This document shows, piece after piece, positions 1 through 53,909 of a stretch of 53,909 bases of DNA. The stretch spans positions 1 through 53,909 of the IMG/VR virus record IMGVR_UViG_3300048597_000276, one strand, 5' to 3'. How positions within the stretch are numbered: the first letter of the stretch is position 1; every line of letters begins with the position of its first letter. The DNA is from a virus. Taxonomy: Duplodnaviria > Caudoviricetes. The notes under the pieces are model-generated. The model was not told the origin of the DNA and searched no databases. It was given only the letters and a program-made list of their open reading frames with translations. Made by a program: the position numbers and the translations under genes.

Positions 1-275
1 GCAGCGAGCGCGATTCGGTCTATGTCTGGAACGCACCGAACGCCTCGGTGAACGAGGAGCATGCGGTCACGCTCTCGCAGCGCGGCAAGAGCCCGGCCAC
101 CGCCCTCTCGCTCGCCAAGACGACGTCCGCCATCCTGGACACGACCTGCAACCCCGCGAACCTCAGCGCGGCGGGTCCGGTCAAGGGTGACTACGGTGCG
201 ACCATCCAGTTCAACCTCGGCACCCTCGGTGCCGGCAAGACGGCTGGCGGCACCGTCCAGTATCGGCGGGATTGA
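1..275 (+). CDS. 3' end of a host gene (partial, unknown product)
   Basis: Open frame ending ...GGTVQYRRD-TGA at 275 with GC3-rich codons; lies outside the att site. Confidence 0.45.
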   Translation, partial: SERDSVYVWNAPNASVNEEHAVTLSQRGKSPATALSLAKTTSAILDTTCNPANLSAAGPVKGDYGATIQFNLGTLGAGKTAGGTVQYRRD

Positions 276-524
276 GGATCAGCGCTTCCCTCAAAACTGG
301 CCAACCAGGCGCACCCACCGCTGCCCGGAGCTGCGGTGGGTGTCGCGCCGCGTCCGACATCGCCTCCCACGGCCAGACGCCGTGTTGGTCGTCAGGCTTC
401 GGCCTCGATCCTCAGGTGAATGAGGCCGACGGTACCTTGGCGCTACCCGGGGCCGCTCGCGCGGAAACACCAACGGCCTGGATCCACCAGCCCGCAGCAC
501 GTCGCCCTGCAGATCGTTGATGTT

Positions 525-571
<47 letters not shown>

Positions 572-590
572 TCCTGAGAACCGAGCCAGA

Positions 591-845
591 TCAACGGTCT
601 GTCGACGGCACCCTGGGTTGTGTGCACCTAGCCGCAGCCTGCCGGCGCTGGATCTCGTCGACCTCGAGTGCCAGCTCCAGATGGGCGTGCATCGAGCCTC
701 GTGCACTCGCGGCGAGCAGCTCCTGATACCGCTCGATCGCGGCCGCGGCCTCGGCGTGCAGGTTGCCGTCCTCGTGCAGTCCCTGGAGCATGCACATGTC
801 GCGCCGTTCCTTCAGCCGGGCGACGAGCTCGCCGCCGAGGGGCAT
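591..845 (-). CDS. hypothetical protein
   Basis: ATG at 845 overlaps the endolysin stop (TGATG). Confidence 0.5.
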   Translation of the reverse strand: MPLGGELVARLKERRDMCMLQGLHEDGNLHAEAAAAIERYQELLAASARGSMHAHLELALEVDEIQRRQAAARCTQPRVPSTDR

Positions 846-1285
846 CAGACGTGCGGACCGTCGTAGGGCACGGGTGTCAGGTAGGGCCCGATCTTGGGCA
901 GCTGCCAGTGCGGCCCGTCCTTGCGCGAGGCCGACCAGTTGCCGCCCCACTCGATCGGCACGCGCTCCTGCTGGGCCGCCTCGAACATCGCGTGGCTCAG
1001 CGGGTAGAAGTGCGGCCAGTGCCAGGAGAGCTCGATGTCGCCGTCGCCGTCGGTGTCGAGCACCGGGGCGATGTCGACCGCGTGGCCGGTCAGGTGGCGG
1101 CTGTTCATGGTCCAGCTGGCGCCCTTGGCGACCAGTTCCGCCTGCCGCGCCTTGGACCGCCGGCCCTCGATCACCATGAAACGCGGCGCCCTGGGCAGGG
1201 TGGCGCAGCGGTGCAGCACGCGGACCAGGTGCCCGTGCACGCCCTTGAGCCGCTCCTCGTCGCGGGCCGAGAGCTTGAACGCCAT
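845..1285 (-). CDS. endolysin, M15-family (L-Ala-D-Glu type) peptidase
   Basis: SRHLTGHAVD, EWGGNW and DGPHWQL zinc-peptidase motifs. Confidence 0.9.
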   Translation of the reverse strand: MAFKLSARDEERLKGVHGHLVRVLHRCATLPRAPRFMVIEGRRSKARQAELVAKGASWTMNSRHLTGHAVDIAPVLDTDGDGDIELSWHWPHFYPLSHAMFEAAQQERVPIEWGGNWSASRKDGPHWQLPKIGPYLTPVPYDGPHV

Positions 1286-1287
1286 GG

Positions 1288-1599
1288 CTACCAGGCCTCC
1301 TCGCGTGCCTCGAGCTTGACCAGCGGAAGCGGATAGGAGCCCGGCCGCGGCTGCCCGCCGGCGAGGGTGAGGCCGAGGGCCAGGGCCTTGAACAGCGCGT
1401 CCTGGGCCTGCTGCTGGGCTACCTGCGTCGGGTTGCTGCTGTAGGTCAGCGCACCCTCGGGCGTGAGCGTGAGCGCGGTGTCGGCGCCGACGCGCGAGAA
1501 CGCGACCTTGGCCCGGCTGCCGTCCGGTGCCGAGACCTCGATCGTCCCCTGGGCACAGCCGGCCAGGGCGAGGGCCGCCGCGAGCAGCGCCGCCTTCAC
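1288..1599 (-). CDS. lipoprotein (possible spanin)
   Basis: GTG start overlapping the upstream stop; signal VKAALLAAALALAG-C with lipobox; located in the lysis cassette. Confidence 0.7.
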   Translation of the reverse strand: MKAALLAAALALAGCAQGTIEVSAPDGSRAKVAFSRVGADTALTLTPEGALTYSSNPTQVAQQQAQDALFKALALGLTLAGGQPRPGSYPLPLVKLEAREEAW

Positions 1600-2135
1600 G
1601 GCCGGGCCTTCGTCGGCGGTGCCGGCAGATGCTGGACGACGCCGGGTGGGCTGAGACCAGCGTCGACCAGGACCCACATCAGGCCGGCGACCAGGAACAG
1701 CGCGATCATGGTGACGGCCGCGGTCACCAGCCTCGTGACGCCGCGCACCGGCCCCTCGATGCTGTTGATCCGGGGTTCCAGAGCGGTGACGGCATCGAGC
1801 TTCTTGCCGACCGTCTCGACATGCTTGCCGAGATCCTGGCGCAGGCCGTTGACGGCATCGGCCACCCGGTTCTCGACCCGCACGACGTCGCCGCGGACCT
1901 GCTCGATCGCGGCCCCGATCTTCCCGCGTTCCTCCGCCCCCTGGATCGCCAGCTGGGCGACATGGCCGCCGATCGCGTCGAGCTGCTGCGCCATGCGATC
2001 CATCGCACCCACCTTGGCCTTGACGGTTGCCAGGTCGTCGCGGTGCGTCTCGAACCGCGACCGGAGTTCGCCGACCTCGCGCTCGACCCGGCCAAGGTCG
2101 GCGCGGTAGGGAGACGAGGCGGGTTCGGCCGTCAT
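1596..2135 (-). CDS. coiled-coil protein with C-terminal TM helix (lysis accessory or holin-like)
   Basis: Heptad pattern followed by LVTAAVTMIALFLVAGLMWVLV. Confidence 0.65.
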   Translation of the reverse strand: MTAEPASSPYRADLGRVEREVGELRSRFETHRDDLATVKAKVGAMDRMAQQLDAIGGHVAQLAIQGAEERGKIGAAIEQVRGDVVRVENRVADAVNGLRQDLGKHVETVGKKLDAVTALEPRINSIEGPVRGVTRLVTAAVTMIALFLVAGLMWVLVDAGLSPPGVVQHLPAPPTKARP

Positions 2136-2407
2136 GGCGCTGCCCCTCCGATGTTGCTGAACCCGATCGCGAACCCGCGCAGGAAGGCCAGCACGCCATC
2201 CGCACCGGCGGCCGTGATCCAGACCGCCAGGCGCTCGGCGCCGAACACCGGCCAGAGCAGGAACAACAGGATCACCGCCCGGCCCATGAAGGAGCGGAAG
2301 AACTCGGCCAGGGCGCGCAGCAGGTCCTCGAGCCCGTCGATCGCGGGCTGCAGGTTGAGCCGCTTCGGCGGCTTGACCGTGGGCTCCGGGATCTCCCCCA
2401 TCCTCAT
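2132..2407 (-). CDS. small membrane protein (holin candidate)
   Basis: GGAGG upstream of the ATGs; hydrophobic AVILLFLLWPVFG; first gene of the lysis cassette. Confidence 0.55.
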   Translation of the reverse strand: MRMGEIPEPTVKPPKRLNLQPAIDGLEDLLRALAEFFRSFMGRAVILLFLLWPVFGAERLAVWITAAGADGVLAFLRGFAIGFSNIGGAAP

Positions 2408-2482
2408 CCTCCAGCGCGGCGACCCACGCGGTATAGCAGAGCTAAACTGCGAGGGGAATGTAGGCCCATTGAACGCCACCCC

Positions 2483-3862
2483 TCAGTAGATCTCGGCGTC
2501 GGCCGTGGCGTGGATCAGCATCTTGTCGAAGGCGGCCTGCGAGAGCGTGCCGCCGACGCCGGTCAGGATGATGCCGCTGTCGCCGGCGGCGAGAACGGAC
2601 CCGCTCTTGCCGTCCTTGTCGTTGGTCCAGTTGTACCAGCGCGCCGCGGTGCCGCCCGACATCGGCGTGAACATGGAGACGCTCGGGTTCGAGCGCATGA
2701 GGCAGGGCCAGTTCGCGACCAGCTGGCCGATATTGTCGGCGGTGTGCGCGATGGTGCCCTCGTACTGGCCGGAGCCGTGGCGCGGCCGTTGCTCCAGGTC
2801 GAACGTCTTCTGGTAGTAGCGCCTCAACAAGGGCAGCTCGAAGGCGACCGGCAGATCGTCGAACGGCGTCTGCACCTGCCCCAGTTCGAGCTGCAGGTCG
2901 GCGACGCGGAAGATGGTGCCGCTGGTGCTGGCCCCGTTGAGCTGGCCGGAGACGCAGCGCACGTCGGGCGAGCCCAGGACCCAGGCCCCGGGCGTGTCGG
3001 TGCGGAAGCTGTTGTGCGCCGCGAACACGACGCCGACCCAGCAGCCGCAGCCGGTGTCGCCGAGCCAGGAGCCCGAGAGGCAGGCGACGAAGCCGACCTC
3101 CTCGGCCGACCAGGTCGAGGCCACGTTCACGTTGACCTGCGCGACGTGGGTCACGTTGCGGCTGGCGTTGGCCAGATAGAACGAGAACAGGCCGGTCACG
3201 CCCGACCAGAACCAGCCGCTCATCCGCATCACCTGGCCGTACTGGGTGCCATAGAGCGTGCGGTTGAAGGTCAACCCTTCGATCGGCTGCACCAGGGACA
3301 GGATGTTGCCGCTCTGCAGGGTCGCCATCGGCGTGCGGATCTGGATCTCGCAGCTGTAGCGGCTCGGGCTGCGCTCGGGCGCCTCGAGCACGCGGCGGAT
3401 ACCGACGTTGAAGGAGCCGCGGTTGTCGAGCATCCAGCGGTCGGCATAGTAGGCCCGGGTCGAGGACACCGCGAAGCTGTTGCCCCGCTGCCAATACTTG
3501 AAGTTGCCGTTGAGCAGCATGTTCTTGGGCGTGGCCATCGGGCCGGTGAAGTCGCAGCGCAGCTCGTTGCCGACCACGACCGGGTGCGCACCCCACTTGG
3601 CGTTGGAGTAGACCGCCAGGTTGCCCTCGTTCTGCGAGGTGTCGAGCGAGAGGACCGAGACCCAGTCGGACCCGTCATAGACCTTGTAGACCCAGTAGGT
3701 GGCGTTGCTGTTGTCCCACCAGCCCACGCCGGCCTCGGCCGAGCTCGGCGGCGAGCTGCCGAGCCCCGCCCGGCGCACGTCGCGGATGTTCTCCTGCACC
3801 TGGTTCATCTGGCTCGCGGTGAGAATCTGCGAGACCGAGAACGAAAGCCCAAGCCATGCCAT
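2483..3862 (-). CDS. tail fibre / receptor-binding protein
   Basis: Position after the tail-tip gene; KNMLLNGNFKYWQRG...ADRW and QLELG...TPF...ELPLLRRYYQK motifs seen in phage fibre domains. Confidence 0.75.
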   Translation of the reverse strand: MAWLGLSFSVSQILTASQMNQVQENIRDVRRAGLGSSPPSSAEAGVGWWDNSNATYWVYKVYDGSDWVSVLSLDTSQNEGNLAVYSNAKWGAHPVVVGNELRCDFTGPMATPKNMLLNGNFKYWQRGNSFAVSSTRAYYADRWMLDNRGSFNVGIRRVLEAPERSPSRYSCEIQIRTPMATLQSGNILSLVQPIEGLTFNRTLYGTQYGQVMRMSGWFWSGVTGLFSFYLANASRNVTHVAQVNVNVASTWSAEEVGFVACLSGSWLGDTGCGCWVGVVFAAHNSFRTDTPGAWVLGSPDVRCVSGQLNGASTSGTIFRVADLQLELGQVQTPFDDLPVAFELPLLRRYYQKTFDLEQRPRHGSGQYEGTIAHTADNIGQLVANWPCLMRSNPSVSMFTPMSGGTAARWYNWTNDKDGKSGSVLAAGDSGIILTGVGGTLSQAAFDKMLIHATADAEIY

Positions 3863-3877
3863 AGCGGTCGATACTCC

Positions 3878-5332
3878 TCAGCGGCTCAGACGGTCGACGT
3901 CGAGCTGGTCCTCGTCCAGGATGAACACCCCGTAGCCACGCGCCTGCTGCAGGTCGAGCGAGGTGCGGTGAACCCAGCCCACGTCGTCGGCGCGGACCTC
4001 GTGGCTGATGCCCATGATGGTGAACTGCTCCTCGAACAGGCCGGCGTGGCTGTTGGTCACCAGCACGACGTTGGCGAGGTCGAGCGCCATGGCGCCGGGC
4101 AGGTCGTCCGTCATCGAGATGCCCAGCTTGGGGCTGGGCCCGCCGAACAGCTCGGCGATGTCGCCGGCACGCCGATCGAGCAGATCGCGCGTCGTGAACA
4201 GGGTGGTCTCGATGGTCGTGTCGCGCAGGCCGTAGGCGGTCTGCGAGCTCGCCACATCGTAGCGGATCGACAGGTTCGGCAGGCGGATGATCGGCTTGCC
4301 CCGCAGCCTCATCTTCGTCAGCCAGTTGATGCTGCCATGGCCGTTGAAGATCGTGACCTTGGCGCTCTCGCCGAAGAAGCTGACCGACCAGCTGGCCGTG
4401 GCCGTCCGGTCCGTGCCCGAGCCGCCCGAGTTCGCATTGACCAGGATGTCGGTCGACGACACCGGCACCACCATCTCCACCGCCGGCGCGCGCTCCTGGT
4501 TCCGGGGATCCTCGTAGGCCAGGAAGAAGTTGATGGTGCTCGAGGCCGGGATGCTGATCGCCTCGGCGAGCTGGGCCACGACCTGGACCGAATTCACGTA
4601 GGATCGCGGCCGACCCTGGAGGGTCACCCGGTTGATGATCTCGTCGTCATCGTAGGTGAAGCTGAGCGAGTAGAGGTCGCTGTAGGAGGCCACCGAGATG
4701 CCGCCGAGGTCGAAGTAGCGATCCCGCACGCGCAGCACGCCGTCGGCCGCGATGTAGGCGGCATAGCCCGCGGCCTCGACCAGCTCGCCCATGACGGTGT
4801 GCAGCTTGCGGTCCTGGAACCAGGCATAGGGCAGGATGTCGGCGATGTTGTCGATCGACCTCTGGCTGATCTCGATCGAGGCCACGCTGAGGATGTTGGC
4901 GACGATGCTGTTGACCGGCCAGCCGATCATCATGCTCGTCGTCACCTCCCTCTGTTGGAGGTATTTCCAGCGGTCGCGACATTGGACCGTCACGGTGCGC
5001 TGCTCGGGCGCAGGCGCCACCGACATGCCGTCGATCAGGCCGCGGAACAGGAAGTAGCTCGAGACGCCCAGCGTCGCCGGATCGGTGTAGGTGGCCTGGA
5101 TGTCGACCTGCACGTTGGGGCGCAGCAGGCCGGCATGGACCGAGTTCACGAGCGGGCTGAAGATCCCGGCCGCATCGTCCAGCAGCACCTCGGCCGTGCC
5201 GCCCTCGATCGCACCCGGGAACACGTTGAGGCGCCGGTCGATCGAGAACGCGCGGACGTCGGGCGTGACCACCCAGGCGCTGGTAGGGCCAAGCCAGAAG
5301 GTGACCTGGTAGGAGACGGGCGGGTATTCCAT
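3878..5332 (-). CDS. minor tail / tail-tip (hub-like) protein
   Basis: Immediately downstream of the tape measure gene; beta-rich, 484 aa. Confidence 0.7.
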   Translation of the reverse strand: MEYPPVSYQVTFWLGPTSAWVVTPDVRAFSIDRRLNVFPGAIEGGTAEVLLDDAAGIFSPLVNSVHAGLLRPNVQVDIQATYTDPATLGVSSYFLFRGLIDGMSVAPAPEQRTVTVQCRDRWKYLQQREVTTSMMIGWPVNSIVANILSVASIEISQRSIDNIADILPYAWFQDRKLHTVMGELVEAAGYAAYIAADGVLRVRDRYFDLGGISVASYSDLYSLSFTYDDDEIINRVTLQGRPRSYVNSVQVVAQLAEAISIPASSTINFFLAYEDPRNQERAPAVEMVVPVSSTDILVNANSGGSGTDRTATASWSVSFFGESAKVTIFNGHGSINWLTKMRLRGKPIIRLPNLSIRYDVASSQTAYGLRDTTIETTLFTTRDLLDRRAGDIAELFGGPSPKLGISMTDDLPGAMALDLANVVLVTNSHAGLFEEQFTIMGISHEVRADDVGWVHRTSLDLQQARGYGVFILDEDQLDVDRLSR

Positions 5333-5335
5333 GCC

Positions 5336-8300
5336 TCAGCCCCGCAGCCGCCGGTTCTCTTTCTCGAGCCGGCGCAGGAGCGTGCGGCTGAACTTGTTCA
5401 TGCTCATGTCGTCGGCCACGACCGGGCCGTTGAACACGATCGGCCGCTGCAGCGTGTCGGTGCCGCCGGCGACCGGCCGGAAGCTCACCCGCTCGGCACC
5501 CTGCTCGCCGCCGAGCAGCAGCGTGGGCGAGGTCAGGAGCGCGTCGCCGCCGGTCGCGAAGGCCTTGAAGGGCATCTCCATCGCACGGGCACCCTTGCCC
5601 CAGGCGTCCTGGAGGTCGGAGACCGACAGCCGGCCGCTGTTGATCGCCTTCAGCAGCGGCTCCCACTCCGAGGTGGCCGCCTTGTTGATGACGAACTCGC
5701 CGCCCTCGGCCATGATCGGCACGTCGCCCTGGCCGCCGACCTTGCCGCCGGTGTGGAAGAAATCGAAGATGTCGCTGAAGATGTCCCCAATGTCGTCGAA
5801 CACATCGCTGATGCCGTCGACGATGCTGTCCAGGCCGGGGATGTTGCCGAGGAACCCACCGATCCCCTGCAGCAGGTCCTCGATGTCGCCCTTGCCCAGG
5901 TCGGAGCCGATGGTGCCGATCCAGTTGAGGATGACCTTCGGCAGGCCGCCGACAGTGCTGCCGATGTCGCCCAGGATGTTCCTCACCTGACCCGCGACGT
6001 TGCCGAAGATGTCGACCAGCTCACTGGCCAGGTTCTGGCCGAGGCTGAGCACCTGTCCGAACACGTCCCTGGCCAGGTTGAAGATCCCGCTGAGCTGGCC
6101 GGCGAGCTGGCCCAGGAGCGAGATGATGCCGCCGATCGCCCGCGCGGCGAAGGTCAGCAGCTGATTGAAGGCGCTGACGCCGGCGTTGAGCAGGGTGGTG
6201 AAGGCGGTGGCTGCCGCCCTGGCCAGGGTGGCGAGCGCGCCGCCGATCGCCGTGAAGGCCGACGACGCGGCCGACAGGATGCCGCTGAACGCGGTCCGGG
6301 CGGCGCCGAGGATGGTGGTGAACACCGCGCTCGCTGCGGAAGCCAGAGCCCGCAGGGCACCCTCCATCGCCGAGGTCAGGGCCGAGAACGCCGTGCGGAT
6401 CGCGTCGAACGCGGCCGTGGCCGCCGAACGCATGGCCGAGAAGATGGTGCTGAGCGCGCTGCCCAGGGCCGAGAACGCGGACTGCATGGCACTCACCGCG
6501 GCCGAGGCCACCGTGCGCACGGCCTCGAACGCCGAGGTTGCCACCGAGCGGATGCCGTCCATCACGTCGCCGAACTCGCCGCCGAAGGCGACGAAGGCCA
6601 GGCCGATGGCAGCGGCGGCCGCGGCGCCGGCCAGCACGACCGGGTTGGAGAACAGTGCGGCGAAGCTGGCCGCCCCGCCCGAGAACAGGCCCGAGAGCGT
6701 GCCCCCCGCGCCGAACAGGCCGCTGAACATGCCGCTGAGGCTGGACACCATGCCCGTGCCGCCGGCCGTGCCCGAGGTGAAGAATCCGCCCAGGAGACTG
6801 TTGGCCGTGGTCATCAGCCCCGAGAGCGACCCGCCGCCGCCGAACAGCCCGCTCAGGGTGCTGAACATGCTCGAGACCATGCTGGTCGTGCCGCCGGAGC
6901 CGGCCCCGAAGAACGTGTTGAACAGGCTGACCGCCGTGTCGAGCAGGCCGCCCATGGACCCGCCCTCGCCGAACAGGCCGCTCAGCGAGCCGAACATGTC
7001 CGTCACCATGCTCGCGGTGCCGCCCGAGCCCGAGCCGAAGAACGTGTCGAACAGGCCCATGGCGGTATCGACCAGGCCGCCCAGCGACCCACCCTCACCG
7101 AACAGCCCCGAGATCGACCCGAACATGTCGGAGATCATGGTGGTCATCCCACCGGATCCCTCGCCGAAGAAGCCGTCGAACAGCCCCATGGCCGTGTCGA
7201 GCGCGCCGCTGAGGAAGCCGTCCTCGCCGAACAGGCCGCCCAGGGAATCGCCCAGCCCGGCCAGCCAGCTCCCCCATCCGCCCTCGGTACCGTCGAAGAA
7301 GCCGCTGAACAGCGAGATCGCCCCGTCGAGCATGGACGATAGCGTGCCGCCTTCCGCGAACAGCCCGGCGAAGGAGGTGCCGAGGCCGCCCAGCCACTCG
7401 GTCCAGGTGCCGGCCGAGGCCACCGTCATGTCGGTGATCGCCGTGCCGACGCTGGCCGTCTCGGTCTTGGCGCCGGCGGTGAAGCCGAGGAAGTCGCGCA
7501 GCGCACCGCTGGCGAAGGCGATGACGGTCTCGGCCGCCTCGTCGGCGAACACGCGCTGCATGTCGGCCAGGAAGGCGTCGAGGTCGAGCTCGCCGGTCAC
7601 GAAGAACTCGCTCAGTGCCGACTGAGCCGAGGAGGAGAACCCTTCGACGATGTCCTGTGCTGCGATGCCCCAGCCGCCCCACTGCTCGATGTTGTCGACC
7701 AGGGCCGCGTTGACGCCGGCCAGGACGTCGTTCTGGGCCGCGATCTCGGTATTGAGGGCGGCGACCTCGTCCTGGACCTTCTGCAGCTCCTCCGGGGCGA
7801 CGATCCCCTGCTCGCGATACCTCTCGATGATCGCCTCGAGCAGGGCGACCTGCTCCTCCATCAGCAGGCCCGAGCTGTCGAGAACCGCGTTGACCTCGGT
7901 CTCCATGACGTCGGCCATGGCCGCGGCCTGCTCGCGCATGGCCTCGAGCGCGTCGCGGGCCCGCTCGGTCGGGCTGACCACCCGCTCGTCCATGCCGTCG
8001 TAGACGGTCATCAGGTCCTCGACCGCCGCCTGCTGCTCCTGCAGCGTCAGGCTGGTGTCGGAGAGGATGGCGGTGAGCTCGTCGTTGAAGGTCGCGTCGA
8101 TGACGGCGCGCACGGCCTCGAGCGCGTCGCGGCCGTCCGTGCCCAGCGTCTCCAGCTCACCAGTGAGCTGGGCGAACAGCGCCGCCTTCTCCTCGATGCC
8201 CCAATCGGCGTCGCGGATGTTGGCCGCGATGCTGGCGCTGGTGCTCTCGACCTGCGCCTGCGCTTCCTCGAACGGCGTGACGATCGCGTCCCGGGCGGCC

Positions 8301-10582
8301 TCGGTGTGCGGCAGGATCAGCCCGGGCAGCGTGCCGATCTGGCCGGCGATGCTGTCCACCATGTCGGGGACGAGCGACTGGAAGGTGAGGAAATTGCCGG
8401 CGGCGATGAACGGCGCCTGGATCGCGTCGATGATGCTGCTGCCGGCCGAGGCGATCCGCGACGGCAGGCCCGTGAACCAGGTGACGATGTCGTCGCCCAT
8501 GCTCTCGACGTAGGCGACCGCACTCTCGGCCGTGGTGCTGAACCACTCCCCGATGGTGGCCGCGAACTCCGAGCCGAAGGTCGCCGCGTCGTCGACCAGC
8601 TCCATCAGCGAGCCGAGGATGTCCCAGCTCTCGATCTCGGCGTAGAGCGACTCGCCGGTGGCCTGCAGCCACTCCGAGACCGTGGCCGCCAGCTCGGACC
8701 CCCACTCGGCCACATAGTCGAGCAGCTCGTCGAGCGCGCCCGAGATGTCCCAGCTGGTGACCTCGTTGTAGAGCGCCTCGCCGGACGCCTGGAGCCACTC
8801 GCCGATCGTCGCCGCGAGGTCCGCACCCCACTGGGCGACATAGTCCAGGAGCTCGCCCAGAGCACCGCTGATGTCCCAGCTCGACACCTCGGCGTAGAGG
8901 TACTCGCCGGCGGCCATCAGCCATTCGCCGATGGTGGCGGCGAAGTCGGCACCCCACTGGCCGACATAGTCGAGCAGGGTGCCGAGTGCCCCGCTGATGT
9001 CCCAGGACGAGACCTCGACGTAGAGCGCCTCGCCGGCTGCCATCACCCAGGCACCGATCTCGGCGGCGAAGTCGGCACCCCACTGCGCCACGGCCGGGAT
9101 CAGCGTGGCCAGGGCAGCGGCCGCGTCCGACATGGCCTGCGCCACGATCGGCCCCAGGCCGGAGAACGTGCCGTCCCAGGTCGAGAACAGGTCGGCGAGG
9201 TAGGCGATCACCGGCCCCACTGCCGCGCCGACCTGATCGCGGAACAGGATGAGACCGGCCGCGAGTGCGGCCACGGCCACGACGGCAGCGCCGACTCCGG
9301 TCATCAGCGTCGCCAGCACGGTAGCGATGCCGGCCAGGGCCAGCACCACCGGGCCCGCCGCGACCGCGACGGCGGCGATCACCGTGGCCGTCTGCAGGAA
9401 GGCCGGGTTCAGCTGGGCGAGATCGTTGACCAGTTCGGTGAAGGCCTGGACCAGGTCCGTCGCCCACTGGATCAGGCCGGCGTTGGCGATCGCGATGCGC
9501 AGGCCGTCGAGCGAGCCCGACAGCTGCTCCATCGCACCGTTGTAGCCCTCCATCTGGGCCGCGGCCTGGGCCTGAGCGGTGCCCGTCTGGCTGACCTCAT
9601 CGCGCAGGCCGACATAGCCGGCCTGGCCCTCGGTGATGATCGCGTTCAGCGCGCCGAACGCCTCGCGCGAGAAGATGGCCTGGGCATAGCTCTGCTGCTG
9701 CTCCAGCGTCAGGCCGCCCATGGCCGTCGCCAGCAGGTTGACCACCTCGGGCATCGGCCGGAGGTTGCCCTGCGCGTCGTAGAACGCCGAGCCGCTGCGC
9801 TCGGTCCACAGGCCCAGCTCCTCCATCGCGGTCTTGGCGCGCTCGGTGGAAGGGTTGAGCCCGGAGAGCACGTAGCCGAAGGCGGTGCCGGCGCTGCCCG
9901 CGTCGGGGTAGCGCGAGGCGATCAGCGCCAGCAGCGTCGCCACGTCGTTGAAGGGGACGTTCAGCGAGCCGGCGACCGCACCGGCGCGGCTGAACGCCAG
10001 CATCATGTCCTCGAGGCCGAACTTGCTGGCGTTGGCCGCGTTGAGCAGCGCGTCCATGTAGCCCGGCAGGACCTGGGCGTTGCGGCCGAAGTTGAGGAAG
10101 GCGTCGGATGCCGCGGTCGCCGCCGACGCCAGAGGCGCGCCGGTGGCCGACGCGAGATTGACCGCCGCCTCGACCACGCCGCCGATCGCCGCCTCGAGCG
10201 GCACGCCCTGCTGGGTCAGGGTCAGCAGCGCCTGGGCCGCCTCGTTGGCCGAGAACTTGGTGTCCGCGCCGAGCCGCATGGCGGTCTCGCGGATCCGCTC
10301 CATCTGGTCGGCCGTGGGCTGCACGACCGACTGGATCTGGCGCATCGACGAATCGAAGTCGCCGGCCGCCTGCAGGGCCGAGGCGCCGAACAGTGCGATC
10401 GGTGCGGTGGCGACGCCGATGGTGGCGCCGACCCGGGTCAGGCTGGCGCTGGCGGCATCGAGCCGCGAGGAGATGCTGCTGGCGCTGTCGGCGAGCCCGG
10501 TAAGGCCCTGCTGGATCCGCGTCAGACCACCGGTAACGGCGTCGAGGCCTACGAGCTGTGTGACGATACTGACGTCAGGCAC
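5336..10582 (-). CDS. tail tape measure protein (TP901-like core)
   Basis: 1748 aa, Ala/Gly-rich helical; LGADTKFSANEAAQA motif; internal repeats. Confidence 0.95.
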   Translation of the reverse strand: MPDVSIVTQLVGLDAVTGGLTRIQQGLTGLADSASSISSRLDAASASLTRVGATIGVATAPIALFGASALQAAGDFDSSMRQIQSVVQPTADQMERIRETAMRLGADTKFSANEAAQALLTLTQQGVPLEAAIGGVVEAAVNLASATGAPLASAATAASDAFLNFGRNAQVLPGYMDALLNAANASKFGLEDMMLAFSRAGAVAGSLNVPFNDVATLLALIASRYPDAGSAGTAFGYVLSGLNPSTERAKTAMEELGLWTERSGSAFYDAQGNLRPMPEVVNLLATAMGGLTLEQQQSYAQAIFSREAFGALNAIITEGQAGYVGLRDEVSQTGTAQAQAAAQMEGYNGAMEQLSGSLDGLRIAIANAGLIQWATDLVQAFTELVNDLAQLNPAFLQTATVIAAVAVAAGPVVLALAGIATVLATLMTGVGAAVVAVAALAAGLILFRDQVGAAVGPVIAYLADLFSTWDGTFSGLGPIVAQAMSDAAAALATLIPAVAQWGADFAAEIGAWVMAAGEALYVEVSSWDISGALGTLLDYVGQWGADFAATIGEWLMAAGEYLYAEVSSWDISGALGELLDYVAQWGADLAATIGEWLQASGEALYNEVTSWDISGALDELLDYVAEWGSELAATVSEWLQATGESLYAEIESWDILGSLMELVDDAATFGSEFAATIGEWFSTTAESAVAYVESMGDDIVTWFTGLPSRIASAGSSIIDAIQAPFIAAGNFLTFQSLVPDMVDSIAGQIGTLPGLILPHTEAARDAIVTPFEEAQAQVESTSASIAANIRDADWGIEEKAALFAQLTGELETLGTDGRDALEAVRAVIDATFNDELTAILSDTSLTLQEQQAAVEDLMTVYDGMDERVVSPTERARDALEAMREQAAAMADVMETEVNAVLDSSGLLMEEQVALLEAIIERYREQGIVAPEELQKVQDEVAALNTEIAAQNDVLAGVNAALVDNIEQWGGWGIAAQDIVEGFSSSAQSALSEFFVTGELDLDAFLADMQRVFADEAAETVIAFASGALRDFLGFTAGAKTETASVGTAITDMTVASAGTWTEWLGGLGTSFAGLFAEGGTLSSMLDGAISLFSGFFDGTEGGWGSWLAGLGDSLGGLFGEDGFLSGALDTAMGLFDGFFGEGSGGMTTMISDMFGSISGLFGEGGSLGGLVDTAMGLFDTFFGSGSGGTASMVTDMFGSLSGLFGEGGSMGGLLDTAVSLFNTFFGAGSGGTTSMVSSMFSTLSGLFGGGGSLSGLMTTANSLLGGFFTSGTAGGTGMVSSLSGMFSGLFGAGGTLSGLFSGGAASFAALFSNPVVLAGAAAAAAIGLAFVAFGGEFGDVMDGIRSVATSAFEAVRTVASAAVSAMQSAFSALGSALSTIFSAMRSAATAAFDAIRTAFSALTSAMEGALRALASAASAVFTTILGAARTAFSGILSAASSAFTAIGGALATLARAAATAFTTLLNAGVSAFNQLLTFAARAIGGIISLLGQLAGQLSGIFNLARDVFGQVLSLGQNLASELVDIFGNVAGQVRNILGDIGSTVGGLPKVILNWIGTIGSDLGKGDIEDLLQGIGGFLGNIPGLDSIVDGISDVFDDIGDIFSDIFDFFHTGGKVGGQGDVPIMAEGGEFVINKAATSEWEPLLKAINSGRLSVSDLQDAWGKGARAMEMPFKAFATGGDALLTSPTLLLGGEQGAERVSFRPVAGGTDTLQRPIVFNGPVVADDMSMNKFSRTLLRRLEKENRRLRG
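6711..7370 (-). repeat. about 6 x 129-nt (43-aa) Gly/Ser/Phe repeats in the tape measure gene
   Basis: CCGAACAG anchors at 6711, 6840, 6969, 7098, 7227 and ~7356. Confidence 0.85.
8570..9090 (-). repeat. about 4 x 126-nt (42-aa) Trp-periodic repeats in the tape measure gene
   Basis: WGADFAA.IGEWL...SWDISGAL units; CCCCACT anchors at 8700, 8826, 8952 and 9078. Confidence 0.85.
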
Positions 10583-10596
10583 CCTGGCCTACTCCG

Positions 10597-10749
10597 CTAC
10601 CGATGGTTCCGCCGCTGTCGCTCCCGCTCGATTTCCAGACGCCGCTTCTGGTGGTGCAGGTACTCGATGTCCCGCCGGCTCAGGCAGGCAAGGTCGCGAG
10701 GTCCCCACCCCCACCACTCGGCGACGTGGAAAAGGGCGTCGAGGTAGGG
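10597..10749 (-). CDS. tail assembly chaperone -1 frameshift extension (gpGT-like)
   Basis: The -1 frame reads PYLDALFHVAEWWGWGPRDLACLSRRDIEYL...; it has no start codon of its own and ends just before the tape measure RBS. Confidence 0.75.
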   Translation of the reverse strand, partial: PYLDALFHVAEWWGWGPRDLACLSRRDIEYLHHQKRRLEIERERQRRNHR

Positions 10750-11063
10750 CGGTCGACCGGACCGGCGTCCTCCATCGCCATGGCACCGGCAAAGATCCGC
10801 TGGGCCTCGCCGATGCCGATGGCGTCCATGATCTGCTCGGCCGTGAGATCGGGGGCCGCCTTGCGGATCGCGTGGACCGTCATCGCCGTCATCGGCGCCA
10901 GGCTCATCTTGCCGTCGCGCGCGCCCATCGCGATCACGATCGGGTCGATGCCCTGGGCCTTGAGCTTCTCCCAGTCGCCGAGCTTGAACGGCAGCACCGG
11001 CGCGCAGTCGACGACGCGGTCGCCGATGCGGACCGTAAGGTTGGGGGTGTCCTGCGAGGGCAC
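10680..11063 (-). CDS. tail assembly chaperone (gpG-like)
   Basis: AGGAG followed by GTG at 11063; lies between tail tube and tape measure genes. Confidence 0.8.
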   Translation of the reverse strand: MPSQDTPNLTVRIGDRVVDCAPVLPFKLGDWEKLKAQGIDPIVIAMGARDGKMSLAPMTAMTVHAIRKAAPDLTAEQIMDAIGIGEAQRIFAGAMAMEDAGPVDRPTSTPFSTSPSGGGGDLATLPA

Positions 11064-11076
11064 AGAGGTCTCCTGG

Positions 11077-12039
11077 TCAGTAGGAACCGACGGTGGTGGT
11101 GAGGTCGAGTTGGAAGGCGCTCTGGAGCGTCTGGCTGTAGCGGCACTGGCCACCTACCTCGACGGTCTGGCGGCCGCGGCCACCCATGCCGGTGGGGAAC
11201 GCGGTGTAGACCACGCGCGGGAAGTCGAGCCGCAGCGCGTAGCTGGTGCCGGGCGGCATGATGTGGATCTGGACAGTCGTCTCGGACTGCTGGCGGAAGT
11301 TCTCGAGGTAGGTGATGTCCTCGAAGCCGACGTTGAAGCTGAGCCGGTTCGACGGCGTGCCCTGGCGGCGGATCTTCCAGATGCTGTCGCGGCCGGCGAG
11401 CGTGGGGATGCCCTCGAGCCCGTTCTCCCACATGAACGTCATGCTCTCGAGATCGGCGACGCCGGCCGAGCCGATCGTGATGGAGCACGTATCGAAGTCG
11501 AACACGCCCACGGTGGAGAACGAGGCCACCGTTGGCGCCTTGTTGGTGTAGGAGACCGCGATCAGGTTGCACTTCACCTGGAGCACGCCGTTGGGCGAGA
11601 TCGACATCTCCATCGAGTTGAAGTTGACGCCGGCGTAGGCCTGCGCGCTGCCGACGTCGCGGAAGATCTCGAAGGTGTAGGGCTGGGCGGCGAAGCGGTT
11701 GTCCCAGACGCTCTGCGTCGGCGACTTCCAGGTGTGCTTGTAGAAGCCCGCCGGTGCGCCGGCCGTGGCGACCGAGGCCGAGCCGAACATGCCCTTGAGC
11801 CAGTGGCCGTGCACGATCGGGTGGAACGGGGCCACCACGTCGCCGGCGATGCGCTGCACGCCCGCGCGGTCGTCCGGCTCGGCCAACCTGCCGATGATGT
11901 TGAACAGGTCGTAGCGATCGAAGTTGGCGCTGAGCGTCTCGCTCAGGGCCTGACAGTAGGCCGCGGGCACCACGGCCACGCCGCCGGAAGTCTCGGGACC
12001 GTAGCCGACATAGCCAAGAACGCCGAAACCACCAGCCAT
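11077..12039 (-). CDS. tail tube (major tail) protein
   Basis: N-terminal VGYGPETSGG motif, beta-rich 320 aa, synteny. Confidence 0.85.
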   Translation of the reverse strand: MAGGFGVLGYVGYGPETSGGVAVVPAAYCQALSETLSANFDRYDLFNIIGRLAEPDDRAGVQRIAGDVVAPFHPIVHGHWLKGMFGSASVATAGAPAGFYKHTWKSPTQSVWDNRFAAQPYTFEIFRDVGSAQAYAGVNFNSMEMSISPNGVLQVKCNLIAVSYTNKAPTVASFSTVGVFDFDTCSITIGSAGVADLESMTFMWENGLEGIPTLAGRDSIWKIRRQGTPSNRLSFNVGFEDITYLENFRQQSETTVQIHIMPPGTSYALRLDFPRVVYTAFPTGMGGRGRQTVEVGGQCRYSQTLQSAFQLDLTTTVGSY

Positions 12040-12048
12040 CGCCCTACC

Positions 12049-12516
12049 TCACGCGCTCGCGGGCATCGCCCGCACCTGTACCGCCACCAGCGTCTCGATC
12101 GCTGCGGCGAACCCGGTGCCCTTGGCACTCGAGCCGGAGATCACGGCCCCGGCCTCCAGCTCCAAGCTGCGCTGCAGACGCCCGCCCAGGGATCGGTCCG
12201 CGAGTAGCGCGTCCTCGACCCGGGCGATCATCGCGTCGCGCAGGCGCACCGCTTCCGCCAGCGTGTCGGTACTATAGTGGAAAACCCACACTGAGAAAAT
12301 GCACCTATGCCATGCTGTTTTTCCTGCCGCGATCTGCTGGAGCGCCGCCGGGCTTTCCCGCTCGACCATCGAGATCAGGACGGCCGGCAGGTCCTCGGGC
12401 GAGGGCATGTCGGGCTGTTCCAAGTAGACGCGCAGGTTAGCAAGGTCGGGATGCGAGCGGATGGTCTCGCTGATCCCCTCGCGGATCGCCCAGTAGTCGA
12501 TCGACGGGCTCGGCAT
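12049..12516 (-). CDS. tail terminator / completion protein
   Basis: Synteny; DALLADRSLGG motif. Confidence 0.7.
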   Translation of the reverse strand: MPSPSIDYWAIREGISETIRSHPDLANLRVYLEQPDMPSPEDLPAVLISMVERESPAALQQIAAGKTAWHRCIFSVWVFHYSTDTLAEAVRLRDAMIARVEDALLADRSLGGRLQRSLELEAGAVISGSSAKGTGFAAAIETLVAVQVRAMPASA

Positions 12517-12522
12517 CGCTTC

Positions 12523-13020
12523 CTACCTTCCGGCCGCGGTCAGCTGCGTGACGATGGCATTGACCACGTCCAGGGCCAGCTTGCGGGCGTGGGTGACGCT
12601 GGGCAGCAGCGGGCGGGCCGGCAGGACCCAGCGGCCGCGCCGCGCGCCGAAGTGGTGGTAGAGCGCGTACTGCGCGTTCGTGCCGACCGAGACCGAAGCC
12701 GCGGCCTCGTTGACCTCGGCCTCCTTCAGCACCTCGGCGTTGACGCTCTGCTGCAGGAGAGTCTGGTACGGGCTCGAGAAGTGCGACGGCGAGCGCCGCA
12801 GCGGCCGGCGCTTGATCGTCACCGGCGCCATGCGCTGCCACGGCTGGCCGCCCGCGACGTTGCCCGCCTCCTGGATGTTGAGGCCGATCCAGCGCAGCTG
12901 GCTCTGGCCGATCGTCTCCAGGATGTCGCGCACCTGCAGGATCGCCTGGACGCGGCCCATCTTGGCGATCGCCTGGCTGGCGTCGATGCTGATGCCGACC
13001 TGGGTGTTGTGGGCGGGCAT
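12523..13020 (-). CDS. virion morphogenesis protein (Mu gpG / P2 S family)
   Basis: GQPWQRMAPVT and VGTNAQYALYHHFG...LPARPLL motifs. Confidence 0.88.
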   Translation of the reverse strand: MPAHNTQVGISIDASQAIAKMGRVQAILQVRDILETIGQSQLRWIGLNIQEAGNVAGGQPWQRMAPVTIKRRPLRRSPSHFSSPYQTLLQQSVNAEVLKEAEVNEAAASVSVGTNAQYALYHHFGARRGRWVLPARPLLPSVTHARKLALDVVNAIVTQLTAAGR

Positions 13021-13032
13021 GTCAGCGTGGCC

Positions 13033-13239
13033 CTACCAGCGCCACCATGATCTGCTCGCCGTCGGTCGTGCTGGCTCGGCCGCCTGCTGGGCCTGGATCT
13101 CAGCCTGGGCCCGCTCGAGCATCGTGCGCAGGTTGCCCGCCACCTCGGCCAGCTCCTTGGCCTCGGCCGCGTGCGCCGCCAGCCGGTTCTGGAACAGCTC
13201 GAGCAGCTCCTGCACCTGCTCGATGTCAGGTCCCGCCAC
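13033..13239 (-). CDS. hypothetical coiled-coil protein
   Basis: Fills the gap in the late operon; helical. Confidence 0.5.
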   Translation of the reverse strand: MAGPDIEQVQELLELFQNRLAAHAAEAKELAEVAGNLRTMLERAQAEIQAQQAAEPARPTASRSWWRW

Positions 13240-13242
13240 GGA

Positions 13243-14736
13243 TCAGGCGTTCCACGCCCGGTTGATGAGGCTGGGTACCAGGGGCTCGCCGCCGCCGATG
13301 CACACCTGCCCCGAGCTGGACCTGGGGAGCGGCTCGTTGTGCTTGGGCATGTTGTAGATCGGGTAGAGGTGCGGCCGCAGCTTCTGCAGGTCGCTTTCCA
13401 GCAGCGCGCACTTGGCCTTGTCGGCCCCGAGCTTGTGCCCGACGCGCACCTGCAGCGTGGCACCGTCATCGCGCTTCTGGCCCTGGCCGTCGCAGGCCAC
13501 CGCCCCGCGCCCCCTCAGATTGTCGAACAGCCGCTTGCCGGACGGCGAGAGGCCCAGCTTCTCGCGCAGGTGCTCGTCCTGGCGACGGATGGCGATGATC
13601 GCCCCATAGGGGATGTCGCCCAGGTTGTCGCCCGCCGGCATGGGCCGGTCGGTATTCCAGGCCCGCCCGCACATGCGCTTGGACAGAACGTGGAGCGAGG
13701 CGGGGGCACCCACGCGGCTGTGCCGGGTGGCCGTGATGTTGAGGATGCAGTCGAACGGCGTCTCGCCGGTGGGGTCGAAGTCCTGCAGGAACCCACCCGG
13801 ATGGCACCAGTTGATCGCCCCTGGCCCGAAGGTGCCCGGGGTGTCGAACCGCTCGGCCACGTCCATGCCCGAGAGCTTGTAGCTCCAGACGTTGCGCGCC
13901 GAGGCCTGGGGGTTGCCGAAGGGGCAGTTGTAGCTGAACTGCGCGAAGACGTAGGCGATGGCATTGAGCGGGTCGCGAGGATCGCCGACCAGCAGCACCA
14001 GCTCGCTGTCGCCGTCGCCCTCCGGCGGATACTCGAACTCCGCACTCGGCAGCGGCATGGGCACGGTGATGGGCAGCCGGTCGCCGAGGCCGCCCCGGCC
14101 GTGGTGGTCCACCCGGCGCATGGGCGCGCCCGGCGGCACGACGAGCAGGTACTTTCTATTGATCCGCTCGTCGCTCAGCCCGATCCACTTCACCACCTCA
14201 AGCCGGCCACGGCTGCCGGGCTTGCCGTCGTCATAGGCCGGGTTCGCCACCAGCGGGTTCAAGGTCCCGGGCGGCACGCCATACTCGGCCCGGTCGCCGA
14301 TCATCCAGTTGCACATCGCGTCCCGCTCGAACGGGTAGCGCAGCAGGCTGGCCAACGTAACCGCCGGCTTCGGATCAGGATCAGGGTCAGGGTCAGGGTC
14401 GGGATCGGGATCGGGGTCCGCGCCGAGCAGATCGACGATCTCGCCGGCCATGCCTTCGAGGTCGCCGGTCTTGGCGGTCAGCTCGTCCATGCGCTCGCCC
14501 TGGGTGGCCAGCATCGCCGCGATGTCGGCTTCCTGATTCGCGATCATGTCGGCGGTATGCGCGGACTGCGCGGCCAGCGTGTCCTCCAGCCTCTTTCTCT
14601 GCGCGGCCTGGAGTTCCTCGAGCCGCGTCTGCTGCGCCGCCTTGGTGTCCTGGACGCGCGCGCCGAGTTGGGCGGCGTTGCGCTTGAGGGCCAGTGCCTT
14701 GCGGCGGGCGGCGGCGGGGTTACGGGGCTCGGGCAT
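13243..14736 (-). CDS. coiled-coil + (DP)8 linker + globular domain protein (possible neck/collar appendage)
   Basis: AGGAG RBS; located between adaptor and neck genes. Confidence 0.65.
   Translation of the reverse strand: MPEPRNPAAARRKALALKRNAAQLGARVQDTKAAQQTRLEELQAAQRKRLEDTLAAQSAHTADMIANQEADIAAMLATQGERMDELTAKTGDLEGMAGEIVDLLGADPDPDPDPDPDPDPDPKPAVTLASLLRYPFERDAMCNWMIGDRAEYGVPPGTLNPLVANPAYDDGKPGSRGRLEVVKWIGLSDERINRKYLLVVPPGAPMRRVDHHGRGGLGDRLPITVPMPLPSAEFEYPPEGDGDSELVLLVGDPRDPLNAIAYVFAQFSYNCPFGNPQASARNVWSYKLSGMDVAERFDTPGTFGPGAINWCHPGGFLQDFDPTGETPFDCILNITATRHSRVGAPASLHVLSKRMCGRAWNTDRPMPAGDNLGDIPYGAIIAIRRQDEHLREKLGLSPSGKRLFDNLRGRGAVACDGQGQKRDDGATLQVRVGHKLGADKAKCALLESDLQKLRPHLYPIYNMPKHNEPLPRSSSGQVCIGGGEPLVPSLINRAWNA
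14371..14418 (-). repeat. 8 x 6-nt degenerate repeat encoding (Asp-Pro)8
   Basis: cggatc aggatc agggtc x3 gggatc x2 ggggtc. Confidence 0.9.
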
Positions 14737-14845
14737 GGCTGTCTCCTAGCCGGAGGTCGTGGACATCACGCTTCGGGTGCGCTGGACCAGCATGAAGGCC
14801 GGCGTGAGCGCGGTGGTGCGCAGCAGCGCGCGGCGCAGCGCGCGC

Positions 14846-15313
14846 TCAGCGGCGATAGCTGTCGGGCCCATAGACATCCTCGAAGGGCTGGCCGATGAAG
14901 GTCGGCGTGTTGACGGCCGAGACGTTGCTCAGGACCTCGCCCGGGCCGTAGTCGCCCAGGATCGTGCCGGAGCCCGTCGGCAGGTAGAGGCTGCCGCAGG
15001 CGAGCTGGTCGAGCAGCTCGGCGCTGTGCTTCCAGCGCGCCGTCATGATCTCGTGGACGTCCTCGTCGCCGGTCTTGATGAGCCTGGTGCTCACCAGGCG
15101 CAGGGCCGCGAGGTCGCCGCAGATGGCCTCGATCAGCGGCGGCACCGGCGAGAACGGCACGGTGTAGCGCGACGCCAGCCGGCCATCGATGATCGCCTGC
15201 TCGGTGCCGATCAGGTCCGCGATCTGCGCGCTGGTCACCGCGGTCGAGCTGCCGATCGGCGGGTAGCGCCCGACCACCTGCTCCATCGTGCAGTAGGACG
15301 CCGGCAGGGTCAT
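14846..15313 (-). CDS. head-tail adaptor (Mu gp36 / DUF1320-like)
   Basis: YCT..., IIDGRLASRYTVPFSPVPPLIEAICGDLAALRL. Confidence 0.85.
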   Translation of the reverse strand: MTLPASYCTMEQVVGRYPPIGSSTAVTSAQIADLIGTEQAIIDGRLASRYTVPFSPVPPLIEAICGDLAALRLVSTRLIKTGDEDVHEIMTARWKHSAELLDQLACGSLYLPTGSGTILGDYGPGEVLSNVSAVNTPTFIGQPFEDVYGPDSYRR

Positions 15314-15510
15314 TCGCGCACGAACTCCACCCGCTCGATCTCGTTCAGCGGGATCAGCGCGCGCTCAACCGGATCCTCGACGCCCGCCGGGGGCGTGCAC
15401 CGGATCGAGAGGCACCCCGAATCGATCTCCCAGCCCGCGACGTGGAAGTAGGTGCGCTGCTGCGGGGCAGTCGTGGAGTTGTTCGGGTTGAAGCGGACGA
15501 CGGCCTTCAT
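15310..15510 (-). CDS. hypothetical protein
   Basis: ATG at 15510 follows the glycosyltransferase stop; ATGA overlap with the next gene. Confidence 0.6.
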   Translation of the reverse strand: MKAVVRFNPNNSTTAPQQRTYFHVAGWEIDSGCLSIRCTPPAGVEDPVERALIPLNEIERVEFVRE

Positions 15511-15514
15511 GGGC

Positions 15515-18500
15515 TCACCAGTGCTCGTGGTTGACGGGGGCGACCGCTGCCTTGAGGCGCGCGCGCACGCGGCGCTCGACATGGTCGATCGAGGCGTAGA
15601 ACTGAGCCTGTGGGCTGGCACCGCCGATGCCCTCGCGCATGATCGCGATCACCACGTCGGCGGCGATCTGCGAGCCGAGGCAGCGGCAGGCGTCGTGGTA
15701 GAAGTCGACCGCCTGGGTGGCCATCATGCCGTCGTCGTCGGCGAAGAACTGGTCCCAGGTCCGGATCACGTCCTGGCACAGCTGCATGGCCGGACCGATG
15801 CCGGCGGCACAGCCATGCTCGCCCGGGTGGCGGCCGGCCTGGACGCAGATCTCCTTGGCCCGGATCATGCTGTCGCGCATGACGATCATCCGAGAGAGCT
15901 TGCGCTTGGGGTAGGCCGCGAGGTCCCGCGCCAGCATCGGCAGGTTGCGGGCGTACCGCTCGCCGCGGCGGCTGTTGTCGACGTAGCCGACATGGGCCAG
16001 GGCCACGTCGGGCAGGAGCGTGGCGCAGCCCGTGCCCTCGTTGATCCCGATCTCGGCGTGCTCGTGCAACATGCCCCAGAACCGCATGGGCTTGCCGCTC
16101 TTGCGCTCCGGGCGCCGGCGGAACAGCCGGCCGGGGATGTCGGGCGGCCAGGCCGCGTCGACCGCGAAGTGGCACTGGCGGATCGCGAAGGTGTGCACCG
16201 GGCTCTCGCGCAGGTAGCGCCAGAGCAGGGCCGGCGAGATCAGCTTCTCGTCGGCGTCGATCATGAGGATCCAGTCGCCGCGGCACCGCTCGAGTGCCGC
16301 GTTGCGCGGCGTCTCGAAACCGACCTCGAGCGGGCTGGCGTGCTCGAACAGCACCGCCCCGTACTGCAGCGCGATCCGGCGCGCCTCCTCACCCATGCCG
16401 CAGTCGGCGATGACGATCTCGTCGACGATCGGTGCGATCGACCGCAGGCACCAGTGCAGGTTGTCGGCGGCATCCCGGCCGCCGACCATCATGCACGCCG
16501 AGAGGGTCTGCCGGGGCCGCTGCTGGGTCAGCTTGCGGTCCCAGTCCAGCTCGCCGAGCGGCGCCCCGTCGGCGAAGTAGGTGCAGTAGGTGTTGCCCAG
16601 CGGCAGGCCGGTGACCGGGCACCACTGGTCGGCGACCTGATCGAGGATGAAGCCCGGCTTCTTCCTCAGCAGGTCCTCGAAGTCGGGAACCTCGAACTCA
16701 CGGATGTGCTGGCGCGGGTGGGTCTTGGGCTGCTGCGTCTCCCAGGGCCCGAACGGCGTCGAGATCAGGATCAGCGCGCCCTTGGCCGCCACCGCCTCGA
16801 GCCCCTGGATCACGCCCGTCGGGTCGAAGACGTGCTCGAGCACCTCGGCCATGACGATCACGTCGAAGTGGCCGCCGACCAGCTTGGCCGGCAGGAGCTG
16901 CCCCTCGTGGCCCCGGTAGAAGGCGATCCGGCTCGGCTCGTCGCAGAACTTGTCGGCCAGCCCGCGCGCGCGGGCGATCTCATCCGAGCTCGCGTCGATG
17001 CCGACCACGGTCGAGCCGGGGAAAGAGTTGGCGAGGACGATGGCGCACTCGCCCTGCGAGCACCCCCAGTCCAGGATCCGCAGCGGCTTGCCGGCCTTCG
17101 CCAGCGGCGACCGCTCCGCGATCATGTCGCGCATGCGGGCATAGCGGCTGAAGGGCGCTTCCTTGAACCGCGACGGTGGGGCCTGCAGCAAGCCCTCGGT
17201 GATGTGGCCGTTGTTCGGCCCGACCTTGGTGTCGTACAGCTCGGCCAGCGCCTCGCGCGACAGCGCATGGGCATACCGGGCCCGCAGCTCCTCGGCGAAC
17301 CGGTCCATGCGCGGGTCGGGGCCTTCCGCGAACCGCCAGTGATCGCGGTCGCGCTCGTACTGGGCCACGACCCGGAACGCGGCCTGGATGTCCTGGCGCT
17401 GGTAGAAGTGGCGTGCGAGCGCGAACGGGTCCGAGCAGGCCCGCCTGACGATGGCCTCGACCTCGGCCTCGACCTGCTGTGCCACACCGCCCCAGCTGAG
17501 CTCCGCGGCACGGTGGCGCCCCATGACGGACAGGTGCCGGGCATAGTCCCGGTCCTCGAGCACGCGCAGCGTGGCCGTGACCAGGTCCTCGACCACCTGC
17601 GGAGCGCCGGCGTGCGGGGCACCGGCCGTCGGCACCAGGATCCCGGCGTCGCCCACCGTCTCGGGCAGAGCACCGCGGTCGGTGGAGATCCAGGGCAGGC
17701 CGCACGCCATCGCCTCCATGGCGGTGATGCAGCTCGTCTCGTTGAAGCCGGGGTCGATGGGGGCCGGCGTCGGATAGACCGCGGCCGAGCCCGAGGCCAT
17801 CAGCCGGTAGAGCTCGGCCTTGCCGAGCGGCTCGTGCCAGACGACGCGATCGCCGAAGCCGGCCGCGAGCTGGCGCAGGTGGCGGTAGTAGGGCTCGATC
17901 GCCGGGTTCGGCATGTCGTAGGCGGCGACGTGGAGCTGCACGCCCGGGCGCGCCTGGAGCAGCCGTGGCAGGATCCCGCCCAGCAGCACCTCCAGCCCGC
18001 GCTCGGGGCGGTTGGTGTAGATCAGCCGGTCGGGCACGCGCTTGACGTCGCGGGTGGCCTTCTCGATCACCTCGAGGTCGATGCCGTTGCGGCTGACCAG
18101 GAAGTCCTCGGCCGCGAGGTCGGTGCAGAGCTGGAGGTACTGGTCGCGCTGGAACTCGCTGACCGTCATGATGCGGTCGATGCCGTGCACCGTCGCCATC
18201 AGCTCCTGGGTACGCCGGGCCTGCATCAGGTCGTGGACCCACAGGATCGAGGCCTTGGCGTGGGTGCGGACCGCGAAGTAGCGCGGGTTGCGCTGGACCA
18301 GGAGCAGGTCGCAGGCGAGCGTGCCGGCCATGCTCTGGAAGGCGTCGAGCGGCAGGAGCATCACGCCCCGCCAGTGTTCGGGCTTCTCGACGTTGGCGAA
18401 AGCGATGACGCGGTGGCCGCGCTCGACGAGCGCCCGGGCCAGCTGCAGGCCGGCAGTCTCGCTGCCGCCCAGGGAAACCGCGAGGGGATCGGGCATCTGC

Positions 18501-18541
18501 AAGGCCAAGCCTGGGATGACGAACCTCACGTCGAGTTTCAT
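15515..18541 (-). CDS. three-domain fusion: GT-B glycosyltransferase + class I SAM methyltransferase + GT-A (GT2) glycosyltransferase
   Basis: LGGSET, YTNRPERGL and ETSCITAMEAMACGLP (GT4-like); ILDWGCSQG...VVGIDAS...EVLEHV (MTase); LSACMM...DEIVIADCG...RNAALERCRGDWILMIDADE (GT2, DxD). Confidence 0.9.
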   Translation of the reverse strand: MKLDVRFVIPGLALQMPDPLAVSLGGSETAGLQLARALVERGHRVIAFANVEKPEHWRGVMLLPLDAFQSMAGTLACDLLLVQRNPRYFAVRTHAKASILWVHDLMQARRTQELMATVHGIDRIMTVSEFQRDQYLQLCTDLAAEDFLVSRNGIDLEVIEKATRDVKRVPDRLIYTNRPERGLEVLLGGILPRLLQARPGVQLHVAAYDMPNPAIEPYYRHLRQLAAGFGDRVVWHEPLGKAELYRLMASGSAAVYPTPAPIDPGFNETSCITAMEAMACGLPWISTDRGALPETVGDAGILVPTAGAPHAGAPQVVEDLVTATLRVLEDRDYARHLSVMGRHRAAELSWGGVAQQVEAEVEAIVRRACSDPFALARHFYQRQDIQAAFRVVAQYERDRDHWRFAEGPDPRMDRFAEELRARYAHALSREALAELYDTKVGPNNGHITEGLLQAPPSRFKEAPFSRYARMRDMIAERSPLAKAGKPLRILDWGCSQGECAIVLANSFPGSTVVGIDASSDEIARARGLADKFCDEPSRIAFYRGHEGQLLPAKLVGGHFDVIVMAEVLEHVFDPTGVIQGLEAVAAKGALILISTPFGPWETQQPKTHPRQHIREFEVPDFEDLLRKKPGFILDQVADQWCPVTGLPLGNTYCTYFADGAPLGELDWDRKLTQQRPRQTLSACMMVGGRDAADNLHWCLRSIAPIVDEIVIADCGMGEEARRIALQYGAVLFEHASPLEVGFETPRNAALERCRGDWILMIDADEKLISPALLWRYLRESPVHTFAIRQCHFAVDAAWPPDIPGRLFRRRPERKSGKPMRFWGMLHEHAEIGINEGTGCATLLPDVALAHVGYVDNSRRGERYARNLPMLARDLAAYPKRKLSRMIVMRDSMIRAKEICVQAGRHPGEHGCAAGIGPAMQLCQDVIRTWDQFFADDDGMMATQAVDFYHDACRCLGSQIAADVVIAIMREGIGGASPQAQFYASIDHVERRVRARLKAAVAPVNHEHW

Positions 18542-18556
18542 TTAGGTATCCTGCGA

Positions 18557-18568
18557 GGTTAGCAACGC
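18557..18568 (-). promoter_or_regulatory. 12-bp motif GCGTTGCTAACC shared with the terS upstream region
   Basis: Exact copy at 28645-28656; both copies are preceded by ATAG on the minus strand. Confidence 0.5.
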
Positions 18569-18611
18569 TGGTCCTATACTCCCGTTCCTGTCCTGGGAGA
18601 AGAGTCCGCCG

Positions 18612-18641
18612 AAACGACAACGGGCGGCCGAAGCCGCCCGT
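18612..18641 (-). terminator. hairpin/terminator after the major capsid gene
   Basis: ACGGGCGGC-TTCG-GCCGCCCGT followed by TGTCGTTT. Confidence 0.65.
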
Positions 18642-18672
18642 CGCACCCTCGCAGGGTCTCCTAGACCGCCGG

Positions 18673-19647
18673 TCAGGCGGTCTTGATGAGGTAGGAGAGC
18701 GGCCGGCCGCTGATCTGCTCGCTCTGGTAGTAGCCCGCCTCGAGAACCTCGATCTTGGGCTCGCCGGCCTTGTCGTAGACCGAGCGGAAGACGGCCAGAT
18801 CGAGGGTGTCGCCCGCACCCGTCTTGTAGGGCAGCTCGGGCGGGTTCCACCTGAACCTGGTGACGAAGTTCGGCGACATGTCGCTCGGCGCCGACGGGTC
18901 GATGTAGGCGAACAGGCAGATCCGGCCCCAGATGCCGGAGTTGCTCATGCTCTGGCCTTCCTTGGCCGAGTTGTAGATCGCGTCGGCGGTAATCATCCGC
19001 CCGACCTTGAACACGTCGTCGCGCAGGCGCTGATCCGGCAGCTCGCCGCCGCTCGTGTACTTGAACAGCTCGAGCAGGGTGGCGTTGCGGCGGACCTCGT
19101 TGATCGACTGCCAGTCGATGATGACCGCGTTGGGCCTCATCCCGGTCAAATTCCAGATCGCCGTGTGGGCGCTGTTGACCTGCCCGAGGATGTCGGTCGA
19201 TGCGGTCCATGCGCCCGAGACGATCGTCTGCGGCCCGCCGGAGCTGGTCATCAGCTGCGCGACCCGGAACTCCTGGGCGCGCTTGAGCTGGGTGACGACC
19301 AGATCCGCGTGGTTCTCGCGGACCCGGATCGCGGTGTCCGCGTTGGCCACGTCCTCGAGCGCGATGTCGGCGCCCAGGGCCCGGTTCGGGCAGAAGTAGG
19401 TCGCCGACCCCGTGGTGAAGCTCACGCGGCCGGGCACGGCGCGCGGCGCGCGGAGGTCCTGCGGGATACGCAGCCAGGGGTCCGGATCGAACACGCGGTA
19501 GAGACCGGACTGCTTCTCGACCGGGATGGCGGGCGCCACCTGGTCGGCGATGAAGCTGCCGCCCTCCTTGCGGAACGCCATGCTCGCGAAGCGGCTGAGC
19601 ATGGGGTCGTAGTAAGCCGAACGGCCGACGGGATAGGTGCCAGGCAT
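18673..19647 (-). CDS. major capsid protein (HK97 fold, lambda E-like)
   Basis: DPMLS...FIADQVAPAIPVEKQSG, GMRPN; strong RBS; synteny. Confidence 0.9.
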   Translation of the reverse strand: MPGTYPVGRSAYYDPMLSRFASMAFRKEGGSFIADQVAPAIPVEKQSGLYRVFDPDPWLRIPQDLRAPRAVPGRVSFTTGSATYFCPNRALGADIALEDVANADTAIRVRENHADLVVTQLKRAQEFRVAQLMTSSGGPQTIVSGAWTASTDILGQVNSAHTAIWNLTGMRPNAVIIDWQSINEVRRNATLLELFKYTSGGELPDQRLRDDVFKVGRMITADAIYNSAKEGQSMSNSGIWGRICLFAYIDPSAPSDMSPNFVTRFRWNPPELPYKTGAGDTLDLAVFRSVYDKAGEPKIEVLEAGYYQSEQISGRPLSYLIKTA

Positions 19648-19661
19648 CTACGTCTCCCTCC

Positions 19662-20051
19662 TCAGTTCACCGCGCCGACGAGGCGCCAGGGCGTGCCGAG
19701 GCGGACCTCCATCACGTCGCCGGGCACCGCCTTTTCCATGGCGCGCCCGAGGACGATGTCTCCCGAAGCCGCGGCCACCACGCCGCCCGAGGCGCCCGTG
19801 GTGATGAAGGTCTGCGGGGCCACGCTGTTCTGGCAGTAGACCCGGGCATAGCCCTCGACCGCGACCGAAGCGGCCTCGCCCGAGCGGGGCGAGTTGTAGA
19901 GGACGCCGGCCAGACCGTTGGTGGCGGCAGCGCCGGCCGAGCCGACCAGCGCGACGCCACCCGACCCGTTCCAGCTCACGAAGCGGTAGAGGGCCCCCGA
20001 GAGGTCCCCGACCGCAGGGGCCGTGACGACCCATGGCTCAGCGACGCTCAT
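19662..20051 (-). CDS. capsid decoration / cement protein (DUF2190-like)
   Basis: Small Gly/Ala/Val-rich protein between scaffold and capsid genes; GRAMEKAVPGDVMEV. Confidence 0.75.
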   Translation of the reverse strand: MSVAEPWVVTAPAVGDLSGALYRFVSWNGSGGVALVGSAGAAATNGLAGVLYNSPRSGEAASVAVEGYARVYCQNSVAPQTFITTGASGGVVAAASGDIVLGRAMEKAVPGDVMEVRLGTPWRLVGAVN

Positions 20052-20054
20052 CGC

Positions 20055-21419
20055 TTACCTCCCAGCCGCCGACCAGCGGCGCTTCAGCTCGGCGTTGTTG
20101 GGATTGGCCAGGACCTGAGTCCGCGCCTGCTCGTAGGAGAGGCTCGGGTTCTTGACCATCAGCTCGTCGGTCATCTGGGCCAGGGCCAGGCCGGCGTCCT
20201 GCGGCTCGCCCATCAGCTCGGCGCGGGCCTCGCCGGCCATGTCGCTGCCGCGGACCTGCTCGGAGAACAGCACGTCGACCCGCTTGTTGATGCGGTCGGC
20301 GAGGTCCTCGAGCACCTTGGCCGGATCGGTCGCGGCCGCGGCCTCGTCGGCGTCGCGCTTGAAGGTCACCGCCTTGGGCGCCTCCGCACGGGTGACCATG
20401 TCGGCCAGGGCGCGGAAGTGGCCGTGGAAGGCCGGCACCTTGCAGCGCCGGGCCAGCTGGTCGATCCGGTCCTGCCGGCGCAGCTCGGCGGTCTCGGCCG
20501 TCTGCCGCTGCAGCTCCTGGTTCTGCTCCTCGAGCCGCTGCAGGCGCAGCGCCATGTCGCCGCCGCCGTTGGCCGCCAGCTTCTCGGCGTCCGCGAGCCT
20601 GCGGTTCAGCTCCTCGTTCTGCCGCTGCAGTTCGGCGAGCCGCACCGCAGCGTCTTCGGCCCCGGGCTGAGCCGGGGTGTTGTCAGGGGTCGGCATCCCG
20701 GGATCCTTCGGTTCGTCGGGGGTGAGCTGGAGGAACACGCTCTCGGCACCGGCCGAGAACGCGGCCAGGGAAGCGGAGACCGGCTTCAGGCCGGAGACCG
20801 CCGGCGGGTGTGCGCCCAGCAGCGCCACCGCCTTGAGCACGACAGGGAGCTTGATCTTGTCGACCTTCAGGTCGAACCAGACCTCGGCCGAGACCGCGTC
20901 GTATCGCTTCTCGCGGATCAGCTCGACGAGCTCGTCGGGCACGTCGCGGAAGTCGGCGACCAGCACGTCGCCCTCGAGCCGGAGGTTCTCGACCCAGCCC
21001 CAGGCCGGGGCATCCTCGGCCTTGACGTGGCCGACCTTCACCGGCGGGCTGAACCCGGCCAGGGCGAAGGCGTCGACCATCTTGGCCAGGTCGTCCTTGG
21101 TGAACTTGTTCCCGTTCCAGGTGCCGACGCGCATGATCTCGACGCTGGAGATCTTGGCCGAGAAGGCACGCTCGGCCGGGGCGTCCTTCTTGATGAACCC
21201 CTCCGGGTTGAGCTCCAGCGTCTGGGCTGGCTTGTCGTCGTTCTCGTACCGCTGGGCACCGGAGCGCGAGGCGTAGTCGCCGCACAGCATGTTGGGCCGA
21301 TAGCCCTCGTCGGCGCCGAAGTCGTTGAGCTTGCAGCCCATGCCGTCGTCGCGCCGGCTGAAGCAGCCGTCGCAGCGGTCGTGGCCAGGGGCGACGCGAT
21401 AGTCCTTCGGCTTCGGCAT
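20055..21419 (-). CDS. Mu-like prohead protease / scaffold with N-terminal 4-Cys domain
   Basis: EIMRVGTW, PPVKVGH, APAWGWV, YDAVSAE, VALLGAHPPAVSGL; coiled-coil C-terminus; start at MPKPKDY. Confidence 0.85.
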   Translation of the reverse strand: MPKPKDYRVAPGHDRCDGCFSRRDDGMGCKLNDFGADEGYRPNMLCGDYASRSGAQRYENDDKPAQTLELNPEGFIKKDAPAERAFSAKISSVEIMRVGTWNGNKFTKDDLAKMVDAFALAGFSPPVKVGHVKAEDAPAWGWVENLRLEGDVLVADFRDVPDELVELIREKRYDAVSAEVWFDLKVDKIKLPVVLKAVALLGAHPPAVSGLKPVSASLAAFSAGAESVFLQLTPDEPKDPGMPTPDNTPAQPGAEDAAVRLAELQRQNEELNRRLADAEKLAANGGGDMALRLQRLEEQNQELQRQTAETAELRRQDRIDQLARRCKVPAFHGHFRALADMVTRAEAPKAVTFKRDADEAAAATDPAKVLEDLADRINKRVDVLFSEQVRGSDMAGEARAELMGEPQDAGLALAQMTDELMVKNPSLSYEQARTQVLANPNNAELKRRWSAAGR

Positions 21420-21534
21420 CCGACCTCTCTCCGCTGGAGGCGGTAAAGCACCGCCACTCCAATCGGATAGCGATCCTATACCACGGGATCGGGCAATGAG
21501 AATAGATGGCTGTTTAGGGACGAAAGTCCGCTGA

Positions 21535-21903
21535 TTAGAAGGCGAGCGCCCTGGTGCTGACCACGATGCCGTCGAGCAGGTCGTAGTAGCCGGCCGGATT
21601 GACCAGCCGCAGGACGCCATGGTTGCGGCCGCCCATCAGAGCCGTGATCGAGTTCGTCATGGCGATGTCGAGCAGGCCCAGGCTCTGATTGACCACGGTG
21701 ATCCCGGAGCTCGGCGCGCTGAGGACGAAGGCCGGGCTCGCGAGTGGCACGTCGCCGCTGTAGTGGAACAGCGCATATTGCAGGCTGGTCCAGCCCGCGA
21801 GATCGAAGGCCGTGCCCGACTGGGTGACGACCTCGACGCCCAGGACCAGCGAGTTGCCGGCCTTGATCGGCTCGCCGACGTCGCCGATCGCCTCGGTGCT
21901 CAC
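21535..21903 (-). CDS. small beta-sandwich virion protein (BppU N-terminal-like)
   Basis: GTG overlapping the upstream stop; IKAGNSLVL...FDLAGW...GLLDIAMT pattern. Confidence 0.6.
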   Translation of the reverse strand: MSTEAIGDVGEPIKAGNSLVLGVEVVTQSGTAFDLAGWTSLQYALFHYSGDVPLASPAFVLSAPSSGITVVNQSLGLLDIAMTNSITALMGGRNHGVLRLVNPAGYYDLLDGIVVSTRALAF

Positions 21904-22496
21904 GGCAGGCTGTAGTCGAGATCGTTGACGGTGTAGGTGCCCTGCGCACCGAAGGTCTCGGGAACGATCCGGCTGACCACCACCGCCGCGTCGCCGTCCG
22001 AGGTTAGGTTGATCGCCGTGCCACCGCTGGTGGCCGCGACCTTGAAGGTGTCGGTGGTGGCGTCGCGGACGAAGTAGATCGTCCCCTCGGTCAGGCCGCC
22101 CGGTGCCGTGCCGTTGAGGAAGACGATCTGGTTCGTGTCCGAGAAGCCGTGCCCCTCGCTGGAGATCACGTCGGTCGAGACGTCGACCTGGATCTCCTTG
22201 TAGCCGGTCGAGCCCAGCGGGAACATGCCGCGGAAGGTGCCCGACGTGCTGGCCGAGAACAGCCCGACGAAGCAGATCGTGGAACCCGCCGGGACGTCGA
22301 ACGTCTCCGATCCGGCCCAGCTCTTGACCGCAGCGGATGCCGCCGACCAGGCGATGGCCTGGCGCGCATAGGCCGGCGAGCCGCCGGAGACCTCGTTGGC
22401 ACCCGTGGTCGACCATGCCGTGTGCAGCGAGGCGTGCGTCGCCAGGGCGTCGATACCATCGAGCAGCGAGTTCCTGGTCGCGACCGTCATCGTCAT
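21900..22496 (-). CDS. virion fibre/appendage protein
   Basis: LHTA...NEVSGGSPAYARQAIAW...FDVPAG plus an inserted HGFSDT...YFVRDATTDTFKVA module. Confidence 0.7.
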   Translation of the reverse strand: MTMTVATRNSLLDGIDALATHASLHTAWSTTGANEVSGGSPAYARQAIAWSAASAAVKSWAGSETFDVPAGSTICFVGLFSASTSGTFRGMFPLGSTGYKEIQVDVSTDVISSEGHGFSDTNQIVFLNGTAPGGLTEGTIYFVRDATTDTFKVAATSGGTAINLTSDGDAAVVVSRIVPETFGAQGTYTVNDLDYSLP

Positions 22497-23953
22497 GCGC
22501 GGACCCTTATCAGTCGTCGGTCGGCATATCTGCCTGTCATGGGTATTCTATCCCGGATCGTCGTGCGGAGGTAGATCACTCTCGCCGGCGGCTGGCCCGG
22601 GTCCTCGCCGGCACCGCAGACCACGTTCGGGCGGCTGGAGCCGGCGGCGGCACCGTTGCCCGCGCGCGCGCCCAGGGCGATCACGTTGCCCGCCGTCTGG
22701 CCGCTGGCTGATGTGGCTGCGGCCTTGCGGCCGGCCGCCGCCGCGCCGCTCCGCGCCTCGGCTTGCGCCGAGAGCACGATGATCTTGGCCCCGGTCGCGG
22801 CCGCACCTGTGACCTGCGCCGCCGAGGCCGAGCCGGTCGCATGCTTGCCGCCGGCGACGGTAGCACTGCTGCTGGCCGAGCCCGCGGACGAGCTCGAGGC
22901 ACCAGGCTCCAGGACGGTGACGCTGCAGCGGTTCGCGCCAGCCGCCGCGCCCGACACGGCCTTGCGGCCCGAGGCCGAAGCACTCGCGACGGCCGCACCT
23001 GCCGCACTGCGCGCAGCGCCCTTGCTGCCGGTGACCGTCGCGCGCGGCGCATGCGCCCCAGCGGCCGAACTGGCGATCGCCTTGCCGCCAGCGGCAGTCG
23101 CACTCGCACGCGCGGCGCCCGAGGTCGGTGCCGCCGACGCATGGCCGCCCGAGGCAACCGCGCCATCGGCCGTCGCGGACCCGGCCGCCAGCCCTGCCCC
23201 GGCCTTGATGCCAGCCGCCGCCACCGAGGACTCGGCCGAGCCCGCAGCCGTGCTGCTGGCATTCATGCTGCCGGTGACGGCGACGTCCGACCGCTTCGAG
23301 CCGACCGCGCGCCGCTCGCCGAACGGCATGATCTCGATCAGTTGGCCGACCGAGCGCACGTTCGCGCTGGTCCAGGCAGCACTCTGCGGGCCGCTGGTCA
23401 GCGTGTAGCGGATCTCGACGGTCTGCTGATTGGCGATGAACTCGGCGAGTTCGTCGGTCAGCGGCGAAGCCGACGGTGAGTTGATACCCGTCATGCCGGC
23501 GATGCCGAGCACCAGGGACGCGACGTCGGGCAGGCTCGGCAGGCTCGGCGCCGGGTCGCCGGTATTGCTCGGGGCCGACGCCGCCTGCGGGATGTTGGGG
23601 CTGCCACCCGGCACCTCGATCGCGGTGACCGAGATCGTGGACGCGTTGGTGCTGGTCAGGGTGATCGTCATCGCCGAGGGCGAGTCCGGCGCCTGCGCCA
23701 CCCACGTCGTCACGCGGGCGGAGGGCGAAACGCCGCTGACCGCGGTGCCGTTCGCGATCTCCGTCCAGGTCAGCCCCGCGCCGTTGTCGTTCAGCGAGAA
23801 AGGATCAGGAGCCGTGCCGGCGCCGATGCGCGCGACGCCGGTGATCTGGATCAGCGCGCCTGCGGTCGGCGTGAAGCTGTCGCTGGTGACCGTGTTGGTG
23901 CTGGCGCCCTTGGTCGCTGGCGACGTCAGCGCGACAGGTGCGGAAATCGCCAT
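22493..23953 (-). CDS. Ala/Ser/Gly/Thr-rich fibre-like protein
   Basis: N-terminal beta domain followed by ~250 aa of low-complexity A/S/G repeats. Confidence 0.7.
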   Translation of the reverse strand: MAISAPVALTSPATKGASTNTVTSDSFTPTAGALIQITGVARIGAGTAPDPFSLNDNGAGLTWTEIANGTAVSGVSPSARVTTWVAQAPDSPSAMTITLTSTNASTISVTAIEVPGGSPNIPQAASAPSNTGDPAPSLPSLPDVASLVLGIAGMTGINSPSASPLTDELAEFIANQQTVEIRYTLTSGPQSAAWTSANVRSVGQLIEIMPFGERRAVGSKRSDVAVTGSMNASSTAAGSAESSVAAAGIKAGAGLAAGSATADGAVASGGHASAAPTSGAARASATAAGGKAIASSAAGAHAPRATVTGSKGAARSAAGAAVASASASGRKAVSGAAAGANRCSVTVLEPGASSSSAGSASSSATVAGGKHATGSASAAQVTGAAATGAKIIVLSAQAEARSGAAAAGRKAAATSASGQTAGNVIALGARAGNGAAAGSSRPNVVCGAGEDPGQPPARVIYLRTTIRDRIPMTGRYADRRLIRVRA

Positions 23954-24006
23954 CGCAGGCTCCCGGCTAGGTGGGCAGCCTTATAGCAGGAAGCGATGCC
24001 TACTGT

Positions 24007-26532
24007 TCAGCCGGGCGGCTTGTTGGCTTTGGTGTCCCGGTAGCTGCCGCCGAACTTGCCGTCGGCGAGGCGCGAGGCCTCGGCCGATTCCTCCGGGGTG
24101 ATGTAGGCCGGGATCTCATCCGCGATCGTCGCGGGCAGCAGGATCGACCGGCACCGGTAGTGGTTCGGCGGCGTGTAGCGGGCCAGCTCGGGATCGTCGA
24201 TCCGCCAGCTCTTGCCGTGCAGGTGGCGGCAGATCGGCGTGGTGCGGCTGTCCAGCACGGCCGAGTAGGTCATGCCCTTGACCAGGCCCAGGCCGCCGAG
24301 ACGGCGTGCCTCCACGAGCCTGCCTTGGTTGTAGGCGTCCGTCGAGACCGTGCGCACGACGGTCAGCAGCCGGTCGGGCATCAGCGCCTTCGGGTCGGCG
24401 TCGGCCGCACCGATCCAGGGGGCCAGGGCATCGAGCAGCCGGCTCGCGGTGCCGGTGAAGGCGCGCCCCTCGCGCAGGCCGCCCAGGATCTCGCCGCGGA
24501 CGAGCTCGGTCAGCGTCTCGCTGAGCCCGGTGACGAAGAAGTCGCCCTTGGCCTCGAGGTAGGCGAGTGCCGCCTTCGGGTCGTAGCTCGGCCGCTCGGC
24601 CTCGAGCTGGACCTGCCCGACCTCGCGCTTGGCGTCGCTCCGGCCCTGGCCGTAGACCTTACGCTGTGCGGCCATGATCGCCGTGCGCACCGAGGGTGCG
24701 AGCGACACCTTGACCTTCCCGGCCCGCTTGAGCGTCGGCGGAGACTTCGCCCAGGCGTCGATCTGCCGCCGCAGGTCCCGGCGCAGGGCGGCGGCGATCG
24801 CCTGCACCGCATCGTCATCGACGCCGCCCAGCCGGTCCAGGATCTTCGCCAGCTCGGCGCGCTTCTCCTGCGGGGTCAGGGTCTCCTCGCGGACGTCGGG
24901 CCGCGGGTCCTCCTCGACGGTGAAGTCTTCCTCGGTGATCGGCGGGTCGTTCGGATCGCGCTCGGGCTTCTTGAAGGCCTGGAGCATCCGCTCGCGCGCG
25001 AGCGCCCGCATGTCGGCTTCCTCGGCCTCGGGCTTATCTTCCTCCTCGTCCTCCCCCTCATCTTCCGGCGGCGCGCCACCGCCCGGCGGCGTCGGATCCT
25101 CGGGGTCCTCGGGGCCCTCCGGCTCCGGGTCCGGTTCGGGCTCGGGCGGAGGGGCCACCATCGGCTCCTCCCCGAACTCGGCATCCGGAGGCAGGCCGAC
25201 CGCGCGGCGGACCTCGTTCTTGCGCAGGGCCGGGGCGACCTTCTCCAGCGCCGAGATCGGGATCCGCGGGTCGAGGTTGGCGTCGTCCGACAGCTCGTCG
25301 ATCTGCCGCTTGGGGAAGCCCAGCGAGGAGCGCAGGTGATCCTCGTCCTGCCCGCGGGCGATCACGGCGCCGGCGCCGACCAGGCTGGCCCAGGCGGTCG
25401 CCAGCTTGTCGACCTGCTCGTCGGTGAGCGGGTTGAACCTGAAGATCGGGTAGGCGCCGTCGGTGTCGAAGTTGAAGTCGACCATTCGGCGGATGATCTG
25501 GGCCTGGACCGTCTCCTCGCTGAGGTCGCGCTGCACGTACTGGCAGTGCAGGATGAACATGTCGAAGCTGACCCGGGCGCGGGCATAGCTGCCCAGGGCG
25601 TCGGGCGACAGGCCGATGAAGCCCGGCATCAGCAGGCCGCGCGCCATGCCCTGCTGCATCATCTCGATCGCGGGCTTGAACAGCTGGTCGACATGGCCGG
25701 AATGGCTGGGGCTCCAGAACTCGAAGTGGTCCTTCGCTGCCCGAGGGATCGCTGCCACCGTGGCCGACTGGATGTTCTCCAGCACCTCCTGCAGGTCCTG
25801 GCGCGCCGCTTTGTCCAGGCTCTCGGGGTTGTATAGCGCGAACAGCGGCGGCACCCCCTGGCGTTCCAAAAACTGGGCCAGCCACTTCCAGCTCTCGCCC
25901 TCGAGCTTCCAGGGTCGGTAGGCCGCCTCGAGGTCGCTCTCACCATAGACCTGATCGTGGCTGGCGCCATAGACGTAGATCAGCAGCTTCTTGGGATCGT
26001 AGAGTGCTCCGTCCACGTCGTTGCGCACGCGGATGACGTTGTTGAAGGCGTCGGTCTCGAAGGTGAAGTCGTGGGGCCGCTTGGGCTTGATCTTGCGCAG
26101 GCCGACCAGCCCGGCGTCCTCGCCGTAGGGGATGATCTCCCAGACCATCTCCGCGATCGAGAACCCGTACTCCATCGCGCGCAGCGCCTTGTGCAGGACC
26201 CGGTCGAGCGAGGTCTCCATGGCCGCGAGCCGTCGCTGGACGAACAGCGTCGGCGGCCAGTCTTCGGGCATGTCGGCTGGAGATTGGACCGACCAGCCCG
26301 GCGCCAGTATTGTGTCGCGCTTGAAGCTGAGGGCGGCCTTGATTTGGTCCGACCTTCGCATGAGGTCGAACACCTTGAGTCCCTGCTTTCCGACCAACTC
26401 GGATGTATTGTAGACGAGGCCGGTCTGGCCGCGAACGAAGCTGTTCCAGCCGACGATGACTTCGCCACCGAGGGCCGGCGCCGCGATCGACGCGGTGTTC
26501 AAAGGGCGGCGTCGCGTTGCGGCTCGGGCCAT
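24007..26532 (-). CDS. portal (DUF935 / Mu gp29-like) fused to Mu gpF minor head domain
   Basis: YGFSIAEMVW, YGESDL, FLERQGVP; acidic Pro-rich linker; YSAVLDSRTTPICRHLHG...PPNHYRCRS. Confidence 0.88.
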   Translation of the reverse strand: MARAATRRRPLNTASIAAPALGGEVIVGWNSFVRGQTGLVYNTSELVGKQGLKVFDLMRRSDQIKAALSFKRDTILAPGWSVQSPADMPEDWPPTLFVQRRLAAMETSLDRVLHKALRAMEYGFSIAEMVWEIIPYGEDAGLVGLRKIKPKRPHDFTFETDAFNNVIRVRNDVDGALYDPKKLLIYVYGASHDQVYGESDLEAAYRPWKLEGESWKWLAQFLERQGVPPLFALYNPESLDKAARQDLQEVLENIQSATVAAIPRAAKDHFEFWSPSHSGHVDQLFKPAIEMMQQGMARGLLMPGFIGLSPDALGSYARARVSFDMFILHCQYVQRDLSEETVQAQIIRRMVDFNFDTDGAYPIFRFNPLTDEQVDKLATAWASLVGAGAVIARGQDEDHLRSSLGFPKRQIDELSDDANLDPRIPISALEKVAPALRKNEVRRAVGLPPDAEFGEEPMVAPPPEPEPDPEPEGPEDPEDPTPPGGGAPPEDEGEDEEEDKPEAEEADMRALARERMLQAFKKPERDPNDPPITEEDFTVEEDPRPDVREETLTPQEKRAELAKILDRLGGVDDDAVQAIAAALRRDLRRQIDAWAKSPPTLKRAGKVKVSLAPSVRTAIMAAQRKVYGQGRSDAKREVGQVQLEAERPSYDPKAALAYLEAKGDFFVTGLSETLTELVRGEILGGLREGRAFTGTASRLLDALAPWIGAADADPKALMPDRLLTVVRTVSTDAYNQGRLVEARRLGGLGLVKGMTYSAVLDSRTTPICRHLHGKSWRIDDPELARYTPPNHYRCRSILLPATIADEIPAYITPEESAEASRLADGKFGGSYRDTKANKPPG

Positions 26533-26533
26533 G

Positions 26534-28204
26534 TCAGATGTCCAGGGTTGCGGCGGTGAGGCGCCCGCCGATGATGATGTTTCCGCTCTCCAGCGTCGAG
26601 ACCGAAGGCTCGTGCATCGAGAGCGCCGCGGCATCGAACCAGTCCGGGCTCTTGATCCCGCGCTGCTTCAGCTCGTCCTTGCCCTCGATCTCAATCTTGG
26701 TCCCGCGCCGGCGGTACTTGACCACGCACAGCTCGGCTTCCAGCTCGGGGTTCGGCTCGAGCAGCAGGCACAGGTTCTGATCGTGGGCGACGCCGCCTGG
26801 CTGCCCGGTCAGGTGCAGGTGGAGCTCGTGGCTGGCGCGGAACCGCTCGCGGAGCAGCCAGCACAGCTCGGCCTTGAGGTTGGCGAAGGTCTCGGCCGAG
26901 GTTCGCCGGTCCTTCCAGATCCGGGTCGTCGACGCCGATCCGCCCCAGTTCGTGGGATGGATCCTGGGCCGATCCTGATCGCCGGCATTGGTCAGCGAGA
27001 AGGTGGCCTTGACCCCCTCGCCCACCCCGACCGAATCGTAGATGAGGCGCTCGATCTGGTCCTTGCGGGCCAGGTCCAGGGCCCACAGCGCCGTGGCCGA
27101 GGTGTCGGTGACCTGGAGGCTCGAGCCCTTGGGCATCAGCTCCCCGATCCGGGGCTGGTAGACGGACAGGTCGCGGCCGGCGCCGACGTCGAGGCCAGCG
27201 GTGCGGCTGAGGTGCGTCGGGTGCGGCAGCAGGCGCCAGAGTTCCTTGGCCGCCTCGACCCAGGCCCGCTCGATCAGCAGGTTCGGCGTGCTGAGCGAGT
27301 AATCTATGTCAACCTCAGCCGCGAAGGCCAGTGCGCCGATGCGCCGCTTCTCGGCGGCGGCCCAGGGCTCGTCCTTCCAGGGATGGTCGCGCCAGTGGAC
27401 CGTCATCACGCGGGCACCGCCGCCATGCCGTTGGCGGTAGAAGAAGTTGCCCATGCCGTTGGCCGAGGACACCCAGCCGCGGCAGTTGGTGGTGTAGGAC
27501 AGCGCGCGGTTCAGGGCGTCGGGGTGGTCGACATATGCAGCCTCGTCGACGAAGTAGGCCGCCATCCGGCCGCCGCGTCCGGCCTCGCTGCCCTGCTCGC
27601 CGATGATGACGTTGCCGTTCTGGGGGTTGATGATCCGTTTGAACGGGCAGTGCGCCTCGCGGTCGAACCCGGGCGGGCGCAGCCACCAGGGCATGTAGTC
27701 CAGCATGAGCCGGATCTTCTCAAAGATCGTCGATGGGTTGCCCAGCTGATCGACGTTGCGCTCTAGGTTGGAGCAGAAGCCGATCGGGAAGTTGGGCACG
27801 AACAGGTAGTATTTGAGGGCGATGCCGCAGTTCAGATACGACATGCCCATGTCTCTGCTCTTGTCACAGAGCCAGTCGACCGGCGGCCCCGTCATGCTGT
27901 CGCGGATCGCCTGCTCGACGAAGGCCACGTAGCGCCGCTGGATCGGCCACAGCACCATGGGATAGTGCTTCATGTGCCGGGGCTCGAAGGCGAAGGCGAA
28001 GTGGTCGAAGAAGAACGCGGTGTCGCGCCGGCAGCGTTCGATCAGGGCGGCGCGCAGCTTCCGGTCGTGCTCGGCCTCGGTGTAGAGCGTGGCCCGGCGG
28101 ACCAGCTCGGCGCGCAGCGCCGGCGCCCGCTCCTCGCCGGTGCGGCCGACATACCAGTGGATCGGCTCAAGAAGGCCCGAGGGTTCGCTGACGCAGATAG
28201 TCAC
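26534..28204 (-). CDS. terL: terminase large subunit
   Basis: KSRDMGMS P-loop, GRGGR...FVDEAA Walker B, GLDVG and KSPDWFDA nuclease motifs. Confidence 0.92.
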   Translation of the reverse strand: MTICVSEPSGLLEPIHWYVGRTGEERAPALRAELVRRATLYTEAEHDRKLRAALIERCRRDTAFFFDHFAFAFEPRHMKHYPMVLWPIQRRYVAFVEQAIRDSMTGPPVDWLCDKSRDMGMSYLNCGIALKYYLFVPNFPIGFCSNLERNVDQLGNPSTIFEKIRLMLDYMPWWLRPPGFDREAHCPFKRIINPQNGNVIIGEQGSEAGRGGRMAAYFVDEAAYVDHPDALNRALSYTTNCRGWVSSANGMGNFFYRQRHGGGARVMTVHWRDHPWKDEPWAAAEKRRIGALAFAAEVDIDYSLSTPNLLIERAWVEAAKELWRLLPHPTHLSRTAGLDVGAGRDLSVYQPRIGELMPKGSSLQVTDTSATALWALDLARKDQIERLIYDSVGVGEGVKATFSLTNAGDQDRPRIHPTNWGGSASTTRIWKDRRTSAETFANLKAELCWLLRERFRASHELHLHLTGQPGGVAHDQNLCLLLEPNPELEAELCVVKYRRRGTKIEIEGKDELKQRGIKSPDWFDAAALSMHEPSVSTLESGNIIIGGRLTAATLDI

Positions 28205-28592
28205 TGAGCTGCTCGTCGGTCATGTTCGCGATCTCGGTCGCGGTGTGGCGATGCTCGATCGGGCCGCCATCCTTGCCCGTGACCTCCACCCGGTTCCTGC
28301 CGTAGCCGCGCGATCCGCCCTTGTTGTCGAGGTAGTACCGGATCGCCCAGGGCTCGGCGCGCTTGGCCGCCGCCTTCAGGTGCCCCTCGGTGATGTCCAG
28401 ATCGCGCTCCTCGATCTCGCCCAGCGCCTTGCGCAGACGCTCGGACCGCTGGATGCGGTAGCTCATCTGCTGCCGGCTGCAGGGCCGGCCGAAGGTCCGC
28501 TCCAGCAGCTCGGCGGCGACGGCCTGGATCCCCGCCGCCTTGCTCAGGGCGTCGATGATCTGGGCTTCGGTGTAGTAGGGCCGCTTCGGCAT
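28167..28592 (-). CDS. terS: terminase small subunit
   Basis: N-terminal HTH, AIRYYL.NKG..RGY, EVTGKDGGPI; directly upstream of TerL. Confidence 0.82.
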   Translation of the reverse strand: MPKRPYYTEAQIIDALSKAAGIQAVAAELLERTFGRPCSRQQMSYRIQRSERLRKALGEIEERDLDITEGHLKAAAKRAEPWAIRYYLDNKGGSRGYGRNRVEVTGKDGGPIEHRHTATEIANMTDEQLSDYLRQRTLGPS

Positions 28593-28644
28593 GGGCCGGA
28601 CCATAGTCCTACCCGCCGCTCGGTTCAACTCCGCTAGCCCCTTG

Positions 28645-28656
28645 GGTTAGCAACGC
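28645..28656 (-). promoter_or_regulatory. candidate late-promoter motif GCGTTGCTAACC
   Basis: Upstream of terS; repeated at 18557. Confidence 0.5.
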
Positions 28657-28696
28657 GGGCTATGGACCCGCGCGGCGGCCGGCCGTATCATCCGCC

Positions 28697-28762
28697 TCGG
28701 AGCAATCCATTGTTCCCCGCAGTGACTAGGGCCGGCCCCACCAGGGCTGGCCCTTTCTTTTT
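28697..28762 (+). ncRNA. candidate ~65-nt sRNA
   Basis: TGGACC-N17-TATCAT promoter (28663-28691), short hairpin, then GC-rich terminator with TTTCTTTTT. Confidence 0.45.
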
Positions 28763-28780
28763 GGCCTATGCGTAGCGGGC

Positions 28781-28797
28781 CTATACTGCTAGTATAG
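28781..28797 (+). promoter_or_regulatory. early promoter/operator repeat, copy 1
   Basis: CTATACTGCTAGTATAG, perfect 7-bp inverted repeat. Confidence 0.85.
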
Positions 28798-28834
28798 CAG
28801 GCGTAACCAAGAATCCTTCCGCAGGAGTCCGCAA

Positions 28835-29530
28835 ATGGACGCAGCCGTGATGACCGACGCCGATGCAGTCAAGGTGCTGCTGGCCAAGGTCGACCAGCTC
28901 CCCGCCGACAAGCAGGGCTTCGCCCGCGACTTGGTGAAGGGCTACTACCGCTACGGCAACTGGACCGAGAAGCAGGCCCGCTGGGGCCACCGCCTGGCGC
29001 ACCTGGCCAACGGCGAGACGCCGGTCGAGCTGCCCAAGGTCGAGAACCTCGCCGGCCTCGTCGAGATGTTCGACCGGGCGGCGGCAAAGACCAAGTGGCC
29101 GAAGCTCACCTTCGACGAGAGCGCCGCCGGCGTGCCGCTGCAGCTCGGCCGCGCCGGGCCGAACGCCGGGCAGCCGGGCTCGGTGAACTGCACCGACGGC
29201 GGCCGCTACGGGTCGAACCGCTGGTACGGGCGGGTCGAGCGTAGCGGGACCTTCGTCCCCTCCAACGACTGCCCGGCTGAGCTGATCGAGTTCCTCAAGC
29301 TGCTGGCCGGCGACACCGCCAACGTGGCGGCGATGTACGGGAAGCGCACCGGCTGCTGCTGCGCCTGCAACACGCCGCTGACCGACGCCCGCTCGGTCGA
29401 GATCGGCTACGGGCCGGTCTGCGCGAAGAAGTTCGGGTGGCCCTACCCGACCAAGGCCGAGTTCGAGGGCCGCCCCGGGAAGAAGAAGCGGAAGGGAGGT
29501 GGTGACGCCCAGCTGTCCCTCGCGGCCTGA
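28835..29530 (+). CDS. DUF6011-like zinc-binding protein
   Basis: C-terminal GCCCACNTPLTDARSVEIGYGPVC. Confidence 0.75.
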   Translation: MDAAVMTDADAVKVLLAKVDQLPADKQGFARDLVKGYYRYGNWTEKQARWGHRLAHLANGETPVELPKVENLAGLVEMFDRAAAKTKWPKLTFDESAAGVPLQLGRAGPNAGQPGSVNCTDGGRYGSNRWYGRVERSGTFVPSNDCPAELIEFLKLLAGDTANVAAMYGKRTGCCCACNTPLTDARSVEIGYGPVCAKKFGWPYPTKAEFEGRPGKKKRKGGGDAQLSLAA

Positions 29531-29696
29531 TGCGGGCCGCGCGACCCCGAAGGATGGAGGCCATCATGTAACCGATCCGGGAACGCGGGCCGCTCACTCG
29601 TGCGGACGTAGTGCATCCGGCCCGCGCCTTCCCCCTGCAACCGCCCTACGCGGGCTGTTCCAGGGCGATGGTGCCCACTAGACCAGGAGATTTGCG

Positions 29697-30083
29697 ATGC
29701 GATCCATTCTGCTGGCTGCCACGGCAGCCATGGCCGTCATCGGCGTCGCCCAGGCGGCGTCGCCGAACCCCGAGTGCCAGCCCTGGCTCGACATGCGCGC
29801 CGCGGTCGGCAACGAGCTCGAGCGCGTGCTGTGGAGTGGCCGGCTCGAGGACGGGTCCGAGATCCTCATCACCGTGCGCCTCGACGAGGCCGGCGGCTAC
29901 GGCGACACCTTCACGGTCGTCACCAAGCAGGACCGGACCCAGGTCAACGCCGAGGCCTGCATGCTGATGCGCGGCACGACCAACCGGCTGAGCGAGACCT
30001 TCGGCGGTCCCCCGGGCCCGCCGCCGGCACCCGCCGTCGCCCCGGCCGTGATCGAGCCGCCCACCTTCACCCTGCCGGGCTGA
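29697..30083 (+). CDS. secreted hypothetical protein
   Basis: AGGAG RBS; signal peptide ending AQA. Confidence 0.7.
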   Translation: MRSILLAATAAMAVIGVAQAASPNPECQPWLDMRAAVGNELERVLWSGRLEDGSEILITVRLDEAGGYGDTFTVVTKQDRTQVNAEACMLMRGTTNRLSETFGGPPGPPPAPAVAPAVIEPPTFTLPG

Positions 30084-30091
30084 TGCCCTAC

Positions 30092-30119
30092 TTGACCAGC
30101 GGCGCTAGACGGATAGGCT
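30092..30119 (+). promoter_or_regulatory. sigma70-like promoter containing AGCGGCGCT palindrome
   Basis: TTGACC-N16-TAGGCT; palindrome also at 32746 and 37066. Confidence 0.55.
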
Positions 30120-30151
30120 AGCGTCGCCACCCTTCCACAAGGAGACCGAAG

Positions 30152-30490
30152 ATGGATGCTGCCGCGCAGCGCGCATGCGAAGCCCGGTTGGGCGAGTTCC
30201 AGCGCCATATCCGCGACCTGATCGTCGCGCATCTGGCCAAGCACGCCGACCTCCATATCGACACCGTGCGCTGCACGGTGACCAGGGGACCGGCCTGGGA
30301 CAAAGACCAGCTGGCGCAGGTCGCGTCCGAGATCTGCGTCGGCTTGGCCGTCGAGGCGGGCCGCGCGATCGCGTCCAACGTCGCCATCGATTCCGTGCCC
30401 GCCTGCCTGCAGTCGGCAGTCCGGTCCATGGGTGCCGGCGTCGCCGAGGTCCTGGAGGAGCGCATGGCAACGGAGGCCGGCCATGGCTGA
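30152..30490 (+). CDS. hypothetical protein
   Basis: Conserved leader CCTTCCACAAGGAGA. Confidence 0.65.
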   Translation: MDAAAQRACEARLGEFQRHIRDLIVAHLAKHADLHIDTVRCTVTRGPAWDKDQLAQVASEICVGLAVEAGRAIASNVAIDSVPACLQSAVRSMGAGVAEVLEERMATEAGHG

Positions 30491-30815
30491 GCAGATGACG
30501 GCAAAGAAGGTCCAGCCGCGTCCCGACGGGGATACCTTCGAGCGCACGAAGGCGCTGAGCGCCAAGCTGCACGAATTCATGGTCGACTGGTTCGCGGAGC
30601 AGGGGCTCGGCGCCGAGATCCCCGAGCGCGACCGCGCCAAGCTGACCGACGCGCAGATCGCGGCGACCTTCGCCCTGCTGAGTGAGGTCGGCTATCTGTT
30701 CGGCACCATGGGGTTCTCGATGGACGTCGTGCGGAAGATAGCCCTGCCGGTGATCGCGCACGCGCACGCCGAAGTGACCCGCCGCGCCGAGGCCTTGGAG
30801 GCGTCCGATGGATAG
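30483..30815 (+). CDS. hypothetical protein
   Basis: GGAGG RBS; overlaps both neighbours. Confidence 0.65.
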   Translation: MAEQMTAKKVQPRPDGDTFERTKALSAKLHEFMVDWFAEQGLGAEIPERDRAKLTDAQIAATFALLSEVGYLFGTMGFSMDVVRKIALPVIAHAHAEVTRRAEALEASDG

Positions 30816-32586
30816 CCCGAACACGCTGGATCCGCTGGTCCGCTCGGTGCCGTTCCGCACGCTCGAGGCCGGCCCGAACCCGCGCCAGCACGACAAGGCC
30901 TACCTCAAGACCCTGGCCGCCAGCATCAAGGCGCTGGGCCTCTTGCAGCCGCTCGGCGTCGTGCCGATCGACGGCGGCAAGCGGGGCCAGGTCCGCTACG
31001 GCAACGGCCGGCTCGCGGCCCTGAAGCTGCTCAAGACCAAGCCCGAGACGCCGATCCCGATCGTGCTGGTGCGCGACGACGACGAGGCCATGGTCCAGGC
31101 CGCGGCCCTGGCCGAGAACCGCGTGCGCGCACCGATGAACCCGCTGGAGGAGTGCGATGCGTTCTGCGCCCTGATCGACCAGGGCAAGAGCGTGGACGAG
31201 GTCGCGGCGTGGTTCGCAGTCACCGACCGGTTCGTGCGCCAGCGCCTCCAGCTCCGCCAGCTGGCGCCCGCGTTCCGGTCGCTCGTCGTCGCCGGCGAGA
31301 TCACGCTCGACCTCGCGGGCTCGCTGGCCATCCTCCCGGCCGAGCGGCAGGCCAAGGTGCTCGCCGACGCGAAGCAGCGCGGCTGGAAGCCGGGCGGCAA
31401 GGGCGACTACAGCAGCTTCCCGGACTGGCTGATCCACAACGCGATCCGTGATCGCCAAGTCGAGGCGAAGCACGCTCTGTTCGACGTCGAGGCCGCGGGC
31501 ATCAGGATCGACCGCGACCTGTTCGACGACAAGGACGAGGGCAAGGTCCTGGCCGAGGACGTGGAGCGGTTCCTGGCGCTCCAGACCGAGGCCGCGAAGG
31601 CGAAGGGGCCGGCCGTGGCCGAGAAGAACGGCTGTGCCGCCTGGATATGGGACGACGACATCGAAGATCAGCTGTGGACGCTGGGCTACCGCTACGTCCC
31701 CAGGGACAAGGACGGCAACCTGAAGATCGAGCCCGGGCACGAGCTCGTCGCCGTCGGCGATCTTCTGTCGACCGGCGAGCCGCGATGGCTGCTCCAGCAG
31801 CGGCCGATCGGCGGCAAGAAGCCCAAGCCTGACGATGATGATGACGAGGATCGCGAGCGCGATCCGCTCCGCGACTACGCCGAGCGCCACGCCGACCGGG
31901 ACAAGCCCGAGGACCAGGAGAAGGTCGGCCAGTCGCTGGAGAACGCGATCCGCGAGGTCCAGGCGCTGATCGCCGCCGGGCAGCTGCTCGCGGATCCGAC
32001 GCTGGCGCTGCGGCTGGCGATCGTCCAGGTCATCAAGGCCGGTCGGTACCGGTACGCCGCGCACCTGGGCAGCATCGTGCCTGGGCACCCGAGCGTGGCC
32101 GCGGAATCGGTGCGGCAGGCGTTCAAGGTGCTGTCCGACCTGGGCGGGTCGAAGCTGTGCCAGGGCGCTGCGGGCGACGCGAAGGCCTACGGGTCCGAGG
32201 CGCGGAACCTGCACTCGGACCTGATCCCCGCCCGGCTGTACGAGGGCGTGATGGCGGCCGACGAGAGCCAGCTGCCGCAACTGCTCGCGGCCGCGATGGT
32301 GCTGGCGATGGACCCGTGCGGCAGCCTCGTGCAGGCCGTGCGCAAGCACAGCACCGTGCCCGAGGGCAAGTTCTACTGCCTGGGCGAGTACGAGCTGGGC
32401 AAGCTGACCAAGGACCAGCTGCTCGAGCAGGCCAAGGCGGCGGGGCTCGAGGGTGTGGACGCCAAGACCAGAAAGGAGGTCGTCAAGGCGATCATGGCGA
32501 AGGGTCTGGCGGCGCGCGACGCCGGTAGCGAGGCGCCGATCCTGCCGATCCTCGCCAAGGCCAGGAACCGCACCGGGGACTGGTGA
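30808..32586 (+). CDS. long ParB/Srx-domain protein (plasmid/ICE type)
   Basis: NPR, LAASIKALGLLQPLGV, GNGRLAAL, LAENRVRAPMNPLEE, HTH. Confidence 0.85.
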   Translation: MDSPNTLDPLVRSVPFRTLEAGPNPRQHDKAYLKTLAASIKALGLLQPLGVVPIDGGKRGQVRYGNGRLAALKLLKTKPETPIPIVLVRDDDEAMVQAAALAENRVRAPMNPLEECDAFCALIDQGKSVDEVAAWFAVTDRFVRQRLQLRQLAPAFRSLVVAGEITLDLAGSLAILPAERQAKVLADAKQRGWKPGGKGDYSSFPDWLIHNAIRDRQVEAKHALFDVEAAGIRIDRDLFDDKDEGKVLAEDVERFLALQTEAAKAKGPAVAEKNGCAAWIWDDDIEDQLWTLGYRYVPRDKDGNLKIEPGHELVAVGDLLSTGEPRWLLQQRPIGGKKPKPDDDDDEDRERDPLRDYAERHADRDKPEDQEKVGQSLENAIREVQALIAAGQLLADPTLALRLAIVQVIKAGRYRYAAHLGSIVPGHPSVAAESVRQAFKVLSDLGGSKLCQGAAGDAKAYGSEARNLHSDLIPARLYEGVMAADESQLPQLLAAAMVLAMDPCGSLVQAVRKHSTVPEGKFYCLGEYELGKLTKDQLLEQAKAAGLEGVDAKTRKEVVKAIMAKGLAARDAGSEAPILPILAKARNRTGDW

Positions 32587-32592
32587 AGGTGG

Positions 32593-32621
32593 TTGACCGG
32601 CAGTCTAGCACCGCCTATGTC
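32593..32621 (+). promoter_or_regulatory. promoter of the candidate antisense sRNA
   Basis: TTGACC-N17-TATGTC. Confidence 0.6.
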
Positions 32622-32626
32622 AAGGT

Positions 32627-32730
32627 TTCTTCGAGGGTACGGCTCACGCCGTTCTCTCTCTTGTGGAAGGAAGGGCCGTTTCCGGCCCTAATTCGGGGCC
32701 GGCCTCGCGAGGGGCTGGCCCTTTCTTTTT
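32627..32730 (+). ncRNA. candidate multi-target antisense sRNA (anti-RBS of early genes)
   Basis: Hairpin 32639-32652, unpaired TCTCTCTCTTGTGGAAGGA 32653-32671, hairpin 32672-32689, terminator 32695-32730; the core is complementary to ~18 early-gene leaders. Confidence 0.72.
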
Positions 32731-32802
32731 GCGCCCGACTTGTCCAGCGGCGCTGGTCGGTCGGTGTATCACTTCCCAACCGCGCACGAAGGAGTAGCGC
32801 AC

Positions 32803-33147
32803 ATGCCGAAGCATCCTGAACCGCAGGCCGAGGCGACCGACGATCCGGTCGTGATCCAGCTCGGCGATCCCGATGCGATCCCGACCACGTTCAAGATCCA
32901 GCTCCCCAATGGCGAGGACATCACCCCCACCGTCCTGGCCGAGCTGCAGACGGCGGCGCACCAGATGGCCGGCAGTCGGGGGCAGGAAGGCCGCGCGGCT
33001 CTGCGCGAGATCGGAACGCAGTTGAACGACATTGGCGGGCTGCCGCTGATGCAGGCCGCCTGCTACCGGGTGAAGGAGCTGTGCGGGCGCGAGGCGTTCG
33101 CGCAAGTCCAGTACGCCTGGGACGGCATCGGGGAATGGCGGCCGTGA
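32803..33147 (+). CDS. hypothetical protein
   Basis: AAGGAG RBS; ends AWDGIGEW. Confidence 0.7.
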   Translation: MPKHPEPQAEATDDPVVIQLGDPDAIPTTFKIQLPNGEDITPTVLAELQTAAHQMAGSRGQEGRAALREIGTQLNDIGGLPLMQAACYRVKELCGREAFAQVQYAWDGIGEWRP

Positions 33148-33356
33148 GGCGGCGCTGCTGCTCGCCGGTGGTCGACCGGCTGTCGCGGTTGCCGGCCCGG
33201 CAGCTCGGCCAGCTCGCCGACCGCACCATCGCCCAGGCACGGACCGTGGAGCGGCGCGACGGCGGCGGGCCGGCCTACCACCCCGACGACATGGCCCGGC
33301 TGCGCACCGTGGGACGCGCCATAGTCGCCAAGATACGCGGCGACTGTTGCGATTGA
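33144..33356 (+). CDS. hypothetical protein
   Basis: GTGA overlap with the upstream stop. Confidence 0.45.
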   Translation: MRRRCCSPVVDRLSRLPARQLGQLADRTIAQARTVERRDGGGPAYHPDDMARLRTVGRAIVAKIRGDCCD

Positions 33357-33420
33357 CCTGACTACTGGGCGGGCGCTGGCCTTCACTGGCGCCCGCTCAT
33401 TCTGCACTTGCATAACTCCA

Positions 33421-33437
33421 CTAACCTGCTAGTATAG
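33421..33437 (+). promoter_or_regulatory. early promoter/operator repeat, copy 2
   Basis: TTGCAT-N16-TAGTAT; CTAACCTGCTAGTATAG; hairpin 33367-33398 upstream. Confidence 0.85.
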
Positions 33438-33474
33438 CAGCACTAACCAATGAACCTTCCGCAGGAGAAACGAC

Positions 33475-34212
33475 ATGGCCGACAGAGCCAGCATCTTGAA
33501 CAAGCTGCGCGCCCTGCGCAGCAAGACCGTCGACAACGGCTGCACCGAGGCCGAGGCGATCGCCGCGGCCGAGAAGGTCGAGGCGCTGCTGCGCGAGTAC
33601 GCGATCAGCCGCGACGAGCTCGACCAGCGCGACTTCCAGGAAGCCGCCTACCGCGCGGCCGACTTCAAGCGCGACCACCGTATCCGTCACCGCAGCCTGT
33701 GGCTGGTGATGCAATCGGTCGCCGAACTCTGCGAGTGCAAGTCCTGGTGGCCGACGAAGGAAGGCGGGCAGCACGGCCTGGTCGCCCGCTTCTTCGGCGA
33801 GGAGCAGGACGTCGACATGGCCGTCTACCTGATGGCCGTGATCGAGAAGGCGATCGAGAACGAATGGTTCGTGTTCTCGTTCGGCGACCCGAAGGCCCAC
33901 CAGACCAGCTTCACCGACGGCTGCGCCTACCGCATCCACGAGCGGCTGCGCGAGTTGCGGCTGCACACCGAGCAGTTCGTTCGCGCCGCCGGCAAGGGCC
34001 TCGTCGTCCAGACCAAGGCCATGGTGCGCGCGCGCAAGCTCGAGGAAGCCGGCGTCAAGATCAGGACGGTCCGCGTCGGGATGAACCAGGGCACATCGTT
34101 CCAGTCGGGCTACGCGGCCGGCAACAACGTGGCCTTCCACCAGGGCGTGCGCCACGACGGCAAGGCGCGCCCCAACCATTCGGCCGTGCCGCTCCGCCTG
34201 GGCCACGGCTGA
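33475..34212 (+). CDS. DUF2786-like protein
   Basis: ILNKLRALRSKTVDNGCTEAEAIAAAEK...SFTDG...GYAAG. Confidence 0.75.
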   Translation: MADRASILNKLRALRSKTVDNGCTEAEAIAAAEKVEALLREYAISRDELDQRDFQEAAYRAADFKRDHRIRHRSLWLVMQSVAELCECKSWWPTKEGGQHGLVARFFGEEQDVDMAVYLMAVIEKAIENEWFVFSFGDPKAHQTSFTDGCAYRIHERLRELRLHTEQFVRAAGKGLVVQTKAMVRARKLEEAGVKIRTVRVGMNQGTSFQSGYAAGNNVAFHQGVRHDGKARPNHSAVPLRLGHG

Positions 34213-34223
34213 GGAGATCGACC

Positions 34224-34412
34224 ATGCCTGCTCCTGTCTTTCGGTGGCTCGCCGTCCTGTACGCCCTGTTCGGCGCCGCGATCGCGCTGGTGTGGGCGAC
34301 CGGGATCGAGCTGCCGCAATGGATGAGTGACGCCGCGACGCTGCTGGCGCCGCTCAACTGGGCCGGGCTGATCTGGCTGGGCTGGATGCTCCGCGACAGC
34401 CGCGGCCGCTGA
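34224..34412 (+). CDS. small two-TM membrane protein
   Basis: GAGGAG RBS; two hydrophobic segments. Confidence 0.6.
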   Translation: MPAPVFRWLAVLYALFGAAIALVWATGIELPQWMSDAATLLAPLNWAGLIWLGWMLRDSRGR

Positions 34413-34465
34413 GTTTCGACCGGGGCGGGCATCGGGCCCGCCCCACCTTCCGCAGGAGAGAAACG

Positions 34466-34702
34466 ATGCAACTGTACCCCGCGACGGACACCGTCGCCCA
34501 GGAGCACGTCGAGCGGCTGCGCGCCGCCGCGATGCACGACCAGGCCTGGGACATCGAGCAGCTCGCCATCCTGGCGCGCGATCTCCTGGTCGCCTGCCGC
34601 GCCGCGCACCTGCAGGCCCGCCAGAGCTGCGCCGATGCGGTCGACATTGTGACCCAGGTCCTGGCCAAGCACGAGCTGCTGCCGGCCGAGCAGGAGGGCT
34701 GA
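34466..34702 (+). CDS. hypothetical protein
   Basis: Conserved leader at 34446. Confidence 0.65.
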   Translation: MQLYPATDTVAQEHVERLRAAAMHDQAWDIEQLAILARDLLVACRAAHLQARQSCADAVDIVTQVLAKHELLPAEQEG

Positions 34703-34704
34703 GC

Positions 34705-35205
34705 ATGTCCGCGTTCTACTGTGGCTACCCGCATCTGGCCGAGCTGGCGAAGGCGCTGGTCGAGGTCGCGCGCCGCAACGAGCCGCTCGAGGATCTGGCC
34801 GCGACGCTGCACAAGGAGAACGTGCGCTCGCTGTGCGCCCGGTACGAGGACGACACGCCGGAAATGTACGACGGCGAGTACGCCCGGCTGCTGTTCGAGC
34901 TGACCGGCCCGCGCGTCGTCACCGACCCGGTCGTGCTCCAGAAGATGGTGCACTGCTACCGCTATCAGGCGTGCGAGCACCCGGAGTGGAAGGAGAGCGA
35001 TGCGTTCCGGCTGATGGCCGTGCTCGAGGAGGCGCTGCAGCCGCTCCTGCCCGAGCTGGTCCCGTCCCGCCACGGGCCGAAGTTCAAGCCCGAGCCCAAG
35101 GGCTACGACAAGGCCAACGGCTGGCCCTACGAGCCGGGGTATGTGGCCCAGCCGACGGTGTTCGCCCCCGCTCCCGACCTGCCGCTGTTCCGGAGCGTGC
35201 CATGA
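34705..35205 (+). CDS. conserved phage hypothetical protein
   Basis: ENVRSLCARY...CYRYQACEHPEW motif. Confidence 0.7.
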   Translation: MSAFYCGYPHLAELAKALVEVARRNEPLEDLAATLHKENVRSLCARYEDDTPEMYDGEYARLLFELTGPRVVTDPVVLQKMVHCYRYQACEHPEWKESDAFRLMAVLEEALQPLLPELVPSRHGPKFKPEPKGYDKANGWPYEPGYVAQPTVFAPAPDLPLFRSVP

Positions 35206-35501
35206 AGCCGGGGCACACGCCGGGCGACTGGAAGCTGGAGCTCAGCCGGTGGCCGACTGGCAAGCTCGCCTGGAGGCCGTTCATCTACGCGGTGGGCGCG
35301 CCCGAGGGCAGCCGGCACATCGCCGAGCTGTGCGAGGAGAACCCGAACCTCGACGCCAACGGCCGGCTGATCGCGGCCGCACCGAAGATGCGGGCCTCGC
35401 TCCAGGCTCTGCTGGGCGACGACCTGCGCCCCGAGAACCTGGGCGAGCGTCTCGACGCCGCCCGTGCCCTCCTGGCCGAGATCGACGGAGAGGGGCTGTG
35501 A
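35202..35501 (+). CDS. phage hypothetical protein (HTPGxW...ANxRLIAAAP family)
   Basis: Motif; ATGA coupling. Confidence 0.7.
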   Translation: MKPGHTPGDWKLELSRWPTGKLAWRPFIYAVGAPEGSRHIAELCEENPNLDANGRLIAAAPKMRASLQALLGDDLRPENLGERLDAARALLAEIDGEGL

Positions 35502-35764
35502 GGCGCCGGTACCGCCGCGACGGGGCGCCCTACCGCTCGGCCGAGCCGAAGATGATCGCGGCCAAGTTCCCGTCGGAGTGCCACGACTGCGGGAAGCCGT
35601 ACCAGCTCGGCGACCGGGTGCTCTGGCAGCCCGGCACCACCTGGGCCTTCGGCCAGGCCTGCGGCTGCGCGAAGCGACGGCTGGAGACGATCGAGGCCGC
35701 GCGGCTCGAGCAGATCGGTGCGGAAATGGACGAGCTCGCGAACGAGACGATGCACGCGATGTAG
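35498..35764 (+). CDS. small Cys-containing hypothetical protein
   Basis: AKFPSECHDCG zinc-ribbon-like motif; GTGA coupling. Confidence 0.55.
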   Translation: MRRRYRRDGAPYRSAEPKMIAAKFPSECHDCGKPYQLGDRVLWQPGTTWAFGQACGCAKRRLETIEAARLEQIGAEMDELANETMHAM

Positions 35765-35869
35765 CGGGCTCCGGCGGGTCGACGCTTGCCCGGACGTCGA
35801 CCCGCGTCCTTCCAGTATCACAGGGCTAACCCGGCGGTCGAGAACCGCCAATCGCAGGAGAGTGAGACG

Positions 35870-36127
35870 ATGCTACCCGTGACACCGATGCGGTGGTCGA
35901 AGCCGTTCCCGAGGGAAGGCCGGTACGTGGTGATCGTGGGCGATCGCCCGGGCGGCGACGCGCTGATCCTGCGCGGGGCCACCGACCACCTGGACGTGGC
36001 CGCGGCCGACTTCGGCGACCAGTCCGCCGCCACCGGCCGCTCGACGCAGGAATGCGTCCAGCTGATCGACACGCAAGCCGTCAACGGCCCGGCCGTCCTC
36101 GGCTGCCTCGTGATGGGAGGCCGCTGA
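35870..36127 (+). CDS. hypothetical protein
   Basis: Leader CGCAGGAGAG. Confidence 0.55.
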   Translation: MLPVTPMRWSKPFPREGRYVVIVGDRPGGDALILRGATDHLDVAAADFGDQSAATGRSTQECVQLIDTQAVNGPAVLGCLVMGGR

Positions 36128-36468
36128 TGCCCCTTCCTCCCCTCCCCATCTGCCACACGCCCTGGGGCTTCGCGGACAGCTGCCAGCCCTACGGCGACGG
36201 GGTCATGTTCGTCGGCACGCCGAGCCACGGCGGGTTCTACGTCGACGAGGAGCGGCTGAAGCAGATGCCCGAGGTCCTGGCCCTTATGGGCGAGCCCGGC
36301 CCCAGCTGCGGCCGCTGGTTCGAGGAGGACTGTGATTGGGCCGCGGTGGCGATCGCCTTCCCCGACCGGTTCGAGGCCGATTACGTCGCCGCCGCCTGGA
36401 AGACGCTCGAGCGATGGCGCCCGGCCCAGTTCGTCAGTGCCCAGGCCAGCAGGAGTGCGGCAGCATGA
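36127..36468 (+). CDS. DUF7007-like protein
   Basis: TPWG...TPSHGGF...WFEEDCDWA. Confidence 0.75.
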   Translation: MPLPPLPICHTPWGFADSCQPYGDGVMFVGTPSHGGFYVDEERLKQMPEVLALMGEPGPSCGRWFEEDCDWAAVAIAFPDRFEADYVAAAWKTLERWRPAQFVSAQASRSAAA

Positions 36469-37001
36469 TCGTGGACAATCTGAAGGTCGAGGTCGATGGG
36501 ATGGCGGAGTTCTTCCGCGAGCAGATCGCCGGCGGTGCGCCGACCTTCCCGATGTGGCGGGTGCGCGGCGGCGACGGCAACCTCTACATCGTGGCGACGC
36601 CGTTCACCGACCTTCACTCCAAGCGCCTGTCGGTGCTGATGATCCGCCACGTCTGCGCCGCGTTCCGGGCCACCAGCGTCGTGTTCGGCGTCGAGGCCTG
36701 GGCCGCCGACGCGACCGATGATCCCGCCGTGGCCGAACTCCAGCCGTCGCAGCGCAGCGACCGGCGCGAGATCATCATGGTGCACGGCAGCTCCTCCAGC
36801 GGCGATCAGGCCCACCGCGAGATCCAGTTCGACCGGCAGCCCGAGGGTCCACCGGTGTTCAAGGATCTGCCGGTGAGCCGGGTCGAGAGCTGGATGTTCC
36901 GCGATCTGTTCGAGTGGGGCGACCTGAGCCCGGCCAGTGTGGAGCTGGCGCGGCGGGCGGTCCTGAAGCACGGCGAGCGGATGACGCCCGGCCCCAACTA
37001 G
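36465..37001 (+). CDS. hypothetical protein
   Basis: EAW...PSQRSDRREII motif; ATGA coupling. Confidence 0.65.
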   Translation: MIVDNLKVEVDGMAEFFREQIAGGAPTFPMWRVRGGDGNLYIVATPFTDLHSKRLSVLMIRHVCAAFRATSVVFGVEAWAADATDDPAVAELQPSQRSDRREIIMVHGSSSSGDQAHREIQFDRQPEGPPVFKDLPVSRVESWMFRDLFEWGDLSPASVELARRAVLKHGERMTPGPN

Positions 37002-37019
37002 TTCTCCCTGCGCCGACTT

Positions 37020-37054
37020 GGCCGGGGCCAATATTCGGCCCCGGCTGCTCTTTT
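37020..37054 (+). terminator. intrinsic terminator
   Basis: GGCCGGGGCC-AATATTC-GGCCCCGGCT followed by CTCTTTT. Confidence 0.65.
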
Positions 37055-37072
37055 GGCCTTCCGGTAGCGGCG

Positions 37073-37089
37073 CTATACTGATAGTCTAT
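37073..37089 (+). promoter_or_regulatory. early promoter/operator repeat, copy 3
   Basis: CTATACTGATAGTCTAT. Confidence 0.75.
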
Positions 37090-37127
37090 CCTTTGTAAAC
37101 CAATAAACCTTCCGCAGGACGACGAAG

Positions 37128-37673
37128 ATGGCTACTGAGCTGCAGGCTGTGAACTTCCCTTTCTATGAGCTCGAGCATGACCCGTTCAAGTACGGGTTCG
37201 ACGGGTGGCGCGTCGCCATCGTCCTCGACGCCGGCGAGGGCAAGAAAGCCGCCACGCTGTACCTGCCGGGCAGGCTGCAGACCGTGAAGGTCGACCCCAA
37301 GCGGCTGGCGACCAAGGCCACGCCCGTGAAGCTGAGCGTCGCCTTCCAGCGTGAGACGATCGCCCGCAAGGCCCGGATCTTCCGCCAGGGCGGCACCAGC
37401 TACGACCGCAAGGCGACGGTGTTCGTGCTCAAGGCCCTGGGTGCCGGCGCGCGCACGGTCGCCGAAGTCTCGCAGCCGGCTCCGATCCCGGAGCCCACCG
37501 AGTGGAAGCTGACCGTCGACACGGCCCTGTCGATCCGGGCCGAGCAGCGGATGTTCTTCCGCGCCCAGGGGCTGACGTTCGCCCAGGACGCCAAGCCGAA
37601 GCGGATGGCCGACGTCAAGGTCACCTTCGACAAGACCGGCGGCCGCGTCGAGCAGATGCAGTTCGGGTTCTGA
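37128..37673 (+). CDS. hypothetical protein
   Basis: Conserved leader at 37108. Confidence 0.7.
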   Translation: MATELQAVNFPFYELEHDPFKYGFDGWRVAIVLDAGEGKKAATLYLPGRLQTVKVDPKRLATKATPVKLSVAFQRETIARKARIFRQGGTSYDRKATVFVLKALGAGARTVAEVSQPAPIPEPTEWKLTVDTALSIRAEQRMFFRAQGLTFAQDAKPKRMADVKVTFDKTGGRVEQMQFGF

Positions 37674-37726
37674 GTTCCACCGCGGGCCGGCGCGGTGCCG
37701 GCCCGCCAATCCGCAGGAGAGAGACG

Positions 37727-37960
37727 ATGACGAAGGCCGAACTGATCGCCCGGTTGGGCGATCTCTCGCCCAGCCAGGTTGCGGAGCTCGACGAGCGGAT
37801 CGACGAGCTGGTCCACGACGCCAAGTCCAAGGAGGCGTCGGACATCAACAACGACGGGGTCGAGGCGCAGCTGAACTACCTGTTCGGCGCCGACACCGAC
37901 GAGGTCGGCGAGGACCTCGCCCAGGTGGTCAACCCGCCCGCGCTCCAGGCGGAGGCCTGA
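37727..37960 (+). CDS. small acidic protein
   Basis: Leader TCCGCAGGAGAGAGA; LDELVHD...ASDINNDGVEAQLNYL. Confidence 0.65.
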   Translation: MTKAELIARLGDLSPSQVAELDERIDELVHDAKSKEASDINNDGVEAQLNYLFGADTDEVGEDLAQVVNPPALQAEA

Positions 37961-37963
37961 GCG

Positions 37964-38254
37964 ATGCCGAAGTGGACGGTAGGCGTGAGCCGGGTGAGCC
38001 GGCTTGTCGAGCGGGTCGAGATCGAGGTCGAGGCCCCGACCGCCGAGGCCGCCAGCGAGCAGGCCTGGGCTAAGGTCAACGATAGCGAGGACGACAGCTG
38101 GGCCGACTGGCAGCAGCACGACGTCGAGGTCCAGGACTACTCGGTGGGGATCCCGCTGCCGGCGATCCCGGGCGTGTGGTCGCTCCCGGCCGGCCAGGTT
38201 CTCGCGGCCGACCCCGAGCTCGCGCTCGCCCAGCTGCGGCGGGCCGGGCTGTGA
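37964..38254 (+). CDS. small acidic protein
   Basis: GGAGG RBS; IEVEAPTAEAA motif. Confidence 0.6.
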   Translation: MPKWTVGVSRVSRLVERVEIEVEAPTAEAASEQAWAKVNDSEDDSWADWQQHDVEVQDYSVGIPLPAIPGVWSLPAGQVLAADPELALAQLRRAGL

Positions 38255-38451
38255 GCGACGAGGCCGCCCGGCGTAAGGCGGTCGCCGAGCTCGTGCTCGC
38301 GGCCGAGCGCAAAGTCCAGGCGATCCTGATCGAGTTGGCCGACAAGATCGGCCGGCACGGGATGACGTTGGACAGCGTTCGGGTCGACGGCCGGCGCTTC
38401 TCCAACCTGCGGGTCGAGATCCACGTCTCGCCCGACGACATCCCGTTCTGA
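38251..38451 (+). CDS. hypothetical protein
   Basis: GTGA coupling. Confidence 0.55.
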   Translation: MSDEAARRKAVAELVLAAERKVQAILIELADKIGRHGMTLDSVRVDGRRFSNLRVEIHVSPDDIPF

Positions 38452-38461
38452 GGAGAGAACG

Positions 38462-38737
38462 ATGGCTGATGTCACCCTCGACGGCTGCGCTGAGTGGGAC
38501 AAGCTCACGCCCTGGCAGCAGAAGGCGATCGGCGCCACGGCGATCGAGATCGTGCTCTGCTGGTGCGGCGTCGACGCCGAGCCGGTCCACCCCGCCACCG
38601 AGCGCACCCGCATCTTCGAGGCGGCCGAGACCGCACTGAACGACCGGCTGCAGACGGCGGTGATCGCCGCCGTGCCGCAGGTCGACGCGGACGTCGTGCC
38701 GCTGCCCGCGAGCCACCAGACCACCGGAGACGATTGA
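38462..38737 (+). CDS. hypothetical protein
   Basis: AGGAGAGAACG leader. Confidence 0.6.
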   Translation: MADVTLDGCAEWDKLTPWQQKAIGATAIEIVLCWCGVDAEPVHPATERTRIFEAAETALNDRLQTAVIAAVPQVDADVVPLPASHQTTGDD

Positions 38738-39045
38738 TGGCTGCACTGTTGATCCCGGTCGAGGGCGAGCCTCGGCTGCTGTACGACGCGGACCGGCCGC
38801 CGACGCTGGACGAGGCGCAGCTCGCCGTGGGCGGCTGGGTCGAGAAGATCACCTTCCGCCGCGAGACGTGGCTGGTCCAGGAGGAAGGCCGGGTGCGGGG
38901 CGCGCCGGAGAACCCGCGGGCGACGCAGATGTATTGGGACCGGGCGCGCCGGAGCAAGCGCGACAAGGTGGTGCCGGTGCCGCCGGGCGGGGCACTGGTC
39001 GGGCCGGTTCTTCTCCTGGAGGGCCGCGCGCGCTGGAACTGGTAG
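38737..39045 (+). CDS. DUF3846-like protein
   Basis: LLIPVEG...LDEAQLAVGGWVE...EEGR...N.RAT...LVGPV. Confidence 0.7.
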   Translation: MAALLIPVEGEPRLLYDADRPPTLDEAQLAVGGWVEKITFRRETWLVQEEGRVRGAPENPRATQMYWDRARRSKRDKVVPVPPGGALVGPVLLLEGRARWNW

Positions 39046-39108
39046 TAATCGAGCCTGCATGACTTGGCCGGGGCTGCGGCCCCGGTATTTTCTGCTGGTC
39101 AGACTGCG

Positions 39109-39125
39109 CTAAACTGATAGTATAG
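39109..39125 (+). promoter_or_regulatory. early promoter/operator repeat, copy 4
   Basis: TGGTCA-N16-TAGTAT; CTAAACTGATAGTATAG; terminator hairpin 39068-39091 upstream. Confidence 0.8.
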
Positions 39126-39163
39126 TGAGCGTGAACAAGAACACCTTCCACGGAACCAAGACG

Positions 39164-39409
39164 ATGATGAAGCCGACGATTCACCTGAACGGGACGAGCC
39201 GCAGCGAGATCGAGCGCCAGCTCGGCGAGGCCGCCGCCAAGGTGCAGGACGCGATCAAGGCGGTGTGCGCCGCCGGCCCGAACGGCCGCGACTACTACCC
39301 GCAGGGCGCCGCCGCTCTCGACCAGGCCATGGCCGAGCACCGGTCGCGGGTCGAGCGGCTCGAGAGCGTCTACCGCGAGATCGAAGCCATCTTCCTGGGG
39401 CTCGGCTGA
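39164..39409 (+). CDS. conserved phage hypothetical protein
   Basis: PTIHLNGTS...PNGRDYYPQG motif. Confidence 0.7.
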   Translation: MMKPTIHLNGTSRSEIERQLGEAAAKVQDAIKAVCAAGPNGRDYYPQGAAALDQAMAEHRSRVERLESVYREIEAIFLGLG

Positions 39410-39645
39410 TGCCGCCGACCAAGACCTCGCGTGTCCTGGCGCATCTGCGGGCGGGGGAGTGGGCGCAAGCCCTCTCCCTGGCCGCGACGTTCCGGATGCT
39501 GCCGCTGGAGATCCGCACGGCGATCCAGCGGGCCCATGCGGCGCGGACCAACCCGCGCCTCTACCGCGGCATGGGGCAGGACCCCGATGCCATGATCGCC
39601 GCCGGCAAGGCGGCGCTGCTCCAGCAGTACGGAGAGAGGCTGTGA
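39409..39645 (+). CDS. hypothetical protein
   Basis: TGATG coupling. Confidence 0.6.
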   Translation: MPPTKTSRVLAHLRAGEWAQALSLAATFRMLPLEIRTAIQRAHAARTNPRLYRGMGQDPDAMIAAGKAALLQQYGERL

Positions 39646-39920
39646 AGACGTTCGCCGAGTTCCAGGCCACGCGCCGCGAGGTGCCGCACCTGGGCGATGT
39701 GATCGACGAGCCGTTCGTCAACAAGACGCCCGGGTTCGTCTACCTCGATCGGCTCTACATCGAGAAGCGGGCCAAATGGTGGCCGGAGGAGCTGAAGGCC
39801 AGGGGCCAGTTCTACCTGCGGATCGAGAACCAGGAGTACGTCGCCAACGAGCTCGATCTGCTGGAGTGCCGGCTCTACGTGTGGGCGGCCGACGCTGGCT
39901 ACCTGGGAGAGAAGCGGTGA
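39642..39920 (+). CDS. hypothetical protein
   Basis: GTGA coupling; GGAGAGG RBS. Confidence 0.65.
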   Translation: MKTFAEFQATRREVPHLGDVIDEPFVNKTPGFVYLDRLYIEKRAKWWPEELKARGQFYLRIENQEYVANELDLLECRLYVWAADAGYLGEKR

Positions 39921-39925
39921 TCGCG

Positions 39926-40057
39926 ATGTCCGATGCGTGGCTGCTGTTCTGGCTGGCCCGCGAGTTCCCGCCCGACGGCGATCTGTACCTCTCGCGGCTC
40001 TGGTGGACCGGGTTCACCCGCGACCACCCGGCCCTGGCCCAGGGGAAGTGCCCATGA
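39926..40057 (+). CDS. small hypothetical protein
   Basis: Fills the gap between coupled genes. Confidence 0.4.
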   Translation: MSDAWLLFWLAREFPPDGDLYLSRLWWTGFTRDHPALAQGKCP

Positions 40058-40293
40058 TCCGTCCCCTGCTCGAGCGCCTGCGGCTGGCGCCAGCGCACCC
40101 GACCTTCACCGCCCTGGTGAAGGACGCAGCCGACGAGATCGAGAAGCTCGAGCGCGAGAAGGCCGAGCTGGTGGCTGCGCTCGCGCTCGCTGCGGCGGAC
40201 CTTGAGGTTTACCCCGCGACCCAAGGCCCTGGCCTGGACCGCCGCCTTGCCAAGATCCGCGCCCTGCTGGCCAGGCATGGAGCGCAGCGATGA
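40054..40293 (+). CDS. hypothetical protein
   Basis: ATGA coupling; DAADEIEKL motif. Confidence 0.6.
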   Translation: MIRPLLERLRLAPAHPTFTALVKDAADEIEKLEREKAELVAALALAAADLEVYPATQGPGLDRRLAKIRALLARHGAQR

Positions 40294-40577
40294 CCGCCCG
40301 TCGCCGGCCGCCGGTGCCCGAACCTGAGCCCCTGCCCTACGTGGTCGAGGTCCAGGGCCGCGAGATCCGCCACGCGAACCTGTCGCTGCAGATGTACCTC
40401 GACGGGCGCGAGGGTGCTGGCTGCAACTGGCGGCCGCTGCGCTACGACGAGGCCGAGGCCATGGTGGTGCTGGTCGGGCTGGTCCACCCTGCCGGCCTGC
40501 GCGAGCAGTACGGGTTCTTCCCGATCGCCCCGGTCGGGAACAGCGCGGCCACATTCCAGCTGAAGGCGGGAGCGTGA
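40290..40577 (+). CDS. hypothetical protein
   Basis: ATGA coupling. Confidence 0.55.
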   Translation: MTARRRPPVPEPEPLPYVVEVQGREIRHANLSLQMYLDGREGAGCNWRPLRYDEAEAMVVLVGLVHPAGLREQYGFFPIAPVGNSAATFQLKAGA

Positions 40578-41172
40578 TGGGCGCAGTCGTTAGCATCGAG
40601 GCGATCCCCACGACGTACAGGGGCACCAGCTTTCGCAGCCGGGCCGAAGCGCGATGGGCGGTGTGGTTTGACCTGATCGGCATGCAGTGGGTCTACGAGC
40701 CCGAAACTTTCGTTGTTGCATCAGGTGAGGACTACCGCGTTCTATACTGCCCTGACTTCCTTATCAAAGGCCCGTCCCCTTCTACTTCGAGGTCAAGCCA
40801 GACGATTTCGTGTCTGCTCCACTTGGTACCTACTACCCCGAACAGTGCAAGTTGGATGCGTTCGTCGACGCATCTGGCCAGGATCTGGTGGTCGCTCTTG
40901 GTCCGCCGCGAAGCGGGCACGCCCTGATCGTGTTTGAAGCGGGGGTGGAAGTCGGACAAAGGAGCGGATGGCGCGAGGTACGTTGGCAATTCACGTCTTG
41001 CCGCGGATGCGGCGGGCTAACCATAGATCCCGACGAGCCCGGCTTCGTCGATAGCGGCCGTCTTGTAATCATGCTGCACGAGGAATCCCACAAGTGGTGC
41101 GGCGAGAAGTTCGGCGGATTGGAGTACGAGCCCGAGTTGCTCGATCGCGCCGCCGGTTGGCGCTTCTGGTGA
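40577..41172 (+). pseudogene. PD-(D/E)XK-type nuclease split by a -1 frame change near 40770-40782
   Basis: First frame: TTYRGTSFRSRAEARWAVWFD...WVYEPE...YCPDF; second frame continues FYFEVKP. Confidence 0.75.
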
Positions 41173-41222
41173 CCTAGAGTTTCCTGCGTGGAAGCGCCGT
41201 GGCGATCGTGCCGCGGCCGACT

Positions 41223-41257
41223 GGCGGCGGGTCGCAAGGCCCGCCGTCCTCTTTTTT
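41223..41257 (+). terminator. intrinsic terminator
   Basis: GGCGGCGGG-TCGCAAGG-CCCGCCGTC followed by CTCTTTTTT. Confidence 0.75.
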
Positions 41258-41470
41258 CCTATCGGGCCGGCGATGCAGCTCGAGGCCCGATCGAGCGGGA
41301 CCAGGCCTGACCCAGGTCCCTTACAAGGCTCACCCAGGACTGCCGTTCCAGGCCCCTATACTTACCACGGCCACAGTGTTCCACGCATTCTGTCAATCCA
41401 CGCCTAACTGAGACTTCCAGCCCATCATTATTCGGAAGACGGCGCGTCGCTTTTCGCTGGACTACCATCA

Positions 41471-41487
41471 CTATACTGCTAGTATAG
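41471..41487 (+). promoter_or_regulatory. early promoter/operator repeat, copy 5
   Basis: TGGACT-N16-TAGTAT; perfect CTATACTGCTAGTATAG. Confidence 0.85.
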
Positions 41488-41518
41488 CGTCATAACAATC
41501 TTCCGCAGGACGACGACG

Positions 41519-42436
41519 ATGACCGAGATCCGCACGCTGCCCCTGGGCCAAGTCCACCGCAATGTCGACCAGCCCCGGACCGACTTCCCGAAGGACCATA
41601 TCGAGGCGCTGGCCGCTTCGATCCGCGAGCGCGGGCTGCTCCAGCCGATCACTGTCCGCCGCCTCGCCGACGACCGGTTCGAGATCGTGGCCGGTGAGTG
41701 CCGGTGGCGCGCCCACCAGCTCCTCGGCGCCGCGACGATCGATGCCCGCATCGTCGACATGGACGAGAGCGAGCGGGACCTGAACGCGATCGTCGAGAAC
41801 CTCCAGCGCCGCGATGTCCACCCGCTCGAGGAAGCCCGCGCCTACCAGCGGATGCTCGACAAGGGCTGGGCGGTCGACGCCCTGGCGAAGTCGGTCGGCA
41901 CCACCGAGAACCGGGTGCTTGAGCGGATCGGGCTGCTCAAGATGCGGCCCGAGTACCAGTCGCTGTTCCAGACCGGGCAGATCGACCGGAACATGGCCCG
42001 CGAGCTCGCGAGCCTGCCCCCGCACGCCCAGGACGCCCTGTTCCAGCTGATCCGCAAGGGCGAGTTCGCCAACTCCAACGGCCGCCAGTGCGATGGCTCC
42101 ACCCGGCTCCGCGAGGTCGCGAACCAGATGCGCCACGACCTGGCGCAAGGCTCGATGTTCGACCTGCCGCCCGAGCCCACCGAGGAGGAGAAGTCGAAGG
42201 CCGCAGCCATCCAGCGGAAGATCGACCAGCTCTGCGGGATGCTGAACCAGGGGTTTGACGACGGCGACATCGCGATCACCCGCAAGGTCGATCCGAACCT
42301 CGCCGCCACCTACGCCGACAAGCTGGCCCTGATCGGGCGGCATGTCGCCATGCTGGAGCGGGCCCTCCGCACCAGCGCCACCGTGGCACAGGCGCAGCTC
42401 GCGCTGGTGTCCGCAACCGAGAAGGCTGACGTTTGA
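41519..42436 (+). CDS. ParB/Spo0J-family protein
   Basis: QPRTDF, LAASIRERGLLQPITVR, IVAGECRWRA, ENLQRRDVHPLEEA, HTH. Confidence 0.9.
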   Translation: MTEIRTLPLGQVHRNVDQPRTDFPKDHIEALAASIRERGLLQPITVRRLADDRFEIVAGECRWRAHQLLGAATIDARIVDMDESERDLNAIVENLQRRDVHPLEEARAYQRMLDKGWAVDALAKSVGTTENRVLERIGLLKMRPEYQSLFQTGQIDRNMARELASLPPHAQDALFQLIRKGEFANSNGRQCDGSTRLREVANQMRHDLAQGSMFDLPPEPTEEEKSKAAAIQRKIDQLCGMLNQGFDDGDIAITRKVDPNLAATYADKLALIGRHVAMLERALRTSATVAQAQLALVSATEKADV

Positions 42437-43062
42437 TGGTGATGCCAAGGACGAAGCACGGGCTCTCCGCACTGGGGGTCCTGTCCGCCCTGCAGAAGTT
42501 CATCCGCCGCGGCATGGAGCGCGAGGCCATGCAGTGTGCGATCGAGCTGATGCACACGTCGAAGAACTACCACTCCATGGTCTGCAAGCGCCTCGAGGTG
42601 ATCTGCCACGAGGATATCGGCCTAGCCAACCCGATGGCGATCCCGTTCGTCCACGCCTCGATGGCCCAGGCCCGCGAATGGTACGAGCCGAACCCCGAGA
42701 AGCTCGGCAAGTCGCGCATGGCCGTGGGCAACGCGATCCGGCTGATGTGCCGGGGGCCGAAGTCCCGCGAGGGGGATCACTTCGCGGCGGCGCACGGCTG
42801 GGCCTCGATCCTCGAGGGGGCCAAGCCCGAGCTGCCCGATTGGATCTTCGACCAGCACACGTCGCAGGGCCGCAAGCAGGGCCGCGGGCTCGACTACTTC
42901 CGCGAGGTGTCGACGCAGCTCGTGCCGGACCCCGGGCCGGATCCGTATGAGGACGAGGCCTACCGGCTGTGGGCCCTGAAGAACGCCCGGGGAGCCGGCG
43001 GGGAGGGCGAGGCCGAGGAGATCGACGACGAAGGGCCGATGACGAAGCCCAGGCTGTTCTAG
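42436..43062 (+). CDS. stand-alone MgsA/RarA C-terminal-domain-like protein
   Basis: SALQKFIRRG...KRLEVICHEDIGLANP...PKSRE; no Walker A motif. Confidence 0.75.
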   Translation: MVMPRTKHGLSALGVLSALQKFIRRGMEREAMQCAIELMHTSKNYHSMVCKRLEVICHEDIGLANPMAIPFVHASMAQAREWYEPNPEKLGKSRMAVGNAIRLMCRGPKSREGDHFAAAHGWASILEGAKPELPDWIFDQHTSQGRKQGRGLDYFREVSTQLVPDPGPDPYEDEAYRLWALKNARGAGGEGEAEEIDDEGPMTKPRLF

Positions 43063-43070
43063 GCTGATAC

Positions 43071-43105
43071 GGGGCTCACCAGGGCATGCCGCTCCGGTGA
43101 GCCCC
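43071..43105. terminator. hairpin between convergent operons
   Basis: GGGGCTCACC...GGTGAGCCCC. Confidence 0.55.
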
Positions 43106-43116
43106 CAACCACCACC

Positions 43117-43911
43117 CTACTTCTGGGCCCTGGGGTTCGACCGGTCGACCTTGATCGACATGGTGTCGATCTTGCCCCTGGTATCGAGGGCCGTGCGTTT
43201 GAGGGAAACGTGGGCGCCCCAGGTCTCCTTGAGGAGCCGGGTCGTTGCCACCCACTTGTCGGTCGTGATGAGGCCGACGTTGCCGCCCTGGCCGCCGAAG
43301 ATCATCCCGCAGTCGAAGTAGAAGCGGCTGTCCATGTAGCCGAACCGGTCCTCGAGCAGGGTCCGGATCGACAGGTCGATCGCGTTCCGGCCTGCGAACC
43401 TGGGGTCCATCTTCCGCCGGCGGGCCGGGCCCATGATGCCGAAGACGTTGGACAGGATCGGCTTCACCGTGGCCGGCTTCATGCCGATGTCGAACAGGGT
43501 CGAGTTGTTGGTGCGGGAGAAGCAGAACGTCGATGAGCCGACGTCGTGGGCCGCGCGGGCGGCGTTCTCGATGATCTGCAGGATGTCGGCCGGATCGGTG
43601 ATCCGCCCGCCGCGGCCGCTGCGCCGCCAGCCGGTCATCACGCTGACGTGGTGAAAGTCGTCGTCGACGAACACCAGGATCTCGTTGGCGACGTTGTCCA
43701 TGATCCAGTTGCAGACCACGGCGAACCCGTCCATCGGCGGATGGAGGAGCAGCTGGTCGGAAGGCACGAACGGGGCGTAGGCGGCCAGCTCCCGCTCGTC
43801 GATGCAGACCATGGCCGTGGGCAGCAGCTCGCGAATCCGCGGCATGTTGTGCGGTCGCCGGCGGGAGGGCACGACGATGCCGATGTCCAGCTCCGGGGCG
43901 TAGTCGGTCAC
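43117..43911 (-). CDS. GT-A glycosyltransferase, TAGT/GREB1-like
   Basis: GTG start overlapping the upstream stop; IVVPSRRRP...E...Y...CNWIMD...VFVDDD...IDLS...GGN. Confidence 0.72.
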   Translation of the reverse strand: MTDYAPELDIGIVVPSRRRPHNMPRIRELLPTAMVCIDERELAAYAPFVPSDQLLLHPPMDGFAVVCNWIMDNVANEILVFVDDDFHHVSVMTGWRRSGRGGRITDPADILQIIENAARAAHDVGSSTFCFSRTNNSTLFDIGMKPATVKPILSNVFGIMGPARRRKMDPRFAGRNAIDLSIRTLLEDRFGYMDSRFYFDCGMIFGGQGGNVGLITTDKWVATTRLLKETWGAHVSLKRTALDTRGKIDTMSIKVDRSNPRAQK

Positions 43912-44597
43912 GGCTTGGCGCCCGCCTCGGGCTCGCCCAGCGCCTCGAGCAGGACCTCGGCGCGGATGCCGCGGCAGGTACCGAGGTTGCCCTTCCTGCG
44001 GACCGGCTTGAGGCCCAGGCGATCGCAGAGCGTGTTCCACTCCCGCGTCGTGGTGGCGAGCACGACGAGGTAGTCGTAGTGCTCGTGCGGGGCCAGCTCC
44101 ATGCCTGGCACGAAGTGCTCGGTCTTTTCCTTGGGTGCGGCCTCGATCTCGTCGACCAGCTTGTCCATGGCCTTGGCCAGGTCGGCGTGCAGCTTCCGCA
44201 GGTCGGCATAGTCGCCCATGTCGACCGAGCTGAGCAGGCTGGCCAGGGCCTCGGCGTCGGGGATGGCGAGGTCGCCCAGGGGATCGAAGGTGGTGAGCAC
44301 CTTGTCGGCCTCCTCGTCGTTGAGGTCGACGATCAGCACCGGGATCTCGGCGTTGGGATCGTTCTCCGCGCGCATGTGGCCGTCGAGGAGCTCCAGCTCG
44401 CCGGTGGGCAGCTCGCGGGCCAGCACGGCGCCGACGAAGCCGACGTCGTCGAGGATCGCGCGGAGCACGGACTTCTGCCCTTCGGGGTGGCGGCGCCAGT
44501 TCTTGGCGTTGGGCTTGAGGTCGCCGGCGCGGACGCGGCGCAGCTCCTTCACCCGGTCCCGGATTGCCGGCTTGGCCGCCGTCTTCTTCGCTGCCAT
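43908..44597 (-). CDS. ParB N-terminal-like protein
   Basis: LKPNAKNWRRHP...VGFVGAV...LLDGHMR...EEADKVLTTFDPL. Confidence 0.8.
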   Translation of the reverse strand: MAAKKTAAKPAIRDRVKELRRVRAGDLKPNAKNWRRHPEGQKSVLRAILDDVGFVGAVLARELPTGELELLDGHMRAENDPNAEIPVLIVDLNDEEADKVLTTFDPLGDLAIPDAEALASLLSSVDMGDYADLRKLHADLAKAMDKLVDEIEAAPKEKTEHFVPGMELAPHEHYDYLVVLATTTREWNTLCDRLGLKPVRRKGNLGTCRGIRAEVLLEALGEPEAGAKP

Positions 44598-44786
44598 GGA
44601 TGAGCTCCGCTAGACTGATGGTTTGCGTGTAGCCCACCCGGCCGCGACGATCCAGGGCGCCGACGAGCCTACCATTACCCGGGCGGCTGCAGACCTTGAG
44701 GCCACAGGCAAAACCTATGCTGGCAGCTCGCATAGGTATGCAGGCCCATTACTGGCGGTACGCACTTTTCCATTTGCATCCTCCTG

Positions 44787-44803
44787 CTAAACTGCTAGTA
44801 TAG
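44787..44803 (+). promoter_or_regulatory. early promoter/operator repeat, copy 6
   Basis: TTGCAT-N16-TAGTAT; CTAAACTGCTAGTATAG. Confidence 0.85.
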
Positions 44804-44842
44804 CAGATGTAAGCAAGAACACCTTCCACAAGGTCGACGACG

Positions 44843-45058
44843 ATGCAAGAGCGCCCCACGATCCTCGGTCCCAAGTGGCAGCGGCTCCAGGCCGAGCCGA
44901 TGATGCCCGGCATCTACAAGGTCCAGGCGGACCGGTTCGCGGGCTTCGTCGGCGAGCTGGTCGAGAGCAACGCGATCTTCGCCAGCCTGCGCTCCGAGGA
45001 TGGCAGCCGGACGGTGACGGTCGAGCGGTCGACGGTCGCCCTCCTGGTGTCCTTCTGA
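44843..45058 (+). CDS. hypothetical protein
   Basis: Conserved leader at 44822. Confidence 0.6.
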   Translation: MQERPTILGPKWQRLQAEPMMPGIYKVQADRFAGFVGELVESNAIFASLRSEDGSRTVTVERSTVALLVSF

Positions 45059-45072
45059 GCGGGCCGCCGACG

Positions 45073-45276
45073 ATGACGAACGCGACGAAGTTCACCAAGG
45101 GCGAGTTGACCCTGGCTGTGGCGCAGATCTGGAGCCCGGCGCTCGCGCTGCGCGTCGTCTCCGGGCTGCCCGAGCAGGTCACCTGGAAGCAGATCAACGA
45201 TCGGCTGACCGCCCGCGGCTGGTCGGCCAGGCAGATCCTCGACGTGATGTCGAAGCTGCCCCGCAAGGCCGCCTGA
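45073..45276 (+). CDS. hypothetical protein
   Basis: Operon context; ends RKAA. Confidence 0.5.
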   Translation: MTNATKFTKGELTLAVAQIWSPALALRVVSGLPEQVTWKQINDRLTARGWSARQILDVMSKLPRKAA

Positions 45277-45277
45277 C

Positions 45278-45634
45278 ATGGACGGCTCCCTGTTCGGCCA
45301 CCTGCCGGTGGCCCAGCGGCCGCGCGAGCATGGCGGGGCCGGCTGGCTGATCCGGGCCCAGGAGCTCGCCCTGGTCCTGGTCGACGTGAGGCACTGCCCC
45401 GACTGCAACGCCTGCGGCACCGACGAGCACCTGCGGACCTGCCGCCGGTGCCAGGGCCGCGGGCTGCTCAAGGTCCCGCCGGCCGAGTGGGTCGAGGCGG
45501 GCCGCCGGTTCCGCGCCGAGCGCAAGCGTCGCGGCGAGCGCGACCACGATGTCGCCGCCCGCATGGGCTGCGCCGCCAGCGATGTCCGCGCCATGGAGCG
45601 CGGCGAGCTGCCCCTTCCAAGCATGCTGATCTGA
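45278..45634 (+). CDS. zinc-finger + Xre-like HTH protein
   Basis: CPDCNACG...CRRCQGRG; FRAERKRRG...VAARMG...VRAMERG. Confidence 0.65.
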   Translation: MDGSLFGHLPVAQRPREHGGAGWLIRAQELALVLVDVRHCPDCNACGTDEHLRTCRRCQGRGLLKVPPAEWVEAGRRFRAERKRRGERDHDVAARMGCAASDVRAMERGELPLPSMLI

Positions 45635-45645
45635 GGAGGACGAGG

Positions 45646-45906
45646 ATGAAGCACCGCCTGCGAGAGAACGAGACGCTCTACGTCCGCAGCATGGGCAAGG
45701 CCCTGCTGGTGACGCACATCGCCACCACCGACGGCGACGTCAACGCGATCTGCGAGCGCGATCGCGACGTCGGCATCGTCGGCCAGTTCGGCGAGTTCCG
45801 GCTGCTGGCCCGGCTCCACGACAAGGGCGTGGCGATCGACGACGGCCGCGGCCGTGGCGGGCCGAGGAGCGGTGCCGTGTCCGCGCTCGCGAGGGCCAGG
45901 TCGTGA
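45646..45906 (+). CDS. hypothetical protein
   Basis: GAGGAGG RBS. Confidence 0.6.
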   Translation: MKHRLRENETLYVRSMGKALLVTHIATTDGDVNAICERDRDVGIVGQFGEFRLLARLHDKGVAIDDGRGRGGPRSGAVSALARARS

Positions 45907-46133
45907 CCCGGATGGCCCGGCTCCAACAGAAGCGCGAGGCGCTCGAGGCCAAGGCCGGCGAGATCGCCGAGACGTGGCGCAACGGCAACCTGAACGACGC
46001 GATCATCGAGACCCTCGACAGGTCGCGCGGGCCGAAGCGCGTGCTGCTGGCGGTGCTCGTCCACCGCGAGCTCGGCGCCGACGCGGCCGACGACTTCACC
46101 GAGAAGCTGGCGAGCTGGATCCTCGCCGACTGA
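45903..46133 (+). CDS. hypothetical protein
   Basis: GTGA coupling. Confidence 0.6.
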   Translation: MTRMARLQQKREALEAKAGEIAETWRNGNLNDAIIETLDRSRGPKRVLLAVLVHRELGADAADDFTEKLASWILAD

Positions 46134-46188
46134 CCCCTTTCCCCCGGCCTGGGCATGGGGCCTGGGCCTGTTCCACAGGAGAGAGACG

Positions 46189-46419
46189 ATGGCTGCCAAC
46201 CTGAAGCGGGTCGCCCCGCCGCCGCAGCTGACCAAGGTCGCGACGGCGGAGTTCCGTCGGGTGAAGGAGACGAAGGGCACCTTCGTGTTCGCCGAGCTCG
46301 ACGAGGACGGCGAGGTCGCGACCGAGGGCTACGTGATCGGCCAGCTCTACGTCCGCAAGACGGCGCTGAAGGGCGAAGCGCCCGAGCGCCTGATCGTCAC
46401 CGTGGAGTCCGTGGCATGA
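46189..46419 (+). CDS. hypothetical protein
   Basis: Leader TTCCACAGGAGAGAGA; KETKGT..F.E...IGQLYVRK motif. Confidence 0.7.
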   Translation: MAANLKRVAPPPQLTKVATAEFRRVKETKGTFVFAELDEDGEVATEGYVIGQLYVRKTALKGEAPERLIVTVESVA

Positions 46420-46688
46420 AGCTCGCCGACCTCCAGCGCGTGAAGGAGCTGAGCGAGGAGCTGAGCTACCTGAAGGCCCACCGACAGACGGCGGTCGAGG
46501 CCAAGCACTTCAGCTTCGGCGTCCGGTTCGTTCCGGGTCCGCTCAAGACCTGGGACACCGTCGTCACTCCCGCCGAGACGATCGAGTGTGCCCGCGCCCT
46601 GGCGCTGAGCATCATCGACGGGCGGATGCTCGCGATCGGGCTCGAGCTGCAGGAGCTCGGCGTGGAGGTCCCCGATGGCCAAGCCTAG
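46416..46688 (+). CDS. hypothetical protein
   Basis: ATGA coupling. Confidence 0.6.
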   Translation: MKLADLQRVKELSEELSYLKAHRQTAVEAKHFSFGVRFVPGPLKTWDTVVTPAETIECARALALSIIDGRMLAIGLELQELGVEVPDGQA

Positions 46689-46917
46689 CCGCCGCCACTA
46701 CGACACGGCGGTCCGGGTCAGCGCGCTCCTTCGGGAGCGCCACCCACCCGAGATCGTCGGCGCCTACGGCGCGCTGCCCGACTGGACCGAGGACCAGCTC
46801 GAGGCGTGGCGCGACGCCGACGCCTGCCGGCAGGTGATCGAGGCCTGGGAGCGCACGACCAGCTGCCCGTCGACCGCGCAGTACCGCGTGACCCAGGCCG
46901 GGGAGCGGTACGCATGA
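46675..46917 (+). CDS. hypothetical protein
   Basis: GGAGG RBS. Confidence 0.55.
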   Translation: MAKPSRRHYDTAVRVSALLRERHPPEIVGAYGALPDWTEDQLEAWRDADACRQVIEAWERTTSCPSTAQYRVTQAGERYA

Positions 46918-47219
46918 TCTACCGTCCCGAGGCTGAGGCAATCGAGAAGGGGTGCCCGATGGGCATGTCATCTCACGTGGGGGCCTACGTCCGCTGCGTT
47001 GGCTCCAAGTGCATGGCTTGGCAGTGGGCGCCCGGTCTGCCTCGCACGCGGTTCGATGGGCCGCGCGACATGCTCACCGGCGAGCCGCCGCGCCCCGATG
47101 CCGTGCCGGCCAGCTGGACCTGGGAGTTCGACGAGGAGGAAGGCCGGGGCTACTGGCTCGAGCCCGAGGCCGAGGCGCAGAAGCGATGGCGCGGCCGTTG
47201 CGGGATGGTGCCCCGGTGA
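46914..47219 (+). CDS. Cys-rich phage hypothetical protein
   Basis: CP...CVGSKCMAWQW...GRCG. Confidence 0.65.
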   Translation: MIYRPEAEAIEKGCPMGMSSHVGAYVRCVGSKCMAWQWAPGLPRTRFDGPRDMLTGEPPRPDAVPASWTWEFDEEEGRGYWLEPEAEAQKRWRGRCGMVPR

Positions 47220-47665
47220 CCCGGGGCTTTGCCGCGGTGGCACTCTGGCGGCCGAAGTGCGACGGCAACGTGGGCGGGGCGATTCGCGCCGCCTCGTGCT
47301 TCAACGCGCGGCTGGTGGTCGTGGGCTCGCCGCGGCCGACGATGCGGGGCCGGATCGAGCGGACCGATCCGCGCTCCTCGCACCGGCACATGCCTGTGCT
47401 GTTCGAGCAGGACGTGCTCAAGCCCGTGCCGCACGAGGCGAAGGTGATCGCGGTCGAGATCCTCGCCGGCGCCCGCCCGCTGCCGGAGTTCGAGCATCCC
47501 GAGGTCGGGTACTACCTGTTCGGACCCGAGGACGGGTCGCTGCCGGCCGAGCTGTGCAGCGTCGCCGACATGCGGGTGGCGATCCCGACCGTCGGGTGCC
47601 TGAACCTCGCGATGGCGGTCAACGTCGTCCTCTACGACCGGGTCGCGAAGCGGGGGCTGCTGTGA
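47216..47665 (+). CDS. SpoU/TrmH-family (SPOUT) RNA methyltransferase
   Basis: PK..GNVGGAIRAA, YLFGPEDGSL, IP...CLNLAMAVNVVLYDR. Confidence 0.88.
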   Translation: MTRGFAAVALWRPKCDGNVGGAIRAASCFNARLVVVGSPRPTMRGRIERTDPRSSHRHMPVLFEQDVLKPVPHEAKVIAVEILAGARPLPEFEHPEVGYYLFGPEDGSLPAELCSVADMRVAIPTVGCLNLAMAVNVVLYDRVAKRGLL

Positions 47666-48192
47666 CCCGCACGGCGGCCTGGAAGGCGCGGCGCGCGCTC
47701 GAGCGGCCGTTCCAGTGCTCGCGCTGCGACGGGCGCTACAAGAGCCAGCTCGACCTCGACCAGCATGTGCAGGCCGTGCACGAGCGCAAGCGGGCGATCC
47801 GTCCACCGCTCTGCCCGTACTGTGGCGAGACGTCGGTGCTGCTGCGGTCCAGCGGTGAGCTCTACCGCGGTCGCGACTACGGGCCGGCATGGCTCTGCCG
47901 CCCGTGTCAGGCGTGGGTCGGGTGCCACCCTGGCGGCATCGTGCCGCTGGGCCGGCTGGCCGATGCCGAGCTGCGCAAGGCGAAGATGGCGGCCCATGGG
48001 GCGTTCGATCCGCTGTGGAAGCGGGTGAAGGAGCGCGGCGGCGACGAGGCGCGGGGCGCCAGGGTGCGGGCCTATGCTTGGCTGGCCGAGCAGATGGGGC
48101 TGACACGCGAGGCGTGCCACATCGGCATGTTCGACGTCGACCAGTGCCGGATGGTCGTGGAGATCTGCACCAAGCCTTACGGTCGCAAGTAG
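47662..48192 (+). CDS. C2H2 + DUF3268-like zinc-finger protein
   Basis: CSRC...HVQAVH; CPYCG...CRPCQAWVGCH...PLGRLADAELR...AH..FDPLW...CHIGMFD. Confidence 0.8.
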   Translation: MTRTAAWKARRALERPFQCSRCDGRYKSQLDLDQHVQAVHERKRAIRPPLCPYCGETSVLLRSSGELYRGRDYGPAWLCRPCQAWVGCHPGGIVPLGRLADAELRKAKMAAHGAFDPLWKRVKERGGDEARGARVRAYAWLAEQMGLTREACHIGMFDVDQCRMVVEICTKPYGRK

Positions 48193-48241
48193 AGCCGTCG
48201 CTTTTACTTGCGGCTGGTCGCTTTCTGCTGGACTAACTCCA

Positions 48242-48258
48242 CTAAACTGCTAGTATAG
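48242..48258 (+). promoter_or_regulatory. early promoter/operator repeat, copy 7
   Basis: TGGACT-N16-TAGTAT; CTAAACTGCTAGTATAG. Confidence 0.85.
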
Positions 48259-48296
48259 CAGAGGTAAGCAAGAACACCTTCCACCGGAGAACCAAG

Positions 48297-48545
48297 ATGA
48301 AGAACGTCATGTCCCCGGCCGCCGCCAGATGGTGGTCCAGCGAGGTCGCGCGCGAGGAACGCGCCAACGACAACTGGTCCTCGCCGGCCGAGCGGCAGGA
48401 GGCTGCCCGGCAGATGGAGGCGGTCGTCGCCTCCTGGATGTCGCCCGAGCGCCGCAAGGGGTTCGAGTGCATGGCGATGCCCGCGATGGTCGAGGCCCAG
48501 CGGATGCGCCGGATGCCGGCGTGGATGCGGCCGAAGGCGGTCTGA
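48297..48545 (+). CDS. hypothetical protein
   Basis: Conserved leader at 48277. Confidence 0.6.
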   Translation: MKNVMSPAAARWWSSEVAREERANDNWSSPAERQEAARQMEAVVASWMSPERRKGFECMAMPAMVEAQRMRRMPAWMRPKAV

Positions 48546-48557
48546 GGAGGGACGAAC

Positions 48558-48782
48558 ATGGACGACAAGAAGCTGGCCGAGTTGCTGCAGGGCTTCGTCG
48601 AGGGCGCGATCCAAGGCTCGCGCGACATGGCCGAGGACGCGGCCGTGCAGCTGAACGAGCAGTTCACCGAGTACGCCGAGGTCGTGAGCTTCGAGGCCGG
48701 CGGCTACCTGACCAACGATCCCGGCTTCGTGCTGCGCGTTGGCGACGACGAGTTCCAGGTCACCGTGATCCGTCGCGCCTGA
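48558..48782 (+). CDS. small acidic protein
   Basis: GAGGAGG RBS; SFEAGGYLT.DPGFVLR..D.EFQVTV motif. Confidence 0.7.
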   Translation: MDDKKLAELLQGFVEGAIQGSRDMAEDAAVQLNEQFTEYAEVVSFEAGGYLTNDPGFVLRVGDDEFQVTVIRRA

Positions 48783-48845
48783 CCTGGGGACAGCGGGGCG
48801 CCAGGACCCGGCGCCCCGCCACCTTCCACCCACTGGAGAGAGCAG

Positions 48846-49244
48846 ATGGCAAAGCTGGTGTTCAACGCCGACCAGGTGGCGGCCGTGGTCCGCGAGGCGC
48901 TCGCGGCGAAGAAGTGGATGTCCTGCTACGGGAAGCCCGGTACAGCCCCGGGCCTGTGGCTGGTCCACGACCAGGGCGTCTACCTGATGTCGAACGCGCT
49001 CGACCGCGACCCGAAGACGGCGCCGCTCGCCTATGCCGCGGGCTGCGATCCGAAGGACGAGGACTGGTGGGAGACCTCGCGCGCGCTGGTCGGCGGCGAC
49101 GACTTCGCCGAGCCGATCGAGATCGACGCCCAGCTGCGCACCGCCGTCGAGCGCGGCCTACGCGGCGCCTTCTCGATCACACTGACCGAGGAGCAGCTCA
49201 CGGTCGACCTCGAGGCCGTCCTGCCGGCGAAGGCCGCGCACTGA
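48846..49244 (+). CDS. DUF3085-like protein
   Basis: LWLVHDQGVYLMSN...YAAGCDP...GGDDFAE. Confidence 0.8.
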   Translation: MAKLVFNADQVAAVVREALAAKKWMSCYGKPGTAPGLWLVHDQGVYLMSNALDRDPKTAPLAYAAGCDPKDEDWWETSRALVGGDDFAEPIEIDAQLRTAVERGLRGAFSITLTEEQLTVDLEAVLPAKAAH

Positions 49245-49513
49245 TGGTCCAGCTCAGCAACCGGCAACGGGCGGCCGCGCGCGCTGCGCTCGGGCTGCCG
49301 AACCCGCAGCGGCGGTCCTATCGCAATCGGTACACGGCGAGCCGCGCAGGTGAAACGCACGAGGTCTGGCGGGGTATGGTCGAGCTCGGGCTGGCAGCCG
49401 AGTCCGCGCCGATCGGCGACAAGTTCGCCATGTTCGTGCTCACGCCGGCCGGCGCCAGGGCGGCGCTCGATCCGGACGAGACCCTCGACCCGGAGGACTT
49501 CCCCGATGGCTGA
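49244..49513 (+). CDS. winged-helix-like hypothetical protein
   Basis: ALGL...SYRNRY...W..MVELGLA...LTPAG. Confidence 0.65.
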   Translation: MVQLSNRQRAAARAALGLPNPQRRSYRNRYTASRAGETHEVWRGMVELGLAAESAPIGDKFAMFVLTPAGARAALDPDETLDPEDFPDG

Positions 49514-49709
49514 GTCCTATCCCTGGCAGGTCGACCGGGAGAAGGCCGAGCGGTTCATCCGGCAGATCGACGTCCTGATGGCCGAGACCGAGCGGACCCT
49601 CGCCAAGCGCCTGCTGCAACGGCAGCGCACGTCGCTCCTGGCTAAGCAGCAGAAACGGCGCGAGCTGATCGCCCGGATCCGCAGCGTCTGGCCCGAGCTG
49701 GAGGCGTAG
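49506..49709 (+). CDS. hypothetical protein
   Basis: GGAGG RBS; overlap with the upstream gene. Confidence 0.55.
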   Translation: MAESYPWQVDREKAERFIRQIDVLMAETERTLAKRLLQRQRTSLLAKQQKRRELIARIRSVWPELEA

Positions 49710-49712
49710 CCC

Positions 49713-50057
49713 ATGCCTGCCGCCGCCCGCTTCATGCTTGAGGTGTCCTGGGGCAACCCGACCACGTCGGCCCCGCAGGGCTTCGAGCGCGTGGAGTGGG
49801 CGGTGTGCGGCTGGGACCGCGCGGCCGACGAGGCGTGGCTCTGGTCGCAGAAGCCGGACTGGTTCGAGCCCGGCTGCGGCTACGCGATGCGCTGGAGTGC
49901 CATCCTGCCGCCGCCGCGCCGGCTGCCGCCCGAGACGAAGGCCCGGATCCGTCGCCGCTCGCTGCGCCGCCGGCTCGAGGCCAAGGTTCCGTTGTTCGCC
50001 GACCAGCTCGAGGAGGCGGAGCTGGCCCGGCGCCCTGGGTACTTCCAGGGCGAGTAG
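49713..50057 (+). CDS. conserved mobile-element hypothetical protein
   Basis: KARIRRRSLRRRLEAKVPLFADQL...RPGYF. Confidence 0.65.
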   Translation: MPAAARFMLEVSWGNPTTSAPQGFERVEWAVCGWDRAADEAWLWSQKPDWFEPGCGYAMRWSAILPPPRRLPPETKARIRRRSLRRRLEAKVPLFADQLEEAELARRPGYFQGE

Positions 50058-50093
50058 CCTCTACCCCTCTATCCTTCCATAAGGGAAAAACCG

Positions 50094-50777
50094 ATGCCCA
50101 AGGGCTCCCCCAGGGCCTCACAGGAGGCCTTTGATCTCACCCCTCCTCCCAACCCCCACAGCTCCGACGATCCGATGCGGCTGCCGCGTCTGCTCGGCGC
50201 GCTGGCCCACATGGGCATGCCTCGGTCCATGCTCGCGGTCCTTGCCGAGCTCGGCCAGGTCGAGGCCGGCGACGGCGCCGACGAGACGCACTGGCTGCAC
50301 GGGCCGCTGGTCGTGCACAGCGCCGGCGGCTGGCACCAGGATCTGCCGCAGTGGGCCAGGCAGCAGGCGATCGCCGAGCGGTGGCTGATCGTGAACGGCG
50401 AGCTGCCCGGGCATCTGGTCGGGCCGGCCGAGCTGCTCTGCGTCATGTACGCCGCCAGCCTGGAGGCGCCGAGGGGCGAGCGGTTCACCGACCTCTACTG
50501 CTGGGCCACCGCGAAGGCGGTCGAGCGGTGGAAGGGCGTCTCGGCCGAGGCGACGCTCAAGGCCGCGGGTGCGCGGGTCAGCGACGCGGACGTGCTCGAG
50601 CCCAAGGGCCGGCTGCACCACGACTACCGGATGCTCGCCGGCGAGATCCGCCGCAAGGTGGCGAACGCCCGGCGCGAGGAGCTGAAGGCCGCGAAGCGTG
50701 AGGCTGTGCCCGAGCCGAAGGCGAAGCCGACGGCGCCGGCGCGGGTCGAGCGCGAGCAGTTCGCGATGTTCGCGTGA
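50094..50777 (+). CDS. hypothetical protein
   Basis: Leader TCCTTCCATAAGGGA; LVGPAE...YAASLEAP...LYCWA. Confidence 0.7.
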   Translation: MPKGSPRASQEAFDLTPPPNPHSSDDPMRLPRLLGALAHMGMPRSMLAVLAELGQVEAGDGADETHWLHGPLVVHSAGGWHQDLPQWARQQAIAERWLIVNGELPGHLVGPAELLCVMYAASLEAPRGERFTDLYCWATAKAVERWKGVSAEATLKAAGARVSDADVLEPKGRLHHDYRMLAGEIRRKVANARREELKAAKREAVPEPKAKPTAPARVEREQFAMFA

Positions 50778-51139
50778 GCTGGCCGTTCCAGGCCGTGGCC
50801 CGTCGCAAGGTCAACGGCGGGCCCAAGGCCACGGCCTCGGACGAGATCACCTGGGCCGGGCTGTGGCGCGAGCGGCGGTGGCTGCTGGTGTCACGGCCGC
50901 GGCTGAACAACCCGCTGGAGAGCTTCGTCACCAGCTCGGGCCACCGGCTGCGCGACAGCTGGGTCGGCTCGAGCGGGCACTGGATCGACCTCGTGGTGAA
51001 GGAGCCCAGAAATCCGAGCGACGACGAGCTCGAGGAGCTGCAGGTCCTGGCCCAGCAGGTCGACTCTCGGCCGGTGCGCGTGCGGCGGTACCAGCGCCGG
51101 GCCGAGCCCTTGACGCCCGATGCTGGACTGTTAGTCTAG
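50774..51139 (+). CDS. hypothetical protein
   Basis: GTGA coupling. Confidence 0.55.
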   Translation: MSWPFQAVARRKVNGGPKATASDEITWAGLWRERRWLLVSRPRLNNPLESFVTSSGHRLRDSWVGSSGHWIDLVVKEPRNPSDDELEELQVLAQQVDSRPVRVRRYQRRAEPLTPDAGLLV

Positions 51140-51142
51140 CTC

Positions 51143-51264
51143 CGCTAATGCGTTGCCCGATGGTGCTGCCGGTTCCGTCCCTTCGCGGGGGAAGATCACC
51201 CGGCAGAACCCGCTCGGAAGCGCGGAAAGAGCCCCGGTGCGCCGTTCACCGGGGCTTTTTCTTT
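51143..51264 (+). ncRNA. candidate structured ncRNA
   Basis: TTGACG-N16-TAGTCT promoter (51110-51137); CTGCCGG/CCGGCAG stem with an inner hairpin; terminator AGCCCCGGTG...CACCGGGGCTTTTT. Confidence 0.55.
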
Positions 51265-51326
51265 GCCCGAACAGTAGAGCGCAGCTCAATACTCGACTGA
51301 GCATATCTTCCTCTTTACTAACTCTG

Positions 51327-51343
51327 CTATACTGCTAGGCTAG
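51327..51343 (+). promoter_or_regulatory. early promoter/operator repeat, copy 8 (degenerate)
   Basis: CTATACTGCTAGGCTAG followed by CAATGAACCTTCCGCAGGAG, as in copy 2. Confidence 0.75.
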
Positions 51344-51379
51344 GTTTACTAATCAATGAACCTTCCGCAGGAGCGAACC

Positions 51380-51586
51380 ATGGAATACACGATCGAGGCC
51401 TTGCGCGAGCCAGAGAGCGGCGCCCCCTACTGGTACATCCTCGGCAGCGAGCGGACCAGCGGCCGGGCGCAGGAACGCATGAACGACTACCGGCACACCT
51501 TCCCCAAGCTGCCGCTGCGCGTGGTCGAGGCGGGCACGCGCAAGCTGGTCGTGCTCAGCGACCCGCGCCCTGTCGACGCCTGCTGA
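51380..51586 (+). CDS. hypothetical protein
   Basis: Conserved leader at 51361. Confidence 0.6.
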   Translation: MEYTIEALREPESGAPYWYILGSERTSGRAQERMNDYRHTFPKLPLRVVEAGTRKLVVLSDPRPVDAC

Positions 51587-51668
51587 TCCCGCCGCCGGCG
51601 CGGTCCGCTTGGCTTGCCCAGGTGGACCAGCCCCGCTAAACCCTCAGTCTAGCCGAAAGGTTCTCGCC

Positions 51669-51770
51669 ATGTGGACCGGATCCGACCTCATCGACGCCGC
51701 CGTCATCGTGCTCGGCGTGCTGCTCCTGACCGTCCTGTTCGGCGACCCGACCACCTGGGGGATGCGATGA
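51669..51770 (+). CDS. 33-aa single-TM peptide
   Basis: MWTGSDLIDAAVIVLGVLLLTVLFGDPTTWGMR; AAAGG RBS; ATGA coupling to the next gene. Confidence 0.55.
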   Translation: MWTGSDLIDAAVIVLGVLLLTVLFGDPTTWGMR

Positions 51771-52210
51771 CGGTCCTCCCGCCCGACGCCGACAAGCTCG
51801 CCCATCTGGTGCGCGTGGGCCAGAAGCTCCTGGCCGCCGACGTCGAGATCAGCGCCGCGCGAGCCCGGGCGCATGCCATCGCCATGGGCCGCAAGCGCGG
51901 GGTCGACCTCGGCTTCATGCCGCGCCCCGACCCGACAGCGATGGTCGAGGCCGCGACCGGCGAGGCCGACCGCGCGCTCGATGGCAACTACGGCATCAGC
52001 CACGACACCGCCGCCCTGGCGCGCGCCCTGGCCATGGCCTGCAAGCTGCACGCCGAGACGCCGTTCGTCCCCGGCAACGGACCCATCCGCGACGCCGAGT
52101 GGCACTTCCGCGAGGCCGCCCGGCTGATCCAGCTCGGGTTGAACCAGCGCCAGAACGCCGACGCGGCGCGGCGGATCGTGGACCGCGTCGCGCAACCCGT
52201 CGAACCCTAA
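51767..52210 (+). CDS. hypothetical protein
   Basis: ATGA coupling. Confidence 0.6.
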   Translation: MTVLPPDADKLAHLVRVGQKLLAADVEISAARARAHAIAMGRKRGVDLGFMPRPDPTAMVEAATGEADRALDGNYGISHDTAALARALAMACKLHAETPFVPGNGPIRDAEWHFREAARLIQLGLNQRQNADAARRIVDRVAQPVEP

Positions 52211-52226
52211 GCCTGGGAGATCGCAA

Positions 52227-52388
52227 TTGGGCAGCAAGGTGTTTGCACAGATCGGCGTGGGGGCGAGCGGCCTGCTCGTCCTCGCCCTGGTCGGGAAGCT
52301 GTGGGTGGGGCTCCTGCTTCTCGCCGCATACGGCCTCTACCGAGGCCGTCGCCCCATCCTCGCAGTGGTCAAGGAGTACCTGAAGTAA
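52227..52388 (+). CDS. 53-aa membrane protein
   Basis: GGGAGA RBS with TTG start; hydrophobic; TAATG coupling to the terB-like gene. Confidence 0.6.
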   Translation: MGSKVFAQIGVGASGLLVLALVGKLWVGLLLLAAYGLYRGRRPILAVVKEYLK

Positions 52389-52828
52389 TGTTCGGAGCAC
52401 TGAAGAAGCGTTTCACCGACGCGCTCGACGCCAACCTTGGGCGGTTCGCCGCCGACAAGGATTTGTTGGAAGGCGCCATGGCCGCGTGCGCCATGATCGC
52501 CGCCGGCGACGGCCAGATCGAGGCGCAGGAGCGGCAGAAGACGGCCGAGTTCGTGCGTCGTCATCCCAGCATGAAGCACTTCGATGGCAGCGAGGCCGGC
52601 AGGCTGTTCCTGCAGTTCTGCGGCGAGTTCGACTTCGATGCCGGCATGGGCCAGACCGCCTGCCTGAAGCAGATCAGCGAGGTCCGTGGCGACGAGAAGC
52701 GGACGCTCGTGATGCAGCTGGCGCTCGCGATCGCCAAGTCCGACGGCGAGTTCGAGCCCGGCGAGAAGGTCGCGGCCACGAAGATCTGCGACACGCTCGG
52801 CCTGAGCCGCAGCGACTTCGGCCTCTAG
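52388..52828 (+). CDS. terB: TerB-family protein
   Basis: AACAMIAAGDGQIEAQERQK...FDFD...G...AIAKSDGEFEPGEK...IC..LGL. Confidence 0.85.
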   Translation: MFGALKKRFTDALDANLGRFAADKDLLEGAMAACAMIAAGDGQIEAQERQKTAEFVRRHPSMKHFDGSEAGRLFLQFCGEFDFDAGMGQTACLKQISEVRGDEKRTLVMQLALAIAKSDGEFEPGEKVAATKICDTLGLSRSDFGL

Positions 52829-52831
52829 CCG

Positions 52832-52960
52832 GTGCGCGGGCGATTGCAGGAGCGGTCGCCCGCCGACCGCTCGGGCGACGGCCGCTGGCTCGGTCCAGCG
52901 TTGCTGCTCAGCGCGTGTCTGCACGCTCTACTGATCGGCGCCGTCGTCACCTTCCTCTGA
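52832..52960 (+). CDS. possible 42-aa TM peptide with SxxxH motif
   Basis: ...RWLGPALLLSACLHALLIGAVVTFL; no clear RBS. Confidence 0.35.
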   Translation: MRGRLQERSPADRSGDGRWLGPALLLSACLHALLIGAVVTFL

Positions 52961-52976
52961 TCCACAAGGAGAGATC

Positions 52977-53747
52977 ATGGCCACCGTGCCGATGCCGGAC
53001 AGCGATGTCCTCTACGTCCTCCAGTCCATCCCGAAGGACGTGCGCGAGCTCGTGCGCCGCCACCGTCTGGTGATCGCCGGCGGGTTCATCCGCGCCCTGA
53101 TCGCCCGCGAGAAAGCCCGCGACCTCGACCTGTTCGGGTCCAACGCCGCCACGCTGCGCAGCGCCGCCCAGGCGCTCGCGGCCAGCCGCGGCAGCCGCCT
53201 GCACGAGACGAAGAACGCGATCACGCTGATCGCCTCGGGCCGGCTGTACCTGCAGTTCATCACGCGCTGGACCTACGCGGACGCCGCCGCCATCGGCGTG
53301 GACACCGGGCGTGTGGATGTCGAGCGGCTGCTCGAGAGCTTCGATTTCACGGTCGCCCAGGCCGGGATCTGCTGGGACGCCGAGCGGAAGCAGTGGGTCG
53401 GCCGGGTCAGCGACCGGTTCTACCAGGACCTCGCGGCGAGGCGGCTGGTCTACACGCGGCCGGTCCGCGACGAGGAGGCCGGCGGCTCGCTGATGCGCGT
53501 CCGCAAGTTCCTCGGCCGAGGCTACTCGATCCAGATCCAGTCCTTCGCCCGCGTGATCGCGCGGCTGGTGATGGGCCTCGATTTCACGCGCGAGCCCACC
53601 GAGGAGTGGCTCGGCAAGCTTCTCACCGGCCTGCTGCGCGAGGTCGACCCGCTCGTCGTCGTCGATGGCGTCGAGGTCCCCGAGGAGGTGACCCCGGAGC
53701 TGCTCGCCGCCGAAGGGATGCCCGGCACCCCCGAGGACATCCTCTAG
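52977..53747 (+). CDS. Pol-beta superfamily nucleotidyltransferase (CCA/poly(A) polymerase head-like)
   Basis: IAGGFIR...RDLDLF (hGG...DxD) and FDFTV motifs. Confidence 0.78.
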   Translation: MATVPMPDSDVLYVLQSIPKDVRELVRRHRLVIAGGFIRALIAREKARDLDLFGSNAATLRSAAQALAASRGSRLHETKNAITLIASGRLYLQFITRWTYADAAAIGVDTGRVDVERLLESFDFTVAQAGICWDAERKQWVGRVSDRFYQDLAARRLVYTRPVRDEEAGGSLMRVRKFLGRGYSIQIQSFARVIARLVMGLDFTREPTEEWLGKLLTGLLREVDPLVVVDGVEVPEEVTPELLAAEGMPGTPEDIL

Positions 53748-53773
53748 CCCCCCCCGACCACAAGGAGAGAACG

Positions 53774-53909
53774 ATGGCTGACGTCGATCCGACCGCGAGC
53801 CAGGAGGCTCGCGCGCCCGAGCAGGAAACCTATGCCCAGGCGTCCGAGGACATGGGCAAGGCGCTGTGCGCGGCGGCCGGCGGCGCGTCCGCGGTGGTCG
53901 TCCTGGCGC
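53774..53909 (+). CDS. hypothetical protein (partial)
   Basis: Leader CCACAAGGAGAGAACG-ATG; runs off the window. Confidence 0.55.
   Translation, partial: MADVDPTASQEARAPEQETYAQASEDMGKALCAAAGGASAVVVLA

Follow-up and report, generated by a model that had tools for sequence, protein, structure and literature searches.

The rightward arm of an uncultured tailed phage carries eight copies of a 17-bp motif and two decayed ones, which we suggest form a promoter family recognised by the host housekeeping-sigma RNA polymerase, each joined to a conserved translation leader and overlapped by a site for a regulator. Judged from sequence, this combination is the best explanation and a somewhat probable one. 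The window analysed, 53,909 nt in length, is the whole IMG/VR virus record, a linear, high-GC viral contig with tape measure and tail tube genes (CheckV 73%, with ~27% of the genome missing from the record). Its genes are laid out in a leftward structural arm and a rightward non-structural arm (28.8-53.9 kb).

The eight copies reported in the initial annotation were all recovered at exactly their positions (Table 1). A search for CTAWACTGMTAGTATAG allowing up to 2 mismatches gave 8 matches, all on the plus strand, compared with none in 100 dinucleotide-preserving shuffles; a motif scan over the whole record returned the same eight and no others. Five copies match without mismatch, and a PWM scan adds the two degenerate copies. 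All eight lie outside high-GC3 coding frames, 48-56 nt 5' of an ATG-started ORF. The leftward structural arm contains no motif copy, and the unit is absent from every relative searched. Copy 1 sits in the divergent region that separates the leftward structural and the rightward arms, copy 6 diverges from a lone leftward gene (43908-44597), and the degenerate copy at 51123 lies ~200 nt upstream of copy 8.

Table 1 Motif copies, leader copies, upstream hairpins and candidate binders in the window
Feature	Position	Strand	Details
Terminator-like hairpin with T-run	28728..28754	+	Directly upstream of copy 1; 11 pairs, 9 GC; tail TTCTTTTTGG
Motif copy 1, CTATACTGCTAGTATAG	28781..28797	+	0 mismatches; dyad 7/7; second dyad 6/6; -10 28790-28795; leader 28815-28826; ATG 28835
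Degenerate copy, CTAGACGGATAGGCTAG	30105..30121	+	PWM 14.9 bits; -35 TTGACC (best); without TG; leader CCTTCCACAAGG at 30131; ATG 30152
Inverted leader copy	32645..32675	+	Between stop of gene 30808-32586 and terminator 32695-32722
GC hairpin	~33366-33399		Upstream of copy 2
Motif copy 2	33421..33437	+	1 mismatch; -35-like TTGCAT 33408-33413; leader 33455-33466; ATG 33475, start of DUF2786/DUF7168 protein
Leader-only copy	34446..34468	+	GC hairpin, then CCTTCCGCAGGAG; ATG 34466; without promoter motif
Terminator	37019-37047		Upstream of copy 3
Motif copy 3	37073..37089	+	2 mismatches; poor -35; leader 37108-37119; ATG 37128
Terminator	39067-39086		Upstream of copy 4
Motif copy 4	39109..39125	+	-35-like TGGTCA; leader 39144-39155; ATG 39164
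Motif copy 5	41471..41487	+	Perfect 7-3-7 palindrome; -35-like TGGACT; short leader, TCTTCC at 41499; ATG 41519, ParB-type gene start
ParB/Spo0J-type protein, 305 aa	41519..42436	+	ParB_N and HTH_ParB domains
Motif copy 6	44787..44803	+	-35-like TTGCAT; leader 44822-44833; ATG 44843
Zinc-ribbon and XRE-type HTH protein, 118 aa	45278..45634	+	
Leader-only copy	46169..46191	+	GC hairpin, then TGTTCCACAGGAG; ATG 46189
Hairpin	~48180-48216		Upstream of copy 7
Motif copy 7	48242..48258	+	-35-like TGGACT; leader 48277-48288; ATG 48297
Degenerate copy, CTGGACTGTTAGTCTAG	51123..51139	+	PWM 14.3 bits; -35 TTGACG and TGn; without CCTTCC leader
Motif copy 8	51327..51343	+	2 mismatches; -10 TAGGCT; -35-like TTTACT; leader 51361-51372; ATG 51380

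The elements of the unit follow a fixed order: a terminator hairpin (in many copies), a -35-like hexamer, 16 nt, TGnTAG(T/G)(A/C)T, ~17 nt, CCTTCC-RBS and ATG. The extended -10 claimed earlier holds in all eight copies, with TGn ahead of the TAG(T/G)(A/C)T hexamer. TGNTAGNNT has 11 matches where 3.7 +/- 1.9 would be expected, nine of them within motif copies. A -35-like hexamer lies 16 nt upstream in most copies, as described before: in six of the eight it reads TTGCAT (twice), TGGACT (twice), TGGTCA or TTTACT, while it is poor and not credible at 28781 (ATGCGT) and 37073 (TCCGGT). The best -35 hexamers are found in the two degenerate copies, which have the weakest -10 region, a trade-off expected of sigma-70 promoters. 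By manual count, the copies match 5-8 of the 12 sigma-70 consensus positions. A generic E. coli-type sigma-70 scan flagged none of the eight, with a consensus that may not be that of the host.

That several copies follow a terminator was also borne out. Upstream GC-rich hairpins are present in five of the eight copies; the three directly upstream of 28781, 37073 and 39109 carry T-runs and score as intrinsic terminators, and those upstream of 33421 and 48242 have weaker T-runs. The 28-48 kb region holds 17 terminator-like sites, compared with 6.0 +/- 2.7 expected. Since orientation, intergenic location, TGn with TAnnnT, the -35-like hexamer at 16 nt, the terminators and the RBS/ATG spacing all point the same way, the promoter reading is well supported, and the copies very probably act as promoters. 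The core would be the extended -10 with a weak-to-fair -35-like hexamer, and transcription would start ~7 nt past the -10 hexamer.

An A-rich spacer and the CCTTCC leader follow the motif in all eight copies (TCTTCC in 41471), as the initial annotation stated. The distance from CCTTCC to the ATG is 13-15 nt, and the start codon is ATG, in 11/11 cases; no consensus structure was predicted for the leader (0 pairs). The putative transcripts would open with an unstructured 5'UTR of ~32 nt that is A-rich and contains CCTTCC, an RBS of the form (A/G)GGA(G) and the ATG. The units may split the rightward arm into ~8 transcription units that are started separately, insulated from one another and matched in their translation starts. 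The inverted leader copy gives a sequence basis to the small-RNA lock proposed earlier, because RNA from its plus strand would be antisense to all leaders, although expression of that RNA is only putative.

Two overlapping inverted repeats had been described in the motif. Both are real but imperfect in many copies: CTATACT-3-AGTATAG pairs at 7/7 positions in two of the eight copies, 6/7 in three and 5/7 in three, and CTGCTA-3-TAGCAG pairs at 6/6 in four. Across all ten copies, the degenerate ones included, 5-7 of the 7 dyad positions pair; an A at position 4 breaks the dyad in half of the copies, and position 4/14 is switched to G:C in both degenerate ones. Apart from one GC-rich 6-mer, the 17-mer is the sole palindrome with at least 3 copies in the 54 kb. 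Single-strand folds of the copies are weak and dissimilar (-1.8 to -8.6 kcal/mol, z +1.3 to -2.9), which favours a site that is read as duplex DNA.

The dyad extends over both the spacer and the -10. Its left arm (CTAnACT) hardly varies between copies, in contrast to the -35 and the 7 nt that separate the two. Because sigma-70 recognition leaves the spacer part of the dyad unexplained, and because the left arm is conserved above the -35, mirrors the -10 arm and belongs to the only recurrent palindrome, an operator overlapping the promoter is plausible, with the chances about evenly balanced. The left arm, which sigma-70 would not require, and its mirror would most likely form the site of a dimeric DNA-binding regulator sitting on the -10 and switching all units together, acting as a repressor in the case of a temperate phage or as a timing switch in that of a lytic one.

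Of the distributed repressor regulon proposed in the initial annotation, the conserved dyad over the -10 thus stands as a plausible operator, but no repressor was found. No classical repressor was recognised among the ORFs scanned in the window, ~27% of the genome lying outside the record. The prophage label is not supported, as ORF domain scans of the 54 kb gave no integrase and no prophage sign or host flank was seen. Since no repressor was found and lysogeny is not established, both "repressor regulon" and "prophage" are inference only.

One possible though unlikely alternative is a plain promoter family without a regulator, in which the 17-mer is just an extended promoter consensus, comparable to early promoters that are strongly conserved in other phages, and control lies in promoter strength and terminators. 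All promoter features of the copies fit this, the dyad is imperfect in 6/8 copies and the scanned ORFs yielded no recognisable repressor. The TAWACT within the left arm resembles a -10 hexamer, so the arm may be conserved for a reason tied to the promoter; the dyad would then be a by-product, arising for instance because two hexamers, TAWACT and TAGTAT, both resemble a -10, or through spacer contacts. However, this leaves aside the conservation of the left arm above the -35, the mirroring of the arms in all ten copies and the matched G:C change in the degenerate two. A free conserved 7-mer would match at 6/7 or more with p ~1e-3, by our estimate rather than as a tool result, and the half-site CTANACTG occurs 5 times outside the copies, compared with ~1 expected.

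If a regulator does bind the dyad, the window offers two genes to consider. The ParB-type protein encoded directly behind the perfect palindrome copy matches Spo0J (1vz0, 5e-30) and KorB (8qa8, 2.3e-12) and contains a GxxRxxA-like and an ENLQR...PLEEA motif, which we take to be ParB-type motifs; we infer only that it is a candidate binder. The zinc-ribbon protein is a weak lead: its HTH_31 match (E 2.9e-5, 24.7 bits) does not reach the cut-off of 27, and its Atlas score to HTH_3/HTH_31 clusters is 0.90.

It is improbable that the ParB-type CTPase binds the sites as KorB OB-like elements or dispersed centromeres, silencing or organising the arm, so that they are not classical operators. The position and matches of the gene, and the 17-mer being the sole recurrent palindrome of the contig, fit this reading, as does the lack of canonical parS in the window (0 matches to its consensus at up to 3 mismatches). 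On the other side, the half-sites are unlike the parS consensus, in a comparison made with that consensus alone, and the centre of the site is odd (3 nt), whereas the parS consensus is an even 16-mer. No ParA was recognised in the window, a cognate site could sit in the missing 27% of the genome, and phages often carry ParB-like genes for unrelated reasons. Plasmid RK2 offers a precedent in its KorA/KorB global regulon (McLean et al. 2025, PMC11790492), in which many promoters of one mobile element are controlled by KorB/KorA through palindromic operators that lie at the core promoter or close to it. OA overlaps the -10 there, and the global silencer is a ParB-family protein, the family to which the KorB match in the window belongs. 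Unlike RK2, the element here is a phage, its site is unrelated in sequence, no KorA-like partner was identified and binding is putative.

The repeated layout of terminator, promoter and leader has precedents in other phages. T4-type promoter-early stem-loops (PeSLs; Arbiol et al. 2010, PMC2839356; Comeau et al. 2014, PMC4122927) are likewise repeated composites in which a stem-loop terminator is joined to a sigma-70-like early promoter, present in many copies and one orientation before small, mostly ORFan cassettes of the non-core region. They share no sequence relation with the units here, which belong to a high-GC phage with tape measure and tail tube genes rather than a T4-like myovirus, place a palindrome over the -10 and run on into a conserved translation leader. 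The cassette shuffling suggested in the initial annotation agrees in layout with the published PeSL model, and the units might on that model be chiefly recombination substrates, mobile promoter-terminator cassettes that shuffle ORFan cassettes with the palindrome as a hot spot. Just 7 of the 40 right-arm ORFs scanned reach the Pfam cut-off, and decayed, partial or inverted unit fragments exist (32601(-), 32645-32675, 40742, 44610 and 51645(-)). Nevertheless, we consider this very improbable. The ~55-bp conserved unit is conserved in blocks but not throughout, at 39-72% ungapped identity, which suggests that the blocks are maintained by selection and not by recent copying; exact runs shared by units, mostly 7-16 nt, reach 21 nt at most, and recombination here is putative.

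The least credible alternative has the units serving as promoters for a polymerase or sigma factor of the phage's own, or acting at the RNA level, for instance as a hairpin in read-through transcripts: the sharply conserved 17-mer, ending near the predicted start, resembles single-subunit polymerase promoters, and ~27% of the genome is unseen, but no ORF scanned has a polymerase or sigma domain, the -35-like hexamers and the -35/-10 trade-off suit the host polymerase, the hairpins are weak and unlike between copies, and an Rfam search of the window gave no match.

For the promoter-leader-dyad units favoured here, parts of the design recur in mycobacteriophages. The start-associated sequences (SAS/ESAS) of Cluster K (Pope et al. 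2011, PMC3203893) are also short, asymmetric and conserved, include the RBS a few nucleotides before the start codon, and precede numerous non-structural genes, in a single orientation and with ATG as the strongly preferred start; their function is unproven. They differ in sequence, and the conserved CCTTCC here lies 5' of the RBS. A subset also has inverted repeats upstream, but as two 17-bp repeats with a spacer, unlike the single 17-mer over the -10. In Cluster O phages (Cresawn et al. 2015, PMC4351075), SigA promoters are predicted and 17-bp palindromes of 7-3-7 geometry occur. Those palindromes share the 7-nt arms and 3-nt centre, are spread over the genome mostly in intergenic positions or near gene starts, and have no established function or binder; they number more than 30, in either orientation and outside promoters, whereas the 8-10 copies here have a single orientation and are fused with the -10. 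Cluster A stoperators, repressor sites spread over the genomes of temperate actinophages, are likewise many copies of one short site in an early region, but are asymmetric, monomer-bound and stop elongation (PMC9283540), unlike the dyad on the -10 here, in a window where no repressor or lysogeny module was found.

With one site repeated many times through the early region, one repressor would suffice to silence the entire arm. In the temperate actinophage phiC31, conserved inverted repeats spread over the genome are repressor sites, and the dyad resembles them in being a short site that recurs many times along the early region.

The rightward arm of the window contains a promoter-like palindromic motif of 17 nt at 28781, 33421, 37073, 39109, 41471, 44787, 48242 and 51327. 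As the initial annotation had stated, there are eight such copies (at most 2 mismatches), all on the + strand, and 100 shuffles returned none. A weight matrix derived from these copies adds two degenerate ones, at 30105 and 51123. All copies lie outside coding frames and in the rightward arm only, with a spacing of 2.0-4.6 kb, and an ATG begins 48-56 nt from the motif start.

The proposed extended -10 element is present in all eight copies, as TGn followed by TAG(T/G)(A/C)T (in full TG(C/A)TAG(T/G)(A/C)T), and its hexamer agrees with the TATAAT of the promoter scan at 4/6 positions. The -35-like hexamer proposed alongside it is less uniform: six copies carry one 16 nt upstream (TTGCAT twice, TGGACT twice, TGGTCA and TTTACT), matching the -35 consensus at 3-4 of 6 positions, but it is poor in 28781 and 37073, which we count as lacking it. 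The spacer between this hexamer and the -10 unit is 16 nt, and the left part of the motif makes up its last nine nucleotides. The best -35 hexamers, TTGACC and TTGACG (5/6 match), are found in the degenerate copies, which is the compensation expected of sigma-70-type promoters. A generic E. coli-style scan (at least 9/12) flags none of the copies, though the consensus of the host may differ; by our own count from the alignment, the copies agree with 5-8 of the 12 promoter-consensus positions. What speaks for promoters is therefore the extended -10, together with the unvarying geometry and the surrounding context.

That context is a fixed order of elements: a hairpin, the -35-like hexamer, the TGn -10, about 17 A-rich nucleotides of GTAA..CAAGAA flavour, CCTTCC, an RBS and the ATG. 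The leader part of this description holds, with the A-rich stretch and CCTTCC followed by an RBS of the form (G/A)C(A/G)GGA(G) and an ATG 13-15 nt past CCTTCC. There are 11 leaders in total, and every one of them leads into an ATG start. A loose leader pattern (at most 2 mismatches) is not enriched, with 31 occurrences against 25.2 +/- 4.9 expected; a tighter version that requires an ATG at 6-11 nt occurs nine times on the + strand and never on the - strand. The specificity of the leader resides in its position, not its count. Masking of the RBS in cis by CCUUCC finds no support from RNAalifold, which predicts no consensus pairs across the 11 leaders, and the plain reading is an open, A-rich initiation region.

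A terminator had been said to precede several of the copies, and this holds. Three hairpins score as terminators, and hairpins with weaker tails precede 33421 and 48242, so that a hairpin stands directly upstream in 5/8 copies; 41471, 44787 and 51327 have no convincing one. Taken together, it is very probable that the units are promoters for the host polymerase, each linked to a common translation leader.

Terminators, additional leaders and structural-arm genes in the window
Feature	Position	Strand or arm	Basis or context
Terminator (GC-rich hairpin + T-run)	28728-28754	+	scored, upstream of 28781
Terminator (GC-rich hairpin + T-run)	37019-37047	+	scored, upstream of 37073
Terminator (GC-rich hairpin + T-run)	39067-39086	+	scored, upstream of 39109
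Leader without full motif	ATG 30152	+	behind degenerate copy 30105
Leader-only unit	34420-34468, ATG 34466	+	GC hairpin only, no promoter motif
Leader-only unit	46140-46191, ATG 46189	+	GC hairpin only, no promoter motif
Tape measure	5336-10582	leftward structural arm	family scans
Mu-type portal fused to MuF	24007-26634	leftward structural arm	family scans

Several smaller features accompany the units. In the two leader-only units, a GC-rich hairpin that has no T-run is followed by a CCTTCC/TGTTCC leader, an RBS and the ATG, and these units may serve in processing or stabilisation within operons. The terminators at 28728-28764 and 32695-32732 are almost identical in stem and tail (GGCC..GGGCTGGCCCTTTCTTTTTG), which makes the terminators themselves repeated units. 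A promoter-like site in 28663-28764 (+), TGGACC-17-TATCAT with a 9/12 match, lies about 35 nt upstream of the first terminator in the table and is not preceded by a + strand gene; it could give rise to an RNA of about 60-70 nt with the leader-like GTTCCCCGCAG, or could be a chance match.

We then considered whether the palindrome serves more than transcription initiation. The 7-3-7 inverted repeat CTATACT-3-AGTATAG, whose right arm overlaps the -10, had been noted within the consensus; it is perfect in 28781 and 41471, but pairs at 6/7 positions in three core copies and 5/7 in the other three. The degenerate copies pair at 6/7 (51123) and 5/7 (30105), so that all ten copies keep 5-7 of 7 pairs. 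A second overlapping repeat, CTGCTA-3-TAGCAG, is perfect in four of the eight copies but imperfect in the remainder. In a column-by-column alignment, the CTAnAC of the left arm is nearly invariant, and the -35 hexamer and the 7 intervening nucleotides are variable. Sigma-70 is not known to read those left-arm spacer positions base-specifically. Both degenerate copies also carry a symmetric change, position 4 being G and position 14 C. In an exhaustive count of palindromes with perfect arms of 6 or 7 nt and centres of 0-5 nt, the motif element is the sole one to recur at least three times in the contig, if a single GC-rich 6-mer is set aside. The left half-site CTANACTG is present 12 times in the window, where 1.0 +/- 1.0 is expected, and five of these lie outside full copies (2442+, 32601-, 40742+, 44610+ and 51645-; about one expected). 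These five may be relics or half-operators.

One alternative is that the symmetry acts in RNA, as a conserved hairpin, or in DNA, as a cruciform. As single strands, the copies give folds of -1.8 to -8.6 kcal/mol (z from +1.3 to -2.9); these are weak and unlike one another, and so do not support such a role. The simplest use of the symmetry is recognition of the duplex by a dimer. Two features temper this interpretation: position 4 breaks the dyad in half of the copies, and the left arm can itself be read as the -10-like TAWACT. Dyad symmetry is kept beyond what a promoter needs, and conservation is higher in the left arm than in the -35. The overlapping dyad is plausibly functional, most simply as a candidate operator, and we put the chances of this at about even.

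Among the extra half-sites, three of the five share an identical CTAGACTG, the one at 44610 falls within the 5' leader region of the ParB-like gene that is read leftward (43908-44597), and the segment 51636-51652 (-) matches 14/17 motif positions.

The initial annotation further supposed an sRNA lock. An inverted hairpin-plus-leader copy does exist at 32645-32675, between the stop of a 592-aa ParB-like gene (30808-32586) and a strong terminator (context 32587-32722). The + strand RNA of this copy is antisense to all 11 leaders, G.U pairs included, with a mean duplex energy of -28.05 kcal/mol, against -17.6 +/- 3.1 kcal/mol for 51-nt windows drawn at random from the contig, of which 3/600 are as low. 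The copy is not the start of a minus-strand gene, as the ORF behind it has only 10 codons. It would be either the relic of an inverted cassette or an anti-leader carried in a 3'UTR.

To place these units in their genomic setting, the two-arm layout was read from third-position GC frames and family scans. The window is a complete, linear IMG/VR record, with 53,909 bases, a CheckV completeness of 73% and a GC content of about 65-73% along its whole length. Bases 1-28,646 form a leftward structural arm, which encodes a tail fibre, tail proteins, tail tube, major head protein, head protease and large terminase. Bases 28,835-53,909 form a rightward non-structural arm, with 43908-44597 as its single clear leftward gene. 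Only 7 of 40 scanned right-arm ORFs reach the Pfam cut-off: DUF6011, two ParB-type proteins, DUF2786/DUF7168, an MgsA_C-like protein, a SpoU methylase and DUF3085. The designation of this arm as an early region is inferred from its gene content. The term prophage finds no support, because the scanned window has no integrase, host flank, tRNA or Rfam family.

Two enzymes stand apart from the repeated units. The SpoU-type RNA 2'-O-methyltransferase domain of the non-structural arm is encoded at 46952-47665 (+). In the structural arm, 15515-18541 (-) encodes a 1008-aa protein with glycosyltransferase (GT1/GT4, GT2) and SAM-methyltransferase domains, a possible modifier of the virion or of the host surface.

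Pfam and PHROGs recognise no CI, Cro, integrase, sigma factor or polymerase among 59 different ORFs. Two other proteins are leads as candidate binders of the 17-mer. The first gene past the perfect palindrome at 41471, at 41519-42436 (+), encodes a full ParB_N + HTH_ParB protein, which matches Thermus Spo0J (5e-30), Noc (~1e-29) and KorB (2.3e-12) and carries GECRWRA and ENLQRRDVHPLEEA, which we take to be the CTP-pocket boxes of ParB. The second, a 118-aa protein at 45278-45634, combines a CxxC...CxxC zinc-ribbon with an XRE-like C-terminus. Its match to HTH_31 (E 2.9e-5) is under the Pfam cut-off, and in the ESM Atlas it falls next to HTH_3/HTH_31 and MqsA-like clusters with a score of 0.90, which 4-10% of shuffled proteins also reach.

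The non-structural arm has three ParB-fold genes, at 30808-32586 (+), 41519-42436 (+) and 43908-44597 (-). The first two contain ParB_N + HTH_ParB domains. The third has PHROG matches only, to ParB-like partition proteins and to the N-terminal part of a DNA methyltransferase family, with no Pfam ParB domain, and contains a DGHMR-type motif. No ParA was recognised, and the canonical parS consensus has no match in the window at up to 3 mismatches.

A more far-reaching reading takes the 17-bp palindromes as sites where the phage's own ParB-family CTPase (41519-42436), encoded immediately after a perfect copy, binds and loads; as a KorB-like global silencer it would shut down the whole early arm promoter by promoter, perhaps aided by the inverted-leader RNA. 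We consider this improbable. If true, a single repeated unit would carry a two-layer lock, transcriptional through ParB and translational through the inverted leader acting on the RBS leaders.

The units had also been described as conserved stretches of about 55 bp that might promote gene-cassette shuffling. The motif and leader blocks are indeed kept, but pairs of units are only 39-72% identical overall (pairwise, ungapped, -30 to +40), and their longest common exact runs are 7-21 nt. This low identity and these short runs argue for selection that preserves the 17-mer and the leader as separate blocks, and against recent duplication. Such short runs would also make the units modest substrates for homologous recombination. 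On this comparison of the copies, cassette shuffling would be a reasonable side effect, limited by the short homology.

Several known systems invite comparison. The stoperators of Cluster A mycobacteriophages are asymmetric 13-14-bp sites, oriented with transcription and located within and between genes; we reject identity with them, since the site described here is a dyad, intergenic only and fused to the -10. The conserved inverted repeats of phiC31 are a further comparator, and possible resemblances considered include host sites for LexA, CtrA or sigma-54, hairpin promoters of the N4 type, and attC sites of integrons. [quoted passage not shown] The window has the same layout, with promoter-hairpin pairs in 5/8 copies and an ORFan-rich arm (7/40 with Pfam), but not in a T4-like myovirus: the structural arm encodes a tape measure, a tail tube and a portal of the Mu type. 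In Cluster K mycobacteriophages, start-associated sequences include the RBS, share one orientation, immediately precede non-structural genes that mostly begin with ATG, and in part are paired with upstream inverted repeats (PMC3203893). Our leader is alike in behaviour by analogy and unrelated in sequence. Cluster O palindromes have a 7-3-7 geometry (PMC4351075), equal to that found here. In the RK2 KorA/KorB system, many promoters carry a palindromic operator at their -10, and a ParB-family protein is co-repressor (PMC11790492), a design that the window resembles to the extent that a palindrome lies at the -10 of many putative promoters and a ParB-type gene is also encoded. None of these systems (PeSLs, Cluster K, Cluster O, RK2, stoperators and phiC31) is related to the motif in sequence, and the phage lies outside those groups. 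The units are a tidy example of an already known phage regulatory architecture, in an otherwise orphan lineage.

If confirmed, the units would give an uncultured lineage of high-GC phages a regulatory grammar that is clean and self-contained, with a single promoter, a single candidate operator and a single translation leader reused some 8-11 times. They would be a ready set of promoters and RBSs for the phage's host, and a simple test bed for the way in which one regulator could gate a whole arm of ORFan cassettes. They would also be a second, unrelated PeSL-type 'terminator-promoter cassette' layout outside T4-like phages, which would suggest a general solution for carrying and exchanging accessory genes. 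None of these points overturns current ideas.

To analyze the distribution of the unit, we searched cultured phages, sequence collections and portal relatives. Bases 28-52 kb have no nucleotide match by megablast among 50,697 cultured phage records, and the closest portal relative among 5.8 billion proteins is 46% identical. Exact scans of IMG/VR viral contigs returned 18 matches to the motif, 2 to motif plus leader and 81 to leader plus ATG, and a scan of metagenome contigs returned 49, in all cases single matches only; the collections may omit the window's own record. We judged these matches to be chance and not relatives, given their unrelated context and GC. The ParB gene, searched as a single protein, likewise yielded no relative. 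We also compared 87 loci of portal relatives (80 viral and 7 genome, at most 42% identical in the best segment), in which the weight matrix gave one score of at least 14 bits, in a locus of 39% GC. By eye, neither repeated 11-mers in loci of at least 8 kb nor AT islands in loci of at least 9 kb and at least 60% GC revealed a comparable unit. One of these relatives, L072 (IMGVR_UViG_3300017963_000011; 32% identical in the best segment), has a repeat of its own with no obvious tie to promoters: a different 14-bp palindrome, (T/G)GTAGCGCTAC(C/G/A)(A/C), recurs in eight copies within 21 kb (535-20364).

What the first reader, a model, noticed from the sequence alone, without database searches (positions are those of the whole stretch)
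32593..32730. Candidate master antisense sRNA complementary to the ribosome-binding leaders of ~18 prophage early genes
Seen: a promoter (TTGACC-N17-TATGTC) precedes a ~100-nt unit with no credible ORF. It has a hairpin, an unpaired core, a second hairpin and an intrinsic terminator. The segment 32650-32670, CGTTCTCTCTCTTGTGGAAGG, has reverse complement CCTTCCACAAGAGAGAGAACG. Variants of this sequence sit over the Shine-Dalgarno of plus-strand genes at 28814, 30131, 33455, 34446, 35853, 37108, 37710, 38452, 39144, 41500, 44822, 46171, 48277, 48822, 50072, 51361, 52961 and 53758. Many target deviations are A>G or C>T changes that keep G-U pairing: 46171 gives 16 contiguous pairs with one G-U, 34446 gives 16 with two, and 50072 gives 15 with two. 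Known: P1/P7 c4 and P4 CI RNAs control one or two loci by antisense pairing. Inference: one trans-acting RNA silences translation of a whole regulon (lysogeny maintenance or early-gene shut-off), which I do not know to be described at this scale.
Basis: partly seen in the sequence, partly recalled or inferred. Interest (0 to 1): 0.95.

Follow-up and report, generated by a model that had tools for sequence, protein, structure and literature searches.

The report
Orphan inverted leader copy: candidate anti-leader RNA
A phage whose early genes share one ribosome-binding leader also carries a single backwards copy of that leader in a small non-coding, terminator-ended stretch, so its RNA could pair with and silence those genes, but no expression or comparative data could be obtained to show that it does.

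Summary
Positions 32650-32674 are an inverted, gene-less member of a leader family (CCTTCC-R-CA-GGAGAGA, 16-21 nt before ATG). That family precedes about 16 plus-strand early genes of this 53.9-kb phage contig and none of the late genes. The copy lies in about 140 nt of non-coding sequence between a ParB-like gene and a strong intrinsic terminator, so plus-strand RNA carrying the anti-leader is almost certainly made, at least as a 3' UTR. With structure counted, 17 of the 18 listed leaders are its 17 best partners among 67 start regions.

Function is not shown:
- The -10 element is weak.
- No sequencing run was listed and no usable relative was found.
- The unit pairs no better than the reverse complement of an ordinary leader (8th of 19).

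"Prophage" and "lysogeny" are unsupported.

The closest known system is the start-associated sequences of Cluster K mycobacteriophages. There I found the single inverted copy in the apical loop of a conserved, covarying stem, where late transcription is reported to begin.

Verdict: a plausible anti-leader RNA (about 0.4). A functionless inverted duplicate is the main rival (about 0.3).

The parts
32593..32621 (+). Candidate promoter TTGACC-N17-TATGTC, directly after the ParB-like stop codon (32584-32586)
   Evidence: Sequence. Not listed by the consensus scan because the -10 lacks T6. It resembles the listed TGGACC-N17-TATCAT at 28663-28691, which precedes a paralogous terminator. Status: inferred, weak.
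32633..32658 (+). First hairpin (GAGGG-U-ACGGC / UCAC / GCCGU-U-CUCUC). Its 3' arm holds the first 9 nt of the anti-leader.
   Evidence: Minimum-energy and centroid folds
32650..32674 (+). Anti-leader core CGTTCTCTCTCTTGTGGAAGGAAGG. On the minus strand it reads as a leader-family member (CCTTCCTTCCACAAGAGAGAGAACG) with no GGAG, followed by GTG and a 10-codon frame.
   Evidence: Weight-matrix score 23.0 bits, 8th in the window. Open segment 32659-32665 in the fold.
32672..32689 (+). Second hairpin AGGGCCG-UUUC-CGGCCCU. On the minus strand it occupies the place of the GC-rich hairpins that precede internal leaders.
   Evidence: Compare the hairpins before the leaders of 34466 and 37727.
32695..32730 (+). 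Intrinsic terminator (12-bp stem, 9 G-C pairs, tail TTCTTTTT), a paralogue of the terminator at 28728-28763
   Evidence: Top-ranked terminator-like site. 89% identity to 28729-28763.
30808..32586 (+). ParB-like gene (592 aa) whose transcript must run into the unit. The gap from stop codon to terminator stem is 108 nt here, against about 17 and about 21 nt at the terminators at 37019 and 39067.
   Evidence: Pfam ParB_N and HTH_ParB, PHROG ParB-like, ORF ends, terminators
28815..28837 (+). Leader of the DUF6011 gene (promoter-proximal type)
   Evidence: Interaction energy -14.2.
30131..30154 (+). Leader of the first gene of the operon that ends in the unit. It shares CCTTCCACAAG (11 nt) with the unit's reverse complement.
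   Evidence: 12 contiguous pairs. -12.5.
33455..33477 (+). Leader of the DUF2786/DUF7168 gene
   Evidence: -16.0.
34446..34468 (+). Leader of a 78-aa gene (hairpin-preceded type). Strongest predicted partner.
   Evidence: 16 contiguous pairs. -24.3.
37108..37130 (+). Leader of a 181-aa gene
   Evidence: -14.1.
37710..37729 (+). Leader of a 77-aa gene (hairpin-preceded)
   Evidence: 15 contiguous pairs. -18.8.
39144..39166 (+). Leader at 39164
   Evidence: -10.3.
41500..41521 (+). Leader of the second ParB-like gene
   Evidence: -9.1.
44822..44845 (+). Leader of a 71-aa gene
   Evidence: -15.4.
46171..46191 (+). Leader of a 76-aa gene (hairpin-preceded)
   Evidence: 16 contiguous pairs, 1 G-U. 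-19.5.
48277..48299 (+). Leader at 48297
   Evidence: -14.4.
48822..48848 (+). Leader of a 132-aa gene (longer spacer, 24 nt from CCTTCC to ATG)
   Evidence: -10.5.
50073..50096 (+). Leader of a 227-aa gene
   Evidence: 15 contiguous pairs. -13.1.
51361..51382 (+). Leader of a 68-aa gene
   Evidence: -10.0.
52961..52979 (+). Leader of a 256-aa gene
   Evidence: -9.6.
53758..53776 (+). Leader of the last (cut-off) gene
   Evidence: -15.8.

Best explanation
The unit is an orphan, inverted member of the phage's own start-associated leader family. It is built into a small non-coding module: weak promoter, hairpin, partly open core, hairpin, strong intrinsic terminator. The module sits directly behind a ParB-like gene.

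The neighbouring genes are all on the plus strand and there is no terminator before 32695. The plus-strand RNA that carries the anti-leader must therefore be made at least as the 3' end of the ParB-operon mRNA. It may also be made as a separate RNA of about 100 nt starting near 32628.

The proposed mechanism is as follows. The open UCUUGUG and its flanks (CUCUCUCU on one side, GGAAGGAAGG on the other) nucleate pairing with the unstructured CCUUCC-R-CA-GGAGAGA leaders. This covers the Shine-Dalgarno sequence of about 14-17 early genes and lowers their translation, as feedback or early shut-off.

What is shown: the sequence, the fold, the strand context and the specificity of the predicted pairing. 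What is inferred: transcription start, abundance, pairing in vivo and repression.
For: - The copy is a true family member and the only one on the wrong strand and without a gene (23.0 bits, 8th in the window; next non-family 13.0).
- It is a poor start site. It has no GGAG, and it is followed by GTG where 18 of 18 family members use ATG, with only a 10-codon frame. No frame shows a coding GC3 signal. A minus-strand ribosome-binding role is therefore unlikely.
- It sits in an extra stretch of about 100 nt. The stop-to-terminator gap is 108 nt here, against about 17 and about 21 nt at two other terminators.
- The RNA folds into hairpin, open stretch, hairpin, AU linker and terminator, z = -4.4.
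- The target leaders are unstructured. The 11 leader segments folded have z from -1.4 to +1.2.
- Seventeen of 18 family leaders are the best 17 of 67 start regions once self-structure is subtracted. Late genes and non-motif genes score -8.7 or weaker.
- The unit has the highest share of wobble-compatible mismatches (29 of 76, 0.38) among 19 real or mock antisense sequences. This is weak evidence.
- A paralogous promoter-like plus terminator module exists at 28663-28763.
- Independent analogue in Cluster K mycobacteriophages. Anaya has 16 forward SAS and one inverted copy. In the alignment that inverted copy sits in the apical loop of a stem. Across 10 phages, 92% of cells pair, against 43% or less when the partners are slid. 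Eight pairs carry double changes, and 1 of 500 shuffles reached that. The stem lies in the gene 92-93 gap, where late transcription is reported to start in Adephagia (PMC11373665, passages).
Against: - There is no evidence of expression. No sequencing run was listed.
- No relative carries the motif, so conservation and covariation are untested. The only relative found is L004, with terminase 53% identical. It has related leaders (aaCCGCAGGAG before 4 of 4 ATG starts) and no orphan copy in its 12.5 kb.
- The -10 TATGTC lacks the conserved last T and was not listed by the promoter scan.
- The unit pairs no better than the reverse complement of a typical leader (mean -28.7; 8th of 19). Nothing shows selection for multi-target pairing beyond descent from a leader.
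- Nine nt of the core are locked in the first hairpin.
- In the Cluster K analogue the loop is an exact anti-SAS in only 5 of 11 phages, is degenerate in 3 and is absent in 3. Krueger keeps the standard SAS while its loop has drifted, so there is no covariation.
Confidence: 0.4

Rival explanations
1. The copy is a functionless relic. A short 'hairpin + leader' module was duplicated or recombined in inverted orientation, for example by exchange among the many repeated terminator/promoter/leader cassettes. It has simply not yet been lost. Any pairing with leaders is incidental and has no consequence.
For: - The unit behaves exactly like an average family member read backwards (8th of 19).
- Homology to other leaders stops after about 20-27 nt.
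- The surrounding sequence is a patchwork of paralogous pieces. The terminator is 89% identical to 28729-28763, and the downstream promoter is 86% identical to 30085-30112.
- Its Shine-Dalgarno sequence and start codon are degraded, as expected for decay.
- L004 has no such copy in the 12.5 kb available.
Against: - The genome is tightly packed. Other stop-to-terminator gaps are about 17-21 nt, so 100 nt of junk is unusual.
- The CCTTCC-ACA-AG-AGAGAGAACG part is intact while only the translation signals are lost.
- An RNA with 12-16 contiguous pairs to 11 start regions, made from the same early region, is unlikely to be inert.
- The Cluster K inverted copy sits in a conserved structure.
Confidence: 0.3
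2. The element acts in cis only. As the 3' UTR of the operon 30152-32586, it pairs with that mRNA's own 5' leader at 30131 (a 3'UTR-5'UTR anti-Shine-Dalgarno loop). This sets the translation or stability of that one operon, not of a regulon.
For: - The leader at 30131 and the unit's reverse complement share CCTTCCACAAG exactly, the longest exact block with any leader.
- Both ends lie on one transcript if the promoter near 30085 and the terminator at 32695 are used.
- No strong separate promoter is needed.
Against: The own leader is only the 11th-best partner (-12.5, against -24.3 for 34466). Nothing restricts the 3' UTR from meeting other leaders.
Confidence: 0.1
3. The minus strand is the working strand. 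The copy is a real leader on a leftward transcript that translates the 10-codon frame, or marks the 5' part of an RNA antisense to the ParB-like gene. Such a transcript could come, for example, from the palindromic promoter cassette at 33426-33440 read backwards.
For: - It has the family architecture: hairpin, CCTTCC, purine run, then a start codon 20 nt after TCCAC.
- The 15-bp palindrome CTGCTAGTATAGCAG reads TGcTATACT on the minus strand, a good extended -10 (the reading is mine).
Against: - There is no GGAG, and the start is GTG where 18 of 18 relatives have ATG.
- The frame has GC3 of 0.65 and stops after 10 codons.
- No promoter-like site on the minus strand was listed near it.
- The conserved flanks of the cassettes are asymmetric and point rightward.
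Confidence: 0.1
4. The motif is read as DNA by a protein. This could be an orientation-dependent 'stoperator'-like block, or a site for one of the three ParB-like proteins next to whose gene it lies. The inverted copy would then be a site acting on leftward events or a centromere-like element.
For: - The copy lies immediately downstream of a ParB-like gene, where partition sites often lie (established knowledge, recalled).
- Three ParB-like genes are present.
- Asymmetric, orientation-linked repeats with a DNA-level role are known from Cluster A phages (mentioned in PMC3203893).
Against: - The distance to ATG is fixed at 16-18 nt in 12 of 13 sites, and the motif overlaps the Shine-Dalgarno sequence. 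This ties the motif to translation, not to DNA binding.
- The motif is not palindromic, unlike partition sites.
- A separate 15-bp palindrome already looks like the operator of this phage.
Confidence: 0.1

Closest known systems
Start-associated sequences (SAS/ESAS) of Cluster K mycobacteriophages (Pope et al. 2011, PMC3203893; passages read)
   Same: - A short asymmetric motif that includes the Shine-Dalgarno sequence, a few nt before the start codons of 11-19 non-structural genes, mostly ATG, in one orientation.
- About half are joined to an upstream promoter-bearing element.
[quoted passage not shown] I confirmed this in Anaya: 16 forward, 1 inverted.
- The function is unknown, and an RNA or protein partner was explicitly left open.
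   Different: - Unrelated sequence (GGGATAGGAGCCC against CCTTCCRCAGGAGAGA) and an unrelated host group.
- Here the motif reaches further upstream of the Shine-Dalgarno sequence.
- The inverted copy here lies between a gene and its terminator in the early region. In Cluster K it lies in the loop of a conserved stem in the gap where late transcription is reported to begin.
P1/P7 c4 RNA and P4 CI RNA (antisense immunity RNAs; review PMC12197685, passages read for c4; P4 CI recalled)
   Same: A phage-made trans-acting RNA whose short complementary stretches cover the ribosome-binding region of phage mRNA and block translation.
   Different: Those RNAs act on one or two sites in one operon and are cut out of a longer transcript. 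No Rfam family reached its threshold here. Here the predicted targets are about 14-17 separate genes that share a leader.
Multi-target bacterial sRNAs that recognise a shared leader element, such as GcvB and RsaE (recalled, not read here)
   Same: One seed and many mRNAs. Pairing is at or just upstream of the Shine-Dalgarno sequence. The RNA has an internal hairpin, an AU linker and a Rho-independent terminator.
   Different: Those are host-encoded, with imperfect seeds of 7-12 nt. Here the target element is a long, near-identical phage leader and the RNA is a literal inverted copy of it.
3'UTR-5'UTR anti-Shine-Dalgarno pairing in icaR mRNA of Staphylococcus aureus (recalled, not read here)
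   Same: An anti-Shine-Dalgarno stretch in the 3' UTR, upstream of the terminator, complementary to the start region of the same mRNA.
   Different: icaR is a single gene acting in cis. Here the same stretch matches many other leaders better than its own.
T4 RegA translational repressor (review PMC3014915, seen only in a search listing; mechanism recalled)
   Same: Global shut-off of many phage early mRNAs through a shared feature of their start regions.
   Different: RegA is a protein. Here the candidate effector is RNA.

Membership tests
SAS-type start-associated leader family (as a kind, not by homology) | Conserved asymmetric motif overlapping the ribosome-binding site, at a fixed short distance from start codons | tested here: met
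   TCC[AG]C to ATG is 16-18 nt in 12 of 13 sites. 18 of 18 starts are ATG.
SAS-type start-associated leader family (as a kind, not by homology) | Restricted to non-structural (early) genes, in one orientation | tested here: met
   Matrix hits of 15 bits or more: 13 on the plus strand at 28.8-51.4 kb, and 1 on the minus strand, which is the unit. None lies at late-gene starts.
SAS-type start-associated leader family (as a kind, not by homology) | Sequence match to the Cluster K consensus GGGATAGGAGCCC | tested here: not met
   The motif here is different. This is an analogue, not a member.
Trans-encoded base-pairing sRNA | Own promoter and defined 5' end | tested here: inconclusive
   TTGACC-N17-TATGTC is present but was not listed by the scan. 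A paralogous module at 28663-28763 gives modest support.
Trans-encoded base-pairing sRNA | Rho-independent terminator with U-tail | tested here: met
   12-bp stem plus TTCTTTTT, the top site
Trans-encoded base-pairing sRNA | Accessible seed complementary to target start regions, specific against background | tested here: met
   7 nt are open, with flanks in weak stems. 17 of 18 leaders are the top 17 of 67 start regions.
Trans-encoded base-pairing sRNA | Detected transcript | not testable with these tools
   No run was listed.
Trans-encoded base-pairing sRNA | Conservation or covariation of seed and targets in relatives | not testable with these tools
   No relative with the motif was found in viral, genome or metagenome collections.
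Any curated Rfam family, including phage antisense RNAs | Score at or above the family's gathering threshold | tested here: not met
   0 hits at gathering thresholds. The best sub-threshold hit is Atu_C4 at 27.8 bits against 80. The two hits whose alignments I saw (Atu_C4, sX11) cover only the second hairpin and the terminator.
icaR-type 3'UTR-5'UTR pairing | Anti-Shine-Dalgarno stretch in the 3' UTR complementary to the start region of the same mRNA | tested here: inconclusive
   12 contiguous pairs and -12.5 kcal/mol with the 30152 leader. The single-transcript assumption is untested.

The most novel reading that the evidence does not exclude
Phages that give their early genes a common start-associated leader also encode the matching 'anti-leader' RNA. 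In this phage it would be a small terminator-ended RNA or 3' UTR behind the ParB-like gene. In Cluster K mycobacteriophages it would be the loop of a conserved stem at the head of the late transcript. The anti-leader would titrate the whole set of leaders at once, giving an RNA-based global switch of early-gene translation. That would also give a first function to the start-associated sequences described in 2011, whose role was still called unknown in the 2024-2025 passages I read.
Probability: 0.3. Interest if true: 0.85.

Novelty: new variant of a known kind. Interest (0 to 1): 0.6.

Why it matters
If the anti-leader RNA works, a single RNA of about 100 nt would control the translation of a dozen or more phage genes through a leader they share. 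The phage sRNAs in the passages I read of a 2025 review (PMC12197685) and in the search act on single phage genes or on host genes.

It would also explain why some phages standardise their ribosome-binding leaders. The function of the Cluster K start-associated sequences was still described as unknown in 2024-2025. This idea makes that question directly testable in an existing laboratory system (Mycobacterium smegmatis phages).

If it does not work, the finding is still a clean example of a start-associated leader family outside the actinobacteriophages.

Tried and rejected
Relatives. The aim was to test conservation and covariation.
- DNA of 30001-38000 against the phage collection: no match.
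- ParB-like protein by tblastn against phages: best hits 31-37% identical over 19-45% of the query.
- The same protein in the 5.8-billion-protein search: best 37% identity over 41% coverage.
- The same protein in viral contigs and genome contigs: none.
- Terminase in viral contigs: one relative, L004, 53% identical; the other 13 loci matched about 50 residues only.
- Terminase in genome contigs: one hit at 25%.
- Terminase alignment A2 in viral contigs: L004 again, plus three hits at 23-29%.
- The unit as an exact 23-mer in viral contigs: 0.
- Promoter palindrome plus CCTTCC as a gapped pattern: 0 in viral contigs, and one unrelated chance hit, L018, in metagenome contigs.
- 16-mer of the palindrome: 56 viral loci, all of 47% GC or less and unrelated.
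- 16-mer of the leader: 41 viral loci, and no locus shows the promoter/leader context.

Expression. No RNA holder, and no holder of any kind, was listed for 28500-38499.

Rejected ideas.
- The CCUUCC forms a stable Shine-Dalgarno-sequestering hairpin. The 11 leader segments folded are no more stable than shuffles (z from -1.4 to +1.2).
- The unit is specially optimised to pair with all leaders.
- Extended homology to a particular donor leader. Homology is 27 nt or less.
- A protein-coding reading of 32583-32819 on either strand.
- Membership of an Rfam family.
- The inverted-repeat survey of 28500-53909 was uninformative because GC-rich background repeats dominate.
- SAS / anti-SAS covariation in Cluster K. 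Krueger keeps the standard SAS although its loop differs.

Rows dropped or selected. Yuna was left out of the structure alignment A5 because the loop segment is deleted in it. The 10 phages fetched were picked by me across the identity range from the 40 listed rows of 182 matching records.

Papers. One literature search was badly framed and gave nothing relevant. One search gave listings only. Supplementary tables and figures of PMC3203893 and PMC12699233 list the positions and orientation of every SAS. They could not be opened and may bear on the Cluster K statements.
Full report
WHAT THE WINDOW IS

The window is a whole IMG/VR virus record: 53,909 bp, linear, estimated 73% complete, 69% G+C. 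Third-position GC shows two blocks.

- Genes at 1-28,650 lie on the minus strand. They include terminase, a portal fused to a head-morphogenesis domain, protease and major head protein.
- Genes at 28,790-53,909 lie on the plus strand. They include three ParB-like proteins, DUF6011 and DUF2786/DUF7168 proteins, and many small ORFs. One exception is the minus-strand gene at 43,908-44,597.
- No integrase or repressor was among the 24 different proteins I scanned. Calling this a prophage, or invoking lysogeny, has no basis here.

THE LEADER FAMILY IS REAL

- Ten carry CCTTCC[AG]C.
- Thirteen carry TTCC[AG][CT].
- Two (35853, 38452) share only GGAGAG.
- The distance from TCC[AG]C to ATG is 16-18 nt in 12 of the 13 sites that have it.

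This ties the motif to translation initiation. Matrix hits of 15 bits or more are 13 plus-strand sites between 28.8 and 51.4 kb, plus one minus-strand site. None lies at a late-gene start.

Two contexts occur.

- Eight leaders follow a repeated promoter cassette, CTAWAC-TGCTAGTATAGCAG. It contains a 15-bp palindrome and reads as an extended -10 (TGnTAGTAT; that reading is mine). At five of the eight (28835, 37128, 39164, 41519, 51380) a T-rich terminator lies just upstream.
- The leaders of 34466, 37727 and 46189 follow a GC-rich hairpin behind the previous stop codon; for 48846 the fold did not show one.

The 11 leader segments folded are no more structured than shuffles (z from -1.4 to +1.2).

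THE UNIT

On the minus strand, 32674-32650 reads CCTTCCTTCCACAAGAGAGAGAACG, preceded by the hairpin GGGCCG-GAAA-CGGCCC. That is the architecture of a hairpin-type leader.

- A matrix built without it gives it 23.0 bits, 8th in the whole window. The best non-family position scores 13.0.
- It has no GGAG. It is followed by GTG where 18 of 18 relatives use ATG. The frame stops after 10 codons. No frame of 32583-32819 on either strand has coding-like third-position GC (0.55-0.69).
- Homology to any single leader ends after 27 nt or less.

On the plus strand the region is non-coding and begins right after the ParB-like stop codon (32586). It contains, in order:

- TTGACC-N17-TATGTC;
- a hairpin at 32633-32658;
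- the open heptamer UCUUGUG at 32659-32665;
- a hairpin at 32672-32689;
- an AU linker;
- the strongest terminator-like site of the early region at 32695-32722, with the tail TTCTTTTT.

The fold is well below shuffles (z = -4.4). The gap from stop codon to terminator stem is 108 nt here, against about 17 nt (37001 to 37019) and about 21 nt (39045 to 39067) at two other terminators. The unit therefore looks like a discrete insert.

IS THE ANTI-LEADER RNA MADE?

I could not test this. No public run was listed.

By context, plus-strand transcription through the ParB-like gene must run into the unit, because no terminator precedes 32695. At least a 3' UTR carrying the anti-leader should exist.

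A separate promoter is doubtful.

- The -10 lacks the conserved final T, and the scan did not list it.
- The scan does list TGGACC-N17-TATCAT at 28663-28691. That site is followed by a hairpin and a terminator 89% identical to the unit's. The phage therefore has two modules of the same build. This gives some support.

PAIRING

- Eleven of 18 leaders give 12 or more contiguous pairs. Among 5000 random windows, 29 reached that.
- I took ensemble free energies of the 105-nt RNA, of each 60-nt start region and of the pair. On that measure, 17 of the 18 leaders are the best 17 of 67 start regions (48 plus-strand, 19 minus-strand), at -9.1 to -24.3 kcal/mol. The best other region scores -8.7. The leader of 38462 falls to -4.7.

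So the specificity is real. It follows from the unit being an inverted family member, as two controls show.

- With the reverse complement of each leader as a mock antisense RNA, mean duplex energies range from -21.2 to -35.0. The unit, at -28.7, is 8th of 19. A shuffled unit gives -14.3 ± 2.1.
- The share of mismatches that remain G-U pairs is highest for the unit (29 of 76, 0.38, against 0.06-0.35). This is a weak hint that its A-for-G changes (U in the RNA) widen its reach.

RELATIVES

I found none that can test conservation; the full list of searches is in Tried and rejected.

The one relative, L004 (terminase 53% identical, 12.5 kb), lacks CCTTCC. It does have aaCCGCAGGA(G/A) 8-9 nt before ATG at 4 of 4 occurrences, on both strands, each after a -10-like hexamer. 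The CCGCAGGAG leader is therefore older than this phage. L004 has no orphan copy in the part available.

AN INDEPENDENT ANALOGUE

Pope et al. [quoted passage not shown]

- A 13-bp asymmetric motif containing AGGAG lies 3-7 bp before the starts of 11-19 non-structural genes.
- Its function is unknown, and a partner, "either RNA or protein", was left open.
- Later papers still call the role unknown (PMC11373665 and PMC12699233, passages).

I followed this up.

- In Anaya I found 16 forward sites and 1 inverted site.
- The inverted site lies in the 385-bp gap between gp96 and gp97, after a terminator.
- That gap is conserved in 182 Cluster K records.

In an alignment of 11 phages chosen across the identity range:

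- A TAGACT hexamer about 95 nt upstream is invariant.
- The inverted SAS (CCTCCTATCCCC) is exact in 5 phages.
- It is replaced by other C/U-rich strings in 3 (Amohnition, Krueger, Bryler).
- It is absent in 3 (Yuna, Hurricane, SirPhilip).

RNAalifold on 10 of them (Yuna left out) puts the inverted SAS in the apical loop of a long stem. Counting pairs on that structure:

- 92.2% of cells pair, against 31-43% when the partners are slid.
- Eight pairs have changes on both sides, against 1-4 when slid; 1 of 500 shuffles reached 8.
- The structure was derived from these same sequences, which favours it in the slide control.

So in Cluster K the inverted copy is probably displayed in a loop near the 5' end of the late transcript. 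This fits an anti-SAS role at the early-to-late switch. Two results count against a strict requirement. K3-like phages keep SAS without the loop motif. Krueger keeps about 17 standard SAS while its loop has drifted, so there is no covariation.

WEIGHING

- For a working anti-leader: the orphan copy has lost exactly its translation signals while keeping the pairing part. It occupies an extra, well-folded, terminator-ended stretch on the transcribed strand of a compact genome. Its targets are open. An unrelated phage group shows the same oddity inside a conserved structure.
- Against: no expression data, no conservation data, a weak promoter, and no sign of optimisation beyond descent.

I put a functional anti-leader RNA acting in trans at about 0.4 and a cis-only 3' UTR loop at 0.1. 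A functionless inverted duplicate gets 0.3, a minus-strand role 0.1 and a DNA-level site 0.1.

COMPARISON AND NOVELTY

- The leader family works like Cluster K SAS but is not homologous to it.
- The unit is not a member of any Rfam family. The two sub-threshold hits whose alignments I saw match only the second hairpin and the terminator.
- As a mechanism it would be a variant of known antisense control: c4 and CI in phages, and multi-target seed sRNAs in bacteria. The unusual point is that one phage RNA would address a dozen or more phage genes through a standardised leader.
- I did not find such a case in the search or in the passages read from the 2025 review PMC12197685. That is a limited search, not proof of absence.

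Noticed in passing
window 28786-28800, 33426-33440, 37078-37092, 39114-39128, 41476-41490, 44792-44806, 48247-48261, 51332-51346: Eight copies of a promoter cassette, CTAWAC-TG(C/A)TAGTATAGCAG. Four copies contain the perfect 15-bp palindrome CTGCTAGTATAGCAG, and each cassette is about 15 nt upstream of a leader. It looks like an extended -10 promoter overlapped by an operator for a dimeric regulator. The phage encodes three ParB-like proteins with helix-turn-helix domains that could be KorB-like global regulators (my speculation).
   Followed up: partly
window 28663-28763: A second small module of the same build as the unit: promoter-like TGGACC-N17-TATCAT, a hairpin, then a terminator 89% identical to the unit's. 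The 69-nt RNA folds at -32.2 kcal/mol, z = -3.9. It lies in the divergent gap between late and early genes, with no plus-strand gene upstream to terminate. It may be a second small RNA, possibly antisense to the late-operon leader. It has no anti-leader sequence.
   Followed up: partly
L076 39768-39905 (Mycobacterium phage Anaya 59767-59904) and the same gap in L121-L130: In Cluster K mycobacteriophages the single inverted start-associated sequence lies in the apical loop of a conserved, covarying stem. The stem is downstream of an invariant TAGACT, in the gap where late transcription is reported to start in Adephagia. I found no description of this structure in the passages I read.
   Followed up: partly
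L004 626, 1816 (minus strand) and 2071, 2826 (plus strand): The only relative found (terminase 53% identical) has its own leader, aaCCGCAGGA(G/A), 8-9 nt before ATG at all four occurrences, each after a -10-like hexamer. The CCGCAGGAG core of the leader is therefore shared across distant members of this phage group.
   Followed up: partly
window 34422-34444, 37682-37706, 46146-46168: Stable GC-rich hairpins without U-tails sit between the previous stop codon and the internal leaders. They may be RNA-stabilising or processing structures that mark cistron boundaries. The unit's second hairpin is the inverted counterpart.
   Followed up: no
window 32646-32735, plus strand: Sub-threshold Rfam matches to several proteobacterial sRNA families: Atu_C4 27.8 bits, sX11 22.5, BjrC68 21.6, anti-hemB 19.7 and mmgR 19.3. 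All are far below their thresholds. The two alignments shown (Atu_C4, sX11) cover only the hairpin-linker-terminator part. This is a generic sRNA 3' build, not membership.
   Followed up: yes
window 40577-41519: About 900 nt with lower G+C (the 40001-42000 bin is 65.8%) in which my GC3-based gene call found no gene. The stretch contains a strong plus-strand terminator (41223-41248) and a promoter-like site on the minus strand (41498-41470).
   Followed up: no
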